Source of the DNA: Phycisphaerae bacterium
GTDB taxonomy: Bacteria > Planctomycetota > Phycisphaerae > UBA1845
NCBI GenBank assembly: GCA_029260215.1
Contig: JAJDDQ010000075.1
Location: 27,127 to 91,126, forward strand
Reading direction: 5' to 3'
DNA length: 64,000 bases
In this document: positions 1 through 64,000 of the stretch, piece by piece
Layout: each line of letters opens with the position of its first letter
Numbering within the stretch: the first letter of the stretch is position 1
Notes under the pieces: generated by a model
What the model saw: the letters and a program-made list of their open reading frames with translations, nothing else
What the model was told of the DNA's origin: nothing
Databases searched by the model: none
Position numbers and translations under genes: made by a program

Positions 1-2
1 AA

Positions 3-725
3 GCCGCTCGCCAGTTCGAGCAGGCCAATCGCAAGATCGGCGAGAATCGTGAAAACGTTCGCGATGAAGTCGTTCGATCTTTTGCAGAATCCAACCCGCG
101 AGCTACGGATGAACAGGTCCAAGCGGCTGTTGACAAGGCGTTCCGAGAAGTTCAAAACCTTGGGGCCGACGTATCCGGCGCGGTCGCCCGAGCCACTGGC
201 CGAGCAGCCCCGTTGTCGGAAGATCAAGAGGCGTTCCTGTCGCGCACGCAGGGTCTGGGTGCGCGACGCAAAGAGGCCGCAAGGGAGCTACAATCGTTCA
301 AGCCCGAAGATACGTTGACCAGTGGGACGCAGTTCATCGACACGGGAACACAAGCGGCGGTGTTGAAGTTTATCGAGCAGTTTTTCAACGAGACCGGGGA
401 GGCCGCGCAGAAGCGAATCGAATCGGCTCAGCGCGTTCTGTTCGAGCAGGGCGGCGGTAAGGCGAAGTTGCCGTTGGCAGACAATATCGTCGCTGGGCTA
501 TCCGGCAATCGCGCCGGGGCTTTTCAACAGAGAATCAAGGATCGGGAGAATTTCGGCGGGCAGGAGCTATTGCAGGCCCTCAAGTTGACCACGGAGCAAA
601 TGAAGATCGTGGCCGGGAACATGGCGGAGTCGTCGAAGGCCCAGAGCGACCTTGACCGGTCGCGGTCCGACAAGATACCGTCCGTTCCCGCCTCCGAGCG
701 CAGGAGCGTTTCGGGCGTTTCGTAG
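3..725 (+). CDS. hypothetical protein, 5'-truncated at window edge (helical, Ala/Gln/Glu-rich)
   Basis: Frame 3 is open from nt 3 to TAG 723-725. The ORF track lists only the part from TTG 213. No catalytic motif recognised. Confidence 0.45.
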   Translation, partial: AARQFEQANRKIGENRENVRDEVVRSFAESNPRATDEQVQAAVDKAFREVQNLGADVSGAVARATGRAAPLSEDQEAFLSRTQGLGARRKEAARELQSFKPEDTLTSGTQFIDTGTQAAVLKFIEQFFNETGEAAQKRIESAQRVLFEQGGGKAKLPLADNIVAGLSGNRAGAFQQRIKDRENFGGQELLQALKLTTEQMKIVAGNMAESSKAQSDLDRSRSDKIPSVPASERRSVSGVS

Positions 726-943
726 TTGCCGCGCGTTGCCGCATTGCCGCGCGCCCGGCCATCGCGAGCCTGCCCGCAGAACGCATGTAAACCCATGATT
801 GAACACCAGTTAAACATCGTTCGACGAACCCCGCCGAATCCATTTCCACTTTACGATTCCCCCCGTTTGGCAACTATTAACCGCGCAACTGCGCAAGCCA
901 AAACCACAAGCCGAATAGCTGTAACCACATACGAATACGAGAC

Positions 944-1333
944 TTACGACAATTCAAGCCGCGCGGCAATTTGGCAATTTTTTTTTGGTTCGTTCAGCCA
1001 AGCGGTTGGAAGTGCGGCGACGGCTAGCGGTATCCAAAGTGGGATGATCATCGCCAAAGGACCAGGTAGCTGCCCAGCCGAAAACGGCTTCCACATCCAT
1101 ACTGAAGCATGCGAACGCCGAAAATACCAATCATCAAGATTCCAGTCTTTGGAGTTTTTGTGAGCGACGAGCACCATGCCGCCTCGCGTAACACCCAACT
1201 CCAACAGACTTCGATTGAGTTGGACGATGCACCCAAAGTGCCAGCGAGCGGACACGGCGATGACCCCCAACAGAAATACGCAAGTCAATAGCCCCACCCA
1301 TTTGGCCCACCTGCGGAATCGTGAACGCTCCAT
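944..1333 (-). CDS. hypothetical membrane protein
   Basis: ATG 1331-1333 (MERSRFRRWAKWVGLLTCVFLLGVIAV...) lies 8 nt downstream of GGGAGG. There are two hydrophobic segments. The longer 188-aa ORF extension is Arg/Pro-rich and looks non-coding. Confidence 0.45.
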   Translation of the reverse strand: MERSRFRRWAKWVGLLTCVFLLGVIAVSARWHFGCIVQLNRSLLELGVTRGGMVLVAHKNSKDWNLDDWYFRRSHASVWMWKPFSAGQLPGPLAMIIPLWIPLAVAALPTAWLNEPKKNCQIAARLELS

Positions 1334-1652
1334 CGACGTACCTCCCTGTGGGTATCTTGGCGGATCGGGGGCGGGTTGTCGCTTTTTTGCTGTGACGGTT
1401 GCCCGGATACTTGGGAATGAAACGGGAACGCAGCTAGAATTGGCGTGACCATTGCGGGAATACGAAGGCCTGCCACGCGGCGGGTTGCGATGAATTGTTC
1501 GTCTTCCCACGGACGAGTTGTGGCTGGACTTTTACGGGTGCAAGGCGCCCGGCAACGCGAGGAGTGGCCACAAACGCTGTACTACACCTGAATCGACGGG
1601 CAACTCGCGGCGCGATCGCGAGATAGGGAATGGACGTCGAATCCGATCGCAT

Positions 1653-1673
1653 GCACCGGTTGAAAACCGGTGC
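1653..1673. repeat. REP-like hairpin, family A (GCACCGGTT-GAA-AACCGGTGC, followed by CACACCG)
   Basis: Perfect 9-bp stem. The 29-mer TGCACCGGTTGAAAACCGGTGCCACACCG is identical at 1652-1680 and 10437-10465. Confidence 0.7.
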
Positions 1674-1727
1674 CACACCGGAAACCGCTGCCTCACGGGA
1701 AGTCTGTGTTCCTTAACGGTCCGTTAG

Positions 1728-1775
1728 GGATCGTAAGCCGGCGCGATCACGCGGGTCATGAAACCCGCGCTGCGA
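1728..1775. repeat. dispersed ~48-nt repeat, family B (GGATCGTAAGCCGGC..GATCAC..GGTCAT..ACCCGCGCTGCGA)
   Basis: About 85-90% identical by eye to 3016-3063. On the minus strand both copies read ..RSAG(F/S)MT(R/S)VI(A/E)PAYDP-stop. Confidence 0.65.
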
Positions 1776-2071
1776 AGTTTCGCGCTGGCGCGGCGAGTAG
1801 ACGCGACTCGGGGTTTCGTCACACGTCAGTCGTTTGGCAAGAGATGAGCGAAGCTGTACCCGTTTGGGAACGGTCGTGGCATCAGGTCAGGATCAATATT
1901 TTATTTCCATTTCGATCATTACGCGGTCGCCCACGGTTGCTCTAGCGAGTCAGGGCAAACGCAGGGCAACCGACCGAGTCGTGATGGTTGATTGGCGTGT
2001 TCGGGGCGATCACGTATCATCCGTAGCTTGACCTGAATTGATCATCTTCGACTTGTTAGGAGATTTGGCTG

Positions 2072-2818
2072 ATGGCCTTAAGTGAGCGACAAACAGCGAT
2101 GTGTAGTGAGAGCAAGTGGGACTTTTCTGATTTGAGCGCACTGTTCCTCAACTGTACGCTCAAAAAGTCACCGGAAAAATCGCACACGCAGGGGCTGATC
2201 GACATATCGGCAGCCATCATGGAAAAGAACGGTGTATCCGTCGAGGTTATCCGACCCGTTGATCACGATATCGCCTACGGTGTCTATGGTGACATGACCA
2301 AGCAAGGGTGGGATCGCGATGATTGGCCTCAGCTGTACACGAAGGTCAAGGCTGCCGAGATTCTCGTGATCACATCGCCCATTTGGTTGGGCGAGAAGTC
2401 GTCGATTTGCACGAAGACCATTGAGCGTTTGTATTCGACCTCGGGCGATCTGAATCAGAATGGCCAATATGCGTATTACGGCAAGATCGGTGGGTGCTTG
2501 ATTACGGGCAACGAAGATGGTGCGAAACACTGCTCGATGAATATTCTTTACTCTCTGCAACACCTTGGCTATGTCATTCCACCACAAGCGGATGCTGGCT
2601 GGCTGGGGGAAGCGGGACCGGGTCCTTCTTACCTCGATGCCGGCTCTGGCGGACCCGAAAACGATTTTACTAACCGCAATACGACGTTCATGACATGGAA
2701 TCTGTTGCATCTTGCGAAAATGATCAAGGACGCCGGCGGCATACCCGCGCACGGGAACCAGCGATCAAAATGGGATGCCGGGTGTCGGTTTGATTACGCA
2801 AATCCCGATTATCGTTGA
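2072..2818 (+). CDS. flavodoxin-like fold NAD(P)H-dependent FMN reductase family protein
   Basis: ATG 2072 follows AGGAGA. Motifs: LNCTLKKSPEKSHT, AEILVITSPIWLGEKSS and GGCLITGNEDGAKH, typical of the NADPH-dependent FMN reductase / flavodoxin_2 fold. Confidence 0.8.
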   Translation: MALSERQTAMCSESKWDFSDLSALFLNCTLKKSPEKSHTQGLIDISAAIMEKNGVSVEVIRPVDHDIAYGVYGDMTKQGWDRDDWPQLYTKVKAAEILVITSPIWLGEKSSICTKTIERLYSTSGDLNQNGQYAYYGKIGGCLITGNEDGAKHCSMNILYSLQHLGYVIPPQADAGWLGEAGPGPSYLDAGSGGPENDFTNRNTTFMTWNLLHLAKMIKDAGGIPAHGNQRSKWDAGCRFDYANPDYR

Positions 2819-2963
2819 CCGGGGTTGGCCAACTCGGGAGGTTGCTGTGCGACGAGCTTTCCAACTACTCGCGGGCTGGTTTGGTCGGGCTTTGATCCGA
2901 TGAGATCGTCAATGCGAAATCAACGAATCCGTGGCGGCACCGGATGACAATGTACGCGAAGAA

Positions 2964-2990
2964 CCGCGCGAACTGAAGTTCGCGGCTCGC
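2964..2990. repeat. dispersed hairpin repeat, family C (CCGCGCGAACT-GA-AGTTCGCGGCTCGC)
   Basis: The 27-mer recurs at 60320-60346 with one mismatch. It contains the 8-bp inverted repeat CGCGAACT/AGTTCGCG. Confidence 0.65.
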
Positions 2991-3011
2991 CGGGAGTTCG
3001 CCGGAACCGCT

Positions 3012-3365
3012 CTACGGATCGTAAGCCGGCTCGATCACACTGGTCATCGAACCCGCGCTGCGATCCAGCAAATCATCTCGGCCAAAGGCGTGTATCTGAT
3101 CGCGTTTGAACTCTGCGCGTTCCTTGGACGTGGTGTCCACCACGGCTCGACCCTCGTTGTCCACCTCCGTGGAAAGCTCGTAGGCCTGCTCGTAGGTAAA
3201 CCCGAACAGCTCACGCAGCATTTTGATGACGTAGGCGTATGTGTGGTCGTCGTCGTCGATCAGCACGACATGAAACGGTGGCAGGATGTAGGGCTTCTCC
3301 TTAAGCTCGGGAAGGAGGGCTACTCCGCCGGACGTCTCTTCTTCGTAATATGAACCGTGACCCAT
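3012..3365 (-). CDS. clpS: ATP-dependent Clp protease adaptor ClpS
   Basis: Core PPFHVVLIDDDDHTYAYVIKMLRELFGFTYEQAYELSTEVDNEGRAVV is a classic ClpS signature. Start chosen at ATG 3363-3365 (MGHGSYYEEE), which avoids overlap with miaB. The last ~16 codons lie in repeat family B. Confidence 0.85.
   Translation of the reverse strand: MGHGSYYEEETSGGVALLPELKEKPYILPPFHVVLIDDDDHTYAYVIKMLRELFGFTYEQAYELSTEVDNEGRAVVDTTSKERAEFKRDQIHAFGRDDLLDRSAGSMTSVIEPAYDP
3016..3063. repeat. dispersed ~48-nt repeat, family B (copy inside the clpS 3' end)
   Basis: Matches 1728-1775 and supplies the clpS C-terminal codons and stop. Confidence 0.65.
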
Positions 3366-3372
3366 TTTTTCG

Positions 3373-4860
3373 CTAGCCTCCGATATTGACGCCGATCGGT
3401 ATCGTTCCCGGCAACCGCTCGCCTTCTCGTCGCTCCACGATTTCACCGTGAAGCGTCAGTGCGGTTGCCCCTGCGATTCTGACGTTGATTAATCGGCCAG
3501 CGAGTCCGATTTCTCCTGAAAAAACTACGATTCGATCCGTCCGCGTGCGCCCGACAAGCTGCGACGAAATTTCCGACGAGATTTCCTCCCCCCGCGTCTG
3601 CTCCGCTTCCTGGGCTTTCATCGCCCGTTTGCTGTAGCCCTCGACCAGAATCTCCACCGTCCGCCCGATAAGTTCGCGGTTGGTGGCCAGCGAAATACGC
3701 TCCTGAACACTCAGTAACTCGATATTGCGAACCCGCTTGACCGCATCCGCCACGTCGTCGACAGCCCGCTTCTCCGCGACGGTGTTGGGCCGCTCCGAAT
3801 ACTTGAAGACAAAAATATTTTTGAAACGCGTGTCCCGGACAAGTTGAACCGTCCGGGCGAATTCCTCATCCGTCTCGCCGCAGAACCCCACGATGAAGTC
3901 GCTGGCCAGCGTCAAGCCAGGTACGAATTCCCGCGCCCGCGCCACCAATTCGACATATTCGCTCACCGAATACTGCCGGCGCATGCGTTTCAAGACCGGG
4001 TCGCTGCCGCTTTGGGCCGGCAGGTGCAGGTATTCGCAAACCTTGGGCAAATCGCGCATGGCCATCAGAATGTCGTCGCCGAAATCGCCCGGATAGCTCG
4101 TCACAAATCGGATGCGCTCGAGGCCGTTAATGTCGTTGAGGCGAGCGAGCAACTCCGAGAACGGCACGCGTTGGCCGTCGTCTTGGTTGATGTAGCTGTT
4201 GACCGTCTGACCCAGCAGCGTGATTTCGAGCGCCCCGCGATCCACGAGCATCTTCGCTTCATCGACGATCTGCCCCGGCGGGCGACTCCGCTCCGGGCCT
4301 CGGGTGAAGGGCACGACGCAAAATGTGCAGAACTTGTCGCAGCCGCGTTGCACACGCACATAGGCCTGTATCGGGTTGCCCACAATACCGGCAGCCCGGG
4401 ACAGATCGAGCGCCTCCACCGAATCGAATTCCAGCGCCCGCTCGATCGGCGTGCTCTTTCGCGACAGGCTTTGCGACAGGGCGATCGACCGCTGCCGCAG
4501 TTCGCGGGCATCCTCGATCATCGCGGGAATCTTGTTCAGCTCCCCAGGCCCACAAATGAGATCGACGTGCGGCATCTTATCGACCAAGCCGTCCGGGTCG
4601 CGCTCAGCCATACACCCGATAATACCGACGATCATGCCGGGATTGTTGAGCTTGGGTTTCTTCAAAGCACCCAATCGCGATAGAACCTTGTTCTCCGCGT
4701 GATCGCGAACGCTGCACGTGTTGATCAGCACCACGTCAGCCGTCGTCATGTCGTCGGTCAGTGCATAGTCGCCCGACGTCAACTGCCCGACGACAAGCTC
4801 GCTGTCGAGCACGTTCATCTGACAGCCCATAGTTTCCATATACAGCGTGCGCTTGCGCAT
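3373..4860 (-). CDS. miaB: tRNA-2-methylthio-N6-dimethylallyladenosine synthase (radical SAM methylthiotransferase MiaB)
   Basis: N-terminal TMGCQMN block, radical SAM CDKFCTFCVVP, and a TRAM-like C-terminus. ATG at 4858-4860 (MRKRTLYMETMGCQMN) is preferred to the TTG at 4884. Confidence 0.93.
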   Translation of the reverse strand: MRKRTLYMETMGCQMNVLDSELVVGQLTSGDYALTDDMTTADVVLINTCSVRDHAENKVLSRLGALKKPKLNNPGMIVGIIGCMAERDPDGLVDKMPHVDLICGPGELNKIPAMIEDARELRQRSIALSQSLSRKSTPIERALEFDSVEALDLSRAAGIVGNPIQAYVRVQRGCDKFCTFCVVPFTRGPERSRPPGQIVDEAKMLVDRGALEITLLGQTVNSYINQDDGQRVPFSELLARLNDINGLERIRFVTSYPGDFGDDILMAMRDLPKVCEYLHLPAQSGSDPVLKRMRRQYSVSEYVELVARAREFVPGLTLASDFIVGFCGETDEEFARTVQLVRDTRFKNIFVFKYSERPNTVAEKRAVDDVADAVKRVRNIELLSVQERISLATNRELIGRTVEILVEGYSKRAMKAQEAEQTRGEEISSEISSQLVGRTRTDRIVVFSGEIGLAGRLINVRIAGATALTLHGEIVERREGERLPGTIPIGVNIGG

Positions 4861-4939
4861 AGGTGTTTTCCCCGAGGTATTCAAGCTGTCATTCTAGGTA
4901 AGGACAGCCCGCGAAACAACGGGCAGCGCAAAGATGTGC

Positions 4940-5521
4940 TCAGTCGCTCAGGCCAAGGACTTCGTCGGCGGCTTGAATCAACTCAGGCAGGGCGAATGGA
5001 TGGGGCATGGCTGCGTCAAAACCGAGCTGACGCATTTCCTCATCGCAGCCGGTCGAAAGATCCTCACAGGCGGCGATCAGCTTGACGCCTTCGCACCCGG
5101 GGATCGAGCGCATGTCCCGGCAGATGCCGCGGGCGTCAACATGCTGCGACACGGTGGCCAGGACCATAACGTCCGGTTTCCACTTCTCAACCGCGACCCC
5201 CGCCTCAAACGGCGAGGCAGCCACACGCACCTCGTAGCCTTCGTCTTCGGGCATCTGCCCGCGCAGCGCGAGCGAGCACTCGTCGAGCACGAGCACACGC
5301 GTCGGCCCCACTTCCAATCCGTTCAGCGGCATTCCGTACGTTTTCATGAAGCGCACAAGCTGATCCACAGGGATGCGCCGATCGCGACTTCCCGGAATGC
5401 GGTAGCCTTGAAGCTGCCCGCCGTCGAACCACTTGGAAACCGTGCGCGGTGCGACGCTGCATATCTTCGCAACCTGGCCTGTGGTCAAGACGTCTTTGGA
5501 TTTCAATACATGGTGCCGCAT
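4940..5521 (-). CDS. excisionase/MerR-type HTH DNA-binding protein fused to an atypical receiver-like domain
   Basis: N-terminus LTTGQVAKICSVAPRTVSKWFDGGQLQGYRIPGSRDRRI is the helix_turn_helix_17-like motif. The C-terminus is CheY-like (VLVLDE...PDVMVLAT...KLIAACED...MPHPF), but the phospho-acceptor Asp, the conserved Thr/Ser and the Lys positions read A, A and H. Confidence 0.7.
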   Translation of the reverse strand: MRHHVLKSKDVLTTGQVAKICSVAPRTVSKWFDGGQLQGYRIPGSRDRRIPVDQLVRFMKTYGMPLNGLEVGPTRVLVLDECSLALRGQMPEDEGYEVRVAASPFEAGVAVEKWKPDVMVLATVSQHVDARGICRDMRSIPGCEGVKLIAACEDLSTGCDEEMRQLGFDAAMPHPFALPELIQAADEVLGLSD

Positions 5522-5869
5522 ACTTGGCACTTTCTATATCCGCCCGGCGGCGCGCCATGCGCCATGAACCCTGAAACACGTCGGAAGCTGTCCCGGATAT
5601 CGGCTCGACCGGCGTCCTCATTCAACACGCATTCAAACACCGACCAATCACGACAGACCTCGGCGGGTGCGATAAACCCGCGTGGTCCCGTAACGCGCAC
5701 AACGTCAAAGACCCTGCACGCCTGCACCGCATCATAGGAATCGATTTTGGCGAATTCAAGACCGTCTTTTGAAACGAAACGTCCGAATCAAGACGACCCC
5801 AGGGCACGGTCCGTTTGCAAATTCCGCCGTCTTCCCGGCAGCCCGCTGAAGAGCACAGGCTTTCCGTGG

Positions 5870-5889
5870 CACCGGCTTCCAAACCGGTG
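5870..5889. repeat. REP-like hairpin, family A variant (GTGG-CACCGG-cttccaaa-CCGGTG)
   Basis: 6-bp stem with the same GTGGCACSGG head as the 10370-10392 copy. Confidence 0.5.
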
Positions 5890-5935
5890 TAAACGATGGT
5901 GTTCAACGTGACAGCGGTTTCTAAGCCAGCGAACA

Positions 5936-5954
5936 CACGGGTTGCAAACCCGTG
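5936..5954. repeat. REP-like hairpin, family A (CACGGGTT-GCA-AACCCGTG, followed by CCACAC)
   Basis: Perfect 8-bp stem. It is the inverse orientation of the 10374-10392 copy. Confidence 0.7.
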
Positions 5955-5982
5955 CCACACTTTTCAACAGCCTGCCGGAGGA

Positions 5983-7023
5983 CTACTTCGCAGGCACCTT
6001 CAGGACCATTCCGATCTTCAACGCAGCCGGATCGTCGCCGATGGCGGCTTTGTTGGCTTCGTACAAGTCCCGCCAGCGCGAACCTTCGCCGTAGTAACGC
6101 ACCGCCATTTGATACAACGTTTCGCCCTCAGCCACCGTGTGCGTGCGCGATGTGGCGACCTTGTTAGCCGCCGGCCTGCGCGTGGGCACGGGTTTCGATG
6201 CAGGCTTCGCCACGGGGGGCAGTTGAACGTCCGGCAGGTTGACGATCGTTCCGACCGCCAGCGTCGTCATGCTGCCCAATTGAGGGTTGGCATCCACGAT
6301 CGGCTTAACGTAGCGGGCGTCGCCGTAGTACCGCCGCGCGAGGTCGATAATACTGTCACCGGGCTGAACCGTGTGTGTTTCCATCGCAGCCGCCGGTGTC
6401 GATTTCGGTCGATTCGCTCCAGCCGTCCGCCCCGAAGCCCCCGTCTGCGCATCGCGCCCGGAAGCCGTCCGAGCCTGCACGCCGGTCGGCTGACTTGTCC
6501 GGGCAGCCGACCCGGAATCCGCCGCCGGTTTCGGTTTTCCATCAACCGCAAAAAGACCGGACATATTCTCTTGCTTCGTCCCCGTTTTAACGGAGGGCTG
6601 GTTCGACGGCTTCGGTTTTGGTGCGAACGACTGTGCCGGATCAGCTTGTGTCCCCGCCCGACGACGCGACGCAGCGGCTTGACGCGATGCCGGCGTATTA
6701 CTGCCCGATCGGCCCCGAATATTCTTGTCGGATTGTGCGGTTTGAGGACGCGTCCGCGGCTCCGACGCATCCGCCGACCGCTTCGCAGACCTGTTCCGCA
6801 TGGGCGAGGAAGACCGTGGCCGACTCCGCTGAGCGTCCTTTGCGACGGGCGTTTTCGCGGTCGATTCAGGCTTCGCCGCTTCGTTCTGTGCAAGTTGCAG
6901 TTGGCCTGAGTCGTCGATCAGCGGAATGTCCGCTTCGGAAGATTGCCCACCCACAAAGTACCAGCCCGCAGCCGCAATCACGACCAGCGATGCCACCAAA
7001 CCAAGCTTAACATCCGTACGCAT
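5983..7023 (-). CDS. LysM domain-containing protein (signal-anchor, Arg/Ser/Pro/Ala-rich linker, two LysM domains)
   Basis: ATG 7021-7023. N-terminal TM segment LGLVASLVVIAAAGWYF. Two LysM units: HTVQPGDSIIDLARRYYGDARYVKPIVDANP...IVNLP and HTVAEGETLYQMAVRYYGEGSRWRDLYEANK...LKVP. Confidence 0.85.
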   Translation of the reverse strand: MRTDVKLGLVASLVVIAAAGWYFVGGQSSEADIPLIDDSGQLQLAQNEAAKPESTAKTPVAKDAQRSRPRSSSPMRNRSAKRSADASEPRTRPQTAQSDKNIRGRSGSNTPASRQAAASRRRAGTQADPAQSFAPKPKPSNQPSVKTGTKQENMSGLFAVDGKPKPAADSGSAARTSQPTGVQARTASGRDAQTGASGRTAGANRPKSTPAAAMETHTVQPGDSIIDLARRYYGDARYVKPIVDANPQLGSMTTLAVGTIVNLPDVQLPPVAKPASKPVPTRRPAANKVATSRTHTVAEGETLYQMAVRYYGEGSRWRDLYEANKAAIGDDPAALKIGMVLKVPAK

Positions 7024-7273
7024 GGAATCCGTCCTTTACGGAAATGACTCGCGTCAATCTCAACCGCCAGCGCTCCCTCGTGGGGGGCGAAAGCCCGCGC
7101 ACGTCGCCGCCCGCGAACGCGCCGCCGCAACGCTCCCGAAGGCCCTTCACGCACGCCGCGATGCTACGACGCGCGAGTCGGTCGGTCAACGTTCACGGTT
7201 TCGGACAGGAGACGGGGGACGTGACAGCATAGGCGGAATTTGAAATCTCTTATCAGAACGGCTGGTACGGGCG

Positions 7274-7292
7274 AAAAAACGTGTAACACGTT
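7274..7292 (-). terminator. weak candidate intrinsic terminator downstream of the 7383-10049 operon
   Basis: The minus strand reads AACGTGTTACACGTT followed by TTTTTT. The stem is short and AT-rich, so the call is weak. Confidence 0.3.
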
Positions 7293-7382
7293 CACGGCTT
7301 GGCCGCACCGAGATCACTCTCCAAATCGCGATTCATCGGCGGACCAATCACGCACGCATTGTCGGAAGCGTCTTCGCCTCCC

Positions 7383-8543
7383 TTATGGCACGGGCGGGGC
7401 TGTTCCGACTGTATCCGAACGACACCACGCACGACTCAGCCAGCGTTGGAACCGTACACCCAGCGCGCAGGCCTGCCAACCGACGTGTCGGGCGGGGTAG
7501 AGTTCGCCCAGGTGACGGCTGTCCGGCAGGAGCACGCGATGGAGATAAGCCAATCGAAACCGCAGCCCCGGCGTGCAGGCCATGTCCACCGCCAACCGGG
7601 CCAGCGGACCGTGCGCGTCGCGCGGAGCCTGCCACAACGCCAACCGATCGCGCCAGCCGCATCGCGCCCGCAGCAACCGTTCGCGGACCGGATCGGGCAA
7701 AACGGGTCCGAAAATAGACTCGCAACGCACCAAGGCGAACCGCCAAGCGTGGGTCAACCGCCACGATGCCAGCGTCTCGACGACATATTCCCAATCAAGA
7801 AAATCAGCGTAACGGGCCAAAAAGCGGTGAATGTCAATCAGCCACAGCGGGCGACCGGCTCCGTGAAACGCGGCGTGACAGCACAGGTGAATCAGCATGT
7901 CCTCCGGAGACGGCGTGAACGCGCGCGATCGCCCTATCGACACAGATCGCGCCCGCCGCCACAGCGCACGCCCGGGAACGATGCGGCTGTAACGCAGCGG
8001 TCGCCACGGACGGACATGAAGGTCCACCCGCGTCCGATTGGAACCTCGGGCCAGGTATTCCCGCTCGTAGTAATAGTCCGGAAAAAAATCGTCGCAAACG
8101 TGACATTGCCCGCGATCGAAGCCAGCCTCTCGCGCGACCCTGTCGAAACGCTGCGTATCCCCCGGCGAAATCAGAATGTCGATGTCCGACATCGGACGGC
8201 ATCCGGGGTCGTCGTACACACTGTGAAGCAGCGCCGCCCCCTTGAGCAACATAATCTTCACGCCCGCAGCCTCACACGCGCGTGCCAACCGCTCGACATC
8301 CTCATGCATGCGCCGATTGCGTGACGCGACATGTGCAGCCTCACGATCGAGTTGGGCGAGAACGTCGCTCGGTGCGGGAATCCCATCGGCGCGAATGCGT
8401 TCCGCCAACAAACCGCACAACCCGCCGTCCCGCGCACGAATGCACAATTGCTCCCACGCCCGACGCTCCGACGCTCCCGGCACGACAGCGCCCGCACCCC
8501 CGGCCAGCAGCGCGGTCAACGCAGAATGCACATCCACCAGCAC
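7383..8543 (-). CDS. nucleotidyltransferase family protein (uncharacterised NTP_transf_5-like)
   Basis: Block IMLLKGAALLHSVYDDPGCRPMSDIDILISPGD, plus a later DLHVRPW. The GTG start at 8543 lies 2 nt after the upstream stop. Confidence 0.75.
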   Translation of the reverse strand: MLVDVHSALTALLAGGAGAVVPGASERRAWEQLCIRARDGGLCGLLAERIRADGIPAPSDVLAQLDREAAHVASRNRRMHEDVERLARACEAAGVKIMLLKGAALLHSVYDDPGCRPMSDIDILISPGDTQRFDRVAREAGFDRGQCHVCDDFFPDYYYEREYLARGSNRTRVDLHVRPWRPLRYSRIVPGRALWRRARSVSIGRSRAFTPSPEDMLIHLCCHAAFHGAGRPLWLIDIHRFLARYADFLDWEYVVETLASWRLTHAWRFALVRCESIFGPVLPDPVRERLLRARCGWRDRLALWQAPRDAHGPLARLAVDMACTPGLRFRLAYLHRVLLPDSRHLGELYPARHVGWQACALGVRFQRWLSRAWCRSDTVGTAPPVP

Positions 8544-8545
8544 GG

Positions 8546-9472
8546 CTACGCTCCGACCGTCCGCAGAACCAGGTCACACGTTCGACCGAGATCCCCGGAA
8601 GTAAGCTCATAGCACTCCGCCGAGCGCACCACGTCGGCCATCAGATTCACACCGGCAGACCGAAATTTGACGAAATTGAACGATTGGCGGGCCAGCCTCA
8701 GCAACGCATCCGCCCGCGAAATCGAACGAACCTCCGGCGTCGCACCAGGCCTGTATCGACAAAACATGATATGCCCCACACGGCAAGGCCGAGGCGTAGT
8801 CGCAGACGTGCTCAGAAAATCAGGCCTGATGAACCGCACCGCGCCCTTCTTGCCTTTCAGATAGACAGGCAGAGTCGCCATCTTCACGCCCGTCGCCTCC
8901 AGCGCCGAAAACGAACCCTCTTTGATGCACAGTGCTTTCGGGTAGGCTGCCAGCTCAAGGGTTTCCGGGTCGATCAGAGCGAACTCGTCCGAAAGGTAAC
9001 GCGCACCACGCTGGACCATCCCAGCCGCCAGCGTCGATTTCCCGCTCTGCGGCGCCGCAGGGAAAATCACACCAGCCCCACCGACCTCCAAAGCCGACGC
9101 ATGAACCTGATAGTACCTCGGCAGGTACAGCATGATGTGCCAGTTGATCGACCATTCCATGTGCGGAAGAATTGACCGCCGGTCCCACACCGCGAACCGC
9201 CGCGCACCGTCCGCCCAAACCTCGTAGCGTCTGCGCAAGGACTTGCCGTTGCGCGTGCGCCGGACGCGAACATCGATCGATTCCGGTGCGGGTTCCTCCA
9301 GACGCATCTCGTGGTAAAGATCACAAAACGCTCGAAACGCGCCCTCGTCATCGCTGCGAATCGTCACCGGCACAACGCCGATCCGAAAACTGGCTGTATC
9401 ACAACCGGCCCGCGACCCCCTCACCACGGCTTCCTGCCTCGACGTCACGATTTGAAGAGGCCAACCGATCAT
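8546..9472 (-). CDS. HPr kinase/phosphorylase C-terminal-domain-like kinase (HprK-related)
   Basis: P-loop block GVIFPAAPQSGKSTLAAGMVQRGARYLSDEFALID. ATG 9470-9472 overlaps the PqqD stop (ATGA). Confidence 0.8.
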   Translation of the reverse strand: MIGWPLQIVTSRQEAVVRGSRAGCDTASFRIGVVPVTIRSDDEGAFRAFCDLYHEMRLEEPAPESIDVRVRRTRNGKSLRRRYEVWADGARRFAVWDRRSILPHMEWSINWHIMLYLPRYYQVHASALEVGGAGVIFPAAPQSGKSTLAAGMVQRGARYLSDEFALIDPETLELAAYPKALCIKEGSFSALEATGVKMATLPVYLKGKKGAVRFIRPDFLSTSATTPRPCRVGHIMFCRYRPGATPEVRSISRADALLRLARQSFNFVKFRSAGVNLMADVVRSAECYELTSGDLGRTCDLVLRTVGA

Positions 9473-9786
9473 TCGTTCTTCCCAGCTACCAGCAGTCCGT
9501 TCTCAAGCAATCCCGCCAGCGTTTTCGCAACGTCTTCCGACACAGCTTCAACCGGAACGTCGTAACGCTCCGCCAGAGACCGCGCCACCGCCCCCGCGTC
9601 CGTCAGCCCGTCGCACGCATGCCAGATAAAGTAGGCCGTCCCGTTCAGGCGGTAGGTGGTGTTGATCGCTTCATCGTAAACGACAGCCTCCCCGTCCAAC
9701 TCATGCAGCACGACATCACGCCGCCGCATCGGGGTCGGGGTCGAGGTCGCGTCGAGCGGTCGGGGTGAGACACACGTGCCGTTCAT
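9469..9786 (-). CDS. PqqD-family peptide chaperone (RiPP recognition element)
   Basis: 105 aa. VVLHELDGEAVVYDEAINTTYRLNGTAYFIWHACDGLTDAGAVARSLAERYDVP...AGLLENGLL matches the PqqD/RRE pattern. ATG 9784-9786 overlaps the stop of the small upstream ORF. Confidence 0.8.
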   Translation of the reverse strand: MNGTCVSPRPLDATSTPTPMRRRDVVLHELDGEAVVYDEAINTTYRLNGTAYFIWHACDGLTDAGAVARSLAERYDVPVEAVSEDVAKTLAGLLENGLLVAGKNE

Positions 9787-10049
9787 GACGTGGGGCTCAT
9801 TCCGCTGCCCGCCAGTGCCTGCGTCGGACGAACGAGTTGTATGACCGGTGCGCTGTAGACCAGGAGCTTGCCGCCGCCTCGAAGAATCTCACGGCGCGTG
9901 GCGAATCTCTGGGAGCGCTCCGGCTCGGTTTCGCCGCATCGGCTGGTCGCCACAGAGTCATCCCGACCCGATTCCGTCGCCAAATCTCGATTCTCGTCTG
10001 CCAACAAACGCCCACCCGGAAAAAACCTATGGATTCGATCCGCCGACAC
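9783..10049 (-). CDS. small ORF, candidate precursor peptide (twin-arginine-like motif, Ser/Thr-rich C-terminal tail)
   Basis: GTG start at 10049; an alternative GTG at 9953 gives 56 aa. Stop TGA 9783-9785 overlaps the PqqD ATG. Sequence ends ..SQRFATRREILRGGGKLLVYSAPVIQLVRPTQALAGSGMSPTS. No homology evidence is available to me. Confidence 0.4.
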   Translation of the reverse strand: MSADRIHRFFPGGRLLADENRDLATESGRDDSVATSRCGETEPERSQRFATRREILRGGGKLLVYSAPVIQLVRPTQALAGSGMSPTS

Positions 10050-10373
10050 CGGCGGAGACCAATCTGTTTATCGGTCGCGTCAACGTCCGAGTTTATTCCG
10101 GATCAGTCTGGGGAACGGGTACGGCGGGACGAATCGGCCCAACCGGGGAATCAGGCGCTGAGCACGACAGCCAGAAATGTGACGATCAACACGGTCGCAC
10201 GAAACATGGCGAAACCTCCGAAAGAAGGCAGCCTCGGGCGTCCGAGACCGCACTGTCGGCATCGGCACATTGGCCTCCCGCCTGTTGCAGCCAACGGCGG
10301 GCCTTTACTTTTGCGCGTGCTACGTGCAAGGTCAGCCCGGTAAACGAACGCCAAAAATCTGTCAAAAGTGTGG

Positions 10374-10392
10374 CACGGGTTTTCAACCCGTG
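10374..10392. repeat. REP-like hairpin, family A (GTGG-CACGGGTT-TTC-AACCCGTG)
   Basis: Perfect 8-bp stem in the divergent intergenic region between the small ORF and the ClC gene. Confidence 0.7.
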
Positions 10393-10437
10393 TACTCAGC
10401 GGTCAAGAAACCGGCGTCACGTAGGACACAATCGTCT

Positions 10438-10458
10438 GCACCGGTTGAAAACCGGTGC
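10438..10458. repeat. REP-like hairpin, family A (identical to the 1653-1673 copy)
   Basis: Same 29-mer as 1652-1680. Confidence 0.7.
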
Positions 10459-10525
10459 CACACCGAGCGGTGCCACACACGATGCCCGTGCTCTTCAACG
10501 GACCGCCAATAGGGAAATCGCTGCG

Positions 10526-12634
10526 TTGAGTCCGAAAACATCCGGCTTTCTTGAACGTCTTCCCCGCCCCGCAGCCAGGTGGAGTCGCCTTTTCGGGCTG
10601 AGCGCCCTCGTCGGGCTGGCGGGCGGTCTCGCGGCTGCCGCGCTGGAATGGGGTCTGGATCACGGTTCGAGTTTCCTGATCGGCAGGTACACACACCTGG
10701 GCGGAACGGGCGTTCTGCGTTTCGACTGGGGTGTTCTCCTGCTGCCTGCCGCCGGCGGATTGCTTTCCGGTTTGATCGTCTATTGGCTTTGCCCAAAAGC
10801 CTTGGGTCACGGCACAGACGTGCTCACGCACGCATTCCACCATCAATTCGGTCGCCTGAACCTTCGAGGCCCGCTAGTCAAAGCGACGGCTGCGATCGGG
10901 GTCATCTCCTGCGGCGGGTCAGCCGGACCGGAAGGGCCTATCGCAGCACTGGGAGCGGGGTTGGGGTCAACATTCGGTCGCGTATTTGGGCTTAACGCGC
11001 GGGAACGGCGCGTCATGCTCGTTTCCGGTTGTGCAGCCGGTGTCGGCGCGATTTTCGGATGCCCGTTGGGCGGCGCATTGTTCGCGGCGGGCATCCTCTA
11101 TCGCGAACCGGAATTTGAATCCGACGCCATCGTGCCCGCGTTCGTCGCCTCCGTATTCGGCTACTCCGCCTACATGTTGTTCGCGCTGCGCGAGTTCGGA
11201 GAATTCATGCTCGACGGTGCCAATACGATGGCGTTCGATCAGCCGGCGGAACTTATTCTGTATGCCGTGCTCGGACCACTCTGCGGGCTTTTCAGCATCC
11301 TTTTTTACCTTTGCGTCCGCACGGTTGAAGACAAAATCACACCCGCGACGCACCTGCCCGTTTGGCTGACCCCCGCGATCGGAGGCTTGGCCACCGGAGC
11401 CATCGCTTGTGTTCTTCCCCAAGTGATGGACGGGCAGTATCGATTCATCCAGAATGCGATAGACGGCAATTTTGGACCCGGAATGGGCGACCTGTCTCCG
11501 TGGTCGTGGGCGAAACTGTTCGGAGCAGTCGCCGTGATGAAATGCGTGGCCACCGCATTGACCGTCGGCAGCGGCGGTTCGGGCGGCGTGCTAGGCCCGA
11601 GTCTCTTTGTCGGCGGAGCCGTCGGTGCTTTTCTCGGGGCAGCGGCTGAGGCGATCGCCCCCGGCATGGTCTCCGTCGAACTGCAAAAGGCGATGATCCC
11701 GGTGGGGATGGCCGGTGTGCTGGCAGCGTCGATGCGCATTCCGATGGCGGCGCTCGTCATGACCATTGAAATGACAGGCAGTTACGGTCTGATCGTTCCG
11801 CTAATGCTGGTTTGCTCAAGCGCCTATGTCACGGGCCGGCGTTTCGGCTTGAATTCAGCCCAGGTGCGGGGTGCGGCGGAATCGCCCGCACACGCCGCCG
11901 ACGCAGTGGTACACATCCTCGAATCGGTCCGCGTCAGCAGCCTCGTCGAACGAAACTGGCCTCTGGTGGCTGCCCCAGACGCACGCCTGCCAGAGTTGGT
12001 CAGCAAAATTTCGTTCGGCACCAGGCCCGTCTTCGCGGTCGTGGATAACGATCGCATTGTCGGACTCATCTCCGTCCCGGACATTCAGCGTATGGTGGAA
12101 GAGCCGGGCATGGCCGACATGCTCATCGCCGAAGACATGATGACCGAGAGCTTAGCCGTCGTGCATCCCGATCACGATCTCTACCAGGCTTTGGAAGTGT
12201 TCCGCCGTGAGAATCACGACGTCATGCCGGTTGTGGCGCGCGGTCGTCACGGGGCGTGGGTGGGCATGCTCTCGCGTGAAAACGTCTTCAAGACTGTCCG
12301 CGAACGCATCCGGGAAATGCAGAAAATGGTCATTCGCGAGCATGCCGGGCTGGCTGCGATGGATCAGGAAGGGCAATTGCAGCAGTTGGTGATGGGCGTA
12401 TCGCCGATGCGCACGGACCGCGTTCAGCGACTGCTGGTTCCTTTGCAGGTGATCGGCAAATCCTTGCGTGAAGCGGATTTCAGGCGGAATTTCAACGCTC
12501 AGGTAGTGGCCATCGAGCAATCGGACGGCACACTTCAATGTCCACCCGATCCCGATGCCCCGCTCTCCACAGCGCAACGGCTGGTCGCGATCGTCTGGGA
12601 AGCACCAAATGACAGCGACGAACAGTCTCAGTAA
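10526..12634 (+). CDS. ClC-family voltage-gated chloride channel/antiporter with C-terminal CBS pair and TrkA-C (RCK_C) domain
   Basis: GSAGPEGP selectivity-filter motif, GCPLGGALFA, about 10 TM segments, two CBS-like units and a TrkA-C-like tail. The start is uncertain: I chose in-frame TTG 10526 because the 9848 ORF start would run through REP hairpins and antisense to the small ORF. Confidence 0.85.
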   Translation: MSPKTSGFLERLPRPAARWSRLFGLSALVGLAGGLAAAALEWGLDHGSSFLIGRYTHLGGTGVLRFDWGVLLLPAAGGLLSGLIVYWLCPKALGHGTDVLTHAFHHQFGRLNLRGPLVKATAAIGVISCGGSAGPEGPIAALGAGLGSTFGRVFGLNARERRVMLVSGCAAGVGAIFGCPLGGALFAAGILYREPEFESDAIVPAFVASVFGYSAYMLFALREFGEFMLDGANTMAFDQPAELILYAVLGPLCGLFSILFYLCVRTVEDKITPATHLPVWLTPAIGGLATGAIACVLPQVMDGQYRFIQNAIDGNFGPGMGDLSPWSWAKLFGAVAVMKCVATALTVGSGGSGGVLGPSLFVGGAVGAFLGAAAEAIAPGMVSVELQKAMIPVGMAGVLAASMRIPMAALVMTIEMTGSYGLIVPLMLVCSSAYVTGRRFGLNSAQVRGAAESPAHAADAVVHILESVRVSSLVERNWPLVAAPDARLPELVSKISFGTRPVFAVVDNDRIVGLISVPDIQRMVEEPGMADMLIAEDMMTESLAVVHPDHDLYQALEVFRRENHDVMPVVARGRHGAWVGMLSRENVFKTVRERIREMQKMVIREHAGLAAMDQEGQLQQLVMGVSPMRTDRVQRLLVPLQVIGKSLREADFRRNFNAQVVAIEQSDGTLQCPPDPDAPLSTAQRLVAIVWEAPNDSDEQSQ

Positions 12635-12698
12635 CAGATCAGCTATATGCAATGCGCGCGTATCATTTGTCCTTTCCTTGCGACAGGGAACAATCTTT

Positions 12699-12719
12699 TC
12701 CCCCCTTACAAAGGGGGGA
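12699..12719. repeat. palindromic hairpin TCCCCCCTT-ACA-AAGGGGGGA
   Basis: 9-bp perfect stem, 65 nt after the ClC stop. It may act as a terminator or REP element. Confidence 0.6.
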
Positions 12720-12776
12720 TACAGGGGGGTTCGGACCAGAACAACACGTCGCTTCGCAAGAAGAACCTCCCCCAAG

Positions 12777-12797
12777 CCCCTCCTTTGCAAGGAGGGG
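12777..12797. repeat. palindromic hairpin CCCCTCCTT-TGC-AAGGAGGGG
   Basis: 9-bp stem of the same G/C-run style as 12699-12719. Confidence 0.6.
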
Positions 12798-12997
12798 AGA
12801 AAGAGGGCAATCGTTGCGTCTGTACGAGAAAGTCTCATCCTCGCTGTGTTTTTCGTCATCCGACATCGCACACGGCTGACCCGTTACACTCAGACAAATT
12901 TAAGCACAATTGTTCGTGCTTTTGGCCGACCGTCGCTTATGATCGCCGCCGTCGGATGCACGAGGCAACCCTTCAAATCGAATAGCGAGCGACAGAC

Positions 12998-14701
12998 ATG
13001 GAAGAAACCATGCAAGTTACGGAACAGGACTGGCCAACCGCACAACTCAAATTGCAGTGCGAAGTACTCGAAAAAACAGCACGGCAGCTCCCCCTCCAAG
13101 ACATTCTCGATTCCCTGTGCGTGCTCGTCCAGGACATGGTGTCCGATACAGTCTGCACCGTCCTGCTGCTGAACGAGCAAGGTCGGCTCGATGTATTCGC
13201 GGCACCCAGTCTCCTCAACAACGCGGAGGCGCTGCTTGCCGGCCTGAAACCGAGCAAATACGGCGGCTCCTGCTGTGCAGCCGTGCAAACGGGCGAGGCG
13301 GTCATCGTCGAAAACACAGCCATCGACGAGCGATGGCGTGACGTGCGCAATCTGGCTGACGAACTGCAGATCAAAGCGTGCTGGTCGATTCCGATTAAGG
13401 TTGATGAGAACAAAATCGTCGGCACATTTGCGATTTCTCACGGCGTCGTTCGTCGCCCCTCCTCACAGCAGGAAATGCTCCTGGAAACGGCTCGACACCT
13501 CGCCGGCATCGCGATTCAGCGCGACACGTCCGACAAGACACGAACGCGACTGGAAGACGAATTGAGACAGGCGCACAAGCTTGAAGCCGTTGGCACGCTC
13601 GCGTCCGGAATCGCACACGACTTCAACAACACACTGACCGCCATCATGGGATACGCGGAAATGCTCGAGCGTGAAGAATCGATTGTCGAGACCGCGCGAT
13701 TGGCGATCGACGGCATCACCGATTTATCGCATCAGGCTATGGGCGTTACGCGCTCGCTGCTCACGTTCGCGGGACGTCAGAGCGGCCAGAAGGAACCGAC
13801 AAACGTCGCATCAATCGTTGAGTCGTCTCTCGGTATGATTCGTCCGATCATGCCCGCGTCCATCGAATTCATGGTGGATGACACGACGGACACGGATTTG
13901 TGGATTCACGCAGACCCGTCGCTGATCCAACAGGTATTGATCAATCTCGCCGTCAACGCGCGGGATGCCATGCCCAACGGCGGGAAACTGCGAATTGAGA
14001 TTTCGTGGACGCGTGCTACCCCCACGAAAGCTCCGCTACCGCCAACATCCCGCGGCTACGCTGTCCTGAAGGTGAGGGATGACGGTTCCGGCATCGCCCC
14101 GGACGCGCTCGATCGCGTGTTTGAACCCTTTTTTACGACCAAAACACGCGGGCGGGGCACGGGTCTAGGCATGTCCGTGACACACGGAATCGTCCGCGAG
14201 CTTGGCGGAACGATCGAAATCGAATCCGGTGCATCACGCGGAACGACCGTCTCCGTAACCATCCCATGTTGCGAAGCCGTCGATGAAAATGCCCGCAGCG
14301 TGACCGAGCATTGCACGATGCCCGCAGCGACAACCGGCACGATCCTGATCGCCGAGGACAGATCCGAAATCCTCGAACTTATGAGCGGGGCGTTTCGGTC
14401 AGCCGGTTTCGTCGTCGTCCAAGCCGCCGACGGCGCTCAAGCTATCGAGCAATTCGACGCGAACCGGGAGAACGTGGACATGACAATCCTCGATTTCGAT
14501 CTTCCGAAGCGCGACGGGCTTCGCTGCCTTGCACACCTTCGCGAATCGCATCCCGAGCTCCCCGCCATCATCATCACGGGGCGGCAGGACATCGAACAAC
14601 GCGACATGGTCGGCCCCACACATTTGCTGTACAAACCCTTCAGGCCCAGGCAACTCGTTGCTTTGGCAGCACAAATATTAGGCACCGCCACCTCAACATA
14701 A
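12998..14701 (+). CDS. hybrid sensor histidine kinase (GAF - HisKA - HATPase_c - receiver)
   Basis: GAF-like N-terminal region. H-box LASGIAHDFNNTLTAIMGYAEML. N/G boxes NLAVNARDAMPNGG, DDGSGI and GRGTGLGMS. C-terminal receiver ILIAEDRSE...MTILDFDLPKRDG...LYKPF. Confidence 0.9.
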   Translation: MEETMQVTEQDWPTAQLKLQCEVLEKTARQLPLQDILDSLCVLVQDMVSDTVCTVLLLNEQGRLDVFAAPSLLNNAEALLAGLKPSKYGGSCCAAVQTGEAVIVENTAIDERWRDVRNLADELQIKACWSIPIKVDENKIVGTFAISHGVVRRPSSQQEMLLETARHLAGIAIQRDTSDKTRTRLEDELRQAHKLEAVGTLASGIAHDFNNTLTAIMGYAEMLEREESIVETARLAIDGITDLSHQAMGVTRSLLTFAGRQSGQKEPTNVASIVESSLGMIRPIMPASIEFMVDDTTDTDLWIHADPSLIQQVLINLAVNARDAMPNGGKLRIEISWTRATPTKAPLPPTSRGYAVLKVRDDGSGIAPDALDRVFEPFFTTKTRGRGTGLGMSVTHGIVRELGGTIEIESGASRGTTVSVTIPCCEAVDENARSVTEHCTMPAATTGTILIAEDRSEILELMSGAFRSAGFVVVQAADGAQAIEQFDANRENVDMTILDFDLPKRDGLRCLAHLRESHPELPAIIITGRQDIEQRDMVGPTHLLYKPFRPRQLVALAAQILGTATST

Positions 14702-14870
14702 ACTCACGATTTGAATTTTGAAGCACCCGTGTCGCTCTGCGGCCATGGCGAAGTGATCCTCGCTGTTGCCTCAGCCGCACACGTGGAGCATACGGTCCGA
14801 ATTGGTTACCATGCCGAGCCAGCGAGCCTTTTTCTTGCCTTGGACGGGGAAAGATCAACGGGGATTTTCG

Positions 14871-17711
14871 ATGAACGAGTTTGCGAAACGGTGTGGTTGG
14901 TGTTCGTGCCTGGTGATGCTCGCAGGCGCAATGAACCAACGTGCAGCCGCAGAAGGGGCCTGCTGTCGGCCGGCGAATTGTATCCCAGCCACAGACGCGA
15001 CCGAATGTGATGTGTTCGGCGGCGTGTTTCTCGACGGCGAGGATTGCGCAGACAGCCCCTGCGAGATCGGAGCGTGTTGTTTCGAGCTGAATTGCGGCAT
15101 GCTCGATGCCTTCAATTGTATCTCCTCCGGGAGAGCGTTCGGCGGCGCGGGCACGACCTGTCTGGACGATCCCTGCGAATCCAACATCGGTGCCTGCTGC
15201 AACAGTGGGACGTGCAGCTTCGTTTCGCCGTTACAGTGCGGGAATGAGGGTGGAACCTGGCTGGGGGCTGGTACCAATTGCCAGACCAGCCCCTGCGACA
15301 TCGGTGCCTGCTGCCAGCCGGGCGCGTGCGCCGATCTTCCCGGCTTTGAATGCATGGCTACAGGTGGTACGTTCGTGAACGGTTTCTCATGCTCAGCCGA
15401 CGCATGCGAGCAAACGCTTGGCTGCCCGGCTGACTCCCTTTTTTCGCAATCCCGCGACGCGCCCTTGTTTTTCGCCTCCTATCTTTCCGAATCCTCACAA
15501 AACGCTCAAAGATCAGACAACTACGCCAACCTCCCCGGAGCCATCGCAGTCGTGCGCTGGTTCGCCCTGAGCCTCGCTTTCGACGGGGCAGCGTTCTCAG
15601 ACTGTGTCGATTCTTCGCCGATATTCGAGATCACATTCCACGAAAACAACGCCGGCACATTGGGTGAAGTCGTGTGTTCCTACACGATCGAAGCCCAGCG
15701 AACATTCACGGGCATCCCCTATCAGACCTTTGAAGCCGTCAAATACGAAGCCATCCTCCCAACGCCCTGCGTGGCTTCCACGGGTTGGATTTCCATCGTC
15801 GGGCTGGGCGATCCCGACTGCCGCCATTACTGGATCAGCTCGACGGACGGAGATCAGGCTTCGCTTTGCAGCAACTGCCCGGGCGGCCCGAACGTGGCCG
15901 ACGATTTCAACTTCTGCCTGCTCGGCAACGCCGGCGGCGTGTTCGGCGCGTGTTGCGACCAAAATATGGGATTTTGCTCTGAAAACGTCGAAATCCAGGA
16001 TTGTCTCGACGTGGGGCAGTTTTTCGCACCTGACAAGACCTGTGCGGAACTCGATCAACCGTGCGAAATCGTCCGCGGCGCGTGCTGTTTCAACAACGGC
16101 ACGCCCTGCTCGATCGAGGTGGAGGGTGATTGCGTCGCGGCTGGCGGGAGCTGGCTGGGCCGGGATACGGTTTGTGAACAGTGTCCGGCGGTCGGGGCGT
16201 GCTGCCTCGCTCAGGACGCATGTTTTATCGGAACTGAAAATAATTGCGGCGATGCCGGATTTTCCTTCATCGGGGCGGATACCGCCTGTGAGGACTGCCC
16301 CCCTCTGCCGGATTGCCCTGCGGACACGCTGTTCGGGCAGACGGTCGATGGGCCTAACGATTTCCTCTCCGGCACATCGGAAGCGAGTGCCGGATTCGCA
16401 CGTTTCGAGGATTTCGCGGGCGTGGCTGGCCCGATTGAACACATCACATTCTGGGGCCTCGATCTGGACAACATCGAGGGCACGAATGACTTTGTGGAGT
16501 GCGTCGAAGACGATCCGCAGTTCGAAATCGCGTTTCATCGCGATGCCAACGGTGTGCCCGGTGAACAGGTGTGCTCGTATACCGTGCTGGCTGAACGCAT
16601 TCCCACGCTTTTTGACTATCTGGGTGCCAACGTGATCGAATTCCGCGCGGTCCTGCCTGCCTCCTGCGTGCTCACCCGCGGCTGGGTCAAAATCGTCGGT
16701 TTGGGTGATGAGGATTGCTGGTTCTTGTGGCTTAGTGCGGGGCTTGGCGGATCGCTCTGCGAAGGCTGCTCGGTGGAACAGCAGGACGACGATTTCGCAT
16801 TCTGCCTGAACGGACCGGTGGGCGGTGTGACCGGTGCGTGCTGCGTCGATGAGACGGGCCAATGCGAGGAAAACGTCGATATCGCCGATTGCGCGCAATC
16901 CACGCAGCGTTTTCGCCCGGGGACCGCTTGTGCCGATCTCGACCCGCCTTGCGGAATTATCCTGGGCGCGTGCTGTTTTTCCGACGCGACCTGCTCTTTG
17001 AGCGAGGAGGTAAGCTGTCAAAAATCGGGCGGCGACTGGCTGGGGGCCAATTCCATCTGCGATTCCTGCCCGTGCATCACGCCCTGTCCGTCGGTCGGTG
17101 TTGCGGAGGGTGAGCCGGTTTGTTTCGACGATTACGACGACGTTTTCAACGGCGGATGCGATGCCGAAACGGTCGGTTTTTCACCTATCGGATTCGGTCA
17201 AACCGTATGCGGTCTGAGCGGTGTGTTCGTTGTGGATTTCGATTTTGTGGGCGATTTCGACTGGTTTGAAATCGAAGTCGCCGAGCCGACGATGCTGACG
17301 TGGATTGTCGAGGCGGAATTTCCGGCTGTCGTAGGCGTTGTCGACGGTACGGCTGGTTGCGCTGGGGCCAACGTTATCACGCTTCAATCCACGGATGAGT
17401 GCGACCCGCTGGAAATTACAGTCCCGGTGAACGCGGGAACCTATTGGCTGGTGGTCGGACCTTTGGCGGCCACCGATCTGGCAGCCTGCGGCAAGCGTTA
17501 CACAGCCGTCGTTCTGAACGCCAACGCCCCGCCGGGTGACGGCAACGGGGATGGCAATGTCGATCTGTTCGATCTGGACTTGTGGAACGCCTGCCTGGCT
17601 TCCCCCGGATCGACCGCGCCGCCGGCGTGTTTGGTCTTCGATTTCGACGGCGATCAAGACGTGGATTGGGCTGATAATGCGGTGTTCCAGCAGTTGTTCG
17701 GGGGGCGATAA
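14871..17711 (+). CDS. secreted modular protein: 9 GACC Cys-rich modules, two copies of a ~165-aa unknown domain, PPC-like domain, C-terminal dockerin-like domain
   Basis: ATG 14871 gives signal peptide MNEFAKRCGWCSCLVMLAGAMNQRAAA. Repeats are described in the findings. PPC-like segment FDFVGDFDWFEIEV...TYWLVVGP. Tail GDGNGDGNVDLFDLDLW...FDFDGDQDVDWADNAVFQQLFG. Confidence 0.8.
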   Translation: MNEFAKRCGWCSCLVMLAGAMNQRAAAEGACCRPANCIPATDATECDVFGGVFLDGEDCADSPCEIGACCFELNCGMLDAFNCISSGRAFGGAGTTCLDDPCESNIGACCNSGTCSFVSPLQCGNEGGTWLGAGTNCQTSPCDIGACCQPGACADLPGFECMATGGTFVNGFSCSADACEQTLGCPADSLFSQSRDAPLFFASYLSESSQNAQRSDNYANLPGAIAVVRWFALSLAFDGAAFSDCVDSSPIFEITFHENNAGTLGEVVCSYTIEAQRTFTGIPYQTFEAVKYEAILPTPCVASTGWISIVGLGDPDCRHYWISSTDGDQASLCSNCPGGPNVADDFNFCLLGNAGGVFGACCDQNMGFCSENVEIQDCLDVGQFFAPDKTCAELDQPCEIVRGACCFNNGTPCSIEVEGDCVAAGGSWLGRDTVCEQCPAVGACCLAQDACFIGTENNCGDAGFSFIGADTACEDCPPLPDCPADTLFGQTVDGPNDFLSGTSEASAGFARFEDFAGVAGPIEHITFWGLDLDNIEGTNDFVECVEDDPQFEIAFHRDANGVPGEQVCSYTVLAERIPTLFDYLGANVIEFRAVLPASCVLTRGWVKIVGLGDEDCWFLWLSAGLGGSLCEGCSVEQQDDDFAFCLNGPVGGVTGACCVDETGQCEENVDIADCAQSTQRFRPGTACADLDPPCGIILGACCFSDATCSLSEEVSCQKSGGDWLGANSICDSCPCITPCPSVGVAEGEPVCFDDYDDVFNGGCDAETVGFSPIGFGQTVCGLSGVFVVDFDFVGDFDWFEIEVAEPTMLTWIVEAEFPAVVGVVDGTAGCAGANVITLQSTDECDPLEITVPVNAGTYWLVVGPLAATDLAACGKRYTAVVLNANAPPGDGNGDGNVDLFDLDLWNACLASPGSTAPPACLVFDFDGDQDVDWADNAVFQQLFGGR

Positions 17712-18033
17712 CCGGACATTGTTCAATTGAGTGAAAATCGCAATAAAATCTCGTCCCGATCGTCGTGATTTCGCGCGTTCTCACCGGAGCGTGCGTACAA
17801 TTCGTTATTGTGACAGCCCGTTCGACTCGGTAGGATGGTTTCGTGGGTGGGTGGTTTGGCGATCGCAGCCGGCGCAGACGCGCCACGGCTTGCGGCGGAG
17901 TTCAATCCAATACGTTATCGGAACCGTGAAACGACCGCCTCGGGGCGATCGACCGGAGCGGCTGCGCCGTGTCGAATGGGGCCTTTTTTCAAGCACTCTG
18001 ATCAATAAGATTCTATACCTTCGGAAAACGACC

Positions 18034-21000
18034 ATGCTTCAGAACACAACGAACCGTCGCCGTGCGGGCATTCTATCGCGTCTGCTTTTCGTGCCGGTCC
18101 TGCTGGGGATCGGGTACGCGATGATGCAGGCTGGTCGCGCGCCGCAGGCGGTGACGACTCATCGCGACCAGACGATCGACACGCCAACGGTTGCGGACGC
18201 TCAGGCAGAGGCCAAGCGCGAGCGCATGCTTCTCAAAGTTGAGGCCAAGCGCGAGAAGATCAAGCGCAACGGCGCGAAGCGATACGATCAGCCTCAGGAA
18301 GCGATGGACTTTTTCGTGTCCCAGCGTGTGGGTCCGGGTGAGGACATTCCGTTCGACAGGCTGGCTGCTGCGCGCGACGACATTCGCAATCGTCAGGCTG
18401 CTTTGGGTCAGAATCCGCTGCAAGCGGCGGAGTCGGGCGGTGGGGGATGGATCGAGCTTGGTCCGGGCAACATCGGCGGTCGCACGCGGGCGTTCGTCAT
18501 TCACCCCGGAGACCCGAGCATTCTGTACGCGGCGGGCGTGGCTGGCGGGGTGTGGAAATCGACCGACGCGGGGGCGAGCTGGGTGGTTCTGGACGACACG
18601 ATGCTCAATCTCGCGGTTTCGACGCTGGCGATGGATCCGACGGATCCGGAAACGCTTTACGCCGGCACGGGCGAGGGATTCTTCAACGGCGGTTCGGTGC
18701 GCGGTGCGGGTATTTTCAAGACGACGGACGGCGGGGCGACTTGGGATCAGCTTTCCGGCACGGTTTCGGGGATTCCGAGCGGTGCGTTCAACTACGTCAA
18801 CAAGATCGTGATCAGCCCCAACGATGCGGACCGTCTCTACGCGGGCACGCGGTCGGGCGTTTGGCGGAGCTTGGATGCGGGCGTGTCGTGGTCGATTCTG
18901 CTGACCAATCCGCTCTGTCCGTTGAACAATCCCAGTTGCGGATTCGTCGGTTGCACGGATATCGCGGTGCGGTGGGATTCAGATCCCGACGTGCTCTTCG
19001 CCGCGTTCGGCAGCTTCACTGCGATTGGTCTGTTCCGCTCGCAAGACGGCGGGCAGACGTGGAACGAGATTGGTACACCGAGCAATTTGCAGCGTAACGA
19101 TCAGGGGCGTATGGCTATTGCGATCGCGCCGAGCAACAACGATGTAGTTTATGTTTGCATGGCCAACAACGGCGAGACCGATACGACGGGAGCGTTGGTT
19201 GACGTATTCCGCACCACAAACGGCGGCGACACGTGGAGCCCGCGTGTCAACTTGGCGGACGATATCAATCCGCTGCTGCTTTCCAACCCGTGTTTCACCG
19301 GTTCGTCGCAGGGATGGTATGACAACATTATCGCGGTGGACCCGCTGGATGAGGACATCGTGTGGGTGGGCGGCATCGACCTGTTTCGCTCGGACGACGG
19401 CGGGGTGAATTTCGGTGTGGCGGCTTTTTGGGAATCGGGCGACGACGATCCCGAGTACGTGCATGCCGATCAGCACATGATCGTGTTCCACCCGAATTAC
19501 AACGGAACCAGCAACCAGACGATGTACGCCACCGGCGACGGCGGGGTTTTTCGCACAGACAACGCCCGTGCCTCTACCAGTAACGAAGGCTGCCTGCCAT
19601 CGTTCAACCAATTGCCGGACATTGTGTGGACGAGTCTCAACAACGGCTATGGTGTTACGCAATTCTACCACGGCGACGCATCGCAGAGCACGGAGGTTTT
19701 CGGCGGCGGAGCACAGGACAACGGCACGAACCTGGTGACGTCATCGTCCACGCCGAACGACTGGTTCGAGATTCTCGGCGGCGACGGCGGGTACTTTTTC
19801 ATCAATCCGCAAAACCCGAATGTCATGTACGCCGAGACTCAGCGATTTCCAAGAATCCAGAAGTCGGTCAACGGCGGAATAAGCTTCTTCCCTTCGACGA
19901 ACGGCATTGACGAATTCGATGGCCTGTTCATCAACCCGTTCGCGATGGTTGACGCGAATCCCAATCTTCTGTGGACCGGGGCTACGCAACCCTGGCGAAC
20001 GACCAACGCGGCTGGCCTGTGGACTTCGGCGGGGCCGGATTTCGACAACGCCTTTCTCACGTCGGCGATTGCGATCGCACCTTCGGACAGCAGCGAAGTG
20101 TACTTCGGATTCTGCAATGGTTACGTGGCGCGCACTTCTGACGGCACGGCGGAACCGGTTACGTGGCAGGTATTCGGGGCTGCGAACGGCTTGCAGGCTG
20201 ATACGTTCGGCGATTTCTGCGGCTCGTGGATCAGCAGCATTGCATTCGACCCCACCAACCCGGACGTGGGCTATTGCACGTACTCGACTTACGGACTCAA
20301 CCACGTGCTCAAGACCACAAACGGCGGAAGCTCATGGTTCTCGATCGACGGGTTCGGGCAAACGGGGATACCGGACATTCCGGTTCACTGGATCGCGATT
20401 CGCCCCACCGACTCGAATGAACTTTTCGTCGGGACGGAGCTTGGCGTGTTTCGCAGTCTGGACGGAGGGTTGACCTGGGCACCGTTCAACAACGGCATGC
20501 CCAACACTGTGGTGGAGTCGCTCGATTTTCGGAATGAGAATGATCTGGTCGCGTTCACGCACGGCCGGGGTGCGTTCATGTTCCAACTGTCGCCGCCGGA
20601 TTGCAACGAAAACGGCGTAGAGGACATCGAAGACATTGTGAACGAAACCTCGCTGGACTGTAATGAGAATCTGGTTCCGGACGAATGCGATATCGCCGCA
20701 TGTTTCCCCGGCGGAGCGTTCTGCGGAGACTGTAACCAGAACGGGCTGCTGGACGATTGCGAGTTGCCGGACTGCAACGGAAACGGCAGGCCTGACGACT
20801 GCGACATTCTGTTGAATACCAGCGGAGACTGCAACAGCGATTCGATACCGGATGAGTGTGGGCCTGACTGCAATGACAATGGCACACCGGACGTGTGCGA
20901 CATTCTCAACGGCGTGCTGACGGACAACAACGCGAACAGTCTGGCTGACGAATGCGAGATCGTGTTTGTGGATCTCGCTTCGGCGGGCGGCGACGGCAGG

Positions 21001-23448
21001 AGTTGGGCGAACGCGTTCCCCAGCCTCAATGCGGCGTTTGAGGCGGCTGTGATGTCGGACAACGTTGTGCAGGAAATTTGGGTTATGGCTGGCGTGTACG
21101 CTCCGGCGGAAGCGGACGGAGCGCGCACGGAGTCGTTCCATCTGCCTTCGGGTGTGGCGGTCTACGGCGGGTTTGCGGGCGACGAGACTTTTCGCAACCA
21201 GCGCGATCCGGTTTCAAATCTGACGGTGTTGACGGGGGACCTGAACGGGAACGATCAGCCCGACGGCACGAACACGTTTGAAAATGCTTATCACGTGGTC
21301 ACGGTGTCGGCGGCTGACGGTGCGCACGACGGGACGACGCTGGACGGATTCACGATTCGCTCGGGCAACGCACAGGGCATTCCGCCGGACACCACGGGCG
21401 GGGGTGTGTGGATCGACGGGGGCGCTCCGACAATTCGCAATTGCATCATCGAAGACAACCTGAGTTTTCGCGGGGGTGGTGTCCATGTCGGCGGCGGGTC
21501 GGCTTCGTTTGTTGATTGCATTATTCGAGACAACAGCGCGGACACGGGGGGCGGCGTATCGACGGACTCAGGTGCGAACCCGTTGTTCGATGGCTGTGTT
21601 ATTGAGAGCAACGACGGGGGCGGGGTGCGCAACAGCGGCGGTGCGACGCCGACGTTCGGGGATACGTTTATTCGCGACAACGTGACCACCGGCGGCGGCG
21701 CGGGTGTGCAGAGCACGTCGGGCGCGACGGCGACCTATGAGCGTTGCTCGATCACGGGGAATGTGTCGATGTTCGGCGATGGGGGGGGGCTGTTCAACAG
21801 CAACGGCAGCGACTCCTTTATGACCGCGTGTCTGGTGTCCGACAACGAAGCGTTCAGTCGCGGCGGCGGGATGTACAACTTTGACAGTGATGTCGTCGCG
21901 GTCAATTGCGTTTTTTCGCAGAACCGGACGATGGATTCGGTCGGTACGGGTGGAGCGATGCACAACGCAGCCTCATCCCCGACGCTGACCAACTGCACCC
22001 TTTACAGCAACACGGCTCCGGGTGAGGGCGGCGGGCTGTACCACACGGGTGTGGGTACGACGCTGACCGTGACGAATTGCGTGGTGTGGAACAACACAGC
22101 CGGCGCTGTGGGCACGGTGGAGGATGCTCAGATTCGCCTGCCGTTCGGATCACCGGCGATCAACTATTCGAACATTCAGGGCTTGAGCGGCTCGCTGGGC
22201 GGGACCGGGAACATCGGTTCGTCCCCGCTGTTCGTCGGCGCACCGAGTAACCTTCGGTTGTCGGCTGGCTCTGCGTGCATTGACGCCGGCAACAATTCGG
22301 CTGACACGGATGCGACGGTCGCGGGTGTTCAGCCGCTGCCCAACACTGATTTTGACGGGAATCTTCGGTTCTTCGACGAGGCGTCTGCCCCCAATGTGGG
22401 CAACGGTCCGTCACCGATCGTCGATATGGGCGCGTTCGAGCGGCAGGACTGCACGCTGCCCACGGTAATCGGTCAGCCGGTTGATTCGGGCGGGTGCATC
22501 GGGAGCACTGTGGCTTTCGAAGTTCAGGTGGCTGGTACGCAGCCGATATCATTTCAATGGCGTCTCGATGGTGCGGAAATCGCCGGTGCTACCGACAGTG
22601 AACTGTCGATTGGGCCGATTCTGGTGGGAGACGCGGGCGCGTACGACGTGGTTATGATGAACGCATGCGGGAGTGTCACGACGGCGACGGCGACGCTGAC
22701 CATTGAAACCGAGATTCCGGAGATCACGCTTGACCCGTTCGGACAGTCGGTTTGTCCGGGTGATTCCGCGACGCTGACCGTTGAAGCGGTGGCGGAGGGC
22801 GGCGTGTTCTATCAATGGCGACGCAACGGTTCGGTGATTTCGGGTGCTACGGAGCCTTCACTGACGGTGGACAACTTTGGCCCGACAAACATCGGGAGCT
22901 ACACTGTGGCGGTAACGAATAGTTGCGGGACGGCGGTCAGCGCGGGGGCATTGCTTCAGACGGGTACGTCGCCGATTGTGACGGATCATCCGAGCGACGT
23001 CACGGATTGCAGCGGTTCGACGGTGATGTTTTCGGTGCAGGTCAACGCGACGGAGCCGTTGAGCTACCAGTGGCGGCACGATTCGGTGGACATTTCAGGG
23101 GCGACTGGTGTGACGCTGACGCTTTCGGGGATCGCGGTCGAGGATGGCGGTGCGTATGACGTTGTCGTTACCAACCCGTGCGGGCAGGACGTCAGTAGTG
23201 TGGCTACGCTTTCGGTTATCGCCGGGCCTTTCGGTGATTCTAACGGCGATTGCGACGTCGATCTGGCTGACTATCAGGTGTTTCAGTTGAGTTGTTTCTC
23301 GGACAACTCGCTTTCACCGAACTTCGTTCCGCCGCCCGCGGGTTGTCTGCATCTGGATTCGGACGGCGACGGCGATGTGGACGTGTTCGACTTCGGCGCG
23401 TTCCAGGCGACCTTCGGCGACATTGTGCAGGACGTGCCGGAGGAGTAA
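18034..23448 (+). CDS. giant secreted protein: BNR/Asp-box beta-propeller - DCNxNGxPDxCDI repeats - right-handed beta-helix - 3 Ig-like domains - dockerin-like tail
   Basis: ATG 18034 (MLQNTTNRRRAGILSRLLFVPVLLGIGYAMM signal-anchor). About 8 Asp-boxes (STDAGASW, TTDGGATW, SLDAGVSW, SQDGGQTW, TTNGGDTW, TTNGGSSW, SLDGGLTW...). Gly/Asn-rich PbH1-like repeats. Three YQWR..G..ISGAT...D.G.Y.V.V.N.CG units. Tail GDSNGDCDVDLADYQVF...DSDGDGDVDVFDFGAFQATFG. Confidence 0.85.
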   Translation: MLQNTTNRRRAGILSRLLFVPVLLGIGYAMMQAGRAPQAVTTHRDQTIDTPTVADAQAEAKRERMLLKVEAKREKIKRNGAKRYDQPQEAMDFFVSQRVGPGEDIPFDRLAAARDDIRNRQAALGQNPLQAAESGGGGWIELGPGNIGGRTRAFVIHPGDPSILYAAGVAGGVWKSTDAGASWVVLDDTMLNLAVSTLAMDPTDPETLYAGTGEGFFNGGSVRGAGIFKTTDGGATWDQLSGTVSGIPSGAFNYVNKIVISPNDADRLYAGTRSGVWRSLDAGVSWSILLTNPLCPLNNPSCGFVGCTDIAVRWDSDPDVLFAAFGSFTAIGLFRSQDGGQTWNEIGTPSNLQRNDQGRMAIAIAPSNNDVVYVCMANNGETDTTGALVDVFRTTNGGDTWSPRVNLADDINPLLLSNPCFTGSSQGWYDNIIAVDPLDEDIVWVGGIDLFRSDDGGVNFGVAAFWESGDDDPEYVHADQHMIVFHPNYNGTSNQTMYATGDGGVFRTDNARASTSNEGCLPSFNQLPDIVWTSLNNGYGVTQFYHGDASQSTEVFGGGAQDNGTNLVTSSSTPNDWFEILGGDGGYFFINPQNPNVMYAETQRFPRIQKSVNGGISFFPSTNGIDEFDGLFINPFAMVDANPNLLWTGATQPWRTTNAAGLWTSAGPDFDNAFLTSAIAIAPSDSSEVYFGFCNGYVARTSDGTAEPVTWQVFGAANGLQADTFGDFCGSWISSIAFDPTNPDVGYCTYSTYGLNHVLKTTNGGSSWFSIDGFGQTGIPDIPVHWIAIRPTDSNELFVGTELGVFRSLDGGLTWAPFNNGMPNTVVESLDFRNENDLVAFTHGRGAFMFQLSPPDCNENGVEDIEDIVNETSLDCNENLVPDECDIAACFPGGAFCGDCNQNGLLDDCELPDCNGNGRPDDCDILLNTSGDCNSDSIPDECGPDCNDNGTPDVCDILNGVLTDNNANSLADECEIVFVDLASAGGDGRSWANAFPSLNAAFEAAVMSDNVVQEIWVMAGVYAPAEADGARTESFHLPSGVAVYGGFAGDETFRNQRDPVSNLTVLTGDLNGNDQPDGTNTFENAYHVVTVSAADGAHDGTTLDGFTIRSGNAQGIPPDTTGGGVWIDGGAPTIRNCIIEDNLSFRGGGVHVGGGSASFVDCIIRDNSADTGGGVSTDSGANPLFDGCVIESNDGGGVRNSGGATPTFGDTFIRDNVTTGGGAGVQSTSGATATYERCSITGNVSMFGDGGGLFNSNGSDSFMTACLVSDNEAFSRGGGMYNFDSDVVAVNCVFSQNRTMDSVGTGGAMHNAASSPTLTNCTLYSNTAPGEGGGLYHTGVGTTLTVTNCVVWNNTAGAVGTVEDAQIRLPFGSPAINYSNIQGLSGSLGGTGNIGSSPLFVGAPSNLRLSAGSACIDAGNNSADTDATVAGVQPLPNTDFDGNLRFFDEASAPNVGNGPSPIVDMGAFERQDCTLPTVIGQPVDSGGCIGSTVAFEVQVAGTQPISFQWRLDGAEIAGATDSELSIGPILVGDAGAYDVVMMNACGSVTTATATLTIETEIPEITLDPFGQSVCPGDSATLTVEAVAEGGVFYQWRRNGSVISGATEPSLTVDNFGPTNIGSYTVAVTNSCGTAVSAGALLQTGTSPIVTDHPSDVTDCSGSTVMFSVQVNATEPLSYQWRHDSVDISGATGVTLTLSGIAVEDGGAYDVVVTNPCGQDVSSVATLSVIAGPFGDSNGDCDVDLADYQVFQLSCFSDNSLSPNFVPPPAGCLHLDSDGDGDVDVFDFGAFQATFGDIVQDVPEE

Positions 23449-23646
23449 GAGGGATTCGCACGCGGTTTGGCGAAGTGCAAAGGCCAACGCTATCGGCTGT
23501 CGCAGGCACCGCGCGTTGTGGCTATTGCGTGGCCACACCTAATTTTTCGGATTCTCGCCAACCGCTCCCTCACGGTCGCGGCTCTGAAAGAGCGAGCGGC
23601 CCTCGCGATTTTTGTCGTGTCGGGCCACAAGTTGCGGGGTGTTGGG

Positions 23647-25380
23647 TCAGCGAATCCAGCGCATCTGTCCGACGTTCGGAATGACGCCGTACTGCCCGAC
23701 CATCGGCAGCCAGTCTGGCCTGAGACCGGCGGGCCAATAGACGAAAAAGGCCTGGCCTACGAGCTGGTCTTCCGGGACCGTGCCTAGCTGGAATTCTTCG
23801 CCGCGTTCGACGAGGTGGGGGCCGGTCTCGTCCCACAGGCGAGAGTCCTTACTTGCGGGGCTGTTGTCGCCCATCATGAAGTATTCACCTTCACGCAGCA
23901 TGATCGGATGCCCAACGGTGCCCCAACCCGCGCTGGCCCATGCACCGACCTCGGATCGACTGTCGAATCGCGGGGCGGTGTAGAACACGTCGCGCAGGAG
24001 CGTTACGTGGAGCATTTCGAGGTCGAGGTCGTCTGCGTGAATGCGCGGAGGGCTGGACGCTCTGCCCCGGTGATTGTCGCGCAGGGCGCGAATGTCCGGC
24101 GCATACTGCTCGGCGGTCGATGCGAAAACTTGCAGGCCGTCGACGTAGGCTGCGACGCGGTAGTCGACGATTTCAAATGCGACTTCGAAGGGTTTTTCGG
24201 GGGCGAACGGTGCGAGGAGCAGCTCGTCAAGCACCTGCGAAAAGGTGCCGGTTTTTCGCGTAAGGATCACTCGGCCATCGGCGTGCAGACGCAGGATGAA
24301 TTCGTCGTCGTGCTTGCCTAGGGAAAATTCGACGGAGCCGTCGCCGGAGTGGGGTAGAACCACACATTCGATGCGGACGTCGGACACGAAGTCGAACTGT
24401 CGCGCGTGTGCCCAGATGTTGTAAGAATTGCGATCGATGATCGGCGTGCCGGCGAACTGAATCGAAGCTCGGCCTCCCTTGATCGTCAACCGGCGATCGT
24501 TGCTGTTCCAGCCATCGCCCGACTCGGGTTTGAGCGGCTCCCAGTAGGGCTGACGCGGGTCGAGCACCGCCGGGGGATAGTCGTGGTTGTAGACGTTCAG
24601 CCACAAGGACTGCTGCGCTGCTTCTGTCTTTCGGCAGACCTGCAATTTGTTGGCCAACTCGTCGAGCACGGCTTTCGGTGCGGGCGAAGCTAGTTGCCCT
24701 CGCTCGCCGGCGGAGACGGGCAACCCGCTGCGCAGCCGGTACTTGATGTGGCGGAGCTTTTCGAGTTCCGCGAGCGTGCTTTCGGTCAGCTCGGATCGGG
24801 GAACGCTGAACGCATCGCCGTCGATGATTTCGATGACTTCATCGGGCAGGCCAACAAGGCGTTTGATGAAGTTCTCGGTCGGCTCAGATGGATTCTTGAA
24901 GACGGTGACATCCCATCGGTTGGCTGCGACCTCAGCACCGCCGAAATCGAGAAGCCATTTGAACACGAGGATGCGATCGCCCGATTGAGCGTTGCTCCCC
25001 CCGCCGGATGAGCGCTTGTTACGCCGACCGCCGTCGTGGATGACGAGGTTTGTGTTGGCGTGGTTGCAGTTGCGACAATAGACGCGGGCGGAGGAATCGT
25101 ATTGCGGCTGGCGCGTGCCGAGGTCGGTCAGGCCGTAGACGTTTTCGAACCCGCAATCCTGACAGACGAGTGTGCCGTGTTTTCCGTAGAGCGAGCTGGC
25201 CATCGACCCGGTCGGAATGACGAAAGCTTCGACCACGAACGCGCGAAAAACGAACGCGAGCACGAACGCGATGACGATGGACTCAGCCGTGTCTTTGAAG
25301 GAATCCCCGCCGCCTCGTTTGGCTGCGATTACGGTTGAATCGCCGCTGCGACGATCGCGTTGAAGTTTGCCGTTACCCAT
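23647..25380 (-). CDS. lepB: signal peptidase I (S26 family), unusually long with CxxC...CxxC insert
   Basis: Boxes IPTGSMASSL, GDRILVFK, FIKRLVGLPDEVIEI and MGDNSPASKDSRLW. 577 aa. Confidence 0.85.
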   Translation of the reverse strand: MGNGKLQRDRRSGDSTVIAAKRGGGDSFKDTAESIVIAFVLAFVFRAFVVEAFVIPTGSMASSLYGKHGTLVCQDCGFENVYGLTDLGTRQPQYDSSARVYCRNCNHANTNLVIHDGGRRNKRSSGGGSNAQSGDRILVFKWLLDFGGAEVAANRWDVTVFKNPSEPTENFIKRLVGLPDEVIEIIDGDAFSVPRSELTESTLAELEKLRHIKYRLRSGLPVSAGERGQLASPAPKAVLDELANKLQVCRKTEAAQQSLWLNVYNHDYPPAVLDPRQPYWEPLKPESGDGWNSNDRRLTIKGGRASIQFAGTPIIDRNSYNIWAHARQFDFVSDVRIECVVLPHSGDGSVEFSLGKHDDEFILRLHADGRVILTRKTGTFSQVLDELLLAPFAPEKPFEVAFEIVDYRVAAYVDGLQVFASTAEQYAPDIRALRDNHRGRASSPPRIHADDLDLEMLHVTLLRDVFYTAPRFDSRSEVGAWASAGWGTVGHPIMLREGEYFMMGDNSPASKDSRLWDETGPHLVERGEEFQLGTVPEDQLVGQAFFVYWPAGLRPDWLPMVGQYGVIPNVGQMRWIR

Positions 25381-25632
25381 TGCTGAAAAATCACTCGCTA
25401 AGTCGGCGAACCCCGCGCCGGAAATTCGGAAAACCGAAACCTTATCGGTCGCGGGGGCGTTGCGTCAAGAAATCGTACGGGCGAGGCTGATTCGCGGTCC
25501 TCAGAATCAACCGACATGCCCCGCCTCTGAAGAGTCAATCGGCGAAGATGAGCGTAGAGTAAAAGGAACGTTTCCCGGCACATTCGTGGGCACAACGTCG
25601 GTCGTCGCACTGGGCCTGCCGCCGCGAGCCCG

Positions 25633-26949
25633 TTATTCGTGACGCAGAGCGTCGATCGGGTGCAGGATGGCGGCTTTGAACGCGGGGATCATTCCGAACA
25701 GCAGGCCCACCGCTGCGGAGAATCCGAGGGCGAGAATAATGGCCCAGGGCGGCACGTCTATTTCCACCATCATCGGGTGCAGGGAGGCGATCCGGCAGAT
25801 TGCGACTCCCAATGCGACGCCGAGCGACCCGCCGAGGGTGGTGAGCACGACGGCTTCGGTGAGAAATTGCAGCAGGATGTCGCGACGGCGACCGCCGACG
25901 CTTTTTCGCAAACCGATTTCGCGCGTGCGCTCGGTCACGGAAACGAGCATGATGTTCATCACGCCAATGCCTCCGACGATCAGCGAGATGCCCACGACGC
26001 CGGCCAGCACGCTGGTAGCGATCACTTTGACGCGCTCAAAATCGCGAAGCATCTCGTCCTGGCGGAAGATGCGGAAATCGTTCGGATCGCCCGGCTCCAG
26101 TCCGTGTCGCGAGCGCAGGACACGGCTGATCTGAAGCGAACATTCATCGACATCCTCTTCAGAGGTCGATTCGACGATGAAGGCCATGAACCTCGCCCAG
26201 AACGGGAACATTTTCAGCGCGGTCGTGAACGGCACGATGACCATCTGGTCCTGATTGCCGCCGAGCTGGTTGCCCTTTTCTTCCAGCACGCCGAGCACTC
26301 TGAAACGCAATCCGTTGATGAATACGTAGTCGCCGATGATTTTGTCATCGCAGTGCAGGCGTCTCAGAATATCGCGCCCGACAACGCAGACGTAGGCGGA
26401 CGAATCGACATCGATGGGGCCGAAGAAGCGGCCTTTTTCGACTTCGTAGTTGCGTATGGACTGAAACTGCTCGGTAGCGCCGCGCAGCTTGACGTCGCCC
26501 TGTTCGACCTTTTCTCGGCCAAACTCGACGGCAGCGGTACCGAAGATGAGCGGTGAGATGCGACGAACCTTGTCGCAGAGCGCTCCCACGGCGCGTACAT
26601 CGTCAACATCCATCCCGATGCGGCCCAAGAGCGCGCCGCGCGCACCCGGCGGTGTCCAGGGATGAACGAACATCATGTTCGTGCCGTATTCCCGGAGCAT
26701 GTCCGTGCCGAATTTTCCGAAGCTCTGCACGAGTGACACGACGACCACGGTGGACGTGACCGCGATAATGATGCCGAGCGTCGTCAGCAATGAACGCAGC
26801 TTGTTGGCCCATATCTGAACGAACGCGGTGAGGATGTTCTCAACGTTTCGATCGACGACGCTGTTGCCCCAGCGCAGCGTACGCACGAACACAGACGCCC
26901 GTGGGCGTTTGCGAGCCGATCGGTCAATCTGTGACAGGGCGGAGGACAT
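25633..26949 (-). CDS. ABC transporter permease, MacB/FtsX family
   Basis: ATG 26947-26949 (MSSALSQ...). N-terminal TM, large periplasmic domain and C-terminal FtsX 3-TM block ending TEAVVLTTLGG...AILHPIDALRHE. About 60% similar to the neighbouring permease. Confidence 0.85.
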   Translation of the reverse strand: MSSALSQIDRSARKRPRASVFVRTLRWGNSVVDRNVENILTAFVQIWANKLRSLLTTLGIIIAVTSTVVVVSLVQSFGKFGTDMLREYGTNMMFVHPWTPPGARGALLGRIGMDVDDVRAVGALCDKVRRISPLIFGTAAVEFGREKVEQGDVKLRGATEQFQSIRNYEVEKGRFFGPIDVDSSAYVCVVGRDILRRLHCDDKIIGDYVFINGLRFRVLGVLEEKGNQLGGNQDQMVIVPFTTALKMFPFWARFMAFIVESTSEEDVDECSLQISRVLRSRHGLEPGDPNDFRIFRQDEMLRDFERVKVIATSVLAGVVGISLIVGGIGVMNIMLVSVTERTREIGLRKSVGGRRRDILLQFLTEAVVLTTLGGSLGVALGVAICRIASLHPMMVEIDVPPWAIILALGFSAAVGLLFGMIPAFKAAILHPIDALRHE

Positions 26950-27002
26950 TAGAATAAACACACACTGACAATGGGAGCCATTCACTCCTGCGGAACCGGA
27001 CG

Positions 27003-28277
27003 TTACTCGTGACGCAGCGCGTCGATCGGATGCAGAATCGCAGCCTTGAATGCCGGCACGAGACCAAACACAACGCCCGTCCCTGCGGAAAACCCGATTC
27101 CCAGCACGACGGACCACGATGAAACCTGAACCTCGACCATCTGCGGATGCAGAGCAGCCAGGTTGGTCAGCACATACCCGAACCCAACACCGATCGCCCC
27201 GCCGAACGTACACAGGACGACGGCTTCGGTGAGAAACTGCGTGAGGATGTCCCGCCTGCGCCCGCCGACGCTCTTGCGCAACCCGATTTCGCGCGTGCGC
27301 TCGGTCACCGAAACGAGCATGACGTTCATAATGCCGATACCGCCCACCAAGAGCGAAATACTGACGATGCCGGCCAGCACGCCGGTGGCGATGTTGCGCA
27401 CCTTATCGAACTGTTTCAGTTCCTGATCCTGACGGTCGATTCGGAAATCGTCCGGTTGGCCTGCCTGAATCGTGTGCCGCTCGCGCAGGACGCGATTGAT
27501 CTGCGCTTCCGCGGAGCCGATGTGATCTTCGTCAATCGCTTCAGCCAAGAACGGTACCTGGTCCCGCCTCTCAGGCCAAAGCTTCAGCGAGGTCGTGTAG
27601 GGAATCATGACCGTCTTGTCCTGATCGTCTCCGAAGACGCTGCCCTTGGATTGCAATAATCCGAGAACCAGAAAACGGGCATCGCCGATCTGCACATAAT
27701 CGCCGATGATGGACTCGTCGCATTCGAGAAGCTGCAACAGCGAGCGACCGAGAACGCAAACGTACGCACCATTGTCAACGTCCACAGGCCCGAAGAACCG
27801 TCCCGCGTCCACGAAGAAATTGCGAATGGTCTGGTAGTGCTCGGTCACGCCGCGGATGGGGATATCCTCTGCGGTTTCGGAAGCGTAGGCTACCTCCGCC
27901 TGCGCAAACACGAACGGCGTGATGCGGCGAAGGTCGGTACACTCCGTGCGGACTGCTTCGATATCGCGAATGTTGAGCGTCACACGTCGCATGCCCCGGC
28001 CGCGCATGGCTGGTGGCACGTAGGGATTGACGATCATGTATTGCGTGCCGTATCCACGGAGCATTTTGGTCAGGTATTGGCCAAAGCCGTCCACAAGCGA
28101 AACGACCGTTATGATCGACGTGACGGCGATCACAATCCCAAGCGTCGTAAGAACGGATCGCCCCTTGTTGGCCCAAATCTGAACGAACGCGGTCAGGACG
28201 TTCTGCCCGGTGCGCAGCAGTGTGGAGGTAGAAGCGCGCACCAACCGACCCGGGAATCGAAGAATCCGGCCGATCAT
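27003..28277 (-). CDS. ABC transporter permease, MacB/FtsX family (paralogue)
   Basis: ATG 28275-28277 overlaps the ATPase stop (ATGA). Same architecture, ending ...AILHPIDALRHE. Confidence 0.85.
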   Translation of the reverse strand: MIGRILRFPGRLVRASTSTLLRTGQNVLTAFVQIWANKGRSVLTTLGIVIAVTSIITVVSLVDGFGQYLTKMLRGYGTQYMIVNPYVPPAMRGRGMRRVTLNIRDIEAVRTECTDLRRITPFVFAQAEVAYASETAEDIPIRGVTEHYQTIRNFFVDAGRFFGPVDVDNGAYVCVLGRSLLQLLECDESIIGDYVQIGDARFLVLGLLQSKGSVFGDDQDKTVMIPYTTSLKLWPERRDQVPFLAEAIDEDHIGSAEAQINRVLRERHTIQAGQPDDFRIDRQDQELKQFDKVRNIATGVLAGIVSISLLVGGIGIMNVMLVSVTERTREIGLRKSVGGRRRDILTQFLTEAVVLCTFGGAIGVGFGYVLTNLAALHPQMVEVQVSSWSVVLGIGFSAGTGVVFGLVPAFKAAILHPIDALRHE

Positions 28278-29014
28278 GCGACGGTGGCCTTTTCCTGGAT
28301 CGGGTTGGTTGCGGGCGCCGGCGTCTGCCGCGTGTCGGAGGCGATTCTGCCATCGAGCAAACGAATTACGCGGTGACAACGGGCTGCGATGCCCTCCTCG
28401 TGCGTGACCACGATGATCGTCTGCCCTTCCGTGTGCAGAGAATCGAAGATGGCCATGATTTCGTCGCCGGTCTTGCTGTCCAGATTCCCCGTGGGTTCGT
28501 CGGCCAGGATGATGTCCGGCTCCTGTGCGAGGGCGCGGGCGATGGCCACGCGTTGTTTCTGCCCGCCGGAAAGCTGATTCGGGCGGTGTGTGGCCCGATC
28601 CGTCAGGCCGACGCGTTCCAGAGCGGCGAGCGCTCGCCGTTTCTTGTTCGATGTTTGCGCGTACATCATGGGAAGCTGCACGTTTTTGAGCGCGGTGGTG
28701 CGCGGGAGCAGTTCGAATGTCTGAAACACGAATCCGATGCGCGTCCCCCGGATGCGGGCCAACTTGGATTGGCTAAGTCTGGACACGTCATGCCCGCTCA
28801 ATAGATACGAGCCTCGCGAAGCGATATCCAGACATCCCAGAATGTTCATCATGGTGCTCTTGCCCGACCCGCTAGGCCCCATAATGGCGACGTACTCGTT
28901 CTCATTGATCGATAGCGAAACGCCGCGCAAAGCGCGCACGATTTCCGTGCCGACGCGGTAGTTCTTCTCCACGTCGATCAACTGGATTACGGTTTGCGCA
29001 TCGCCCGCGATCAA
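28274..29014 (-). CDS. ABC transporter ATP-binding protein (MacB/LolD-type)
   Basis: Walker A GPSGSGKST, signature LSGGQKQRVAIARAL, Walker B IILADEPTGNLD. The TTG start overlaps the adaptor stop. Confidence 0.93.
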   Translation of the reverse strand: MIAGDAQTVIQLIDVEKNYRVGTEIVRALRGVSLSINENEYVAIMGPSGSGKSTMMNILGCLDIASRGSYLLSGHDVSRLSQSKLARIRGTRIGFVFQTFELLPRTTALKNVQLPMMYAQTSNKKRRALAALERVGLTDRATHRPNQLSGGQKQRVAIARALAQEPDIILADEPTGNLDSKTGDEIMAIFDSLHTEGQTIIVVTHEEGIAARCHRVIRLLDGRIASDTRQTPAPATNPIQEKATVA

Positions 29015-30366
29015 GGTTTTTCCCCCTGCGCCAACGCGGCGTCATCGTCTTCAGCCTCCGCATCGCTTTCGGAATCGTCGGCGGGTTCGAGAAGTTCTTT
29101 ATCCTCGTCGGCCACCGTAACCTTCTTGCCGTCTTCAAGCTGATCGAGACTGCGGTACGGGCCTATGATGACAAGGTCGTCCATGCCGATGCCCGATTTC
29201 AACTCGACGCGGCGCGTGTCGGCGATACCGGGATCGACCAGGCGGACCGCCGCCTTTCCATCCTCGATCACGTATATGACTTTGATAAATTGGGCGTGAC
29301 GGGCTCGATCGGACAGGTCGGTGTTCTCCTGCCGCTCGTTAAATTCCTTCACGATTTCCTCGGACAGCTCCTTACGCATGCGGTGAATGACAGCTTCGAC
29401 GGGCACGGTGACCGCACCATCGCTTTGGGCAACTTCGATTTCGGTGTTGGCTGTCATGCCCGATTTGATACGCGGATCGTTCGACAAAACCTTGAGCAGC
29501 GTTTCAAAAGTCACCACATCGCGACCGCTCAACCGCGTGCCCTTGGTCGCGACGCGCACGACCTCAGCGGGGATGGGTACTTCCGAATCAGCCTGAAGAT
29601 AGATTCGCGCTTTTTGACCGGGTTTGACCAGTGGCACGTCCACTTCGTCCACGCGTGCCCGCACCTGCATCTCCGCCAGATCGCTGATGACCATGACCAC
29701 GGTTCCTGCGTTGTTCATCGTGCCCGTGACCACGACCTCGCCCTGCTCGGCGTTCAGCTTGGCTACGATGCCGTCGATCGGCGATTCGATGACCGCCCGC
29801 GTGAGGTCTTCAAGGATGCGTTTCTCACCGGCCTGGGCTTGCGTCAATTCATGCTGGCGCATCGAGAGTGTGGCTTTTGCTTTCAAATGCGTGGTCAGGT
29901 AGTCGGCCATTTCGAGCGAGGAGGTCGCGTTGGTTTCCGCGAGACGCTTCTGACGTTCGAGATCGCGTGAGGCTTTGTCAACGTCGGGCCTGGCTACGTC
30001 GATGGCGGATCGCAACTGCGCGATACGCGCCCGGGCCGATTCCAGTTCGGCCAGCAACTTGTCGTCGTCAAGGCGGCAGAGCAGGTCGCCCTTTTTGACG
30101 AAATCGCCTTCCTCCACCGGCAATTCCTCGATCCGCGCGACGATCTCCGAACTGATTTCGACTTCAACCACCGGCTCGACTTCGCCCGGAGCCTGCACCA
30201 GACGCACGATCGATTCCTCTTCCGGGCGGGCGATGTTTACGGTCAGCGCGACGTCCTCAGCCACATTCAGAAGCGGCTTGTCGCCGTCCTCGGAGCGGAG
30301 TTTCCCAAGCGCGAACACGCCCACCGAGATTCCAACGAGCACCAAGAGTATCAACAGACCTCGCAT
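29011..30366 (-). CDS. efflux transporter periplasmic adaptor subunit (MacA/HlyD family) with acidic C-terminal tail
   Basis: Signal-anchor MRGLLILLVLVGISVGVFAL, lipoyl-like hairpin (GDFVKKGDLLCRLDD), coiled coil and beta-barrel segments. ATG 30364-30366 follows GGGGAG; an alternative ATG lies at 30387. Confidence 0.85.
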   Translation of the reverse strand: MRGLLILLVLVGISVGVFALGKLRSEDGDKPLLNVAEDVALTVNIARPEEESIVRLVQAPGEVEPVVEVEISSEIVARIEELPVEEGDFVKKGDLLCRLDDDKLLAELESARARIAQLRSAIDVARPDVDKASRDLERQKRLAETNATSSLEMADYLTTHLKAKATLSMRQHELTQAQAGEKRILEDLTRAVIESPIDGIVAKLNAEQGEVVVTGTMNNAGTVVMVISDLAEMQVRARVDEVDVPLVKPGQKARIYLQADSEVPIPAEVVRVATKGTRLSGRDVVTFETLLKVLSNDPRIKSGMTANTEIEVAQSDGAVTVPVEAVIHRMRKELSEEIVKEFNERQENTDLSDRARHAQFIKVIYVIEDGKAAVRLVDPGIADTRRVELKSGIGMDDLVIIGPYRSLDQLEDGKKVTVADEDKELLEPADDSESDAEAEDDDAALAQGEKP

Positions 30367-30443
30367 GACAAAACTCCCCTGCCACATTCACATCGGACAC
30401 GTGTTCGAATCGCCGTTTCCGCAATGCAATCACGCAGCACGTT

Positions 30444-31247
30444 TCAAAACCCCGGAGCATACTCCATCGCCACGCGGACGCCGGAGGCGACGACGAAAGA
30501 AAGCACACAAATCGCAACCGCAATCCGCCGACTCAATTGCTGCGTCACGATCAAGCCCAACGCCATCAGACACCAGAACCACGCACGAAACGGATCGATG
30601 CCAGCCAATACCGTCGGCTCACCCGCGTTGGCCAAGGCGCGCAGCGACGTGTCGATATCCATCCGCCGGTAGTAAAACAGCATGGCCGTGTTTAGAGCGC
30701 TGGCCACCAGATCGATGAAACCGGCGTACACACAGATGGACATAAGCGTGTGCCATTCCGGCTTGCGACCGGACAAAGCCACGATCGCGTACAACATCGA
30801 AGAGACCAACAAAAAGGAGGCCATCATGCCGATCGGCGTCAGGACGACCGGTTGCAGACGGGCCAGCGTCTTGTTGAACTCGCCCTGCTTGCGGGCGTCT
30901 TCCAGAGACTGGCGAAGTGCGATACGGTCGACGAGTACGCCGGTGGAAGACTCGATCCGCGCCAGCTCCTTTTCCGTGTGCTTGTCGATGGCTGCGTCGA
31001 TAAGCCCGGACTGCACGAGCAGATAGCCCATCAACGTCGCCAGGGTGAGCAGCACGACCAGCGACCATCCGTAGGCGGCGGTGTCCTCGATCCGGGAGAA
31101 CACCCGCCCCGGCGCCACAAGCACGCGAAGACCGTCGAGCACACCCAATTCGCCCGAATCATCGTCTCGCCTGTCGTTCGTTTCAGTTGCGGTCGTCGTC
31201 AAGAGCATGAATTCCTGCTTCGCACCCAACCACGGGGCGCGATTCAC
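30444..31247 (-). CDS. Yip1-like multi-pass membrane protein (start uncertain: GTG 31247 or ATG 31208)
   Basis: Five predicted TM segments with a charged helical loop. Weak resemblance to bacterial Yip1/DUF1282 proteins. Confidence 0.5.
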   Translation of the reverse strand: MNRAPWLGAKQEFMLLTTTATETNDRRDDDSGELGVLDGLRVLVAPGRVFSRIEDTAAYGWSLVVLLTLATLMGYLLVQSGLIDAAIDKHTEKELARIESSTGVLVDRIALRQSLEDARKQGEFNKTLARLQPVVLTPIGMMASFLLVSSMLYAIVALSGRKPEWHTLMSICVYAGFIDLVASALNTAMLFYYRRMDIDTSLRALANAGEPTVLAGIDPFRAWFWCLMALGLIVTQQLSRRIAVAICVLSFVVASGVRVAMEYAPGF

Positions 31248-31484
31248 CAGCGGCGATCATAAACGTAATTCGCAAAACGTGCGGAAGTATTCCGCCCAGC
31301 GTGATTCTTTCGCACACTCGGCGACAAGTCCTGACACACGGTCATACGCACGCAGCCCGCGTGGCCGTCAATGGAATCGCTCGCTCGGGCCATCTGCCGA
31401 TCGGGTTCGCGACATGGTTTGGAATCGATGGCATAATGACGCGGGTCTTGAGTTTTGAAATTTACGCACGATGGGCAGGGTGTC

Positions 31485-32348
31485 ATGACACTGTTATACG
31501 CGAATCGAATCCATGAGCAGACTCGTCGTACCAGCCGATGGATTATCGGCGGGCTGATCGTACTCTCAAGCGTGCTGCCCGCGACGGCATCCGCCCAGAA
31601 TTACACCGCTGCCTTCGAGGGTTTGACCAGGCCAAGTCGCGATGTGGAGCTTGTTCTGCGCGTTTCGGGGGTGTTGGCCAAACTGCCCGTTTCGCCGGGC
31701 ACGCGCGTCGCCGCCGGCGATCTGGTGGCTGAGCTGAAGAGCGATCTAGAACGACAATCCCTGGAAATCGCCCGGTTGAAATCCGAAAGCGACCATCAAA
31801 TCCGCCTCGCGAAGACGGCCCGGAAGCTCAAGCAAACGGAGCTGAACCAACTCGAAGAACTCGCTTCCAAACAGGCTGCCAGCCAGTGGGAGGTGGAGAC
31901 GACGCGCGTCGAGGTCGAGCTTGAACAGGTGCGCATCGAGGCGGCTGTTTTCGAAAAACAACTGGCTGCGGCGGACTATGCACGCGAAAAACTCCTCCTT
32001 AACGAGCGGCGGCTGCTCGCCCCGTTCGACGGATCCATTCAACGCACGCTCAAGGATGTCGGTGAAGGCGTGGCCGACCTGGAGCCGATCGTCGTGCTGG
32101 TGGCGCTCGATCCCATCCGGGTCGAGTGCAACCTGCCCGCCGATATGTTCGGCTTGGTCAACGTCCGAACGGCTGCGGTGGTCGAATCTTCGACCGTCAC
32201 ACGCGGCGGAAACGTCGTCGCAGCCGACCCCTCGGTTGACGCAGCCTCCGACACATTTCGCGTCATCATCGAAGTGCCGAACAAAGACGGCGCGATCACA
32301 GCCGGCGTGGCGGCGAAGGTGCGATTCGACCTTGCCGATTCCAACTGA
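31485..32348 (+). CDS. HlyD/RND-type periplasmic adaptor (membrane fusion) protein
   Basis: Signal-anchor RWIIGGLIVLSSVLPATASA, lipoyl-like motif PGTRVAAGDLVAELK, coiled coil, LLAPFDGSIQ, beta-barrel tail. Confidence 0.75.
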   Translation: MTLLYANRIHEQTRRTSRWIIGGLIVLSSVLPATASAQNYTAAFEGLTRPSRDVELVLRVSGVLAKLPVSPGTRVAAGDLVAELKSDLERQSLEIARLKSESDHQIRLAKTARKLKQTELNQLEELASKQAASQWEVETTRVEVELEQVRIEAAVFEKQLAAADYAREKLLLNERRLLAPFDGSIQRTLKDVGEGVADLEPIVVLVALDPIRVECNLPADMFGLVNVRTAAVVESSTVTRGGNVVAADPSVDAASDTFRVIIEVPNKDGAITAGVAAKVRFDLADSN

Positions 32349-32390
32349 TCGCGGGGTGACGGCGCAGCCGATTCGCGTCGCGACGGATCG

Positions 32391-33665
32391 CTACTTGAGC
32401 TTGAACTTGGCCAACACGGGGTTGTGGTCCGATCCGCTGGCCTCCAAAGTCGAGTCTCGAACGGTGTAGGACTTGTCCACATACCGGCTGGCCATCGCGG
32501 GCGAGCAGAGGATGAAGTCGATCATTGAGAGATAGGGCTTGCGGTTGTAGGTGATGCGCGTGTCTTCGGGCAGTTGATCCGCGAAGCTGCGCAGTGCGTA
32601 CTCACCCGTGCCCACGACGGTCTTGAGCGTTTCGCTTTCCCATGTATCGTTGAAATCGCCGCAGACCACGAACGAGGCGCTGGAGTCGTTACGCAGGATG
32701 CCATCGAGAATCCCGCGCAGCGCCTTGGACTCGTTGACGCGCACCGGCTCGGCGTACTTGCGACCGTCGTGGTTGCTCTTGAGATGGACGACGAACATAT
32801 CGAATGCTTTGCCGCCGTTCGGTTCGACGCGAACCTGAAGGATATCGCGAGAAAAACTGCGCTTGTGGTCGCTGTCTTTGGGGAACCGCAAATGGCGATA
32901 CGAGGTAACCGGGCCAATTGGGATGCGCGAAATCAAGCACACATCGCTGCCCCGCAGATCGTTTCCCTCGAAATGCACAACGTACTCGTAGCCCATATCG
33001 GACAGGAAAACGTCGAGGAACCGCTGAAGGTAGCCACGGTTTTCGACCTCCTGCAGCGCGACAACGTCCGCGTTCATGCGGCGGATGACTTTGGCAACGC
33101 GTTCCATCTCCGAACGCGGCTTGGCTGGTGTGGTGTCGTCGCTGTGGTACGGGCAGTCGTCGCTGTCGTACAGGTTGCGGATGTTGTACGTGGCGACCGT
33201 GATCCCGTTCTTCGGCGAAAAGGTCATCGCCTTGGTAGGTGCCGTCTCGGGCAGCGTTTCGAGCACACGAATCTGATCCGGCGAAGTTACTTGAATCTGC
33301 GGCTTGCCCGCGTACCGCGTGACGAACCCGCGAACCTCTATATTTTTGCCCGTGTAGAGCGATTCGAGGCTTCCCGGGAAGTTCGGCAGATACCGATCGA
33401 AAACCACCAGCTTGAAAATGTTGCGGCGATCCCGATCGGTGTCGAAGTTGACGAAGTGGATGGTGCGTGAGTGACCGACACCCGCCACCTGGCCGCTGAC
33501 GTAGGCGATGCGTCCTACGACACTCTCGGCATCCAGCCAGCCTACATGCGGCAATCCTTCATCAGGTCCGATCTCGATCTCGACGTCGCCGGCTTGGGTT
33601 GAAACATTCAATGCGAAACAGGCAGCCAGAATCGCGGCTGCTGAGGTGTGACGAAACCGACGCAT
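32391..33665 (-). CDS. secreted endonuclease/exonuclease/phosphatase (EEP) family protein with N-terminal OB-like domain
   Basis: ATG 33663-33665 gives signal peptide MRRFRHTSAAAILAACFALNVSTQAG. EEP motifs TVATYNIRNLYD, DVVALQEVEN, VVHLKS, VCGDFND and ASGSDHNPV. Confidence 0.8.
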   Translation of the reverse strand: MRRFRHTSAAAILAACFALNVSTQAGDVEIEIGPDEGLPHVGWLDAESVVGRIAYVSGQVAGVGHSRTIHFVNFDTDRDRRNIFKLVVFDRYLPNFPGSLESLYTGKNIEVRGFVTRYAGKPQIQVTSPDQIRVLETLPETAPTKAMTFSPKNGITVATYNIRNLYDSDDCPYHSDDTTPAKPRSEMERVAKVIRRMNADVVALQEVENRGYLQRFLDVFLSDMGYEYVVHFEGNDLRGSDVCLISRIPIGPVTSYRHLRFPKDSDHKRSFSRDILQVRVEPNGGKAFDMFVVHLKSNHDGRKYAEPVRVNESKALRGILDGILRNDSSASFVVCGDFNDTWESETLKTVVGTGEYALRSFADQLPEDTRITYNRKPYLSMIDFILCSPAMASRYVDKSYTVRDSTLEASGSDHNPVLAKFKLK

Positions 33666-33688
33666 GTCGAAATCCTTTTGTTGTGAGA

Positions 33689-35047
33689 CTACGGAGCGAC
33701 GCAACCGCCGCCGAACCGGACCATGAAATGGCCGAAATCAAGCAAACCAACCAAGTGGTCGTCGTCGAAATCGAACGGTGCGCACGTGCCCGCCGCCGAC
33801 CCAACCTGAACACATTGATCGAAGAGTGAGAAATCATCAAGCCCGATTTCACCGTCGCCGTCGCCGTCGTGAAAAAGCGGGAGAATAAAGTCAGCCACGA
33901 CAGGTCTGTGATCCGAAGCCAAGCCGCTGCCCCCGCCCGGAAAAAGCAGGCCGGCGAATTCCGGCGGCAAGGCACCAATCGGCGTACCTGTCGTGTTAAA
34001 AATGAAGGTCCGCCTGGCCGTCGCGGTACTGTCCTGCCATCCGAGATAGTCCAGCTTTCTGCCGCTGCCCGGATGCGTGGCCCGCTCGCCACTGAAGGGA
34101 TGGACGGCTGCGTCGTAAACCGCGTCCGTGCGATCCTTGTCTGTTCCGTCCGTCCCGCCCTGGGTGTTTGAAAATTGCGCCTGCGTCAGCCACTCCGCCG
34201 GCCCGCGCCGGCCGTTGGTCAGTTCGTCCTCGTTCCAGTCGCCGCCGATGATGAACGGCGTCTGTTCGTCCAGCACGCAATCCGCCCTCGGAAAATCAAA
34301 AATGGCGCCGACCGGATCGGGCGTGTCGCCACCCGCGCCGTGGTACCAATAGTCGAGAACGTAGGCGACGTTCTTGGCCGCCCGCAATCGCTGGTCTAGG
34401 TCGCTGGCCGACCCTCCGGCCTTGAAATGCGCGTTGCCCACCACCAAGTCGCCGCGATACATGTCGTCCGGCAGATCAAGCTCGACCAGAGCAAACCCGC
34501 GAATTCCGCCATCTCCGCCCACCGCGTAGGCGTTCGGGATCGTAACACTTGGGATGTCGTTGTACACAGATCTGTTGTCACAATTCAGATCCATCGCGGG
34601 AAAACGGCTGACGATGATATTTCTGTTGAAGGTGTCCGTCTCAGAGCTGACAAACACATACGGCAGGTCGTAACCCGGGGCGTACTTCTGCACGTAGGAG
34701 GTGACCTGCCCACCGAGAAACGGATCCGCGCCGCCACGGAAGAAGATGTCGATCACCGTGTTCAGCTCGTTCACGGAATCGACGCCGCCAAAGACGAGCG
34801 TATCACCGGTTTCCTGAAGCAACAGCACATCAGGCCGCAGGGCGGCTACGCTGCGCGCCAGCCCGGTCCAGCTATTGAAATTCTCGGTCTTGTTGGCGGT
34901 CGTGCGGAGTCCGTCCTGCACATTGAGCGTCACCACACGGATGTCGCTCGTGTGCGATTTTCCCCACTGGGCCGCCGCCGGATCGAAGCATGGTTCACCT
35001 GCCAGCCCCGACGCAACACCCCATGCAACCGCCAAGGCGGCACACAT
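33689..35047 (-). CDS. secreted EEP family protein with C-terminal dockerin-like domain
   Basis: ATG 35045-35047 (MCAALAVAWGVASGLAG). EEP motifs VVTLNVQDG, DVLLLQETGD, IIGGDWNED and GLASDHRPV. Tail DGDGDGEIGLDDFSLF...FDFDDDHLVGLLDFGHF. Confidence 0.8.
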   Translation of the reverse strand: MCAALAVAWGVASGLAGEPCFDPAAAQWGKSHTSDIRVVTLNVQDGLRTTANKTENFNSWTGLARSVAALRPDVLLLQETGDTLVFGGVDSVNELNTVIDIFFRGGADPFLGGQVTSYVQKYAPGYDLPYVFVSSETDTFNRNIIVSRFPAMDLNCDNRSVYNDIPSVTIPNAYAVGGDGGIRGFALVELDLPDDMYRGDLVVGNAHFKAGGSASDLDQRLRAAKNVAYVLDYWYHGAGGDTPDPVGAIFDFPRADCVLDEQTPFIIGGDWNEDELTNGRRGPAEWLTQAQFSNTQGGTDGTDKDRTDAVYDAAVHPFSGERATHPGSGRKLDYLGWQDSTATARRTFIFNTTGTPIGALPPEFAGLLFPGGGSGLASDHRPVVADFILPLFHDGDGDGEIGLDDFSLFDQCVQVGSAAGTCAPFDFDDDHLVGLLDFGHFMVRFGGGCVAP

Positions 35048-35139
35048 GGTTATTCGTACTGCGCACCTGCCGTCGGCGCATGCGAAAGTGGTCAAGACTT
35101 ACTCCGCCTTTCCCGATTGTGTTCCGACCCGCCCCGCGT

Positions 35140-38100
35140 CTACTGATCGAAGCGATCCTGGAACGTGCCGTAGTCGATCAGGTCGATATTCCCGTCGAGA
35201 TCACCGTCATGTCCCTGGCATTCCAGCGACACCATTCCGTCGTGCCCGGTGAAACAACCGTGGAAGAACAGATAGTCGAAGACATCCACATCCCCGTCGC
35301 AATCCGTATCGCCGCCGTCACAGCAGACGTCGCCGGATTCGTCGCACGGCAACCCCGTACAGGGTATTGGGCCGAACAGGCAACTCGTGCCCACACATTC
35401 CTCGACGCCGTTGCAGAACAGGCCATCATTACACTGTTCGTTCATCTCGCAGAACACACGAACGACAGCGCCGACGACAGAGATGTTGACGGTTGCGTCA
35501 TTCTGGTTGACCAAATTGGTCATCCCCGGCTGATTCGCACCCTCGATGTCGACCGCGAAATTACCTGTAGCCGTCGCACTCAACGTGTAGGTGAACTCAC
35601 CCGCGTATGTCGGGCCAGCCAGCAGGGCTGCCGACTCATCGAACACGCCGTTGGCCAACCGCGCGTTTCCGTCGATGCCAAAGGCAGGGAAACTGGAGCC
35701 CGCCGTCGTGAATGCGTAATCGAAACGCGCCGTGTCCACCGTGATGTTGTCGATACTCAGGACACCGCTGACATCGCTCGCCACCGATGCGGGCAGCACA
35801 ACCTGATATCCGCGAAGGAAATCGGCGTTCAGCCCATCGATAAATACTTCGAAAACAATGGTCTCACCTGGCAGTGCGTCGATTTCGTTGCCAGTTCCGC
35901 CGACCGGAATCAGCGAGATCGTCGGCGAGCCAGCCTCGGGTGAAGCACTGCCCGCGAACATCGACGCGACGCCAATCGAATGCACTTCGTCCTCTATGTC
36001 CGTCGGCTCAGCCTTGCGCGTCGCCATCGATCGTGCCGCAATCGGAGCGGGTGAAGGAACGCCCGAACAGTCATTGATTTCACCCGGCGTATCCGTCTGG
36101 CCGACCGGCGCGAACAGGCCGATCTGCCACACACCGTCGCCATCCGGGCAACGGAACGCATGGGCCGGAACGAATCCATTGTCCGGCCCCACAGACAACT
36201 GACCGTACACGCACTCGGCGGTTGGCGACGGGAAGTTCAAATCCTCAATCAGGCTGACCGAATCCAGAATCGTCGTCCAGGGCGTGACATCAAGAACACA
36301 GTCGTTGTCGTCGTCCAGATCGTTGGCCAAGCCTCCGGTAAAACCGCTGACGAGAAGGTGCGTCACATTGTCGTTGTTCTCGAAATTCAACGAGATGAAT
36401 GCGTCCGGCGTCGCCAACGTGAACACCGCCTCCGCGATGAGGAGATGCCCGTCACTCGGAATCGTCAACCCGCTCAGGTCCGCGATGGCTTCGATCACAC
36501 CGCTCCCCTGAGACGCGAACCCATCACCGATGACAATGTAGGTCAAACCGCCGAGCGAAGCGCCCGCCGGACCGGTCAACTCGAAATACTCGTTCAGGTC
36601 GGAACCCGGCTCATCGATGCGAATTTCGTTAATCGTGATAGGCGGCGGAGCCGGGCACGACACGCCCGAACATACGATGTTGTCGCCCTGATATTCGCCG
36701 CCGTCAGACAGGCAGCTCGCCTCTACGCGACCGTCCGTACAACTACCAGCCAGGCAGCACGCGCCGCGCGGGCAAGTGGTGTTTTCGCACGTCGTGCCGC
36801 CACCCTGGAATAAGCCCTCCATCGCGTCGCAGGCTTCCGATACGACAGCATCGGAACAAATGCCCTGCACGCAGCAGGCACCGATTTCAGGACAAGCCTC
36901 CAGAGCACACAACGTACCGTTGCCCCGATATTGACCGCCCAAACTCGCGCACGTCTTCACGCTCACATTGTCAGTGCAGCCATCAATCAGGCAGCAAGCA
37001 CCGGTTTCGGGACAGACAACGCCCACGCAATTCGTGCCGTCGCCGAGGTATTCGCCGCTACCGGCGACACAGTCGGATTCAGCCTTGATTTCGCAGACGC
37101 CGATCGTGCAGCATCCGCCGGTCGGCGGTGCACAGCAGACGTCCTGCCCGCCAAACGCACCCGCCCAAACAGACACGTCGTCGGTGTCAACAACGCCATC
37201 CTGCTCGCAAGGTGACAGGTCGGCGTTCGACGATGCACAGCTGCCCTCAGCTTCAAATTGCAAAGCGTCGAGCACGCAAAGCTCGTCGAACACGTCAACC
37301 AAATTGTCGTCGTTGACGTCGCCGAACGTCCGAGGGGCCACACTGCACAAACCCGCTGCGCACCGGTTGATCGTACACACGTCGCCGTCGTCACAGACGT
37401 TCGCGTTCGTGCATCCCGGTGTCGGCTCGATGGACCCGATGTAGAGCAGAACGTTGTACTCTTCGTCGCCGCCCGTTTCGCCCGCTTCACAATCGAGAAA
37501 ATCGCCGTCGCCGTTGCGATCATAAACAATGCCGGCAGACAGGACCAAGCCGCCAAGTGTCTGCGGATTCACCGGAGCCAAGCCGCTCGGATCCTGGTTC
37601 ATGTGGGCGACATTGCTGATATTCTGGGAGAATGTCGTGCCGCTCGATATCGAATCGTTGTCCGTCAGATCAATGAAGTTGAGCTGGTAGGTCAATCCGG
37701 TGTTCTGGCTCACATAGGTGGTGAATCGTCGAAGAACCAACTCCAGGCGATAGCTGAATGTCGCGGGATCGTAGACCGCCCGAATGAGGCCTCTGGTGAT
37801 GAATTCCGGATCATCGTTCATGCGAATGGACGAGATGAACCATACGTTTCCGACCGAGTCGATCATCGGCGAGGAGACGGCGGGGCCGCCACCGGAGCCG
37901 TCATCGTTGATGTTCGTCATCGTGCCGATCACGGCCCCCGTCGGACCGTCGAGGATCGGCTTGCCGCCGCCAAACGTCGTGTAACCGGCCATCGTCCATT
38001 CGGTTTCCTGCGACGCACAGTTGTAACGGGCGACGGCGATGTAGTTGAAATCCCAGTTGTGCGAACCCGTGAGGAACTCGCCGTTGAACGGATGGTCGAC

Positions 38101-39405
38101 CTGAGCGGCTGCGAGCAGCCGACCCTGCTGATCACGCCCCAGCGAGACCTGCCCGTTGCCACCCCGAAAAGCCACTTGGCTGTGGTAGTTATTGAACTCG
38201 TTATCGAAACCGGCCTTAAAAAGATTTACGAAACCCGTCGCGTTGTCGGTAATCATTGCGGGAAGTTCAAGCTCGATATTTCCCGTTACGCTGCCATCCT
38301 CATCGAGGCCCCAAACCAGCATCCTGTCGGCACAGGCTCCGCCGCCTCCATCGCAATTGCCGTTGGCGTATCCGAGCATGCCCGCAAGACCGTGCGTGCT
38401 GGAGAGGCTGGCACAGTTCATGAGGGAATAACTAACGCCACCGCGATGATCGATTGACCCCAAACCGGCCAAGTGCGACATGTCGCGCGTTATGTCCGCA
38501 GTGCTCGTCCCGCGAACATACTCCGTACCGAAGTTGGACCCCATCAGCAGGGGTGTTCCGCCACGCACCGATGCCGGCATCAATCCGGGTGTGTTGAATG
38601 GAAGATCGTCGCCGAGGATGTAGGCCGTCGTTGCGTTGACGTCAAAAAACCCGCCGGGGTACTCGCCACTGATAACGTTTTGCATGCTGCAATCGCGCAT
38701 CGCAAGATCGAGGCCGAAAACGTTGTTCCCCGCAATGCCCTCCACATCGCAGACAGCCGCACCCGCACAAAGGAAACAGTCAGCCCGGATCACAGCATTG
38801 CCGCCCGCATCCACCGAGCCGAGCGCCATTCCCGAAAGATTCACGCTCGGGTCACAGCCGTTCGCAGCGGCCTCCACACGCTTCACGTACAGGCGAGTCG
38901 GTTCCGTGGGCAGAACATTGACCATCGTACCGATGATCCCCGAAAACTGAGCCCCCGCTGTCGTCGTGGAAAACTGTGTCATGGCCGCCGAAAACTGCTG
39001 GCCCAGCAAGCCCTGAACGTCAATATCGACTCCGGCGTCATTCACAGCGGAATTGCCGTTTACGCCAAAACCAGGCCCATCCCAGAACGAATAGGATTCG
39101 GACGGGAACGGGACGAAGTCGAGTTGATCACGACTGATCGTCTGGGAACTTATCAGGCTTCCGCTGAATGTCAGATTGGTTTGGCTCGTCTTGGCAAGGG
39201 GTGCGAGACCGAAGGTCGTCCCCCAGGATGTCGTGAATGTCGACATATCCACAACGTAGGAATTGCACTGCTCCGTCAAATCGTATGGCGACACGCTGTC
39301 ACCGGGCAGGCAGCCGTCCCTGGAGACGCTGTCCTGACCCAAAGCGGGAGAAAGTACCAAAAGGCTCAGCGCGAACGGACCCCATACTCTAAAACGAGAT
39401 ACCAT
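35140..39405 (-). CDS. giant secreted protein: ~650-aa unknown N-region, 4 GACC modules, lamin-tail composite module, cohesin-like domain, dockerin-like tail
   Basis: ATG 39403-39405 follows GAAGGAAAG. Signal peptide MVSRFRVWGPFALSLLVLSPALG. LTD ITINEIRIDEPGSDLNEYFELTG...NFENNDNVTHLLVSGFTG. Cohesin-like ...FLRGYQVVLPAS...YAGEFTYTLSA. Tail CDGDVDVFDYLFF...DGDLDGNIDLIDYGTFQDRF. Confidence 0.8.
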   Translation of the reverse strand: MVSRFRVWGPFALSLLVLSPALGQDSVSRDGCLPGDSVSPYDLTEQCNSYVVDMSTFTTSWGTTFGLAPLAKTSQTNLTFSGSLISSQTISRDQLDFVPFPSESYSFWDGPGFGVNGNSAVNDAGVDIDVQGLLGQQFSAAMTQFSTTTAGAQFSGIIGTMVNVLPTEPTRLYVKRVEAAANGCDPSVNLSGMALGSVDAGGNAVIRADCFLCAGAAVCDVEGIAGNNVFGLDLAMRDCSMQNVISGEYPGGFFDVNATTAYILGDDLPFNTPGLMPASVRGGTPLLMGSNFGTEYVRGTSTADITRDMSHLAGLGSIDHRGGVSYSLMNCASLSSTHGLAGMLGYANGNCDGGGGACADRMLVWGLDEDGSVTGNIELELPAMITDNATGFVNLFKAGFDNEFNNYHSQVAFRGGNGQVSLGRDQQGRLLAAAQVDHPFNGEFLTGSHNWDFNYIAVARYNCASQETEWTMAGYTTFGGGKPILDGPTGAVIGTMTNINDDGSGGGPAVSSPMIDSVGNVWFISSIRMNDDPEFITRGLIRAVYDPATFSYRLELVLRRFTTYVSQNTGLTYQLNFIDLTDNDSISSGTTFSQNISNVAHMNQDPSGLAPVNPQTLGGLVLSAGIVYDRNGDGDFLDCEAGETGGDEEYNVLLYIGSIEPTPGCTNANVCDDGDVCTINRCAAGLCSVAPRTFGDVNDDNLVDVFDELCVLDALQFEAEGSCASSNADLSPCEQDGVVDTDDVSVWAGAFGGQDVCCAPPTGGCCTIGVCEIKAESDCVAGSGEYLGDGTNCVGVVCPETGACCLIDGCTDNVSVKTCASLGGQYRGNGTLCALEACPEIGACCVQGICSDAVVSEACDAMEGLFQGGGTTCENTTCPRGACCLAGSCTDGRVEASCLSDGGEYQGDNIVCSGVSCPAPPPITINEIRIDEPGSDLNEYFELTGPAGASLGGLTYIVIGDGFASQGSGVIEAIADLSGLTIPSDGHLLIAEAVFTLATPDAFISLNFENNDNVTHLLVSGFTGGLANDLDDDNDCVLDVTPWTTILDSVSLIEDLNFPSPTAECVYGQLSVGPDNGFVPAHAFRCPDGDGVWQIGLFAPVGQTDTPGEINDCSGVPSPAPIAARSMATRKAEPTDIEDEVHSIGVASMFAGSASPEAGSPTISLIPVGGTGNEIDALPGETIVFEVFIDGLNADFLRGYQVVLPASVASDVSGVLSIDNITVDTARFDYAFTTAGSSFPAFGIDGNARLANGVFDESAALLAGPTYAGEFTYTLSATATGNFAVDIEGANQPGMTNLVNQNDATVNISVVGAVVRVFCEMNEQCNDGLFCNGVEECVGTSCLFGPIPCTGLPCDESGDVCCDGGDTDCDGDVDVFDYLFFHGCFTGHDGMVSLECQGHDGDLDGNIDLIDYGTFQDRFDQ

Positions 39406-39570
39406 GCTTCTTTCCTTCTCAAATATTCACGCGATGCTCTTCCCCTAAGAGCATACGCTTATTAGGCTTCTCAGATTGCGATGCGCCGCCACGCGGACAG
39501 AATGCACGCCCAAGAGCGCCGACGAAGCTAACCGAGAGCCATTTTTAACCCCAGCAACACGCTGGCTGAA

Positions 39571-40713
39571 TCAGTTCCTAACCTTGTAACCCGCCGGAAC
39601 GCAGGTCATGCCTTCGCCCGGATTGTTGACAATCGCACCCTTCGGGTACCAGACGTTGATGTCGCGTGAGGCCTTGTCCTGACGCCGCTCGACATGGCCG
39701 TCGAAAAACAGCATCTCGATCGAGCCCTTGTTCCCCTGAGCAGACCCCGACCGGTTGCTCGCCGATGTGTGGCGATAAGACAGGTTCATGCCCTCTCCGT
39801 TGGAGTCCGGTGCAAACTGACCATTGACAGCACCGCACCAGTTTCCCGCATCCGACCGAACACCGTACGCTTCCGACCCGCGAAACCACGCCCCAGCCGA
39901 CCCGAACGCTCCGTGGAACGAAACCGAAGTCGACACATCGTGATCGAGCAACAGACTCTCCGAGAGAAAACGCGTCCCATCAGCAACGAACACCTTGCTC
40001 GCGGGACTGCCGACACGGTCGATTCGAGACACGAAGCTGTCGGCTTGCACGCCGAAGAAATCCGGCGTGATACGCGCCGTTACGTTGGCCGAGAACATGC
40101 TCGATCCGGACACCCTCCCAAGTACCGTGCCCTCCAGATTGCGGCCCCAGTATTGGAACGCGGACGGCATGAGGTAACTCACGCCCGCCCAGCTTTCTAT
40201 AGCATTGAACTCATCGAGATCGGGAGCTTCGCTAAGCTCATAAGGTATCGAATTCCACCTCATCGACGGGCAGCGGTATTCACCGAGCAGAAACTGGAAT
40301 CGTTCCGCGCGGTTGTAGGGAAGCTGAGAGGCGGTGTTCAAGATGGGCGAAAGCCAATCCGTGGTCTGCACCGGAAGGTCCGCCCGGTTCAACGCGGCGG
40401 GGTTTGAGTTCGCTTCGAATCTCAGCGCCTCCAGAGAAACACCGGTGGTGTTCATCCCGGGAAACCAGTCCCGCCCCTCGGTCGTGTAGATGGCCATGCC
40501 CGAGCCAAACCCGCGCATCGCCCCGCCGCACGCGACGGCTTTGGCCTGCTCGCGCGCGCTGCGCAGGCTTGGCAGGAGAATCGACAGCAGAAGCGCGATG
40601 ATCGCGACGACCACCAACAACTCGATCAGTGTGAACGCCCCCCGAGCCTTGAGAGCATGGCGAAGGGGCAGGGTTCTAGTCCGATCGGACGGCCAACGTT
40701 TCAGGGTCAACAT
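39571..40713 (-). CDS. DUF1559-type protein with prepilin N-terminal cleavage/methylation domain (type II secretion pseudopilin-like)
   Basis: ARGAFTLIELLVVVAIIALLLSILLPSL, followed by a long DUF1559-like body ending ...MLFFDGHV. ATG 40711-40713 lies 10 nt after AAGGAG. Confidence 0.9.
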   Translation of the reverse strand: MLTLKRWPSDRTRTLPLRHALKARGAFTLIELLVVVAIIALLLSILLPSLRSAREQAKAVACGGAMRGFGSGMAIYTTEGRDWFPGMNTTGVSLEALRFEANSNPAALNRADLPVQTTDWLSPILNTASQLPYNRAERFQFLLGEYRCPSMRWNSIPYELSEAPDLDEFNAIESWAGVSYLMPSAFQYWGRNLEGTVLGRVSGSSMFSANVTARITPDFFGVQADSFVSRIDRVGSPASKVFVADGTRFLSESLLLDHDVSTSVSFHGAFGSAGAWFRGSEAYGVRSDAGNWCGAVNGQFAPDSNGEGMNLSYRHTSASNRSGSAQGNKGSIEMLFFDGHVERRQDKASRDINVWYPKGAIVNNPGEGMTCVPAGYKVRN

Positions 40714-41020
40714 AAGCGTTCAACTCCTTGATACGGTCAAGTGTCCGCCTGTAATGGGAATCAACAAACATCTGCCCGTCACGCTCGATGCATGGCAGCA
40801 TCGTACGATCCCCAGTCTGCGGATTCCGCATGGGCACCATCGTAATCTCATCGTAGCCAAAATCGACAAAGTCCCCTGTCGCAACGCACACGAAGCGTAT
40901 CTCCGACGGCAAGACTTTATTGTCTGCTTGACCACGTCTGTAGATGTACGCCGCAGCAGCGAAACTGACAACGCTGACTGCAACCAAAACGTTGCGCTTA
41001 CGCGATACGAGCCTCAACAT
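40676..41020 (-). CDS. hypothetical single-pass membrane protein
   Basis: ATG start and N-terminal TM segment VLVAVSVVSFAAAAYIY. The 3' end overlaps the pseudopilin start by 38 nt. There is no homology evidence, so the call is uncertain. Confidence 0.35.
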   Translation of the reverse strand: MLRLVSRKRNVLVAVSVVSFAAAAYIYRRGQADNKVLPSEIRFVCVATGDFVDFGYDEITMVPMRNPQTGDRTMLPCIERDGQMFVDSHYRRTLDRIKELNAYVDPETLAVRSD

Positions 41021-41142
41021 GGGCCAACAAGCCCCATCCTGCGGCGACCCAACGTTCGGTATTCAATCCTCATTATAAGCCTCAAAGCTCCGGTATTCTA
41101 ATTCCAAACCATCAAACACGCACATAAAAAGTGCGAAGAACG

Positions 41143-41175
41143 AAAAAACTTTAGGTCGGCCGCAAACCGGCGACC
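41143..41175 (-). terminator. candidate intrinsic terminator
   Basis: The minus strand reads GGTCGCCGGTTTGCGGCCGACC (bulged GC hairpin), then CTAAAG and TTTTTT. It lies about 210 nt downstream of the 41382 stop in an AT-rich spacer. Confidence 0.3.
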
Positions 41176-41381
41176 GCAAATTCCGAACGATCGAACCACA
41201 CCGGAGTCCCATAACCAGACCGCCGCCGCAGGCCGAACCCGCCCCCCGAGTGTAAGCACAGGCAGTCCGAACACAACAGGTAACATCCCCCCCAGGACCG
41301 AGAACACGAAAAACCTCGTTCTTGGCACCAAGAAATGGGTCAAAACAACCCAATCGCCTCGTCACGGCAGATTCGGCAACC

Positions 41382-42509
41382 CTACGGAGTTGCGGCATTC
41401 TCGGTGCCGACCGCCCCGTGATACCCAATTCCCTCAAAATACTCCATCGTTTCCGCCGCAGATCGGAATACCTTCGTCGCCGTCTCCGTGATAAACGGGC
41501 TGGGCGGACGCTTGGGTTTCCAGATGACGTACACCTCTTTGCCGTGTTCGTAGGCATGGTGAAGCTCCCGTTCAACCCCGCTGGACAACCCCGGCACCCC
41601 GCCCGCCAATTCGGGTACGAGGCTGATGATCATGTCCGACTGATCGATCAGCTGAAAATCCCGTGCGTAAATCTGGCCATCGATATCACCCGCGATTTCC
41701 AAAATCTGCTTCACGGAGACCGGAATGGTCTCCGACACGCCCGACGGAGACAGGTAGCTTCCCTCAACGAAATCCGCGCCGTCCTTGGCTGCCTGAAGCG
41801 CGCTATCCAACAGAAGCTTTTCATCCACGTCCGCAGGATCAAACACCACAAGATGTTTCGAAAACTCAGCCCGGAAATCGTCGATCTCCTGCAACACCTC
41901 GGGCATGTCCATCACGTGGCTCATCGGGAACGACAGGTATGCTTTCCGCCGTTCAGGCTCGCATACCAGCCGATAGCACAACTCATGTGTCGCAACATGT
42001 CTCCCGCGCGGAACGACGTAACACTCGTTCGCACAATCAAGCGCCAGCGAAAGCAGTTGCGTCGCCAGGATTTCCTCTTCCCGCCAGACCATCAAGTCCT
42101 TCAACGACACGTCGAGCGAGTGTTCCGCACGCAAACGCCGATGAACGGCATGGATGTTGTCCACAAGACAAATGAACATCTGCGGGCGAAACGTAGCCAT
42201 CTGGTCGAAATCGAACGCACGGAACAAGCCATGCCGCCAGCGAAACGTAACGTGCGTATTCACGACAACGTTCTTTTTGCGCTGCGATTCCGAAATAATA
42301 TCCTTGAACACCGACCTGCGAATCGAGTGCAGGCGGCTCAAAGGCAGATCGAGAATCCGCCCCTGCGGCACGTCGGGAGATTCCGCGTACATGCGATCGC
42401 CAACGTGATACATCGCGAGGGCCGCTTTTTCCTTGGCGGCTACCTGCTCGACATCGCTCAGATACTTCTTTTTGTCCAACCCAACCTGGCCGGTCACAAT
42501 CGCACGCAT
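41382..42509 (-). CDS. two-domain protein: archaeal-type adenylate-kinase-like N-domain (degenerate P-loop) + nucleoside 2-deoxyribosyltransferase-like C-domain
   Basis: ATG 42507-42509 follows AGGTGG. N-domain MRAIVTGQVGLDKKKY...HVGDRMYAES...VVVNTHVTFRWRHGLF...FICLVDNIHAVHRRLR parallels AdkA-type kinases. C-domain YLSFPMS...DFQLIDQSDMIISLVPE...GLSSGVERELHHAYEHGKEVYVIW resembles the NDT fold. Confidence 0.65.
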   Translation of the reverse strand: MRAIVTGQVGLDKKKYLSDVEQVAAKEKAALAMYHVGDRMYAESPDVPQGRILDLPLSRLHSIRRSVFKDIISESQRKKNVVVNTHVTFRWRHGLFRAFDFDQMATFRPQMFICLVDNIHAVHRRLRAEHSLDVSLKDLMVWREEEILATQLLSLALDCANECYVVPRGRHVATHELCYRLVCEPERRKAYLSFPMSHVMDMPEVLQEIDDFRAEFSKHLVVFDPADVDEKLLLDSALQAAKDGADFVEGSYLSPSGVSETIPVSVKQILEIAGDIDGQIYARDFQLIDQSDMIISLVPELAGGVPGLSSGVERELHHAYEHGKEVYVIWKPKRPPSPFITETATKVFRSAAETMEYFEGIGYHGAVGTENAATP

Positions 42510-42580
42510 CGTTCCACCTTTCCGGCTACGCGAGAAAACCCGCAGCTATTGTAAAGGCATAACCGCCAATCGCGTCGCCT

Positions 42581-44677
42581 TCAATGCCTAGCGAAAAAAA
42601 GGCGAGCACCGCAGCGCCCGCCTCTGAAAAACGTCCGAAAAAACAGCCTACCGGATGCTTCGGGACCCCCCGCAGTGACCACGACGACAGCCGGCGTCTT
42701 GCTTGTAATTTGGATTACGTCGCGATCTTCCGCACCGATCAGAAACGTCTGGTCGGCGGGGACGTTGTTGTGCACCAAATCGATCACGAACGTGCCCAGC
42801 GCGTCGTCGGAGGCGCGATAGGTGAAGGTAGCCAGGTAACCCTTGCCAGCCGTTGCGACGGCTTCGCTGCCGAGATGCAGGCCGCTGAGCATCTGACTAG
42901 TTTGCACGTTGAACGCATCAAACACACCACCGGCATCGGCAAACACAGCGTCGTCGCGATCGGCCACCAACACGTCCACCAACTCCAGCGATCCGCTACG
43001 ACCGCCGGACACGCCGGTATGCAACTGATAACCGCTCAAAGCGTTCAGCGGATCATTGATGTATGCCTGAACCTGAAACGTCGCGCCACGGCGCACCGTG
43101 CGGCGACTGCTTTCCAACGTCAGGCCCGTACCGCCGACCACCAAGGGAGTGACCTCCGGAGCCGGACCGCCTAAGCAGTTGCACGGGTTCACTTCCGCGA
43201 AACATGTCAGGGCCTGGTTGGCGTCGAAAAGATTGCAGAATCCGTCAGGCACACAACTGCCGAATGCGCCGCCCGCGTCTATGTTTATGCGCGGGCAAGT
43301 ATCGAGACCCGCGAAATTCGTAAAGCACAGCACCGCCATGTTGAAGTCAAAATTGTTGCAAAACCCGTCCGGCTCGCAGTTGAACATTGGGCCGCCCATA
43401 TCCGACGGATGGGCCAAGGCAGCAAAAACGCAGGCGTCCGGATCACCAAACACACATACTGCGCTCGAATCCCCACAGTCCTGGGAGGCACTAGTCCCAT
43501 CACAAGGCCTGCTCGGATCATTGGAACACGTGCCCAGACCACACTGCCACCACGTGCAAACGTCATCGGTGATACCATCCGGCCCCGCCGCCAAAGTCTC
43601 GTTGTCAAGCCGATCAGCACACTCCGAAGCGTTTCCGCCGACGGAGCAAGTACCCACGCACGGCTGACAAGTACCCATGCACGCCACATCGAATGTACCG
43701 GCATCATCACCATTGATCTGAATGACGTAATCCTGGCCCTGGGACACCTTCGCCGGCGCATCGCCGTTGCCGCAGAGAAGGCTGTTGGCATCGCCAGCCA
43801 AACACGCATCGGCTGTGTCGTAAATCGCCGGCGTCGCGTTGCCGCTGGACACGTTGACGCTGAGTATGCCGGAACATGTGGCTGTATAGGTGTACCATGT
43901 GTCGCCACCGGCGAGGCAACTGTCGTTGCCGTCCTCGGTCGAGCAGACGTTGCCGTAGCCGTTCGAGCCGTCGGCGGCTTGTTTGGGCGCAGCACAATCA
44001 TCACCAATGTCGCTGCCGACGATGATCGTCAGATTCTGCAACCCGCTGCTGCCCAGGATATAGGGTACACCATTGGCGACGTTGAACGCAGTGCCACCAT
44101 CCGGCACGCCGCCGGAAGGAACCCACGCCAGCTCGAATTCACCACACGCATCCGCGGACGCCGTAAATTGGAATTCCGCCAGATACCGGGCAGCCGGAAC
44201 GCGACATTGAAAAAAGGGATCGACGAACGATTGAGAAACACCAAAACCATCCGTCGGACCACCGCCGATCGTCTCGTGGTACACAGCCTCATTTATCGGG
44301 TTCGCACGGCAGAGCATAAACACGAACTCAGGATTCCCAGTGTCGACAAAAACCGAGTTGCCCGCCGGTGCCGGTGCGACGGGGGGAAGATCGACATAGA
44401 CGACCGAACCGGTCGCGTCGCCTTGTGGTACGGCGGCATCGCGCAGAATTACCCGATAGCCCTGCGGTCTCTGGACGTCGCCCGCACCGTTAAGAAACGC
44501 TTAAATCGTCGCGGTCTCGCCCGAATTCATCATCATGACCGTGTTGCCCGAAGTTGGCTGAGAGTTCTGCTCACCGGGGGGCGAAAGAAACGCCATCGGA
44601 TTCTCCTGGCCAATCACCAACTCACCAGGAACACCCAGCAGACATGCGCAAAGAAAACATGCTTTCAAGATTTTCAT
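42581..44677 (-). pseudogene. decaying paralogue of the cohesin-like secreted protein family (in-frame TAA plus 3' -2 frameshift)
   Basis: Reading from ATG 44675-44677 (MKILKACFLCACLLGV...) the frame is co-linear with the 44775-47219 paralogue. A TAA at 44501-44503 replaces the His codon of ..ETATVHAFLDG.., and a 2-nt deletion near 42660 replaces the family tail ..TSG(T/A)SRSIR-stop with a 23-aa extension. Confidence 0.6.
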
Positions 44678-44774
44678 GTATCCATCCTTGTTACAGCACC
44701 CAAAATAATCGTCTGAAAGAGACGAGCGGAGCGTCCCCGGACGTTTCAGCCCGCCCCGCACGTTTTCTCCGGTA

Positions 44775-47219
44775 CTACCGGATGCTTCGAGAGGTGCCCG
44801 AAGTGACAACAACGACAGCCGGAGTCGAGTCCGTGATCTCAACCTTGTCACGATTGCCCGCACCGATCAGAAAGCTCTGATCCTTAGCGGATTCGTCGTG
44901 CAAAATGTCGATCACGAACGTGCCGACCGCGTCGTCGGATACACGATATGTAAACGTAGCCAAGTAGCCCTTGGCGACCGTCGCGACATGACCGTCATGC
45001 AAGCCGCTGAGCATCTGGCTCGCATCGATGTTGAACGCCTCAAACACGCCGCCGGCATCGACGAACACACAGTCGTCGCGGTCCGCGACCGACACGTCCA
45101 CCAGCTCCAGCGAACCGCCGCGACCACCGGACACGCCCGCGTGCAATTGGTAACCGCTCAAAGCGTTCAGAGGGCTATTAATGTAAGCATGCACCTGAAA
45201 CGTCGCACCACGACGCACCGTGCGGTTGCTGCTTTCCAGCGTCAGGCTTGTACCGCCGACAACTCTTGGCGAAATCTCAGGGGCAGGCCCGCCCGAGCAG
45301 TTGCATTGGTTCGCACCCGTGAAACAGAATCCGACATGGTTGGCATCAAACACGTTGCAGAACCCATCAGGCCTACAACTACCGAACGGGCCGCCCGCGT
45401 CGACGTTGATACGTGGGCAGACGTTAGCACTCGCGAAACACAACAATGCTGCGTTGATATCGCTGTTATTGCAGAGTCCGTCCGGCTCGCAGTTGGCCAT
45501 CACGCCGCCCATATCCGACGGGTGACGCAGCACAACGGGAATACAAGTCTCCGGATCAATAAACACACACACTTCCCCCGCCTCGTCGCAATCCCCGTCA
45601 GAGTCACAAGGCTTGCTCAAATCGCCGATACACGCTCCGCCTCCGCATTGCCACCAAACACAGACATCGTCGGTGATGCCATCAGGGGACTCCTCCATCG
45701 TGACGTTGTTCACAACGTCGGCACACTCAGCGGCGCTTCCATCGGCCGTACAGAACGTCGTTTCGGCACCACAAACACAAACACCTGCGTCGCAGAACGC
45801 AACGGCATTACCACCCGATTGGCAAAAAGCGTTGCCGCCAGCCGAGCAATCGGCACCTATCAACTCCTGATTAACACAGCCGGTCGTTGGCTGGGCCTTT
45901 GGATCGTCCTGATCACAGTAGTCAACCGTGCAACTATCAAAATCGAAGCATGACCTCAGGTTCCCGGTGCAGGAACCGCCCCCCACAATCGCGTTAAGCG
46001 GTTCACCAGAACACCTGTCGCTTTGGGTGCAAATATCCCAATCGTTGCAGTTAAGAGACGAGCTTGCAGGAACGTACACGCAGCCGAGACGCGAATTGCA
46101 ACTGATGTTGGTGCAGTCAAGATCGACGTCGATGCCGTCGACAAGCCCAGCCTGCGTCACGCAATCCTGAACGACCGTGCCGGTATCGACACCGTTCGAT
46201 GCCGTGTAGATATGGCCGGGCGTGCACTGAACCCTACATCCGATTTCAAACGTGCCACTGTCGTCGCCGTTGATCTGAATGATGTAATCCTGACCCCGAA
46301 ACACCGTCGCCGATGTTCCGCCGTTGCCGCAGAGAATGCTGTTGTCGTCACCAGCCGAGCACGCATCTTCAGCATCGTAGACCGCCGGTGTCGCCTCGCC
46401 GCTGGTAACGTTGACGCGCAGGTTGCCCGTACATGTGGCAGTATACGTGTACCAGGTATCGCCACCCGCAAAGCAACCGTCGCTACCATCTTCGGTGGCA
46501 CAGCCGTTGATGTAATCGTTCGAGCCGTCGGCGGCCGGGTTCGGCGCAGCACAGTCATCGCCCCCGCCGACGATGATCGTCAAGTCCTGAAACCCGCTCG
46601 TGCCCATAAAGAACTGGGCACCGGCAGCGACGTTGAGGAACGCACCACCGGCAGGCGTACCGTTGAACGGTACCCACGCCAGCTCGAATTCACCGCACGC
46701 ATCCGCGGACGCCGTAACTTGGAATTCAGCCAGGTACCGAATGCTCGGAACCGCACATTCGGAAAACAGGTTGCCCAATGATTGGATAAGCCCAAAGCCA
46801 TCCGTCGCGCCGCCGCCGAGCGTCTCGTTGAAAAACGGAGAGCCGGTACCAGAGCACTGCAACACAAAGTCAACGTTCAGAGGGTCGACGAGAATCGAGT
46901 TGCCCGTCACTGCCGGCGCGATCGGCGGAAGATCGACATAGACGATCGAACCGGTCGCGGCACCCTGCGGCACAGCCGCGTCGCGCCAGATCAGCTGATA
47001 GCCCTGCAGCAACTGCCCGTCACCCGTTCCGTCGAGAAAGGCATGAACGGTCGCGGTTTCGCCCGGACTCATCGTTAAGACGGTGTTGCCCGATGTCGGC
47101 TGAGCGCTCTGCTCGCCGGGGCGTGAAAGAAATGCTCTCGGATTTTCCTGGCCAGTCGCGGATACGCCCGCAAAAATCGACAGACAAACACAATAGCAAC
47201 ACAATTTCTGTAAATTCAT
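44775..47219 (-). CDS. secreted protein: N-terminal cohesin-like domain, PPC-like domain, Cys-rich region, Cys-braced dockerin-like pair, C-terminal cohesin-like domain
   Basis: ATG 47217-47219 follows GAAGGAG. Signal peptide MNLQKLCCYCVCLSIFAGVSATG. LLQGYQLIW, DTWYTYTATC...GQDYIIQINGDD, CEPDGLCNNSDIN...CRPDGFCNVFDAN, and a C-terminus ...LSGYQLHAGVSGG...GYLATFTYRVSDD...VVVVTSGTSRSIR. Confidence 0.8.
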   Translation of the reverse strand: MNLQKLCCYCVCLSIFAGVSATGQENPRAFLSRPGEQSAQPTSGNTVLTMSPGETATVHAFLDGTGDGQLLQGYQLIWRDAAVPQGAATGSIVYVDLPPIAPAVTGNSILVDPLNVDFVLQCSGTGSPFFNETLGGGATDGFGLIQSLGNLFSECAVPSIRYLAEFQVTASADACGEFELAWVPFNGTPAGGAFLNVAAGAQFFMGTSGFQDLTIIVGGGDDCAAPNPAADGSNDYINGCATEDGSDGCFAGGDTWYTYTATCTGNLRVNVTSGEATPAVYDAEDACSAGDDNSILCGNGGTSATVFRGQDYIIQINGDDSGTFEIGCRVQCTPGHIYTASNGVDTGTVVQDCVTQAGLVDGIDVDLDCTNISCNSRLGCVYVPASSSLNCNDWDICTQSDRCSGEPLNAIVGGGSCTGNLRSCFDFDSCTVDYCDQDDPKAQPTTGCVNQELIGADCSAGGNAFCQSGGNAVAFCDAGVCVCGAETTFCTADGSAAECADVVNNVTMEESPDGITDDVCVWWQCGGGACIGDLSKPCDSDGDCDEAGEVCVFIDPETCIPVVLRHPSDMGGVMANCEPDGLCNNSDINAALLCFASANVCPRINVDAGGPFGSCRPDGFCNVFDANHVGFCFTGANQCNCSGGPAPEISPRVVGGTSLTLESSNRTVRRGATFQVHAYINSPLNALSGYQLHAGVSGGRGGSLELVDVSVADRDDCVFVDAGGVFEAFNIDASQMLSGLHDGHVATVAKGYLATFTYRVSDDAVGTFVIDILHDESAKDQSFLIGAGNRDKVEITDSTPAVVVVTSGTSRSIR

Positions 47220-47260
47220 GCCTAACTCCTTCTGGCCACCACCTCCATTTGATCGAATTC

Positions 47261-47313
47261 GCAACCCTAAGTCAAAAGAAACCGGGCGGGGACGAGCACC
47301 AATTGGCTCGCCC
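47261..47313 (-). terminator. intrinsic terminator after the 47352-51941 gene
   Basis: GC-rich hairpin at 47272-47313 (about 11-13 bp with one bulge, 8-nt loop). On the minus strand it is followed by TTTCTTTTGAC and starts about 40 nt after the stop codon. Confidence 0.55.
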
Positions 47314-47351
47314 CGCGCCCGGGTCTTCACTCTACGTTAGCGTAAGCTCCG

Positions 47352-50300
47352 CTAGCGGATGCTTCGGGATGCACCCGAAGTGACAACAACGACAGCCGGA
47401 GTCGTCTTTGTGATTTCAATCTTGTCACGATCGTCCGCGCCGACCAGGAATGTCTGGTCGCCGGCAGACTCATCGTGCAGGATGTCAATCACGAACGTAC
47501 CGACCGCGTCATCAGACACGCGATAGGTGAACGTGGCAAGATAACCCTTGCCAGCCGTCGCGACGAAACCGTCGCCGTGCAGACCGCTGAGCATCTGACT
47601 CGTGCCCACGTTGAACGCGTCAAAAACGCCGCTGGCGGTGGCGAACACATCATCGTCGCGATCCGCGATCGACACATCCACCAACTCAAGCGAGCCGCTG
47701 CGACCACCGGTCACACCCGTGTGTACCTGGTAACCGCTCAAGGCGGCCAGTGGACTGTTGACGTACGCCTGCACCTGGAACGTCGCACCGCGACGCACTG
47801 TACGGTTGCTGGTTTCGAGCGTCAGGCCCGTGCCACCGACAATATTCGGCCCCATCTCGGGAGCGGGGCCACCGACCGGCTCGCAGAAGCCGCCAGTACA
47901 GACGCCGGAAATGCATTCGCTGGGAAGCGTACACGCATTGCCCGGAGTGCAGGTACAAGGGTTCGCAACCGCAAAGCAGGATGCGGCGTGGTTGGCATCG
48001 AACAGGTTGCCGAAGCCGTCCGGCGGGCAGGCACCAAACGGACCCCCCGCGTCGATGTTGATACCCGAACACGGGTTCGCAGTGGCGAATCTCAACAACG
48101 CATGGTTGATGTCGGCGTTGTTGCAGAAGCCGTCCGGCTCGCAATTACCGAACCCACCACCCATATCCGACGGATCGGTCAACGCGACAGACAAGCATTC
48201 GTCCGGAGCACTGGGCACGCACGGACCACCCGCCCCGCAGTCGCTGTCCTCGCTACAAGGCTGGGTCGGATCGCCGGTGCACGTTCCACCCCCACACTGC
48301 CACCACACGCAGACATTATCGGTCTTGTTGTCGGCTCCCGGTGCCAAAGTCACGTTGTCGACAAGGTCCGCACACTCGTCCGCGCCACCACCTGGGCAGC
48401 TCGGCCCCGTCGGGAAAACACACGTGCTGGGGCATCCATCGCCGTCCATGACGTTGCCATCGTCGCAATCTTCGCCGAGTTCAACGTAACCATTGCCGCA
48501 CGAGATACACGCATCAACGCACGTCGGCGTGAACGTGTGAGCACACGGATCGGTCAACGCGTCTATCAGAACCAGCGATGCCGCTTCATCCACACCGAGA
48601 AGGGCACCGTCAGCAGAGATATCCCATTCAGCGGCGTTAAATGTCGCAGTGGGCGAAACCACCGTCGGCAAACGACGGGCGAGCGTATCCTGCATCGCCC
48701 ATACAGGCGAGAAATCGTTGGAATTCGCCACCTCGCCGATCACACCGTAAATGTCTAATAGCGTCGCGTTGGTACCGTTTCCGACCGCCAATCCGCGATA
48801 AAGAACGACCGGATCGTTTCCGTTGATGAACGGGCCGCTCGCATCTGCCACAGGATCACAGTCCGTGCCGTAGATGTTCTCGAAATTCGGCGCGCCCGCG
48901 AAGTCATACGCGAAGATGGCCGACTCGCCAGGCAGCAAAATGCCCGACAAAGCCGTGGCACTGCCGCCACCAAGGTTTCCGGTCTCATTCGGGAAATTCC
49001 CCGCACTGTATGCGGAGAGGTTCGCTTCACGGCAACCCGTATTGGTGATCTCGACGTAGCGCGGCGCGTCCGAGTCGAACGGGCCCAATGGATCAATCGT
49101 GATCGTTCCTTCAACGACCTCCGAAATGATCAACTGTGTCGCTGGCGGGCAATCGCACATTGGCAGTCCAAGACAAGCGCTGCCGTCGCCGAGGTAGCGT
49201 CCACCGTTCGTTTCGCAAACAAGCTGCGTCACCGGGTCAAGACACGTGCCTTCCGTGCAACAGGCACCTTCAGCGCCGACCACAGGACAGGTAAAGCCCA
49301 CCGACTCGCACAAATTCGTGCCGTCGAAGAACAAGCCCAACCCGTCACAGAAATCCTCAGCCGTGTTGAAACAGGTCTGAAGCTGATCGCAACAGGCACC
49401 AAGCACATCATCACCAAATGCACAGTCCACCACACCCGGCGAACCAACATCATTCGGGGAGAACGTGCCATCGTCGATCGCATTGACCGCTGCGTTCACA
49501 CCCAGCAACGAATCGACCCAGTTCAGACCTGAATCATTGTCACCTTGCGGATCGGCACCATTGATCGCCGTACACAATAAGCGAATACCTATGCCCTGGC
49601 CGCTCGCGGGCCAATCGCCCGTATTCTCATAGTTGGCTTCGTCAATCGTGATGCCGTTGGCACCGCCCGGCTGGCGGATTGTCAACACCTCGTTCGTCGC
49701 GGTCGGGCCGTTGGACAAACCAAACGTCGAACCCCAACCGGACACCGCAAACACCTGCGCACCAGCCGCAGTAGACCAAGCCGCCTGGAAGTCAGCAGCA
49801 GCGGTCATGCCCACGTTTTCAGCGGTAATCACAACAGCCTCACCCGGTCCGATCATCGTGCCCATCGGCAAAGCACCAGCCGCTCCGTCCTCATCAGCAA
49901 GGAACCAGCCGCCAATGTCGATCGTCGATCCGCCGAAGTTGTAGATTTCCGCCCATTCCGTCGCCGGCTCAGAGCCCGACGGATTGTAGAGAATCTCCGA
50001 AATCACGATCGTCGGTGGCGCGGGACACATTACCGGCAAAGAACACAAATCCGGGCCCAGGAACGTACCGCCAGCCACGCTGCACTCGATCTCACTCTGA
50101 TCGCCGCATACGCCAAGGATGCAGCAGGCAGCTGGCGTGCAATCCAGCGTGCCGCACGTATCGCCGACCGAGAACGCTCCAGTAATGCCGACATCCGCAT
50201 CTTCACATTCCACCCGGCTGACCGAGTCCGTGCATGTACCCTGGAAACAGCAAGCGCCGCACTCGTTGGCGGTACCCGGCGTATCGCTGCCGACGGCTGT

Positions 50301-51941
50301 GATAAAGCTTGCAATCTGCCACCCACCCGTGCCGTCGTCGCAACGGAAACTGTGAGCCGGCACGACTTCGCCGAACGACGCGATGTCCGGCCCGATCGAC
50401 GCGCCGCAATAGGTTTCGTTGCCATCGACAGACGTGTTGAACAACGTGATGCAATCGACAACCGACGTCCACGGTGTTGTGTCCAGCACACCGTCGTCAT
50501 CCGTATCGAGATCGTCATCCAAAGCGCCCGTGAATCCGCTGACGAGCATGTGTGTGACATTGTCGCCGTTCTCGAAATTCAAAATCTGCATCAAATCCGG
50601 CGTACCGGAAAGAATGTACGACGGCTCCGTGCCCAGGAAAAAGCCCGACCCGTTAAGCGAAAGCGCGCCAAGATCGATCGCTTCCTCAACCACGCCCGAA
50701 CCGTTGATCATGTTGAAATCATCGCCGAGCACGATGTACGTCAAACCAGCCAACGATGCATTCGCCGGTCCAGTCAACTCAAAATACTCAGCCTGGTCGT
50801 CGGGGTTGATAGCGCTTTCGGCATCGGTGCGAAGTTCGTTGATCGTCACGCCCGTCGGTGCGGCACAAACCTGCGCGTTGCAAAGTGAAGCGTCGCCACC
50901 GTACACGCCGCCGCCCTGCTCACAAACCGCCTGCCTCACATCTGCGTAACAGTTCCCGCCAGAGCAGCAGGCCCCAACCGCAACGCAGGATTCCGCGCAT
51001 GTCTGGTTGGCATTGAACAATTCCGTGGGACCGGTGCAGGCAGTAGCCAGCACGCTCTCCACGCAACTGAAATTACTGGTATCGCAGCACGCGCCCGTGG
51101 CAGGGCCAACCAGTGGCTCGCAAATACCCGGCGACGGCGCGGTAAACACGCTGTCCCAGGTAACCGCGATGTTCTCGGTCGTCTCATCGTGACCCGTAAT
51201 CCCGTTGCCGCTAACCGCGACCTCGTCCGCACCCTCCAGTGCGATACGCTTCGTGGAAAAACCGAAACCCGGATCCCCACTCTGCTGCGGCATGGTCACC
51301 GCATCAGCAAGGTAGTTGGTTGCAATGGCGTCAGCGTCGGGGCCGTCAACAGACACCAACGATTTGTCCGCGATGGCGTTGACGATCGTAGGCGTACCGA
51401 CATTCACCATGTCAACGTCTTGGACCAGATCGCTCACACCGTCCCAGAAGAACAGCACGACGTTCTCACCGCTATTGGAAAGCCCCATAGCGAAGCCACC
51501 CATCGGAGGCTCGAACTCGATAATCATGTCCGGAACCGTGCCGTCCGTCGAATTGATTTCGTAGTCCGCAGTGTTGCCGGGAAACGTCGCCGCGAAGCCG
51601 GTACCGTCGAACGCGATGACTTGCACCTCGTTGGCAGCGATCATCGCACCAGCCGGAAACCGCACAATGAAGTCACTGCTCACGCCAACCGGAGCCGGTC
51701 CACCTCCCGATACGCCCGGAATCAACGCGTAATCCGCATAATCCGACAGATAGTAATTGCTCAAATCAATCGTACCCGCCGTAGGATTGACGATCTCGAT
51801 GTATTCGCCCGCCGTCGGTGTCACAACCACCTCACACAACAGCAGATGATCGTTCACCGGCACGCCGGCAGACGCCGACGAGCACAGCCAAGCAATACTG
51901 CACGCAAGCGTGAGCATTCGTCCTCTGATACTGAGTTGCAT
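47352..51941 (-). CDS. giant secreted protein: several lamin-tail domains, 6 GACC modules, Cys-braced dockerin-like pair, C-terminal cohesin-like domain
   Basis: ATG 51939-51941 lies 6 nt after TAAGGAGG. Signal peptide MQLSIRGRMLTLACSIAWLCSSASA. LTDs LLLCEVVVTPTAGEYIEIVNP, VTINELRTD...EYFELTG, IVISEILYNPSG...EWAEIYN and LIISEVVEG...RYVEITN. The C-terminal ~190 aa is roughly 85% identical at DNA level to the two downstream paralogues. Confidence 0.85.
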   Translation of the reverse strand: MQLSIRGRMLTLACSIAWLCSSASAGVPVNDHLLLCEVVVTPTAGEYIEIVNPTAGTIDLSNYYLSDYADYALIPGVSGGGPAPVGVSSDFIVRFPAGAMIAANEVQVIAFDGTGFAATFPGNTADYEINSTDGTVPDMIIEFEPPMGGFAMGLSNSGENVVLFFWDGVSDLVQDVDMVNVGTPTIVNAIADKSLVSVDGPDADAIATNYLADAVTMPQQSGDPGFGFSTKRIALEGADEVAVSGNGITGHDETTENIAVTWDSVFTAPSPGICEPLVGPATGACCDTSNFSCVESVLATACTGPTELFNANQTCAESCVAVGACCSGGNCYADVRQAVCEQGGGVYGGDASLCNAQVCAAPTGVTINELRTDAESAINPDDQAEYFELTGPANASLAGLTYIVLGDDFNMINGSGVVEEAIDLGALSLNGSGFFLGTEPSYILSGTPDLMQILNFENGDNVTHMLVSGFTGALDDDLDTDDDGVLDTTPWTSVVDCITLFNTSVDGNETYCGASIGPDIASFGEVVPAHSFRCDDGTGGWQIASFITAVGSDTPGTANECGACCFQGTCTDSVSRVECEDADVGITGAFSVGDTCGTLDCTPAACCILGVCGDQSEIECSVAGGTFLGPDLCSLPVMCPAPPTIVISEILYNPSGSEPATEWAEIYNFGGSTIDIGGWFLADEDGAAGALPMGTMIGPGEAVVITAENVGMTAAADFQAAWSTAAGAQVFAVSGWGSTFGLSNGPTATNEVLTIRQPGGANGITIDEANYENTGDWPASGQGIGIRLLCTAINGADPQGDNDSGLNWVDSLLGVNAAVNAIDDGTFSPNDVGSPGVVDCAFGDDVLGACCDQLQTCFNTAEDFCDGLGLFFDGTNLCESVGFTCPVVGAEGACCTEGTCLDPVTQLVCETNGGRYLGDGSACLGLPMCDCPPATQLIISEVVEGTITIDPLGPFDSDAPRYVEITNTGCREANLSAYSAGNFPNETGNLGGGSATALSGILLPGESAIFAYDFAGAPNFENIYGTDCDPVADASGPFINGNDPVVLYRGLAVGNGTNATLLDIYGVIGEVANSNDFSPVWAMQDTLARRLPTVVSPTATFNAAEWDISADGALLGVDEAASLVLIDALTDPCAHTFTPTCVDACISCGNGYVELGEDCDDGNVMDGDGCPSTCVFPTGPSCPGGGADECADLVDNVTLAPGADNKTDNVCVWWQCGGGTCTGDPTQPCSEDSDCGAGGPCVPSAPDECLSVALTDPSDMGGGFGNCEPDGFCNNADINHALLRFATANPCSGINIDAGGPFGACPPDGFGNLFDANHAASCFAVANPCTCTPGNACTLPSECISGVCTGGFCEPVGGPAPEMGPNIVGGTGLTLETSNRTVRRGATFQVQAYVNSPLAALSGYQVHTGVTGGRSGSLELVDVSIADRDDDVFATASGVFDAFNVGTSQMLSGLHGDGFVATAGKGYLATFTYRVSDDAVGTFVIDILHDESAGDQTFLVGADDRDKIEITKTTPAVVVVTSGASRSIR

Positions 51942-52126
51942 CCTGACCTCCTTAGTCAACCAATTGAAATTCTGTCGCACCCAGTCCAACCGCCTCTACC
52001 ACCAGCGACCTTCGCCGGATCGAACAAACAGCTGGACAATTAATCAAAAAAACTCGTTACTACATTCCGCACAACCACCGGCCGCGCATTGAAACGCACA
52101 TCAGGCCGATGCTGGACAAACGCAAA

Positions 52127-54850
52127 TTATTCGAGGCGCACGCGTCCGAAAGAACCGCCACGCACACCAAACACGATCGTGCCGCCCACAAGCAGCAACA
52201 AAACCATCAACATCACACCCCATTCCGAAACCGTCGGAATCACCGAACAAGGATTCGGATCGCAGGATCCTCCGGGCGTAAACACATCAGCCGTCCCGTT
52301 GCACAACGATGCCACAACCTCATCACAACTCGCATCGGGACGACAGCACGCACCCGGAAGCTCACAATTCACAAGCCCGCAATCGCTCGCATCTCCCTGA
52401 TAGACACCGCCAAGAGACGTACAAAACGGATCGCTCACGTTCGCAACACACGCACCAGCCGAGCAACACGCCCCGACCACGCACACATTCGCATTTCCCG
52501 GCGTATCCGCACCACCGACCGGATCGTCCGCACCGATCAGCCACGCCCCATTGTCGTTCTGACATCGAAAAACGTGCTGCGGACCAATCCCGCCGTTAGG
52601 CCCAACTGTGTCCGCACAATACGTCGGATCGCCACCGCCGATTTCATCCAAAACCGCCAGGCAATCGAGCATTACCAACCAAGGTGTCACGTCCAGCACG
52701 CCGTCGTCGTTGGTATCAAGGTCTTGATTGTTCACGCCGGAGAATCCGGTCACCAGAAGATGGGTCACATTGTCGCCGTCCTCGAAATTCAACGCGACAA
52801 GCGCATCCGCCACCGCACCAAACGTGTCGCCGTCCTCCGCAGCCAGGAGATACCCATCCGCGGGAATAACGGCGTCACTGAGATCGATAATCGCCTCAAT
52901 TCTACCACCGTCAAACGCGTCACCAATAACCAGATACGTCAGCCCGAACAGCGACGAACCCGGAGGACCGGACAACTCGAAGTATTCATCGTTCTCCGCG
53001 CCAGGCTGGGTAATGCGAATCTCGTTGATCGTGGTGTCGGGGCACGTACCGTTGCAAACTGTTGCATCGCCTTGATAGATACCTCCAACCGCATCGCAGA
53101 AAAACTCGGAGGTTTCCGAACAGGAACCAGGCAAACAACACGCGCCGTCCGGATCAGCCGAACACAACGGAACCAAATCAACACAATCCACACCAGCAGT
53201 GAACGTCAACTGCGGACCGACACAATCGATACTGTCAATCGGGAAGTTGCAAACCCCCGTCAACGCATCGCAACACGCGCCGCTGACAACCGCACACGCG
53301 TTGGCCGCCCCCGGCGTATCGCTACCACCGACCGGATCATCCTGGCCAATCCTCCACACACCCGTTTCATCCGGACATCGAAAAACGTGCATCGGTGCGG
53401 TCAAAATCGCCGAAGGCCCCACCTGCGGCGGACCATAGTGAAACTCGGTGAACGTCGGCGGATTGTCCTCACGAATCACGGCGATGCTGTCGATCAGCTC
53501 CGTTCCAAGCGCGAAATCCAAAACACCGTCATCATTCGTATCGAGATCGTCGCCCACTGAACCCGTGAACTGATACACCAGCATGTGCGTTACATTGTCG
53601 GCATCCTCGAAGTTCAAAGTCGTCGTCAGGTCAGCCGACCCCAGCGTGAATCCACCCGTCGCGATCGTGAAAAATCCACTTGCACCGACGGTCTGCCCGT
53701 TCAGGCTGACCAACTCTTCAATCACACCGCTGCCGCCCGCACCGTCGCCAAGCACCAGATAAGTCACGCCGGCGAGCGAAGTCCCGGGCGCCGCCGCAAG
53801 CTCAACATACTCGTCAACGTCACCACCCGGCTGATCGATGCGAATCTCGTTAATCGAAACGTCCGGCGCGGGCGCACCAGAGAGCATCACGATATCCACA
53901 ACAACGGGCAGATGGTCGGAAGCGGTCAGGCTCGTTACAGAAGGAAGCGGCCCGCCGCAAAGCGCGATCCCCCCGCCGATACCCTCGTCAGCGGAATCAT
54001 AAACCTCCGACGCAACCACCACCGCCGCGTCGCTCGTCCAGATGTAGTCCAATCGACGCCCCGAAGCAGGCCGCGTCGCCGCGTCACCCACCGGAAACAG
54101 TTGAAAAGCATCAACCACAGTTATGTTCTGCGCACCAACGCCCGCCTCCAGCGGGCTGAATACACTGTTGACGAAGCCAGGAACCGGCAGCATAGCCGCC
54201 ATGTCGTTGCCGATCTGAAAACTGATTGGCAAGCCCGCCGGGAGAGAAGTGAAAAGAGCCGGCGAGTTAATCCCGAACTCGTCGTTCATATCACCAAGCA
54301 CCAGGTACGGCACAACCGTCGAATCGTACGCACTCGATATCTGCATCGCACGCGTGGACTCCAGCGAACGCCTGAATTCGTCGTCGTTCCCACCGCCCGA
54401 TTTCCAGTGGTTCCCGATAAGCACCAAGTCCTGCGCGGCACCAGCCACATCGATCTCAGCCACCATAAAATTCCGGGTCAAATCCCGCGATCCGCCGTCG
54501 CCCGAGATCGTGATCGACGTCTCCGTCATCGTCATTGTGAAAGGCCAATCGCGACTCATCACGCCCGTACGCAGCACACCATCGATCGCATTGCTCGTCG
54601 TCGCAATCACCCGGAACGGATAACCCGCCTGATCCGCCAGCGCAGTAAACGCCGCCGTCGAACGCATCTCCTGCACACACACGACATCCGCACAGACGCG
54701 ATTCAATACATCCACCGCCGCTTCGATCTGAGCACCGGTCGTCGTATTGAGATTTTCAATGTTGTACACCGCGATACGAACCGGAACCTGCGCAGACGCG
54801 CAGCACGGGAACGCCACCACAATCAAGGACACAAAAAAGTTTCGCTTCAT
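52127..54850 (-). CDS. ExeM/NucH-like extracellular nuclease: EEP domain + two lamin-tail composite modules + 4 GACC modules + IPTL-CTERM sorting tail
   Basis: ATG 54848-54850. Signal peptide MKRNFFVSLIVVAFPCCASA. EEP motifs IAVYNIENLN, DVVCVQEMRS, LVLGDMNDE and LTASDHLPV. LTDs VSINEIRIDQPGGDVDEYVELA and TTINEIRITQPGAENDEYFELSG. C-terminus IPTVSEWGVMLMVLLLLVGGTIVFGVRGG. Confidence 0.85.
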   Translation of the reverse strand: MKRNFFVSLIVVAFPCCASAQVPVRIAVYNIENLNTTTGAQIEAAVDVLNRVCADVVCVQEMRSTAAFTALADQAGYPFRVIATTSNAIDGVLRTGVMSRDWPFTMTMTETSITISGDGGSRDLTRNFMVAEIDVAGAAQDLVLIGNHWKSGGGNDDEFRRSLESTRAMQISSAYDSTVVPYLVLGDMNDEFGINSPALFTSLPAGLPISFQIGNDMAAMLPVPGFVNSVFSPLEAGVGAQNITVVDAFQLFPVGDAATRPASGRRLDYIWTSDAAVVVASEVYDSADEGIGGGIALCGGPLPSVTSLTASDHLPVVVDIVMLSGAPAPDVSINEIRIDQPGGDVDEYVELAAAPGTSLAGVTYLVLGDGAGGSGVIEELVSLNGQTVGASGFFTIATGGFTLGSADLTTTLNFEDADNVTHMLVYQFTGSVGDDLDTNDDGVLDFALGTELIDSIAVIREDNPPTFTEFHYGPPQVGPSAILTAPMHVFRCPDETGVWRIGQDDPVGGSDTPGAANACAVVSGACCDALTGVCNFPIDSIDCVGPQLTFTAGVDCVDLVPLCSADPDGACCLPGSCSETSEFFCDAVGGIYQGDATVCNGTCPDTTINEIRITQPGAENDEYFELSGPPGSSLFGLTYLVIGDAFDGGRIEAIIDLSDAVIPADGYLLAAEDGDTFGAVADALVALNFEDGDNVTHLLVTGFSGVNNQDLDTNDDGVLDVTPWLVMLDCLAVLDEIGGGDPTYCADTVGPNGGIGPQHVFRCQNDNGAWLIGADDPVGGADTPGNANVCVVGACCSAGACVANVSDPFCTSLGGVYQGDASDCGLVNCELPGACCRPDASCDEVVASLCNGTADVFTPGGSCDPNPCSVIPTVSEWGVMLMVLLLLVGGTIVFGVRGGSFGRVRLE

Positions 54851-55251
54851 TTCCCGCTCGCAACCTTCACGGCACAAACCCAGCCGAACCCGCGACAACG
54901 CGACAGCCGATTTATGCGCGCGCACCACGACTCGTGGCTCCGCTCCATTGTAAGGATTGCGAGGCGTCTCCGATACCTCAAAATCCCCAAACAACCCCAC
55001 CAAACAGCAAAAAAACCGATGAATTGACAGTAGCGAGAAAAAGCGGCAGGCATCGAATCTTCAGGAACAGCCATCCCGAATCTGAAAGTGACATCCGCCT
55101 CGACTCCTCAAACCACGAAATCCCTTCGAACCGTGCCCCAATTACGGTTGAACGAACACCGCCCTTGACGCACAATGGAACCGTACCGGTTCCGTTCAAA
55201 CCGCCGTCCAAGGCACGCAATCGACGGCCCGTCGCCGAAAGGCTTGGTCCC

Positions 55252-56766
55252 ATGACCCAATATTCGCGTAACCCCATGCTCAAACCCATACTTATGGCAT
55301 CCATTGCGGCGGTTCTGGCCGGCTGCACAGACATGCCCATACCCGCCGGTGACAACGCCTCAAACGTGAGCGACAACGGCTCGCCGGACGAAAACGGCGC
55401 ACCGGCTGATCGCGTCGTCTGGGGTGATGCCTTCGATACCCGCGATTCCGGGGCGTTATCAGCGGTTTGGGGCACCGCTCCAGACGACGTGTTCGTTGTC
55501 GGTGGCCAGCGAGAGCAGGCTGAGGTCTACCACTTCAACGGCGAATCGTGGGCAAAAATGGCTGTGCCGGAGGTGCCGATTCTCGTCTGGGTGTTCGGCT
55601 TCAGCCAAAACGACGTCTACGCCGTCGGTGAAGGCGGCGGCATCATCCATTACGATGGCAGCACCTGGAGCGAAATCGAGAGCTTTACCGACGAAGACCT
55701 CTGGGGTGTTTGGGGGGCTTCGCGTGAGGACATCTGGATCGTCGGCGGCGACAGCGACGGTGGCGAGCCGGTTCTCCTGCACTTTGACGGCAGGACCATC
55801 GAGCCTGTAGCCGTCCCCGAAAACGACCGGGCAGCCACAGCTTTGTTCAAAGTCTGGGGCATAGGCCAGAAACTCTTCGCCGTCGGCTCCAACGGTCTGA
55901 TCATCGAATTCGCCGACGGCGTCTGGCAGCAGGTACCCACCGGAGCAGCCGCCAACGACGATTTTGTCTCACTCTGGGGAACGTCCGAAAACAACATTGT
56001 CGCCGTCGGCGGACGCTCCAGCGGGCGCATCGCGCACTACGACGGCCAATCGTGGACCACGCAATTGCTCGCCGGCGTCCCAGGCCTCAATGCCGTCTTC
56101 ATGGTCGACGCCAACCAAGCCCTCGTCGGCGGAGTCAACGGATACGCGGGCACCTTCGACCCGTCGGCCAACACCCTGACAGCCGAGGACACCGGCGCGA
56201 CACAGACGATCCACGGCATCTGGTCCGATAAAATGGGCACGTTTTACGCGATCGGCGGGCGATTCAACGAACCGCTCACCGGCTTGGTCTTGGCGCGAAC
56301 CCTCGGCGAACCGGATTTTGACGTACGCCCGCCGGACGACATCCAACAGCCGCCTCCAACCGAAACAACTCTGACACTCGGCGTCGCCAATGGCCAACCC
56401 TTCAGGCCGCTCGAAAACGGCGATGACTTGCAGGTATTCTCGCAAGGCCAGGGTGGCATCCACGTTTTTCTCAGCTTCAGAACCACCGGTTTCCCCTCGG
56501 AAGCGACCATCGACTTCACCGTAAGCGCCACACGCGCCTCGGACGGCGAAATCGCCATCCGGGAAATCACCCAGCCGGACCGCCTGAACGAAATCGCCCC
56601 CGGCCAACACGAGCGGCTGGACCGCTTTGTCCGTATCACAGCCCTGTTTCCCAGCGAAATTGTCGGCACCGAGGCGATTTTCAACATCACGCTGACCGTC
56701 GCGGACGATCCAACCATTTCCGCGTCTCAGTCAATCACCGTCTTCCTAGTCCCACCGGTCCAATAA
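55252..56766 (+). CDS. lipoprotein with 6-7 bladed beta-propeller-like repeats
   Basis: ATG 55252. Lipobox AAVLAGC. Repeats of the type VWG.s..DV.aVG..G.I.HYDG..W. Confidence 0.7.
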   Translation: MTQYSRNPMLKPILMASIAAVLAGCTDMPIPAGDNASNVSDNGSPDENGAPADRVVWGDAFDTRDSGALSAVWGTAPDDVFVVGGQREQAEVYHFNGESWAKMAVPEVPILVWVFGFSQNDVYAVGEGGGIIHYDGSTWSEIESFTDEDLWGVWGASREDIWIVGGDSDGGEPVLLHFDGRTIEPVAVPENDRAATALFKVWGIGQKLFAVGSNGLIIEFADGVWQQVPTGAAANDDFVSLWGTSENNIVAVGGRSSGRIAHYDGQSWTTQLLAGVPGLNAVFMVDANQALVGGVNGYAGTFDPSANTLTAEDTGATQTIHGIWSDKMGTFYAIGGRFNEPLTGLVLARTLGEPDFDVRPPDDIQQPPPTETTLTLGVANGQPFRPLENGDDLQVFSQGQGGIHVFLSFRTTGFPSEATIDFTVSATRASDGEIAIREITQPDRLNEIAPGQHERLDRFVRITALFPSEIVGTEAIFNITLTVADDPTISASQSITVFLVPPVQ

Positions 56767-57438
56767 ATGCGCCTATGGCGGAACCGATTTCACGAATACC
56801 TCCTGTGTCGGCCTTGGAACATCGTCCTCGGCATCTTTTCCTTTTGGACGGCCTTGGACTACATCGGCTTCTCCCCCGTGTACCGCTCCCCCGGGGTTTG
56901 CGTCGCCGGGCTCGTTCTCTGTGTTCTTAACTGCTACGCGTGGGCACTGCTCCTGAAACCTTTTCAGGCAGTACGCCCACCGGCCTTCGCCGTTCGCGCG
57001 GGAAAGATATGCTGCTTTGCAGGGCTTCTGGTGTGGGTCGCAAGTGCCCTCCTGGTCATTGATGTCACGGTGACACCCAACAAGCGTTGGACGCTTGGAG
57101 ATGCTGAGCTTCGACGAGAAGTTTACGGGGGGAAACCGACCCAGTTCGCGGGTACGCCGGTTTTTCGGGTCCGGTTGAAGCCCACCCTGTTTCCCATCGT
57201 AATTGGCGGCCCATGCGCTTCCTTTGGCTACGGTTCCTCTTTTACGCAGTACTGGCCGACATGGGGGCTTGCCGTGTCGAGCGTCTTGCCAACACTCGTT
57301 CTCGTGTACCTCCGGCGGGAACGAATCAGACCGAATCACTGTTGGAAATGCGATTATTGCCTGACAGGAAACACGAGTGGGCGGTGTCCGGAATGCGGCA
57401 CGTTGTCCAAAAAAAAATGCCCACCTTCTCCGACCTGA
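56767..57438 (+). CDS. multi-pass membrane protein with C-terminal CxxC...CxxC zinc-ribbon
   Basis: ATG immediately follows the upstream TAA (TAAATG). Four or five hydrophobic segments. Tail HCWKCDYCLTGNTSGRCPECGT. Confidence 0.55.
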   Translation: MRLWRNRFHEYLLCRPWNIVLGIFSFWTALDYIGFSPVYRSPGVCVAGLVLCVLNCYAWALLLKPFQAVRPPAFAVRAGKICCFAGLLVWVASALLVIDVTVTPNKRWTLGDAELRREVYGGKPTQFAGTPVFRVRLKPTLFPIVIGGPCASFGYGSSFTQYWPTWGLAVSSVLPTLVLVYLRRERIRPNHCWKCDYCLTGNTSGRCPECGTLSKKKCPPSPT

Positions 57439-57648
57439 AGGTGGGCTACTTCCGGCACGATGGGCGAGCCGACAACATCGCGCCGAAAGTACTGCGAAAA
57501 ATACGTTTTTGGGCGGCGGAACTCCTTGGCGTTTCTGTCTTCGCGACCGGTTCCAAGCTCCCGCCGGGGAACGGACGCACGGCGGACTCGTCGCCGGTCA
57601 TGAAATACCGCGTGGTTGCGGCTATGATTCCGCCGGAGTCGCTCTCAA

Positions 57649-58545
57649 TTGAGCGGGAGGCGCAACATTAGCCGTTCAAAGCCATCTCAAAGCAGGGATT
57701 TTCGGAACCACAGCCGGGATTGGCGCGGTTTTGCCTATGTGTACCCGGTCATCTCGCGCAGAAGCCGGGGGCTGAGCATCGGCGTAAACCTCAACCCCGA
57801 CAAAGCCTGCAACTTCGACTGCATTTATTGTCAGGTGGATCGATCCGTCCCGCCTACCGTTCGGCGTGTGGATTTGGACAAGCTGAGCAAGGAGCTTGAT
57901 TCCCTGCTGGCTGACGCGGTCAGCGGCGGATTTTTCGATCAGCCGGAATTCGCCGGTACGCCTCGCGACCTGCGCCGCCTGAACGACATCGCCTTCAGCG
58001 GGGACGGGGAGCCGACGACTTGCCCTCAGTTTGCGGAATGCGTCGGCTTGACTGCCGAACTCAAACGCAAGCACGGTGCTGACGACGCCAGGATCATCCT
58101 CATCACGGACGCGTGTTATTTGAGTCGGCCCGAGGTGCTTGCGGGGCTTGACATTATGGACCGGAACAACGGCGAAATCTGGGCAAAGCTCGATGCCGGC
58201 ACGGAGGCTTACTACCAACTCGTTAATCGGCCTAACTTCCCGCTGGAGCACGTTGTCGAGAATATTCTCACCGCCGCCCGGGTCAGGCCTGTCGTTATTC
58301 AGTCGATGTTCGCGAATGTGAAAGGCCAACCGCCGCCCGAAGAAGAGATTCGCGCATTTTGCGACCGATTGAATTTCATGAAAGATCGGGGGGCACAGTT
58401 CAAGCTCGTGCAGATTTACACAGTAGCGCGCGACACGGCTGAGTTGTATGTGCGCGCCTTGACCGATGCTGAAGTCGACGCCATCGCATCGACCGTGCGC
58501 ACCGCCACCGGCCTGCCCACCGAATCGTACTATGGCCGATCGTAG
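57649..58545 (+). CDS. radical SAM protein (COG0731-like Fe-S oxidoreductase), start uncertain
   Basis: YVYPVISRRSRGLSIGVNLNPDKACNFDCIYCQV carries the CxxxCxxC cluster motif; also GDGEPT. The TTG at 57649 is the first in-frame start, and no ATG lies near the N-terminus. Confidence 0.8.
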   Translation: MSGRRNISRSKPSQSRDFRNHSRDWRGFAYVYPVISRRSRGLSIGVNLNPDKACNFDCIYCQVDRSVPPTVRRVDLDKLSKELDSLLADAVSGGFFDQPEFAGTPRDLRRLNDIAFSGDGEPTTCPQFAECVGLTAELKRKHGADDARIILITDACYLSRPEVLAGLDIMDRNNGEIWAKLDAGTEAYYQLVNRPNFPLEHVVENILTAARVRPVVIQSMFANVKGQPPPEEEIRAFCDRLNFMKDRGAQFKLVQIYTVARDTAELYVRALTDAEVDAIASTVRTATGLPTESYYGRS

Positions 58546-58774
58546 GGACGATTGACGACACGGCTGAAGAGTTTCGGATGTGCAATTCGATTCAACCGTT
58601 TGCTCATCGAAGGGCCGGGCGGACGGAATTGCCTTGCTGGGGTTGTACCCGTCCGCCCTCTTATTCATGTGGCATGCACGTGCATGCTCATGCTTCGATC
58701 AATTTCGTTCCGATAACCACTTTTTCTGTCTACAGTAGAAGCCGCCTCCTTACGGTCGGTGCAGAAAAACGACG

Positions 58775-59980
58775 CTAATTGTTCACGGGGATCACGAGGC
58801 GCTGAAAAACAGCGAAGTCACGAAAGTCGATATCGCCGTCCAAATCGAGGTCGAATATATCAAGACACACGGGCGGCATCCGCACACCGCACGCGACGTT
58901 GCTCATGCAGTTCTGCATGGATTCAAAATCGAATCGGTCGATACGACCATCGCCTGTGAAATCCCCTGGTGCCCGAACCCGCCACATCAACCAAATGTCT
59001 TTCTCGGGAAGATCTCCCAACTCAAGCGATACCTCCCCGAGATCGTTGATATCTGCGCCGCTTATTCCCAAAGCTGCGGAGTTCGTGAGTTGGTATCTGT
59101 TTTCCCCACGTTCCAAAAACGGAGTCCAGAACTCCCCCGTCCATCGTGGCCACATAAGATCACCACCGTTGTTCAATAAGGGCCCACGGTCATCGAAGCC
59201 GGTAAACGGAACTGCTGTCGTGATTCCGTTGTTCCATCGCTTCAATCCATTCTGGTGCCAACCCACGACACCGTCATCACTTATGGTACATCCCTGTGCC
59301 TGTGTTGTTCCGTCAGTCAGCTCATGCGTAGCACCATCGACAAAGCATAAGATCGTCGATCGCCACGACGGCTCTACGCTGAAGTCGTAAGCGATCCACG
59401 CGTAATCTTCGTCCTCGTTGATTCGCACGCAGGCGTTGGCTAGCCCGTTGTTCGTAACCTGTGTTACGATGCCGTCACGGTACTGCACCAATTCCACCAT
59501 CTCACCGGTCGGGCCTCGCGACCACATGATCAGCCCGGTATCGGCAATGTCGGGCCGAGCATCATGCACGTCGTTGTCCGTTAGCTGCTCAATCACGCCA
59601 TCGCGCCAGCGGAACACCTCCGTGTCGTCACCGGCGAACGCGGCTTGCCTGTACCAAACGATGGTGCCGTTATCATTTATCCTGGCCCCTTGGTCCTGAA
59701 AATTGTCGAACGTAAGTCGTCGCAGTTTGCCGTTGTCGTAGAGGAAGATTTCTTCACGCGCGCTGTCCGGCATCCGCTTGGAGAACACGATCTGGCCAAT
59801 GTTGTTCATGGCCACGTGTTCGTCGAGTTCGGGATCGTCGGTGATTTTGACGATTTCCCAGCCCGGCGGTGGACCTTGGATGATCGCTGGCCCCGGTCTT
59901 TCGGCGCGGGTGGTAGGTGTGGTAAACAGGGCGGACAACAACAACGCGGCGCATACCGCGACTTCGGCGAGTTTTGACAT
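58775..59980 (-). CDS. secreted repeat protein (beta-propeller-like ..DG....LT....IN..G.IVW units) with C-terminal dockerin-like domain
   Basis: ATG 59978-59980 follows GGAG. Signal peptide MSKLAEVAVCAALLLSALFTTPTTRA. Tail GDFTGDGRIDRFDFESM...LDLDGDIDFRDFAVFQRL. Confidence 0.7.
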   Translation of the reverse strand: MSKLAEVAVCAALLLSALFTTPTTRAERPGPAIIQGPPPGWEIVKITDDPELDEHVAMNNIGQIVFSKRMPDSAREEIFLYDNGKLRRLTFDNFQDQGARINDNGTIVWYRQAAFAGDDTEVFRWRDGVIEQLTDNDVHDARPDIADTGLIMWSRGPTGEMVELVQYRDGIVTQVTNNGLANACVRINEDEDYAWIAYDFSVEPSWRSTILCFVDGATHELTDGTTQAQGCTISDDGVVGWHQNGLKRWNNGITTAVPFTGFDDRGPLLNNGGDLMWPRWTGEFWTPFLERGENRYQLTNSAALGISGADINDLGEVSLELGDLPEKDIWLMWRVRAPGDFTGDGRIDRFDFESMQNCMSNVACGVRMPPVCLDIFDLDLDGDIDFRDFAVFQRLVIPVNN

Positions 59981-60319
59981 AGCGCATCTCCAAGACGCGC
60001 CCGGTCGGAAGGAGCGCGTACGGTTATCTTACCAGCTTCAGCCCGCTGGATTCGCGATTTCGAGCCTTTATCGCATCGAGTAACAGGTCATCCCTCGAAA
60101 ATCGAAAGTCGAAAGCAGAAAACCGACATTGGGTAGGTGCTGGTTCCACAGGGGACGCCTCTTGACGTCGTAGCGTCTGCTAAGCGGCAAGCCACGGTTA
60201 CACTTACTGACCCTTTCGGGGCGGACCGGGCCATGCCACACGCGGTTTGAACCACTATTGAATGCACTTGCGGTGAATTCAACGCTTGTGGCAGTTTGCG
60301 GTGGGGAATGTGTGAACGT

Positions 60320-60346
60320 CCGCGCGAACTGAAGTTCACGGCTCGC
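60320..60346. repeat. dispersed hairpin repeat, family C
   Basis: CCGCGCGAACTGAAGTTCACGGCTCGC has one mismatch to 2964-2990. Confidence 0.65.
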
Positions 60347-61341
60347 TGCGCTGCGTGAGCGTGTGTCACCCGAGTCGGCTCCGTGGACTCCTGAATGCGC
60401 GTGGGTGCAGGGGTGTCAAAATGCGCACGCGGCCAATCATCTGATGGATTCCATCCACCGGGTTCGCGACTCACTTTAGGAGGCGGTGAATTCACGAGCT
60501 GTTATCGGGGATTGCGTTTTGCGATTGCACAAACTCTTTGGGGCCGGGGTTTATGTGGAGTCTGATGCGGCAAAGGTCGATGAACGCGAAAGAGAGCGGA
60601 GAAACTGCTCATGCTTGCAAGTCACATTACGTTTCATTTCGGATCGGTCGTTAACGCTCACGGAGTCATGCCATGCTGGATCTTTTCCTGCGTCTGCTCG
60701 GACCGTTGCTGTCGTTCATCGATCAAATCCCTGCTTAGGAGATATACTGCTTATGATTGAGGTCATCACACAGATCGACGACATTGTCATCGACGCCCGC
60801 AGCTGACAGTCCGGCTGTCTGTCGCATTGGTCGACAGACACCGCGCGGTTCAGAGGCGACAGGCGTTCCGAGTTTGGGTTCTTTTCCCGGTAAGTCTTCG
60901 GGAAGAGGGCCCTTTTTGATAGCTTCGCCACGGCCTGGCTGCGCCGGGTACATGACAGCTTGGGCGGAATCTCAATTCTCGTATCGGAACAGGAGAGTGG
61001 TGCTTGGCGCTGTTCATTATCCGGCCGCTCCCTTCACGCTTCCGCATTGGGCGCGTTCAGTGTCGCGGTTCTGATAAGTCACAATCGCCCCGCCGGAAGC
61101 GTCAGCGCCAGACCGTGTCACCCGGAATGGGGTGCATCCGTTCCCCATCCGGCGCGGAGGCCGATCGTCGTCGTTTCGCTCGCGACGCGACTCCCAATTT
61201 GACATGTACGGCGGATTCTTGGTAGGGACAGTGGGTGGACACTTTTTTCCATGTAGAATGGAATGGCTCGCCGGCGGTCACGGTGGGCATTGCTGCGTGA
61301 CACTTTGTCACCCGACATCACTTCAGCCTGGAGGACGCGCC

Positions 61342-63159
61342 ATGAATCCGTCAGCCCCCGCCCGGATCAATGTCCATGATCGGACCCATGTGTCCTTTTT
61401 CTTCGGCTTCGCTCGCCGCCGATTCGCGCTTGCTGGGGCGCTTCTGCTGGCGGCGAGTATTGGGGGGTGCGCACTCCTGGTTCCGTTCAATTCCAACTTC
61501 GGGAGTGGTGCGCCACAGCTTTCGCAAATCGCACGCGAGTTGGAAGAGGCGGACATCGTGAAACTGGAGAACGGTTTCTTCTACGTCGCCAACCCGTTCA
61601 CCGGCCTGCGCATCGTCGACGCCCGCGACATTGATGAGCCGCGTCTGATGGGGCGGGTCGCACTTGGCGGGCGGGCTGTGGAACTGTACGTGCGCGACGG
61701 GCTGGTCTATGTCCTGACCGCGTCCGACTTCATCAACTGCGCCGGGCAGACCGTGGGATTCGCGGAGGGCATCTTCGACCCGCAGATCACTCCCGATTAC
61801 GACGGCAGCCGATTGTGGGTCGTCGATGTTTCCGATGCGGCTGCACCCGCGGTGACGACGACGCTCGACTTTGACGGGTTTGTGCAGACTACGCGGCGGG
61901 TGGGCGACGTTATCTACGCGGCTGGGAATGCGTTTGTGCCGGTCGAGGATGAGAACGGGGAGGATAACGCAGTCACGACGGTTTTCGAGCGTGCGGCGTT
62001 CGTGACGTCGATCAACATCGCCGATCCCGAAAACGCCGTCGTCGTGGATACGGAGTTTTTCGCCGGAACGTCGCTGGACGTACACGTTCGGGACGACGCG
62101 ATGTTCGTCTTCGGCGGCGATTCGGGCGTATTCGAGACCAGCATCGTCACCTATGTCGATATCAGCGACCCCGGCGGCGACATCACCGTCCGCGACCAGA
62201 TTCGCATTCCGGGCCGCATCCTCGATGAGTTCGCCGTCGATGTGGACGGCCCGTCGCTTCGCGTGGTGACCGACCAATTCATCCCGTCCGTGTTCGCGGA
62301 GGTCGTCGCGTTGTTTGTTTTCGACATCTCCGACCCGGACGACATTACCCGATCCGCACGCCTGCCCATTGTCATCGACGGCCGGCTGCGGGCTGTTCGA
62401 TTCGACGGTAATATCGCGTATGCCGAGACGTCGCGCAGAGACTCGCCGCTGACCATCCTGGATTTGTCGGACCCGTCGAATCCGACGATCTCCGCCACAC
62501 TGCCGACGCCGGGTTTCGGTACGCAACTGCGTCCGCTGGGCGAGCGGCTTGTCGCGGTCGGGTTCGACACATCGCTGGGCGTTCGGCCGGCGATCGTTTT
62601 GTACGACGTATCCAATCCTGCCAGTCCGCGCGAGCTTGACCGCGTCATTGTCGGCGATCAGTTCACGTTTGACACGACATCGACCGCGACGGTTGACGAG
62701 AAGGCGTTGCGCGTCATCGAGGAGGCTGGTCTGATTCTGTTGCCGTTCAGCACGTTCGACCGCGAGACGGGCTTGTTCACCGACGGGATACAGTTTATCG
62801 AACTGGGAGAAACGAGCCTGGTTGAGCGGGGGACGATTTCGCACACCGGTTTCGTCCGCCGTGCGGATCAGTTGGACCGGCGTATTTGGGTTCTGTCGGA
62901 CGAGTCGTTTCAGAGCGTCGATATCGATGATTTGGACGCACCGTCGTCGCTCGGGACGCTGACGTTCATCGACGAGCAGGATTTGCTGGATTCCGGATTG
63001 TCCGGTTGCGCCGACGCGGCTCGACGGTTGTCCACGCGGTTGTCCGGCGGCGTAGCAAGCCCCTGCGGCGTGCTGGGGATGGTGTCGTTGGTGGGGATGT
63101 TCGCGGGATTCGGATTTTTGCGGATGACGACGGTCGGGAGCTGGTTGAAACGGGGTTGA
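61342..63159 (+). CDS. beta-propeller domain-containing lipoprotein (Beta_propel/LVIVD-like) with C-terminal hydrophobic anchor
   Basis: ATG 61342 lies 6 nt after GGAGGA. Lipobox LLAASIGGC. IVKLENGFFYVANPFTGLRIVDARDIDEPRLMG and recurring ..V....DG...YV.. blades. C-terminus GVLGMVSLVGMFAGFGFLRM. Confidence 0.75.
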   Translation: MNPSAPARINVHDRTHVSFFFGFARRRFALAGALLLAASIGGCALLVPFNSNFGSGAPQLSQIARELEEADIVKLENGFFYVANPFTGLRIVDARDIDEPRLMGRVALGGRAVELYVRDGLVYVLTASDFINCAGQTVGFAEGIFDPQITPDYDGSRLWVVDVSDAAAPAVTTTLDFDGFVQTTRRVGDVIYAAGNAFVPVEDENGEDNAVTTVFERAAFVTSINIADPENAVVVDTEFFAGTSLDVHVRDDAMFVFGGDSGVFETSIVTYVDISDPGGDITVRDQIRIPGRILDEFAVDVDGPSLRVVTDQFIPSVFAEVVALFVFDISDPDDITRSARLPIVIDGRLRAVRFDGNIAYAETSRRDSPLTILDLSDPSNPTISATLPTPGFGTQLRPLGERLVAVGFDTSLGVRPAIVLYDVSNPASPRELDRVIVGDQFTFDTTSTATVDEKALRVIEEAGLILLPFSTFDRETGLFTDGIQFIELGETSLVERGTISHTGFVRRADQLDRRIWVLSDESFQSVDIDDLDAPSSLGTLTFIDEQDLLDSGLSGCADAARRLSTRLSGGVASPCGVLGMVSLVGMFAGFGFLRMTTVGSWLKRG

Positions 63160-63768
63160 AACGAGGTCGTGCTTCGGGCGTGTGGACCGGCTACCTGTCT
63201 TTTTCCAGCAACGTCCTTTTTTCCAAACACTCCGAACACCGATGACGTCATGTTCGGGCTGGGCCGGACCGGCTTCGGAAGGATCTGGGCGGGGGAAAAT
63301 TCGGGTCGCACGATCGGGGAATTCCGGGTTGAAATGCGAAGAATCGCGACTCGGACGGGCTCGCGGTGAGAAGCCGGCTTGCTCACGTGCTCGATTCCGG
63401 CTCCCTGTGACAATCCCAGCCATTGCAATTCATGCCGTTTGTCTGGTACACTCCGTACCTGAGGGGAAAGCGCACAGGTCGCCCACGTACAGCGGAGGCC
63501 GAAATAGTAAATTCCCTCGAATATGGTTGTGGCAGTCGAATGTGAACCGGAGGGGCCGTTTCAACGCGACGCTTCCGGTCCGATAACCTGCTGTATTTTT
63601 TGACGTATTGGCAGTACGCAGCGCTGGTGTTTTGCGCGTCGCGGAGCTCTTGCGGCGATCGCCTGTCTCAGTTGAGGCACGGCGGGATACGGGCGAGCGG
63701 GCTGTTGCGATTCGGTTTTTTCTTGTCGGGGGACAAGCGACCAGAGACTAGCGACCAAGGAGAGGAAC

Positions 63769-64000
63769 ATGGCATCTCGCGGGCAGTTGGGACGGATCTT
63801 GCTGATCGTGGCGGGGCTTTGGACGAGCGGCTCTGCTTTTGGACAACGTATCTACTGGACGGACGAGGGTTCGGACACGGTCGAGAGTGCTGATCTCGAT
63901 GGAAGCAATCGACAAGTTCTGGTTTCGGCAGGCCAACTTGCGCCGCACGGCGTTGCGTTGCACCTACCGGGCGGAAAACTCTATTGGGTGGACAGCGCCG
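63769..64000 (+). CDS. secreted YWTD (LDL-receptor class B)-type beta-propeller repeat protein, 3'-truncated at window edge
   Basis: ATG 63769 follows AAGGAGAGG. Signal peptide MASRGQLGRILLIVAGLWTSGSAFG, then RIYWTDEGSDTVESADLDGSNRQVLV...KLYWVDSA. The frame is open to the end of the window. Confidence 0.6.
   Translation, partial: MASRGQLGRILLIVAGLWTSGSAFGQRIYWTDEGSDTVESADLDGSNRQVLVSAGQLAPHGVALHLPGGKLYWVDSA

Follow-up and report, generated by a model that had tools for sequence, protein, structure and literature searches.

A Planctomycetota operon of PqqD, HprK-related kinase and nucleotidyltransferase genes that probably modifies its own small peptide

Four translationally coupled genes on the minus strand, at positions 7383-10049 of the window (the whole 64 kb stretch of DNA that was analysed), probably constitute a self-contained RiPP-type operon, independent of lasso biosynthesis, whose enzymes modify the small peptide encoded with them; we give this reading a probability of about 0.62. 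The product is most likely a tiny linear phosphorylated peptide. The operon is an undescribed relative of the Linear Polyphosphorylated Peptide (LPP) family, first published in 2026. An earlier note on this DNA had proposed a self-contained peptide-modifying module of unknown product class. The current work supports the module; its product class has meanwhile been described in part, as LPPs in Bacillota.

Gene organization and protein families

The operon begins with the small ORF regarded here as the precursor-peptide gene (9783..10049, 88 aa as the maximal ORF from a GTG). It is followed by genes for a discrete PqqD-family RiPP recognition element (RRE; 9469..9786, 105 aa), an HprK-related P-loop Ser kinase (8546..9472, 308 aa) and a Pol-beta-fold nucleotidyltransferase (NTase) of PF14907, NTP_transf_5 (7383..8543, 386 aa), all on the minus strand. 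The stop of the small ORF overlaps the PqqD start in the ATGA at 9783-9786, PqqD and the kinase share the ATGA at 9469-9472 in the same manner, and 2 nt separate the kinase TAG (8546-8548) from the GTG of the NTase (8541-8543). All coordinates of this end-to-end arrangement, as first described in the earlier note, were confirmed on rechecking, and the three motifs quoted there (PqqD/RRE, P-loop and NTase block) are present verbatim.

A LysM/Phage_tail_X protein (5983-7023) and, on the other side, a ClC channel are the neighbours, as had been reported. The Pfam domain of ClC begins at about 10754, which is residue 303 of the ORF starting at 9848; the small ORF is thus clear of the true ClC coding region. 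Between the operon and the divergent ClC gene lies an intergenic region, taken up to the start of this domain (10050..10750), that presumably holds the promoters of both. No sigma-70-like site was found in it, and its terminator-like matches were no more than background.

The same four-gene arrangement was found again in dozens of genomes, and because of this recurrence it is not a product of chance. The locus set used here has 85 loci, comprising 80 related genome loci and repeat retrievals. Among related loci, the PqqD/kinase/NTase trio is kept while the flanking genes vary. Natural fusions join the kinase to the NTase (P0229, P0230, P0275, P0286) or PqqD to the kinase (P0267, P0052). The fusions and the conservation of the trio amid differing flanks suggest that the three proteins are functionally coupled.

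The PqqD protein matched PF05402 in Pfam (E 3e-16), and its best NCBIfam matches were lasso_PqqD_Strm, at the top, and TIGR04353, "HPr-rel-A system PqqD family peptide chaperone" (28.3 bits, cut-off 35). The kinase matched TIGR04352 (HprK_rel_A) at E 2e-52 with 178.2 bits (cut-off 200) and Pfam Hpr_kinase_C with 21 bits, under the cut-off of 33. The family assignments made earlier were therefore borne out by matches to PF05402, TIGR04352 and PF14907. Among the HMM matches expected then, PqqD and NTP_transf_5 were recovered outright, but Hpr_kinase_C and HprK_rel_A were matched under cut-off. The name "HPr-rel-A system", given in the earlier note, was right, because PqqD also matches TIGR04353 (under its cut-off) besides the kinase match to TIGR04352.

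In the kinase, H124, G144-K145 (P-loop PQSGKST) and S161-D162-E163 are invariant (alignment A1). Its profile matches the HprK/P entries 1ko7, 1knx and 1jb1 over the His/P-loop/Asp region, and its AF2 model (pLDDT 91.5) matches the PEPCK and HprK/P folds with a probability of 1.00, which points to an HprK/P-PEPCK P-loop kinase fold. A His-Lys-Asp-Asp catalytic motif is required in lasso-tailoring HprK-type kinases (PMC9266682). The invariant H124, K145 and D162 may correspond to its first three residues, and the fourth position is the invariant E163, not Asp.

The NTase matched Pfam PF14907 at E 1e-54 and contains invariant K101-G102, D120-x-D122 and D174-x-H176 (alignment A2). The Pol-beta signature hG[GSA]…DxD…third carboxylate corresponds to K101-G102-A103, D120-I-D122 and D174. 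With the AF2 model (pLDDT 92), Foldseek retrieved the NTase-fold proteins 5uvd, MenT1, TglT, LnuA, ANT(2'')-Ia and FKRP; a search of the PDB for relatives at the sequence level found none. The signature residues and the model suggest that this 386-aa protein adopts an NTase fold. In the pseudomycoidin system, PsmK phosphorylates the C-terminal Ser, and PsmN, the only PF14907-type homologue that has been characterised, is needed, maybe indirectly, for hexose addition to the phosphate (PMC6993621). LppN had no activity in a heterologous host (PMC13381572). Of the phosphorylation and nucleotidylation named in the earlier note, the latter is not established for the NTase family.

The precursor peptide and its link with PqqD

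A homologue of the small ORF adjoins the PqqD-kinase pair in 70 of the 85 loci (iterative HMM), in keeping with the earlier idea of a small ORF preceding PqqD. Differences among the homologues fall at the three codon positions as 415/195/607, and dN/dS values of 0.06-0.52 reveal purifying selection. Recurrence and purifying selection indicate that the small ORF is a genuine coding gene. Its start is uncertain, as further in-frame TTG/GTG codons lie downstream of the GTG of the maximal ORF, and the gene caller left it uncalled on the sole public contig with this exact locus. A database of 5.8 billion proteins contained 70 relatives, all "hypothetical" or unnamed; every one with an organism name belongs to Planctomycetota.

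In the alignment of relatives, the conserved part of the precursor is the leader T51-A80 (9810..9899, minus strand), which reads TRREILRGGGKLLVYSAPVIQLVRPTQALA. The consensus of the relatives is [ST]RRxFL…YxxP[VL][IV]xL…AxA, followed by a hypervariable tail. The corresponding elements here are the twin arginine R52 R53, Y65-S-A-P68-V-I70 and A78-x-A80 (A-L-A). Y65-x-x-P68-x-I70 is predicted to be an RRE-binding motif of the lasso/LPP type, and A78-x-A80 is a candidate signal-peptidase-type site. The leader stretch YSAPVIQLVRPTQALA does not have the HQ/FET segment of the extended LPP consensus YxxPxVLxHQxIxFETxxS. In alignment A3, numbered over the last 80 residues, P60 never varies, and conservation reaches 90% or more at R44, R45 and A72; among the aligned peptides, the Pro is found in 63/63, and Ala occupies -1 in 56/63 and -3 in 50/63.

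The leader also resembles a signal for twin-arginine (Tat) export, with T-R-R-E-I-L-R against the Tat consensus [ST]-R-R-x-F-L-K. K61 (ORF numbering) follows the RR motif, and the conserved Lys/Arg at this place is atypical for a Tat h-region. TAT_signal HMMs gave no match to the precursor of 9783-10049 and weak matches in 61 relatives (2/61 for TIGR01409, 4/61 for PF10518).

Leader recognition by PqqD is suggested by its best PDB match, 9x8z_B, which is LppB in complex with its leader; the next match is TfuB1. The sequence similarity between PqqD and LppB is remote (E 2e-4). In LppB, D70 hydrogen-bonds the leader Tyr and N33 fixes the Pro kink. The aligned counterparts of LppB N33, Y60 and D70 in PqqD are N48, Y75 and D85, and the leader-contacting N33 and D70 are identical in the two proteins. 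Leader and RRE co-vary: the RRE Asp accompanies 35 of 46 leaders with Tyr and 2 of 17 leaders without it (Fisher 5e-6, uncorrected for phylogeny).

The hypervariable tail after AxA is the predicted core peptide G81-S88 (9786..9809, minus strand), GSGMSPTS, with 8 residues and no Asp/Glu. S82, S85, T87 and the C-terminal S88 are candidate phosphorylation sites, and the Ser at core positions 2, 5 and 8 may be subject to (poly)phosphorylation. Among relatives, 40 short cores of 5-14 aa consist of 35% Ser; all 40 have Ser/Thr in the first 4 residues, 31 have a C-terminal Ser, and only 3 contain Asp/Glu. Over all peptides aligned, Ser/Thr occurs no more than 4 residues past AxA in 61/63. Some related loci have cores with 6-8 Cys, and there a VKOR-DsbA fusion adjoins PqqD, which implies a periplasmic destination.

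Comparison with lasso, LPP and HPr-rel-A systems

The earlier statement that the 64 kb carries no cyclase or transglutaminase holds: a Pfam scan of all gene-like ORFs of the window from 120 aa upwards gave no match to Asn_synthase or transglutaminase, and the SGGxDS PP-loop is absent from the window. Homologous neighbourhoods proved free of lasso genes as well. Across 2344 ORFs from the 85 loci and the window, the PP-loop regex returned only 2 Asn-synthase-like matches, both full GATase+Asn_synthase enzymes of the AsnB type from Magnetococcales without a transglutaminase partner. Within +/-10 kb, the Planctomycetota loci showed neither a lasso cyclase nor a lasso protease, and a transglutaminase-like B2 protease is absent among recurrent neighbours of the related loci.

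With the paeninodin and pseudomycoidin clusters (PadeK, ThcoK, SyanK, PsmK, PsmN), the operon has in common a kinase of the HprK type whose predicted catalytic residues include His, Lys and Asp, a PF14907-type NTase (PsmN), a split B1 RRE for [Y/W]xxPx[L/I] and a precursor ending in Ser. Unlike them, it has no cyclase or B2 protease, no Thr at -2, and Glu instead of Asp as fourth catalytic residue (D162-E163, not Asp-Asp). A lasso core needs Asp/Glu at position 7-9 for ring closure, whereas GSGMSPTS is without an acidic residue.

The nearest described system is that of the LPP clusters of Bacillota (LppA/LppB/LppK/LppN/LppS/LppD; Popov et al., Nat Commun, May 2026, PMC13381572). In these RRE/kinase/NTase clusters without a cyclase, LppK polyphosphorylates Ser3 of a linear peptide, and LPPs were called restricted to Bacillota (PMC13381572). 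[quoted passage not shown] Both also have a precursor with a YxxPx[V/I] leader ([Y/W]xxPx[V/L/I]) and a variable C-terminus, no macrolactam cyclase, and a signal-peptidase-style logic of leader cleavage, at the putative AxA site here and by a SipW-like enzyme in LPP. The present operon, however, is from Planctomycetota and is known from sequence and predicted structures. Its leader carries a twin-arginine motif and AxA instead of …VLxHQxIxFETxxS, and its core has 8 aa rather than 45 aa. Nor does it have a dedicated gene for a SipW-like signal peptidase or an MsbA-like exporter. The SipW-like peptidase is absent from the operon and from the genes that recur around the 80 related genome loci, and the only S26 peptidase of the window (23647-25380) is 14 kb off. 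No MsbA-like ABC exporter adjoins the operon; the MacB/HlyD genes (25633-30387) lie far off and are not conserved with it.

The HPr-rel-A system (TIGR04352 + TIGR04353) provides the best-scoring named models for the kinase, and the PqqD-kinase(-NTase) adjacency is common to both. PqqD lies directly upstream of the kinase as in HPr-rel-A, and this adjacency holds in related loci. The proteins of the operon and their Planctomycetota relatives score 177-186 bits with TIGR04352 and 22-28 bits with TIGR04353, against 354-406 and 42-49 bits for proteobacterial members. Scores under both cut-offs imply that the Planctomycetota proteins, "hypothetical" at NCBI, form a sister clade. In proteobacterial HPr-rel-A loci, the gene upstream of PqqD also encodes an RRxF…P.[IV]..L…AxA leader, but the substrates there are mostly proteins of 84-260 aa rather than peptides of 60-100 aa. 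A literature search yielded no paper that discusses the HPr-rel-A system or gives it a substrate.

Proposed pathway and alternative explanations

For the chemical steps, the phosphorylation site, the NTase product, export and leader cleavage, we infer the following pathway. The precursor made from the 88-codon gene would consist of a long conserved leader and the Ser-rich core GSGMSPTS. The stand-alone PqqD/RRE would bind leader Y65-x-x-P68-x-I70 as a beta-strand, as lasso B1 proteins and LppB do, and hand the core to the HprK-type kinase, which would move at least one phosphate from ATP onto a core serine. This may be S82, beside the predicted cleavage site (compare LppA Ser3); alternatively, it may be the C-terminal S88, by analogy to paeninodin and pseudomycoidin. 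The PF14907 NTase may then derivatise the phosphate, either to a hexose-type phosphodiester, by analogy with PsmN, or with a nucleotidyl group. The leader may serve also as a twin-arginine-like export signal ending in AxA, probably cut by the housekeeping type I signal peptidase during export. Export and cleavage would release a very small linear phospho(glyco)peptide.

Several observations count against this pathway. Eight residues would be unusually few for a product, neither a peptidase nor an exporter gene lies in or near the operon, unlike in LPP, the kinase and PqqD score under curated cut-offs, and the TAT_signal HMMs miss the peptide. The strongest competing explanation, which we consider doubtful, places export at the centre: the leader would primarily be a genuine Tat (or Sec) signal, PqqD a chaperone holding the signal in the cytoplasm, as in Tat proofreading, and the kinase and NTase would add a phosphate-linked group to the first mature residues, tagging or anchoring exported peptides and proteins (e.g. 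to envelope glycans) instead of making a free natural product. The conservation of [ST]RRxFL, a hydrophobic stretch, a basic c-region residue and AxA over 61 peptides, all features of Tat signals, speaks for it, as do the Ser/Thr close to AxA, the VKOR-DsbA fusion in the Cys-rich loci, and the proteobacterial 84-260 aa proteins upstream of PqqD with N-terminal RRxF[LV]KG…P.[IV].[ST]L…AxA. GT4 glycosyltransferases recur in 10 related loci, and LPP clusters lie in capsule loci and use a signal-peptidase-type leader peptidase. Like the Tat chaperones TorD/DmsD/NapD, PqqD is a small cytoplasmic protein predicted to bind a signal before export; it is, however, a winged-helix PqqD/RRE and not of the TorD family, and the cargo would be a few residues. 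The peptides are barely recognised by the TAT_signal models, with no score for that of the window, and a conserved Lys/Arg breaks the would-be h-region. A mature domain of 5-8 residues is far below the size of known Tat cargo. This explanation overlaps the RiPP-type pathway and does not exclude it.

An improbable alternative is that the trio has an unlinked or non-peptide substrate, for example a sugar, lipid, polysaccharide or other protein, with the small ORF encoding merely a co-located secreted peptide. PF14907 is without characterised chemistry, PsmN acts perhaps indirectly and LppN is inactive, glycosyltransferases recur near some loci, and the NTase model resembles FKRP and aminoglycoside/lincosamide NTases with small-molecule or glycan substrates. 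Yet the RRE is a peptide-binding module that keeps the LppB leader-contact residues, leader and RRE co-vary, and the peptide gene, which is coupled in translation with PqqD, accompanies the trio across phyla. Far less credible is a detached fragment of a paeninodin-type lasso cluster with cyclase and B2 protease elsewhere in the genome. The lasso model at the top of the PqqD matches, the YxxPxI leader and the terminal Ser of the core would suit it; against it stand the missing Asn_synthase and transglutaminase genes in the window and around Planctomycetota loci, the AsnB-type nature of both Asn synthases in the loci, the missing Thr at -2, the rarity of Asp/Glu in short cores, and a core shorter than any lasso ring plus tail. 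Equally hard to credit is a toxin-antitoxin or defence pair of the MenT/TglT-TakA type, in which an NTase-fold toxin is controlled by phosphorylation. MenT1 and TglT are among the top Foldseek matches, but these matches are weak and fold-generic (query-normalised TM-score of about 0.3), PADLOC matched none of the four proteins, and such systems are not constantly accompanied, as the pair is here, by an RRE and a leader-bearing peptide.

The leader may also be dual-purpose, both a true twin-arginine export signal and, through its hydrophobic core, a target of the RRE in the cytoplasm; we advance this tentatively and think it rather unlikely. If true, the whole HPr-rel-A superfamily, whose kinases number tens of thousands across Proteobacteria, Planctomycetota and other groups, would be a modify-then-export pathway that phosphorylates the first residues of Tat cargo, from 5-residue peptides via knottin-like mini-proteins to 250-aa proteins. 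As a speculation, poly-phosphoserine made by the kinase might serve as an NTP-like activated group, through which the NTase would couple the peptide to a sugar or an envelope glycan in phosphodiester linkage. The conserved part of the small ORF, a twin-arginine-like leader with a lasso-type YxxPx[IL], is an observation beyond those of the earlier note.

A conserved leader-bearing gene ahead of PqqD

The operon comprises four minus-strand genes, which lie exactly where the earlier note had placed them: a small ORF of 88 codons with a GTG start (9783-10049), a PqqD gene (9469-9786), an HprK-related kinase gene (8546-9472), and a nucleotidyltransferase (NTase) gene, also with a GTG start (7383-8543). 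Overlapping stop and start codons (ATGA) link the small ORF to PqqD at 9783-9786 and PqqD to the kinase at 9469-9472, and 2 nt separate the kinase TAG (8546-8548) from the GTG of the NTase gene. The peptide motifs quoted in that note are likewise found verbatim in the window sequence. Of the two genes flanking the operon, one encodes a LysM/Phage_tail_X protein (5983-7023) and the other a ClC channel, whose Pfam domain begins only at about 10754 and is therefore not overlapped by the small ORF. Near the operon ends, neither promoters nor terminators rose above shuffled background when 6900-10700 was scanned, and no island is indicated since the base composition of the operon is that of its surroundings. 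The longest ClC-containing ORF has an upstream extension of about 300 codons before the ClC domain (9848-10750), antisense across the small ORF. In a public 4.4 kb Logan contig that carries the window kinase, the gene caller took this ClC extension and not the small gene, which is a likely reason why peptides of this kind are unannotated.

Of 286 relatives found by searching genomes with the kinase alignment, the 80 best loci were retained; most come from Phycisphaerae/Planctomycetota, the weaker ones from Proteobacteria. The expectation that a small ORF precedes PqqD was borne out in 70 of 85 fetched loci by an iterative HMM of the C-terminal 60 residues, and three neighbourhoods retrieved by exact protein look-up have the same arrangement and a like pattern. 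Across eight close relatives, dN/dS for the last 40 codons ranges from 0.06 to 0.52, differences at the three codon positions (415/195/607) are concentrated at the third, and the other two frames contain stop codons. This pattern of sequence conservation marks the small ORF as a genuine, conserved gene. In a large protein database there are 70 relatives, 56-91 aa long, which are either unnamed or called "hypothetical"; wherever an organism is named, it belongs to Planctomycetota. The small peptide itself is covered by no model in Pfam or NCBIfam; the only matches are weak ones to TAT_signal and, for several Cys-rich relatives, to the Pfam conotoxin/Toxin_12 models.

Alignment of the relatives gives the leader consensus [ST]RRxFLxxxG[KR]xLxYxxP[VL][IV]xL…AxA, in which the Pro is present in 63 of 63 sequences, the twin Arg in at least 90%, Ala at -1 in 56/63, and Ala at -3 in 50/63. 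Past AxA the sequences diverge completely. A conserved leader followed by a hypervariable core is the classic pattern of a RiPP precursor. The leader also contains the parts of a twin-arginine signal, namely [ST]RRxFL, a hydrophobic stretch, a basic residue and AxA; TAT_signal HMMs give it barely any score.

Two kinds of core are seen. Forty peptides have short tails of 5-14 residues, 35% of them Ser, with Ser/Thr among the first four residues in every case; 31 of these tails end in Ser and only 3 contain an acidic residue. The window tail is GSGMSPTS. In 15 other peptides the core contains 6-8 Cys with knottin-like spacing. Examples with this leader and a core of 30-55 residues are encoded in the related loci L023 (9385-9633), L039 (5002-5262), L042 (7822-8103), L044 (9361-9657), L050 (1301-1621), L052 (7937-8200), L057 (7759-8046), L061 (1599-1925), and L063 (2945-3247 and 3304-3573). 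A VKOR-DsbA fusion gene is present in 11 loci, mostly directly upstream of PqqD, and most loci with Cys-rich cores are among these, which points to a periplasmic destination.

The predicted modifying enzymes and leader-binding domain

The families predicted for the three proteins agree with profile searches. PqqD matches PF05402 (E 3e-16) and the NTase matches PF14907 NTP_transf_5 (E 1e-54). The kinase matches TIGR04352, "HprK-related kinase A" (E 2e-52), with 178 bits against a curated cut-off of 200, and its Pfam Hpr_kinase_C score is sub-threshold; PqqD reaches 28 bits on TIGR04353 against a curated cut-off of 35. The kinase family is large: its cluster representatives number 36,624 at E<=1e-3 and 2,375 at E<=1e-30.

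In an alignment of 38 homologues, H124, G144, K145, S161, D162, and E163 of the kinase are invariant, and the His / P-loop / Asp region of its profile aligns to HprK/P crystal structures. The confident AF2 model (pLDDT 91.5) resembles both PEP carboxykinase and the catalytic domain of HprK/P. A His-Lys-Asp-Asp motif is required in lasso-tailoring kinases (review PMC9266682), whereas the fourth residue in the family of the window kinase is an invariant Glu. The NTase has invariant K101-G102, D120-x-D122, and D174. It finds no match among PDB sequences, even at E<=10, and the nearest solved folds to its model (pLDDT 92) are weak matches of the Pol-beta type: MenT1, TglT, LnuA, ANT(2'')-Ia, and FKRP. 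From the conserved residues and the modelled folds, both enzymes look active.

Natural fusions, one of them at L081 9622-11856, join kinase and NTase (proteins P0229, P0230, P0275 and P0286) or PqqD and kinase (P0267, P0052), and therefore argue for a single pathway of all three proteins. They occur in metagenomes and in loci of Magnetococcales/Alphaproteobacteria. About 20 NTase homologues, together with P0170 and P0186, carry a C-terminal SET domain of lysine-methyltransferase fold (for example L030 2581-3999). These are the NTases encoded upstream of the peptide gene, not downstream of the kinase, and the domain suggests an extra modification in that sub-type.

The best solved relative of the window PqqD is 9x8z chain B (E 2e-4), followed by TfuB1. 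This chain is LppB, the RiPP recognition element (RRE) of the Linear Polyphosphorylated Peptide (LPP) clusters, crystallised with its leader. In LppB, D70 is reported to hydrogen-bond the leader Tyr, N33 to fix the kink at the leader Pro, and Y60 to line the Tyr pocket. Discrete lasso and LPP RREs recognise a Y-x-x-P-x-[IV] motif, which the leader here contains (PMC13381572). In the sequence alignment these three residues are identical to D85, N48, and Y75 of the window PqqD. Asp in the D85 column accompanies 35 of 46 leaders with Tyr and 2 of 17 without it (Fisher 5e-6, ignoring shared ancestry).

Relation to lasso, LPP and HPr-rel-A systems

A rival reading of the operon is that it is a fragment of a lasso cluster. 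Among gene-like window ORFs of at least 120 aa, all scanned with Pfam except the ABC transporter genes at 25633-30387, which were recognised from sequence, there is no Asn synthase and no transglutaminase, and the lack of lasso machinery reported earlier for the 64 kb is thus upheld. When 1234 genes of the related loci were clustered, the widely shared neighbours were the kinase, NTase, and PqqD only, followed by VKOR-DsbA, a GT4 glycosyltransferase (10 loci), and genes of local synteny. A PP-loop regular expression applied to 2344 ORFs of the loci and the window matched only in L048, L064, L080, and L082. The match in L048 is a 369-aa ORF read as MnmA-like, and that in L064 is off-motif. The two Magnetococcales matches (L080 11777-13684, L082 9306-11501) are full GATase+Asn_synthase enzymes of AsnB type, at about 320 bits; in both loci a dCache-GGDEF protein and the asparagine synthase directly follow the fused kinase-NTase gene, and no transglutaminase (B2 protease) partner was found. 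These scans, the clustering, and the PP-loop screen together make a lasso-cluster fragment very unlikely; we reject this reading. A defence or toxin-antitoxin system was likewise rejected, as PADLOC returned no match.

The closest described systems are the LPP clusters of Bacillota (Popov et al., Nat Commun, 20 May 2026; PMC13381572), the first report of serines (poly)phosphorylated in RiPP style in peptides that lack a lasso fold. They encode a precursor with a YxxPxV leader, the discrete RRE LppB, the HprK-like kinase LppK, the NTP transferase LppN, a SipW-like signal peptidase LppS, and an MsbA-like exporter LppD. LppK adds up to four phosphates to core Ser3, leader removal by LppS is RRE-dependent, and LppN is without detectable effect (PMC13381572). 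For pseudomycoidin, the C-terminal Ser is (poly)phosphorylated by PsmK, and the addition of one or two hexoses to that phosphate depends on PsmN, a protein of the PF14907 type (PMC6993621). According to the LPP authors, LPPs are restricted to Bacillota, and Planctomycetes, Proteobacteria, and Tat are unmentioned in their paper (PMC13381572).

Since that paper established the concept of a lasso-less RRE/kinase/NTase system, the present finding is not categorically new. The window operon, in contrast to LPP clusters, belongs to a distant phylum and is a distinct, undescribed variant there, with a Tat-like leader that combines twin-arginine, YxxP, and AxA logic, with cores that are extremely short or, in relatives, knottin-like, and without a dedicated peptidase or exporter. 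The locus and roughly 60 Planctomycetota relatives thus represent a putative sister system to LPP outside Bacillota.

On TIGR04352, the proteobacterial kinases of the scan reach 354-406 bits, and on TIGR04353 their PqqD partners reach 42-49; for the proteins of the window and of other Planctomycetota the values are 177-186 and 22-28, respectively. Because of these lower scores, the window clade is placed as a putative sister group outside the curated HPr-rel-A family defined by the two models. In proteobacterial loci, a protein of 84-260 aa upstream of PqqD begins with RRxF[LV]KG…P.[IV].[ST]L…AxA, as in the leader (170-260 aa in L065 8985-9497; L067 9066-9620; L070 8877-9650; L072 8452-9102; L073 5454-6194; L074 8974-9606; L076 8867-9622; L083 8980-9489; L085 1430-2212). 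A Ser/Thr/Cys-rich stretch often follows the AxA segment, and several of these proteins have a short [ST]-x-C-[LI] stretch. Since such a protein is also found in Proteobacteria, the entire superfamily appears, from sequence, to share as its substrate the product of the leader-bearing gene upstream of PqqD. For the NCBIfam "HPr-rel-A system", long an orphan, this provides a concrete candidate substrate. A DegP-like Trypsin_2+PDZ protease is encoded in six of the proteobacterial loci. No open paper was found on "HPr-rel-A", TIGR04352/3 or NTP_transf_5, nor any paper that connects RRE/PqqD RiPPs with twin-arginine signals; the single mention of PF14907 is in an unrelated paper on phosphonates, and kinases are not mentioned by RRE-Finder or a 2025 RRE structure paper.

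The interpretation of the operon as a lasso-less, RiPP-type peptide tailoring system is supported; its chemical steps we infer as follows. The RRE would bind the leader strand Y65-x-x-P68-x-I70, and the kinase would phosphorylate a core Ser once or several times, either S82, which would correspond to Ser3 of LppA, or, as in paeninodin, the C-terminal S88. The NTase may turn this phosphate into a phosphodiester-type adduct. Export would be directed by the RR/AxA leader, and a general type I signal peptidase would cut after A80, which would leave a modified peptide of eight residues. To RRE-guided phosphorylation of an encoded peptide, the core of this scheme, we assign a probability of about 0.6, and to each later step much less. 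The four-gene unit suits heterologous expression, so the function of the PF14907 NTase, the possible reading of an export signal by an RRE, and the role of the predicted secreted phosphopeptides are directly testable.

Other genes in the window

A 577-aa S26 signal peptidase I, read as unusually long, is encoded 14 kb from the operon (23647-25380). The adjoining transporter genes at 25633-30387, identified by eye, are two FtsX/MacB-type permease genes, an ABC ATPase, and an HlyD-type adaptor; this group and the S26 gene are not conserved with the operon in relatives. ORFs of 1421 aa (35140-39405) and 610 aa (54934-56766) have no Pfam match at all. The products of 32391-33704, 33689-35095, 52127-55003, and 47352-51989 include a 1545-aa protein with Lamin Tail Domains and three proteins of the endonuclease/exonuclease/phosphatase family, one of which (958 aa) has a weak IPTL-CTERM sorting-signal match at its end. 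Large, Cys-rich, secreted-looking proteins with internal repeats are encoded at 14766-17711, 42581-44323, and 44775-47330. The 981-aa member has no Pfam match; the 580-aa and 851-aa members are paralogues that have N- and C-terminal segments in common, each with a weak GBD_T9SS_assoc match.

Follow-up and report, generated by a model that had tools for sequence, protein, structure and literature searches.

The open reading frame at positions 9783–10049 (minus strand) is a genuine conserved gene, linked to a trio of genes for a PqqD-family protein, an HprK-related kinase and a nucleotidyltransferase-family enzyme (NTase). With a probability of about 0.6, we consider it to encode the precursor of a RiPP similar to the linear polyphosphorylated peptides (LPPs), present in a Phycisphaerae-type planctomycete and using general export and signal peptidase I. 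Judged from sequence, its leader resembles both a leader recognised in RiPP pathways and an export signal of the twin-arginine type, a combination that looks new. All positions are those of the window, i.e. the whole stretch of 64,000 nucleotides that was analysed.

The putative precursor gene and its neighbours

At its maximal extent the gene encodes 88 aa from a GTG codon at 10049–10047, with further in-frame start options at TTG 10007, TTG 10004, TTG 9983 and GTG 9953; the start codon is the sole uncertain part of the ORF. Its TGA stop (9785–9783) overlaps the ATG of the PqqD ORF (9786–9784) as ATGA. The coordinates, both GTG codons and this fusion of stop and PqqD start had been given in the first-pass annotation, and all were verified on the minus strand. 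The conserved part of the precursor is its last 38 residues, TRREILRGGGKLLVYSAPVIQLVRPTQALAGSGMSPTS, which follow the pattern [ST]RRxFL, K/R, YxxPx[IV], AxA and then a short Ser-rich tail, while upstream of the TRR the sequence is unconserved and relatives keep an open, polar stretch of 24–38 residues.

The annotation had further proposed that a precursor-type peptide is tied functionally to the PqqD, kinase and NTase genes, and had pointed to conservation upstream of homologous PqqD genes as a check. This has been borne out: of 57 related Planctomycetota loci, 54 have a homologous ORF immediately upstream of PqqD, and the RR pair is invariant in 51 unique planctomycete sequences. Substitutions in the conserved 38-residue part are codon-like, as expected under purifying selection, with pN/pS values of 0.04–0.6; variation that was not codon-like, which the annotation held would count against the gene, was not seen. 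Between the window and locus L001, 21 of the 31 differences fall at codon position 3 (pN/pS 0.19), and the pairs L001/L002 and L006/L007 differ by 10 synonymous and 1 non-synonymous, and by 18 synonymous and 3 non-synonymous, changes respectively. The ORF is the single one in the 64 kb searched that matches the leader profile (64 bits). Searches of Pfam and NCBIfam placed neither the window peptide nor ten of its relatives in a family. The genome has 59% GC, overlapping ORFs are present in other frames and GC3 and codon-position statistics over 88 codons are uninformative, all of which would suit a frame that is open by chance in the GC-rich stretch between divergent genes; the homologues, their pN/pS well below 1 and independent gene calls in public data nevertheless refute that reading, leaving it a negligible probability.

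The first gene downstream encodes a discrete PqqD-family RRE, or peptide chaperone (9469–9786, minus strand; PF05402, 59.8 bits; TIGR04353, 28.3 bits, under its cut-off of 35). PqqD-family proteins are peptide-binding RREs. The best match of this protein among solved structures is LppB (9x8z_B, E 2e-4), and the equivalents of the leader-contacting LppB residues N33 and D70 are kept in 29/30 and 24/30 PqqD sequences, respectively. Next is an HprK-related P-loop kinase of the HprK_rel_A/ScmC type (8546–9472, minus strand; TIGR04352, 178.2 bits, cut-off 200), whose homologues carry PF27840 and in which the P-loop, His124, Lys145 and Asp162 are invariant; its AF2 model (pLDDT 90.8) has a fold that matches PEPCK and HprK/P structures. 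The third gene, for an NTP_transf_5 nucleotidyltransferase-family enzyme (7383–8543, minus strand; PF14907, 186 bits), is co-conserved with the kinase gene in nearly all related loci.

Genes for MiaB, an HTH/receiver protein, a LysM protein, ClC and a histidine kinase flank the operon. The LysM, HTH/receiver, MiaB and ClC genes were rejected as parts of the system, since they are conserved in the closest relatives only. Upstream, a bipartite motif, AACTC-N14-CCGATAA (10068–10093, minus strand, 19 nt upstream of GTG 10049), resembles an ECF-sigma promoter in sequence. Shuffled sequences predict 0.07 occurrences in the 64-kb window, where this is the only one. Related loci, 752 kb in all, contain the motif 16 times, and 14 of these occurrences are no more than 260 nt upstream of the peptide RR codons. 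A scan for sigma-70 promoters upstream of the ORF found none, terminator-like sites were at chance level and Rfam gave no match over 9400–10700.

Predicted leader and core of the peptide

In Tat signal peptides the consensus S/T-R-R-x-F-L-K precedes an h-region free of charged residues and a c-region with AxA. The window leader has a comparable tripartite build, consisting of [ST]RRxFL with basic residues, a 12-residue hydrophobic stretch that holds the RRE motif, and a Pro-x-x-A-x-A c-region. In the window these parts are the twin-arginine n-region T-R-R-E-I-L-R (9879–9899, minus strand), 12 uncharged residues and then R-P-T-Q-A-L-A, in which A-L-A (9810–9818, minus strand) is both a predicted type I signal-peptidase −3/−1 site of conserved spacing and the predicted leader/core junction. 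Across 51 unique planctomycete sequences the RR and the Pro of the YxxPx[IV] motif are invariant, the RR is preceded by [ST] in 83% and followed by F and L at +2/+3 in most, and AxA is present in more than 80%, with A at P+10 in 42/51 and at P+12 in 46/51; the same AxA spacing recurs in 12 proteobacterial precursors. In the type-3 relatives the leader reads [ST]RRx[FI][VI]K[KR], a textbook S-R-R-x-F-V-K followed by 15 uncharged residues and AxA, and more than 150 sequences, which come from at least two phyla and from three gene orders, all keep the RR.

The Tat-like motif, hydrophobic stretch and AxA that the first-pass annotation had noted are thus conserved family-wide. Tat-signal models are also the sole recurrent weak family matches among 105 members, all of them sub-threshold (TIGR01409 in 20/105, TIGR02811 in 23/105, PF10518 in just 2/105 and PF10399 likewise below threshold), and in Pfam and NCBIfam the window peptide itself has no match to such models. 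Its h-region is short, at 12 residues, with a central Pro, and extra basic residues lie between this region and the RR. Within the same hydrophobic region is Y-S-A-P-V-I (9840–9857, minus strand), a predicted RRE-binding-type motif of the form YxxPx[IV], whose positions would be Y-16, P-13 and I-11 if the peptide is cut after A-L-A. Its Tyr is conserved in 41/51, its Pro in 51/51 and its [IV] in 48/51 sequences. The annotation had offered an export signal and an RRE-binding leader as alternatives, an opposition that does not hold with the one motif embedded in the other. Searched against PDB sequences, the leader profile returned only chance matches to DEAD-box helicases and did not retrieve the LppA leader.

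The eight residues after A-L-A form the core, G-S-G-M-S-P-T-S (9786–9809, minus strand), in which the candidate acceptors are S2 (9806–9804), S5 (9797–9795), T7 (9791–9789) and S8 (9788–9786). A conserved Ser occurs 2–5 residues past AxA, corresponding to S2/S5 in planctomycetes (Ser at P+14 in 24/51 and at P+17 in 30/51 sequences), and S2 or S5 is for this reason at least as likely a target as S8. Core position 3 is Ser in 9/12 proteobacterial precursors and Gly in the window core. The short tails vary little in length, the C-terminus falling at P+17, +18, +20 or +21, and in the shortest of them the C-terminal Ser and the Ser near AxA coincide in position. The C-terminal Ser had been named in the first-pass annotation as the natural target, and it is indeed conserved in the short-tail subtype, where 28 of 37 unique planctomycete peptides end in Ser; the idea does not carry over to the wider family, in which long-tail members end in K, D, G, R or other residues and still keep the Ser 2–5 residues past AxA.

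Relatives and comparison with known systems

A scan of genome contigs with the single kinase sequence gave no match and was repeated with an alignment. Searching with the leader profile recovered 103 further small proteins annotated as ‘hypothetical’, all with the RR-to-P spacing, and these leader relatives adjoin the PqqD/HprK-like kinase/NTP_transf_5 trio in three different gene orders. Three profile matches picked at random lay between the PqqD and HprK-like genes, beside NTP_transf_5, in a different gene order. In total there are more than 150 precursor sequences, every one annotated ‘hypothetical’, from Planctomycetota, Proteobacteria and unassigned metagenomic lineages. The cargo behind the leader varies from a Ser tail of 5–9 residues, as in the window, through a six-Cys knot and a charged low-complexity tail to a protein of 60–217 aa in proteobacterial XrtA/PEP-CTERM loci. 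The six-Cys-knot genes adjoin a gene for a VKOR-DsbA disulfide-forming, periplasm-facing membrane protein, and the Cys-rich cargos have only sub-threshold matches to knottin-toxin patterns in Pfam and NCBIfam. Natural PqqD-kinase fusions also exist.

The first-pass annotation knew of no RiPP class with this layout; a closely analogous family, the LPPs of Bacillota, was described in 2026 by Popov et al. (Nat Commun, PMC13381572), with lppA-K-B-S-D-N of Paenibacillus alginolyticus as the cluster named. These clusters encode a discrete RRE (LppB), an HprK-like kinase, an uncharacterised NTP transferase, a SipW-like (archaeal-type) signal peptidase I (LppS) and an MsbA-like exporter (LppD), with no lasso cyclase. 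The LPP leader carries the motif YxxPxVLxHQxIxFETxxS, with Y-16, P-13 and V-11, cleavage after T-1 and the acceptor at S3; the kinase phosphorylates this core Ser3, the product is polyphosphorylated and the leader is removed by a signal-peptidase-like enzyme with help from the RRE. The authors considered LPPs restricted to Bacillota and noted a capsule-locus context (PMC13381572).

The window system resembles LPPs in having an HprK-like kinase, an uncharacterised NTP transferase (PF14907 in the window) and a PqqD-type RRE that is a discrete protein, without lasso cyclase, and in a precursor whose N-terminus is conserved and whose C-terminus varies strongly (35–200 aa in LPPs, about 45–217 aa here). 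The Y-16/P-13 register would be identical if the window peptide is cut at the predicted site after AxA, and an acceptor Ser a few residues into the core and a signal-peptidase-type leader site are likewise common to both, here as predictions. Relatives of the window system also sit in polysaccharide loci, and LppB, as mentioned above, is the closest solved structure to its PqqD. On the other hand, the window cluster and its relatives are without counterparts of LppS and LppD: no SipW-like peptidase was found in the window cluster or its neighbours, or in loci L002, L033, L047, L073, L083, L084 and L086, and in the window and these same loci no ABC exporter adjoins the cluster. Where LPPs have LxHQxIxFET, the leader here has a twin-arginine n-region that never varies, an h-region of hydrophobic character and AxA, the window core is just eight residues with Gly at position 3 flanked by S2 and S5, and the hosts are Planctomycetota and Proteobacteria instead of Bacillota.

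The HPr-rel-A cassette (NCBIfam TIGR04352 and TIGR04353, with PF14907) has the three proteins of the window trio in an identical order. In canonical proteobacterial loci an RR-leader protein lies directly upstream of PqqD, as in the window; one such locus, L073, passes both NCBIfam cut-offs, at 369 bits for TIGR04352 and 65 bits for TIGR04353, whereas the window proteins fall under both. Canonical loci lie within XrtA/PEP-CTERM exopolysaccharide clusters and have a cargo of 60–217 aa, whereas the window operon stands alone and has a cargo of 8 residues. No curated NCBIfam model of the substrate of this cassette was found, and literature searches found no paper on the PqqD/HprK-related kinase A/PF14907 cassette and none joining twin-arginine signals with RiPPs for such a system.

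Phosphorylated lasso peptides such as paeninodin and pseudomycoidin offer a further comparison, with a leader-bearing linear precursor (here the putative substrate) that is modified by an HprK-like kinase and a nucleotidyltransferase-like enzyme, a PqqD-family RRE, a [Y/W]xxP leader and the C-terminal Ser that is shared with the short-tail subtype; the register in that case is Y-17/P-14/T-2, not Y-16/P-13. The core of a lasso peptide contains an Asp/Glu acceptor at position 7–9. Neither a B2 cysteine protease nor an asparagine-synthetase-like macrolactam cyclase (C) is encoded in the window operon or its flanks, and GSGMSPTS has no acidic ring acceptor, so that a lasso peptide was rejected. 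With Tat signal peptides the leader shares S/T-R-R-x-F-L, a moderately hydrophobic h-region, a basic c-region residue and AxA, and the PqqD-family protein, as a cytoplasmic protein predicted to bind a signal peptide during maturation of the cargo, is reminiscent of the proofreading chaperones TorD, DmsD and NapD; it differs in that the cargo is a few residues long and not a cofactor enzyme, and in that the binder is a winged-helix RRE, not of the TorD/NapD type.

Proposed maturation and its alternatives

For the steps of maturation, namely RRE binding, the site of phosphorylation, the NTase chemistry, export and cleavage, we infer the following scheme. The four genes for the precursor, the PqqD-family RRE, the HprK-related kinase and the NTP_transf_5 enzyme would be transcribed together. 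In the cytoplasm the leader would dock onto the RRE as an extra beta-strand by means of Y-16-x-x-P-13-x-I-11, and the RRE would present the short Ser-rich core to the kinase, which would (poly)phosphorylate one Ser shortly past the junction, most likely S2 or S5 and possibly S8, after which the NTP_transf_5 enzyme may further decorate the phosphate. The tripartite twin-arginine-type leader, together with the lack of a dedicated SipW-like peptidase or ABC exporter, suggests that the general Tat (or Sec) pathway is then the probable route of export for the modified peptide, and housekeeping signal peptidase I would cut after A-L-A to leave the modified octapeptide outside the cytoplasm. Points that weigh against this scheme are the kinase and PqqD scores under the NCBIfam cut-offs, the Gly at core position 3, the short h-region with its central Pro, the extra basic residues between this region and the RR, and Tat-model matches that are all sub-threshold. 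As LPP leaders are not signal peptides, a SipW-like peptidase may also be encoded, unlinked, elsewhere in the genome, of which 64 kb are visible. More tentatively, and at somewhat less than even odds, the leader may be a RiPP leader and a functional twin-arginine signal simultaneously. The RRE would in that case be a chaperone for Tat proofreading, keeping the hydrophobic region covered as long as the junction Ser still awaits decoration by the kinase and NTase, and general Tat and signal peptidase I would replace the dedicated exporter and peptidase.

A variant of this scheme would have the kinase specific for the C-terminal S8, with the NTase extending the phosphate and everything else unchanged. 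The HprK-like kinases PadeK, ThcoK, SyanK and PsmK do modify the C-terminal Ser of the linear lasso precursor, and PsmN adds a hexose to the phosphate (PMC9266682); the Ser-ended short tails and their constrained length point in the same direction. The first-pass annotation had relied on this lasso analogy; in LPPs, the closest system, the acceptor of the kinase lies just past the leader cleavage site and not at the C-terminus. Given also that long-tail members retain the junction-proximal Ser and lack a terminal one, we regard the S8 variant as doubtful.

A different role for the leader, namely recognition by the RRE and enzymes only, would have RR and AxA contact the kinase, the NTase or an unlinked peptidase, the signal likeness being convergent or vestigial and the peptide no substrate of Tat or Sec. 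LPP and lasso leaders are not signal peptides and yet share YxxP, LPP cleavage depends on a signal-peptidase-like enzyme helped by the RRE (PMC13381572), and the short h-region with its central Pro and the sub-threshold Tat-model matches fit such a role. Set against this are the invariance of RR in all gene orders and phyla covered, the textbook type-3 leaders, the linkage of Cys-rich cargos to the periplasm-facing VKOR-DsbA protein and the absence of an exporter or peptidase from every cluster annotated, which together make a recognition-only leader unlikely. Far less probable still is that the peptide is an ordinary small secreted protein beside a trio that acts elsewhere, e.g. on a polysaccharide intermediate. 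The position of canonical systems inside exopolysaccharide (XrtA/PEP-CTERM) loci, the capsule context of LPPs (PMC13381572) and the uncharacterised NTase chemistry could be taken to favour such a bystander; the peptide-binding nature of PqqD-family RREs, the RRE motif in LPP register and the persistence of the peptide-trio linkage through three gene orders speak against it, as do the conserved RRE contact residues, the lone leader lineage with a Y→K change having also replaced the Asp70 and Asn33 equivalents in its PqqD.

On the preferred reading of an LPP-like precursor with general export, the peptide supplies the missing substrate for the conserved PqqD/HprK-related kinase A/PF14907 cassette, a system named by NCBI curators, and extends LPP-type RiPPs beyond Bacillota to Planctomycetota, Proteobacteria and unassigned metagenomic lineages. 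It also suggests that RiPPs can mature by a new logic, with a leader that serves as a signal for general secretion as well. With a cargo that ranges from 5 residues up to a protein of 217 aa, the leader and junction Ser look like a portable ‘modify-then-export’ tag, which would be relevant to peptide engineering and to the study of capsule- or biofilm-linked peptides. If the leader does have both functions, what reaches the periplasm in the organism of the window would be a (poly)phospho- or glyco-phospho-octapeptide. In other lineages this leader module would carry cystine-knot peptides, charged tails or whole 200-aa proteins, and its cargo would include the substrate on which the long-orphan HPr-rel-A cassette of exopolysaccharide loci acts.

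The precursor gene and its operon

The precursor ORF, for which the first-pass annotation gave coordinates that are all correct, runs on the minus strand from GTG 10049 to TGA 9783 (88 codons, with an in-frame GTG also at 9953) and ends in ...FATRREILRGGGKLLVYSAPVIQLVRPTQALAGSGMSPTS. Its stop codon overlaps, as ATGA, the ATG of a PqqD-family ORF (9469-9786; PF05402, 59.8 bits), downstream of which lie, in the same direction, an HprK-related kinase (8546-9472; NCBIfam TIGR04352 'HprK-related kinase A', 178 bits against a cut-off of 200) and an NTP_transf_5 protein, the putative NTase (7383-8543; PF14907, 186 bits). The predicted model of the kinase, a confident one (pLDDT 90.8), matched the PEPCK/HprK fold class. 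A ClC channel gene is the divergent neighbour of the operon, and no lasso protease or lasso cyclase gene is found near it. A scan of the window revealed one ORF of the precursor type only, and Rfam gave no family matches in the precursor region. Elsewhere, at 14766-17711 (+), the window encodes a Cys-rich, internally repeated 981-aa ORF whose N-terminus is signal-like and whose C-terminus carries a dockerin/EF-hand-like segment, GDGNGDGNVDLFDLD.

The base composition of the ORF is indecisive on its coding status. A direct search returned two 83-aa metagenomic proteins, whose likeness to it is confined to their last 40 residues; both are encoded upstream of PqqD, HprK-like and NTP_transf_5 genes. 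Homologues of the kinase come nearly all from Phycisphaerae MAGs, with a best identity of 57-60%, and their alignment was used as the query to retrieve 80 genomic loci, in which every stop-to-stop ORF was searched with a small peptide HMM. A homologous ORF, nearly always ending just upstream of PqqD, was present in 54 of the 57 loci with a recognisable PqqD, and the twin arginine was invariant among 51 unique planctomycete sequences. Substitutions among relatives are codon-like: 21 of 31 differences between the window and L001, a related locus, fall at third positions (pN/pS 0.19), and the synonymous and non-synonymous counts are 10 and 1 for L001 versus L002 and 18 and 3 for L006 versus L007. 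Together, the homologous ORFs beside PqqD and the codon-like substitution indicate that the window ORF is a real, translated gene.

Relatives with one in-frame ATG place it 24-34 residues ahead of the RR, so that TTG 10007, 10004 and 9983 are favoured equally with GTG 10049 and 9953 as the start in the window. A bipartite motif, AACTC-N14-CCGATAA, lies at 10093-10068 (minus), 19 nt upstream of GTG 10049, and occurs once in the window, where 0.07 occurrences were expected. Of its 16 occurrences in related loci, 14 are immediately upstream of the peptide gene, and about 30 planctomycete loci (L001-L028, L059 and others) conserve the form (G)TCAACTC - about 14 nt - CCGATAA ahead of this gene. The motif resembles an ECF-sigma-type promoter; as such it would place the entire ORF within the transcript, in answer to the earlier concern that the 5' end of the operon might lie downstream of 9950. 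Small ORFs are also seen further upstream, namely one at 10151-10354 (minus, intergenic) in the window with a strongly hydrophobic C-terminal MFRATVLIVTFLAVVLSA, and others in L006/L007, about 400 nt upstream of PqqD, with several hydrophobic stretches and then a His-rich C-terminus; sequence similarity between those of the window and L006/L007 was undetectable, and they may be chance ORFs.

A conserved leader with variable cargo

Aligned by their invariant Pro (position 0, 51/51), the 51 planctomycete sequences share [ST] at -17 (83%), RR at -16/-15, F at -13 (32/51), L at -12 (33/51), G at -8 (28/51), K/R at -7/-6 (most sequences) and Y at -3 (41/51), followed by [IV] at +2 (48/51), [LF] at +5 (45/51), P/A at +7 (49/51), A at +10 (42/51) and +12 (46/51), S at +14 (24/51), G at +15 (20/51) and S at +17 (30/51). 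No NCBIfam or Pfam model covers members of the precursor family.

What follows the leader falls into several types. Type 1 (37 unique, including the window peptide) ends 5-9 residues past the AxA, with a C-terminal Ser in 28/37. In type 2 (14 unique; L025, L031-L033, L035, L037, L042-L044, L047, L051-L053 and L067, e.g. L047 2759-3046 and L033 2352-2804) the leader is followed by a six-Cys, knottin-like domain of 30-60 residues (C..C..CC..C..C), the first Cys lying at P+17 to P+21 (+17 to +19 in 13/14); matches of these cargos to knottin/conotoxin patterns are weak and sub-threshold. Type 2 loci encode an NTP_transf_5-SET fusion, the precursor, a VKOR-DsbA fusion, PqqD and the kinase. In L053 (4974-6230) no stop separates an HprK-like ORF from a Cys-rich RR-leader precursor that follows in the same frame; this could be a genuine fusion of enzyme and substrate, but also an internal start or an error of assembly.

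Type 3 emerged from a search of the leader profile against 5.8 billion proteins, which yielded 103 further small proteins of 45-76 aa; every one is annotated 'hypothetical' and none has a Pfam domain. Many show the pattern M-x6-8-[ST]RRx[FI][VI]K[KR]AAYVAPVILTLxAxPxFAxxGS and then Lys/Asp/Pro-rich or Ser-rich tails; about 80 (P0121-P0208) have an S/T-R-R-x-F-V-K-K/R-AAYVAPVILTL-AxA-x-x-GS leader with low-complexity tails, Lys/Asp/Pro-rich or Ser/Trp-rich. The three type 3 contigs looked up carry the identical trio in a different gene order, the precursor (L083 and L084, 6001-6156; L086, 6001-6138) lying between PqqD and an HprK-like (ScmC) gene, with NTP_transf_5 adjoining. L083 also has two ScmC-like genes and adjoining sulfate-activation genes (PAPS reductase, CysN/C-like).

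Twelve proteobacterial loci (L057, L060, L061, L063, L064, L066, L068, L072, L073, L076, L079 and L080; e.g. L073 4073-4726) encode, directly upstream of PqqD, a protein of 57-216 aa from the RR motif with the leader K/RRxF[IV]KG...P[VL][IV]LTL....AxA, and a C-terminal S-C-x-[TS]-S-L motif is common to several. L073, the one locus scored, is a canonical cassette that passes the TIGR04352 and TIGR04353 cut-offs and, annotated in full, sits within an XrtA/PEP-CTERM exopolysaccharide cluster. Natural fusions of a PqqD domain N-terminal to the HprK-related kinase (P0045, 486 aa; P0054, 473 aa) are consistent with an RRE that serves the kinase. By their conserved leader, their free cargo and a linkage that holds in at least two phyla and three gene orders, these peptides are identified as the putative cognate substrates of the PqqD/kinase/NTP_transf_5 trio.

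Relation to LPP and lasso systems

The closest described system is the 'linear polyphosphorylated peptides' (LPPs) of Bacillota, reported by Popov et al. (Nat Commun 2026; PMC13381572); we otherwise found nothing in the literature on a PqqD/kinase/NTP_transf_5 cassette. LPP clusters, frequently set in capsule loci and restricted to Bacillota according to the authors, encode LppB (a discrete RRE), LppK (an HprK-like kinase), LppN (an uncharacterised NTP transferase), LppS (a SipW-type signal peptidase serving as leader peptidase) and LppD (an MsbA-like exporter) (PMC13381572). The precursors, 35-200 aa, vary at their C-termini and share a conserved N-terminal YxxPxVLxHQxIxFETxxS; LppB binds the leader at Y-16 and P-13 (crystal structure 9x8z), the leader is cut after T-1 and core Ser3 is polyphosphorylated by LppK (PMC13381572). 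LppN showed no activity in the heterologous host used, and the final product and its function are unknown (PMC13381572). In lasso clusters, related kinases place a phosphate on the last residue, a Ser, of the linear precursor, and PsmN attaches a hexose to this phosphate (PMC9266682).

With AxA taken as -3/-1, the Tyr, Pro and Ile/Val of the precursor family fall at -16, -13 and -11, a register identical to that of LPP and unlike the lasso register of Y-17/P-14/T-2. The best solved-structure match of the window PqqD is likewise LppB (9x8z_B, E 2e-4), with the lasso RRE TfuB1 behind (0.015). LppB Asn33, which fixes the P-13 kink, and Asp70, which hydrogen-bonds Y-16 (PMC13381572), correspond to Asn in 29/30 planctomycete PqqDs and to Asp in 24/30 (His in 4/30). 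In L026-L028, set against the other loci of alignment A2, the conserved leader Tyr has given way to Lys (TALK[TA][VAT]P) and the Asp70/Asn33 equivalents are Cys/Asp, which may reflect co-variation of leader and RRE; this single lineage is anecdotal, because a second Tyr-to-Lys lineage (L019/L036) nevertheless retains Asp and Asn. His124, Lys145 and Asp162, invariant among the kinase homologues, fit part of the His-Lys-Asp-Asp motif of lasso kinases (PMC9266682).

Probable export, candidate modification sites and significance

LPP clusters have a SipW-type peptidase and an MsbA-like exporter, whereas both a SipW-like peptidase and an ABC exporter are absent from the window operon and from seven other annotated loci. 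The leader itself is built in three parts, like a signal peptide: the n-region is basic and holds the twin arginine in an S/T-R-R-x-F-L context, an uncharged stretch of 12-15 residues follows, and the c-region has Pro at -6, AxA and often a basic residue. Tat-signal models are the sole recurrent family matches of 105 members of the precursor family, all weak (TIGR02811, 23; TIGR01409, 20; the Rieske Tat signal PF10399, 7; PF10518, 2). The Cys-knot cargo genes adjoin a VKOR-DsbA gene, and VKOR-DsbA proteins act in disulfide formation outside the cytoplasm. From these features we infer that the leader also serves as an export signal in these Gram-negative lineages and would be removed by the housekeeping signal peptidase I. 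Since the YxxP motif sits inside the hydrophobic region, RRE binding might mask the signal until modification is complete, a speculation by analogy with Tat proofreading chaperones.

The proposal of the first-pass annotation that the ORF is a precursor with a Tat-like leader, acted on by the adjacent kinase and NTase, holds as a sequence-based prediction. Its choice of the terminal Ser as kinase target fares less clearly. Past A-L-A, the window core is GSGMSPTS, with candidate acceptors S2 (9806-9804), S5 (9797-9795) and terminal S8 (9788-9786; all minus). The frequency of a terminal Ser in type 1 favours S8, whereas the LPP precedent and the long-tailed relatives lend it no support. A Ser at core position 3, as in LPP, is found in 9/12 proteobacterial precursors; the conserved Ser residues of the planctomycete peptides are instead at core 2 and 5, and type 3 has G3-S4.

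The window system, whose predicted activities are binding by the RRE, phosphorylation, a reaction of the NTase, cleavage and export, is best seen both as a variant of the LPP RiPPs from Gram-negative bacteria and as a diverged branch of the orphan 'HPr-rel-A' cassette; new here are the lack of a dedicated peptidase or exporter, the minimal 8-residue core and the signal-peptide-type leader.

Follow-up and report, generated by a model that had tools for sequence, protein, structure and literature searches.

A possible non-cellulosomal assembly of cohesin-fold and dockerin-type proteins encoded by a 45-kb locus of a Phycisphaerae bacterium

Do the secreted proteins encoded close together in a 45-kb locus of a Phycisphaerae bacterium join into an extracellular assembly through cohesin-like and dockerin-like modules? 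The analysis covered the window, i.e., the whole stretch of 64,000 nucleotides that contains the locus. HMMs of the tails and of the cohesin-like segments were built without any sequences from the window, and all 695 ORFs of 50 aa or more in its six frames served as the background.

Dockerin-type tails

The tail HMM showed that a duplicated DxDxDGxxDxxD Ca-loop is present in exactly five of the 695 ORFs (E from 1e-20 to 2e-8), always at the extreme C-terminus, and these are the same five ORFs (A, B, C, D and E) for which the original prediction had proposed duplicated dockerin-type Ca-loop ends. Four of them are listed here, and gene D is listed with the cohesin-fold genes.

Gene A, 14871..17711, forward strand: 946 aa; signal peptide, nine Cys-rich "GACC" repeats of ~40 aa, two internal repeat domains of ~150 aa and the tail (aa 885-946, nt 17523-17708; tail HMM E 1.4e-20; Pfam Dockerin_1 22.7 bits for the isolated tail).
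Gene B, 18034..23448, forward strand: 1804 aa; a propeller of the Sortilin/BNR type, a right-handed beta-helix and three Ig-like domains, recognised by the Pfam models Sortilin-Vps10, Beta_helix, Ig_3 and I-set, and the tail (nt 23221-23445; HMM E 1e-15).
Gene C, 33689..35047, reverse strand: 452 aa; EEP (endonuclease/exonuclease/phosphatase) domain (Pfam Exo_endo_phos 24.4 bits, cut-off 24.5) and the tail (nt 33692-33880; tail HMM E 1.7e-8).
Gene E, 58775..59980, reverse strand: 401 aa; secreted, no fold assigned, with the tail (nt 58778-58978; tail HMM E 5e-16; Pfam Dockerin_1 26.2 bits for the isolated tail, cut-off 22.9).

The tail loops of gene A are DGNGDGNVDLFD and DFDGDQDVDWAD, and comparison of this protein with Pfam and NCBIfam revealed nothing besides Dockerin_1. 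The BNR propeller and beta-helix expected in gene B were both found by Pfam, together with the Ig domains. The sequence of gene C contains an SDHxPV motif, and both of its tail loops have Gly at position 9.

In all ten tail loops Asp occupies positions 1, 5 and 12 while position 8 is hydrophobic, and position 3 is D/N in nine of them. The loops of a pair are spaced by 32-40 residues with two conserved Cys in between, and the first loop is not preceded by an entering helix. Asp at loop position 12 and the missing entering helix of the first loop are dockerin traits. Among Pfam families, Dockerin_1 matched the tail family most often (24/38 members, against 4/38 for EF-hand families), the isolated tail of E scored above the gathering threshold, and the solved type I dockerins 5nrm_B and 2vn5_B align to the tails over their full length. 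These profile comparisons support the predicted Dockerin_1-type identity of the tails, as originally proposed.

Calmodulin and troponin C were matched by the tail profile no less well than dockerins, which speaks for an explanation without any specific assembly. In that case each module would serve its own secreted protein as an accessory domain, independently of the other: the tails as EF-hand-like elements that depend on Ca and stabilise the protein or bind glycans or the cell wall, the beta-sandwiches as spacers or as binding domains of a generic kind. They would lie together only because this is an island of genes for secreted proteins and the genome is rich in both modules. Dockerins reportedly occur without cohesins in many genomes (Peer et al. 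2009, as cited by Andrei et al. 2019), and this was counted for the same explanation. The two dockerin traits of the loops stand against it, and with the evidence below we regard it as improbable.

Cohesin-fold modules

The cohesin-like HMM detected a beta module of ~170 aa in exactly four of the 695 ORFs (D, F, G and H; E from 1e-70 to 2e-20). This agrees with the earlier claim of four proteins with cohesin-like segments, C-terminal in three of them and internal in 35140-39405.

Gene D, 35140..39405, reverse strand: adaptor-type, 1421 aa; unassigned N-terminal 650 aa, GACC repeats, LTD-like module (aa 915-1110), cohesin-fold module (aa 1157-1324, nt 35434-35937), Cys-rich linker and tail (nt 35143-35328); cohesin-like HMM E 3.5e-20, tail HMM E 3e-10.
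Gene F, 42581..44677, reverse strand: paralogue of G; N-terminal and C-terminal cohesin-fold modules, the latter at nt 42665-43171 (C-type HMM E 1.1e-60).
Gene G, 44775..47219, reverse strand: 814 aa; signal peptide, N-terminal module (aa 33-225, nt 46545-47123), galactose-binding-like domain, Cys-rich region, duplicated Cys motif and, at the C-terminus, a cohesin-fold module with the end ...SRSIR (nt 44778-45293; C-type HMM E 1.8e-62); weak Pfam GBD_T9SS_assoc match.
Gene H, 47352..51941, reverse strand: 1529 aa; signal peptide, lamin-tail domains, LTD-like modules, GACC repeats, myxo-type Cys-rich repeat, duplicated Cys motif and, at the C-terminus, a cohesin-fold module (nt 47355-47870; AF2, Foldseek); TIGR02232 matched.

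G and F have a second module at the N-terminus, and hhalign showed its homology with the C-terminal type (probability 99.6%, E 2e-23). The locus holds five tails and six modules inside 45 kb, among them an adaptor and a double-module connector, which argues against mere independent accessory domains. The stretch 42581-44677 had been read as one intact gene and is broken in two ways: an in-frame TAA at 44501-44503 interrupts the N-terminal module of gene F where its paralogue G has CAT, and in the C-run 42666-42671 the reading frame shifts, so that the canonical ...SRSIR end is lost. Gene F is probably a pseudogene.

The AF2 model of H aa 1357-1529, based on a deep alignment, reached a pLDDT of 95.1 and a pTM of 0.87. 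When it was compared with the PDB using Foldseek, 49 of the top 50 matches were cohesins (best E 4e-7, target-normalised TM up to 0.75), spanning types I, II and III as well as non-cellulosomal ones, and an independent model from a shallow alignment gave the same result. The models support the cohesin jelly-roll fold predicted for this segment; the match is specific to that fold, beyond mere Ig-like sandwiches, and this too tells against generic spacer domains. In sequence-profile searches of the PDB, the best two matches of the module were R. flavefaciens ScaB cohesins (E 0.022 and 0.068). Pfam Cohesin was matched by one C-type family member (7.8e-5), whereas the window's own modules gave no match to it even at E 10.

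EEP proteins and the gene array

Two further genes encode EEP-family proteins.

Gene I, 52127..54850, reverse strand: 907 aa; EEP domain (Pfam Exo_endo_phos 34 bits), a pair of LTD-like modules, GACC repeats and a membrane anchor resembling IPTL-CTERM (nt 52130-52240; IPTL-CTERM 19.1 bits, cut-off 20.8; TIGR04174); neither cohesin-fold module nor tail.
Gene J, 32391..33665, reverse strand: 424 aa; secreted, EEP nuclease-like, ExeM/NucH type (Pfam Exo_endo_phos_3 7e-24; NCBIfam ExeM_NucH_DNase 2.3e-13, below the cut-off); 23 nt downstream of C, without a tail.

The original prediction had named two EEP proteins as cargo. Three EEP-family proteins were found (C, I and J, with C at the Pfam threshold), but the tail is present on C only. 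The link to extracellular DNA rests on this one dockerin-tailed EEP protein, which scores 24.4 bits against the Pfam threshold of 24.5. The lamin-tail domains proposed for the locus were likewise recovered in part: Pfam LTD is significant in H only (1e-28, three stretches, the best at aa 641-729, nt 49755-50021), and D and I stay below the threshold while sharing with H a paralogous LTD-like module of ~190 aa.

Gene I is the first of a co-directional array of nine genes, I-H-G-F-x-x-D-C-J, running from 54850 to 32391. The gaps within the array range from 23 to about 670 nt, and the five junctions that join module-bearing genes from 23 to 186 nt. The position of I and J in the same array as the cohesin and tail genes suggests a shared role in the processing of nucleic acid or of a phosphoester polymer. 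Extracellular nucleases of the ExeM/NucH type consist of LTD, EEP and a C-terminal sorting signal. Protein I is similar in combining EEP, LTD-like modules and a C-terminal membrane anchor, and J in its ExeM_NucH_DNase match; however, their matches fall well short of the NCBIfam cut-offs, the anchor of I is IPTL-CTERM-like and not GlyGly-CTERM, and the nuclease activity is a predicted one.

Since cohesin-bearing, dockerin-bearing and adaptor-type proteins (the last with both modules) with supported identities lie side by side at the locus, we tentatively favour the explanation that it encodes a non-cellulosomal, "planctosome"-like assembly held together by two complementary interaction modules, while holding considerable doubt about it. 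The signal-peptide-bearing, Cys-rich multidomain proteins would first be exported by Sec, and the Ca2+-loaded tails would then bind the cohesin-fold modules non-covalently. G with its two modules and D with a module and a tail would act as connectors, and the LTD-rich H would be the platform. The assembly, extracellular or at the cell surface, would take up A, B, C and E. Against this explanation stand the broken gene F, the missing Pfam Cohesin match of the window's own modules, the equal resemblance of the tails to EF-hand pairs, and the lack of an evident anchor on any of the cohesin-bearing proteins. Module identities, fold, gene order and paralogy are direct observations, from which we infer the binding and its stoichiometry; localisation and substrate are likewise presumed.

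Relatives in other genomes

The cohesin-fold module closes the protein in 139 of 151 relatives, and for 75% or more of the best 150 the distance from its end to the C-terminus is two residues at most. Arg is the last residue in 101 of the 139 C-terminal copies (73%), and a duplicated Cys motif, DxGGxFGxCxPDGFCNxHDxNHALxCF, is almost universally conserved upstream of the module. This cassette is attached to diverse passengers (reprolysin, i.e., a metallopeptidase, beta-helix, FG-GAP repeats, P-domain, enzymes), a spread typical of tags and not of scaffoldins, the module is present in more than 1000 clusters at 50% identity, and passenger domains homologous to those of A and B are fused to the cassette in other MAGs instead of being tailed. 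About a third of the relatives carry two to four modules per protein in a scaffoldin-like manner, which speaks for the assembly.

The association of tail and cohesin neighbourhoods is not conserved across other genomes. Only 4 of the 151 cohesin-like proteins also have a tail. Within 10 kb, the other module turned up at a single locus of the 13 centred on a cohesin-like gene and at none of the three centred on a tail gene. At locus L018 tail genes cluster together with no cohesin-like gene nearby, and at L009 cohesin-like genes cluster without tails; both fit the explanation without a specific assembly. Against that explanation, another MAG (L011) has a cohesin-like gene that is immediately followed by a full-length homologue of gene E.

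Because the cassette is C-terminal, its passengers are diverse and tails and modules are rarely neighbours elsewhere, the scaffoldin reading is weakened, and a cassette on diverse passengers fits an address tag at least as well. The cassette combines a Cys-knot region, the duplicated Cys motif and the cohesin-fold domain with a short basic tail that has a terminal Arg, and it would be a lineage-specific sorting or anchoring address domain that directs passengers to outer-membrane export or cell-surface attachment. The dockerin-type tail would then be a different C-terminal tag used in its place, and no partner of the cassette. The C-terminal position, the terminal Arg, the nearly universal Cys motif, the many clusters with unrelated passengers, the fused homologues of the A and B passenger domains and the low local co-occurrence with tails all count for it. 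A pure C-terminal signal does not explain the internal or N-terminal copies (38 of 180 modules in relatives, as well as D internal and G N-terminal). Moreover, no dedicated machinery was identifiable within the window, and the fold is that of a known protein-binding module, unlike known sorting domains. We consider the address domain rather unlikely, although it is compatible with a cassette that binds a dockerin-bearing anchor and in this respect partly overlaps the assembly.

C-terminal domains of the T9SS are a functional analogue only: they too are beta-sandwiches, carried at the very C-terminal end by hundreds of secreted passengers that are unrelated to each other. The cassette differs in its cohesin fold, larger size (~170 aa plus a Cys motif of ~75 aa) and internal copies, and planctomycetes are not known to have a T9SS.

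Comparison with known assemblies

The proposed assembly shares with the cellulosomes of Clostridia and Ruminococcus (CipA, ScaA, ScaB; PDB 1aoh, 5lxv, 5n5p) the nine-strand jelly-roll cohesin fold, the C-terminal duplicated 12-residue Ca loop and helix with Asp at position 12, and the occurrence of adaptor (cohesin and dockerin) and multi-cohesin proteins. However, the window's modules are only 10-17% identical to solved cohesins and have no Pfam Cohesin match, modules of this type are mostly the last domain and end in Arg, and the tails have a conserved Cys pair between the loops. The window also lacks CAZyme cargo, CBM3 and an SLH or sortase anchor, and its host is a diderm planctomycete. 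Non-cellulosomal cohesins (Peer et al. 2009; A. fulgidus 2xdh; C. perfringens GH84C 2jh2/2w1n) likewise have the cohesin fold in proteins that do not degrade cellulose and took Foldseek ranks 7, 22 and 24, but unlike the window's modules they are detected by standard cohesin profiles, and their partners (FIVAR-dockerin, C. perfringens) were shown experimentally.

Another close system is the "planctosome" hypothesised for Nemodlikiaceae, freshwater Phycisphaerae, by Andrei et al. (2019, ISME J; PMC6461901), a non-cellulolytic arrangement of a large LTD-containing protein ending in a cohesin, an adaptor with dockerin and cohesin, and dockerin-tailed hydrolases. Both proposals are purely computational, and they concern the same class and the same architecture. 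The published cargo consists of M12B/M14 peptidases, whereas that of the window comprises an EEP nuclease/phosphatase, a propeller with beta-helix and unassigned Cys-rich proteins, and the window is without P-domains or HYR domains. A similar idea for Phycisphaerae was thus already published in 2019, with a different cargo.

Locus organisation

The proteins that carry a dockerin-type tail or a cohesin-fold module, together with three EEP-family proteins, are encoded by ten genes, designated here by letters:

14871-17711, plus strand: gene A, dockerin-type tail
18034-23448, plus strand: gene B, dockerin-type tail
32391-33665, minus strand: gene J, EEP-family protein
33689-35047, minus strand: gene C, EEP-family protein with a dockerin-type tail
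35140-39405, minus strand: gene D, internal cohesin-fold module (aa 1157-1324) and dockerin-type tail
42581-44677, minus strand: gene F, N- and C-terminal cohesin-fold modules, probable pseudogene
44775-47219, minus strand: gene G, N- and C-terminal cohesin-fold modules
47352-51941, minus strand: gene H, lamin-tail domain (LTD) and C-terminal cohesin-fold module
52127-54850, minus strand: gene I, EEP-family protein
58775-59980: gene E, dockerin-type tail

On the minus strand, nine genes between 54850 and 32391 make up a co-directional array: I, H, G, F, one for an AAA_17 protein, one for a prepilin-type N-methyl protein, D, C and J. The gaps range from 23 to about 670 nt, and from 23 to 186 nt at the five junctions that join module-bearing genes. 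A and B (14.9-23.4 kb) stand apart from the array, and E lies at 58.8-60.0 kb. Between B and J (23647-32348) are genes for a signal peptidase I that contains a large insertion and, after it, for two MacB-type permeases, an ABC ATPase, HlyD-type adaptors and a Yip1 protein; the cluster could be an export system for the adjoining secreted proteins. A signal-peptide-like hydrophobic segment was read directly from the sequence at the N-terminus of all ten proteins. The G+C content of the window is about 59%, the N-methyl protein is a hallmark of planctomycetes, and the relatives of the module in a species-level genome collection came only from Phycisphaerae/Planctomycetota MAGs (OFTM5, OFTM285 and LOGT_bin.0161).

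The cohesin-fold module

The profiles of the module and the tail were built solely from sequences outside the window to avoid circularity, and both were searched against a background of 695 six-frame ORFs of at least 50 aa. The module profile matched exactly four ORFs (E from 1e-70 to 2e-20) and the tail profile exactly five (E from 1e-20 to 2e-8), every tail match being at the extreme C-terminus. These are the numbers of cohesin-like and dockerin-tailed proteins given in the original prediction, and their exactness against the six-frame background indicates that the pattern is real and specific. The predicted positions of the modules, at the C-termini of F, G and H and inside D, were likewise recovered; the additional N-terminal copies in G and F had been missed. 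The N-terminal family is homologous to the C-terminal type (C-type) (hhalign probability 99.6%, E = 2e-23, 143 columns).

Sequence searches gave few annotated relatives of the module. The four modules of the window had no match to Pfam Cohesin PF00963 at E up to 10, NCBIfam holds no model for either the module or the tail, and phmmer with a single module sequence gave nothing above noise in the PDB. One of the 44 C-type family members matched PF00963 (E = 7.8e-5); it lies outside the five most divergent rows, which include the module of D. The two best PDB sequence matches of the family profile were the R. flavefaciens ScaB cohesins (E = 0.022 and 0.068). A profile search of 1.84 billion representatives yielded 1045 clusters at E up to 1e-3, 200 of them at E up to 1e-30, so that the module family is large as well as unannotated.

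The AlphaFold2 model of the module of H, based on a 44-sequence alignment, reached a pLDDT of 95.1 and a pTM of 0.87, and is predicted to have the nine-stranded beta-sandwich jelly-roll fold that defines cohesins. When the model was compared with the PDB using Foldseek, cohesins occupied 49 of the 50 top places (E down to 4e-7, target-normalised TM 0.60-0.75), spanning types I, II and III as well as the cohesins of Archaeoglobus fulgidus and Clostridium perfringens; the sole exception was a CLIPPER adhesin domain. The first run, with eight sequences, had a pLDDT of 68 and gave the same Foldseek ranking. The modelled fold is therefore that of a cohesin, as the original prediction had supposed, and the module is likely to be remotely homologous to cohesins. 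Cohesins bind dockerin through the 8-3-6-5 sheet face.

The interval given for gene F is not a single intact ORF. An in-frame TAA follows the signal peptide (44501-44503; CAT in the paralogue G), and a frameshift in the C-run at 42666-42671 leads to a 22-codon extension in place of the canonical ...SRSIR end, which persists, with its stop, in another frame. The two lesions make F a probable pseudogene, provided that they are not both errors of assembly.

Lamin-tail domains had been named in the original prediction; Pfam LTD was significant in H only (1e-28). The assignment was not supported for D and I (best E = 0.053), which share with H a paralogous module of about 190 aa that starts with INEIRIDxPG and shows 44-53% identity (D aa 915-1110, H aa 359-556, I aa 329-514 and 604-785). 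This module is faintly LTD-like (Pfam LTD E = 0.05; BLAST E of about 9e-4 to the genuine LTD of H). Cys-rich repeats of about 40 aa (GACCxxGxCxxxxxxxCxxxGGxxxGxxxxC) occur nine times in A, three in D, five in H and four in I, and had no match in Pfam or NCBIfam.

The dockerin-type tails

The alignment of the five tails contains ten invariant columns. Asp occupies positions 1, 5 and 12 in all ten loops, position 8 is always hydrophobic, position 3 is D or N in nine loops, and position 9 is D in eight. The two loops of each tail are 32-40 aa apart, and a Pro/Gly linker without an entering helix precedes the first. Type I dockerins (PF00404) consist of two tandem segments of about 22 residues; in each, a helix comes after the 12-residue Ca loop and an entering helix is absent, and the loop has D or N at positions 1, 3, 5 and 9 and Asp at 12. 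In sequence, the loops of the window tails conform to this pattern. Their Ca-binding geometry is a prediction from sequence. A family-specific Cys pair is kept between the loops (C-x-x-G-P...C).

Scores of the isolated tails against Dockerin_1 (gathering threshold 22.9 bits) were 26.2 bits for E, which is above the threshold, 22.7 for A, 14.2 for D and 7.1 for B, with no match for C. In the PDB, the profile of the five tails found EF-hand pairs (E of about 1e-6) and a single dockerin, 5lxv_B (1e-5), and the tail of E aligned end to end with the solved type I dockerins 5nrm_B (E = 0.005) and 2vn5_B. In the wider family, 24 of 38 tails matched Dockerin_1 (E up to 0.01) and four any EF-hand family. 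The dockerin F-hand differs from the EF-hand in having Asp instead of Glu at position 12 and in lacking the E-helix. The possibility that the tails are ordinary EF-hand pairs is thus not favoured, given Asp at position 12, no entering helix, the C-terminal location and the predominance of Dockerin_1 at family level.

A further segment of D (aa ~690-750, window ~37150-37340), GDVNDDNLVDVFDELCVLDA...CEQDGVVDTDDVSVWAGAF, resembles one canonical Ca loop and, after it, a second that is degenerate; its tail HMM match (E = 0.14) is below the threshold.

The C-terminal cassette in relatives

At least 75% of the 150 best relatives have the module no more than two residues away from their C-terminus, and the last residue is Arg in 101 of 139 C-terminal copies (73%). 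Directly upstream of almost all C-terminal modules, in the window and in 133 relatives, lies a duplicated Cys motif, DxGGxFGxCxPDGFCNxHDxNHALxCFxGxNxC, for which there is no Pfam model. Its approximate positions in the window are:

43172-43400: gene F
45294-45530: gene G
47871-48180: gene H

The terminal Arg comes about 8-10 residues past the last strand, e.g., ...TSGASRSIR (G 44778-44800, H 47355-47380), and may act as a signal for recognition or processing. A DxDGxxDDxCxWxxC region is found upstream of the Cys motif. The idea that the Cys motif is a degenerate dockerin was rejected, since profile comparison showed no likeness (hhalign probability 0.7%).

This cassette of Cys motif, module and terminal Arg is joined to unrelated passengers, including M12B peptidase, beta-helix, FG-GAP repeats, YWTD repeats and P-domain (Pfam scan of 10 proteins); the reprolysin P0063 and the P-domain protein P0013 are among the cassette-bearing relatives outside the window. 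Moreover, homologues of the passenger domains of A and B bear the cassette in place of the tail at three loci of another Planctomycetota MAG (L010 3266-10495, L012 8060-10555 and L015 4043-10618), so that cassette and tail look interchangeable. Such a distribution is that of an address tag. Together with the extreme C-terminal position, the Arg end and the Cys motif, it argues for the main rival of an assembly, in which the cassette would serve as a tag for sorting or anchoring and would not pair with the tails.

EEP proteins and a possible nucleic-acid theme

The catalytic EEP motifs N.., QE and SDHxPV are visible in C, I and J. EEP cargo had been proposed as part of the assembly, which stands for C; J has neither module nor tail, and I, also without a tail, ends in an IPTL-CTERM-like anchor (window 52130-52240, IPTVSEWGVMLMVLLLLVGGTIVFG...) that scores just under the Pfam and TIGRFAM cut-offs. 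This signal implies an exosortase/archaeosortase-type anchoring system in the genome. J scored 49.9 bits (E = 2.3e-13) against NCBIfam NF033681 (ExeM/NucH), far below the cut-off of 300 bits, and was not assigned to that family; I and C had no match to this model. PDB sequence searches with C, I and J gave no match and no closer functional relative. I resembles ExeM in having, beside its EEP domain, LTD-like modules and a signal for membrane sorting. Taken with the EEP motifs and the ExeM/NucH likeness of J, this makes a nucleic-acid or phosphoester theme of the array plausible. Inside the cohesin-dockerin network the theme would be carried only by C, with its Pfam score at the threshold, and we infer that the LTDs may capture DNA.

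Co-occurrence of modules and tails

Several features argue for an assembly. Both partner types lie within 45 kb of the window, D carries a module and a tail, like an adaptor scaffoldin, and G has two copies of the cohesin-fold module; two to four copies occur in a third of the relatives. The LTD-like module is common to D, H and the membrane-anchored I, and in another MAG (locus L011) the full-length homologue of E is encoded directly downstream of a cohesin-like gene. The planctosome proposal, discussed below, points the same way.

Elsewhere the two partners seldom meet, and this favours the sorting tag. A tail is present in four of 151 cassette proteins and a tail gene in one of 13 cohesin-centred loci, while the three tail-centred loci have no cohesin-like module within 10 kb. 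The co-location in the window is accordingly unusual rather than typical. In cellulosome producers, dockerin genes are likewise scattered. Considering both sets of observations, we regard a planctosome-like, Ca-dependent assembly among the window proteins as the best explanation, held tentatively and at a level just short of probable. That the cassette is a sorting or anchoring tag unconnected with the tails seems rather unlikely, and a null model in which modules and tails are independent accessory domains is improbable.

Two arrangements outside the window are worth recording. Locus L009 (33-13919, Phycisphaerae MAG OFTM5) has three consecutive large genes (about 1400, 2085 and >1200 aa) with two or three modules each, a scaffoldin-like tandem in a locus from which a tail gene is absent. 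At L018 (8406-14816, JGI 3300048074), three consecutive genes end in a Cys-bridged tail, one of them with RCC1/WD40-like repeats; this is one of the three tail-centred loci, and a 10-kb reach around it contains no cohesin-like module.

Comparison with the proposed planctosome and significance

The planctosome was proposed in 2019 for the Nemodlikiaceae (Phycisphaerae); its parts are an LTD protein with a cohesin at its end, an adaptor bearing both a dockerin and a cohesin, and hydrolases with dockerin tails (PMC6461901). The later papers retrieved only cite the idea, which thus appears to be still computational. The same three components were found in the window: H combines an LTD with a C-terminal module, D a module with a tail, and C an EEP domain with a tail. 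However, the proposed planctosome has M12B/M14 peptidase cargo and proprotein-convertase P-domains, none of which was detected in the window proteins with Pfam or NCBIfam, and the cargo here is of nuclease type.

A closely similar hypothesis is therefore already published; the new elements are the cohesin-fold family, which is divergent and unannotated and has a conserved C-terminal cassette, and the cargo, which is of nuclease instead of peptidase type. The original prediction had envisaged a possible cohesin-dockerin style assembly that may capture and degrade extracellular DNA or polymers. Its module identities are supported and its interpretation partly supported. A more speculative reading, which we consider unlikely, is that the cassette, which more than 1000 protein clusters contain and for which Pfam and NCBIfam have no entry, is an undescribed surface-display or secretion address of Phycisphaerae with the cohesin fold as C-terminal tag; the Cys-bridged tails would then either dock with it at the cell surface or be a second tag, interchangeable with it.

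Cohesin-dockerin pairs are the best-understood high-affinity assembly parts in bacteria, yet hardly anything is known of their partners and roles beyond the cellulosome. The locus offers a compact set of five tails and six cohesin-fold modules, the latter of three subtypes, adaptor included, on which the idea of planctomycete non-cellulosomal surface assemblies can be tested, and it reveals a large, unannotated cohesin-fold family remarkable for its C-terminal position and terminal Arg. If the pairing is true, it would supply the first concrete binding pairs for the planctosome idea, new orthogonal parts for protein engineering, and a link of the assembly with extracellular nucleases, in place of peptidases or cellulases.
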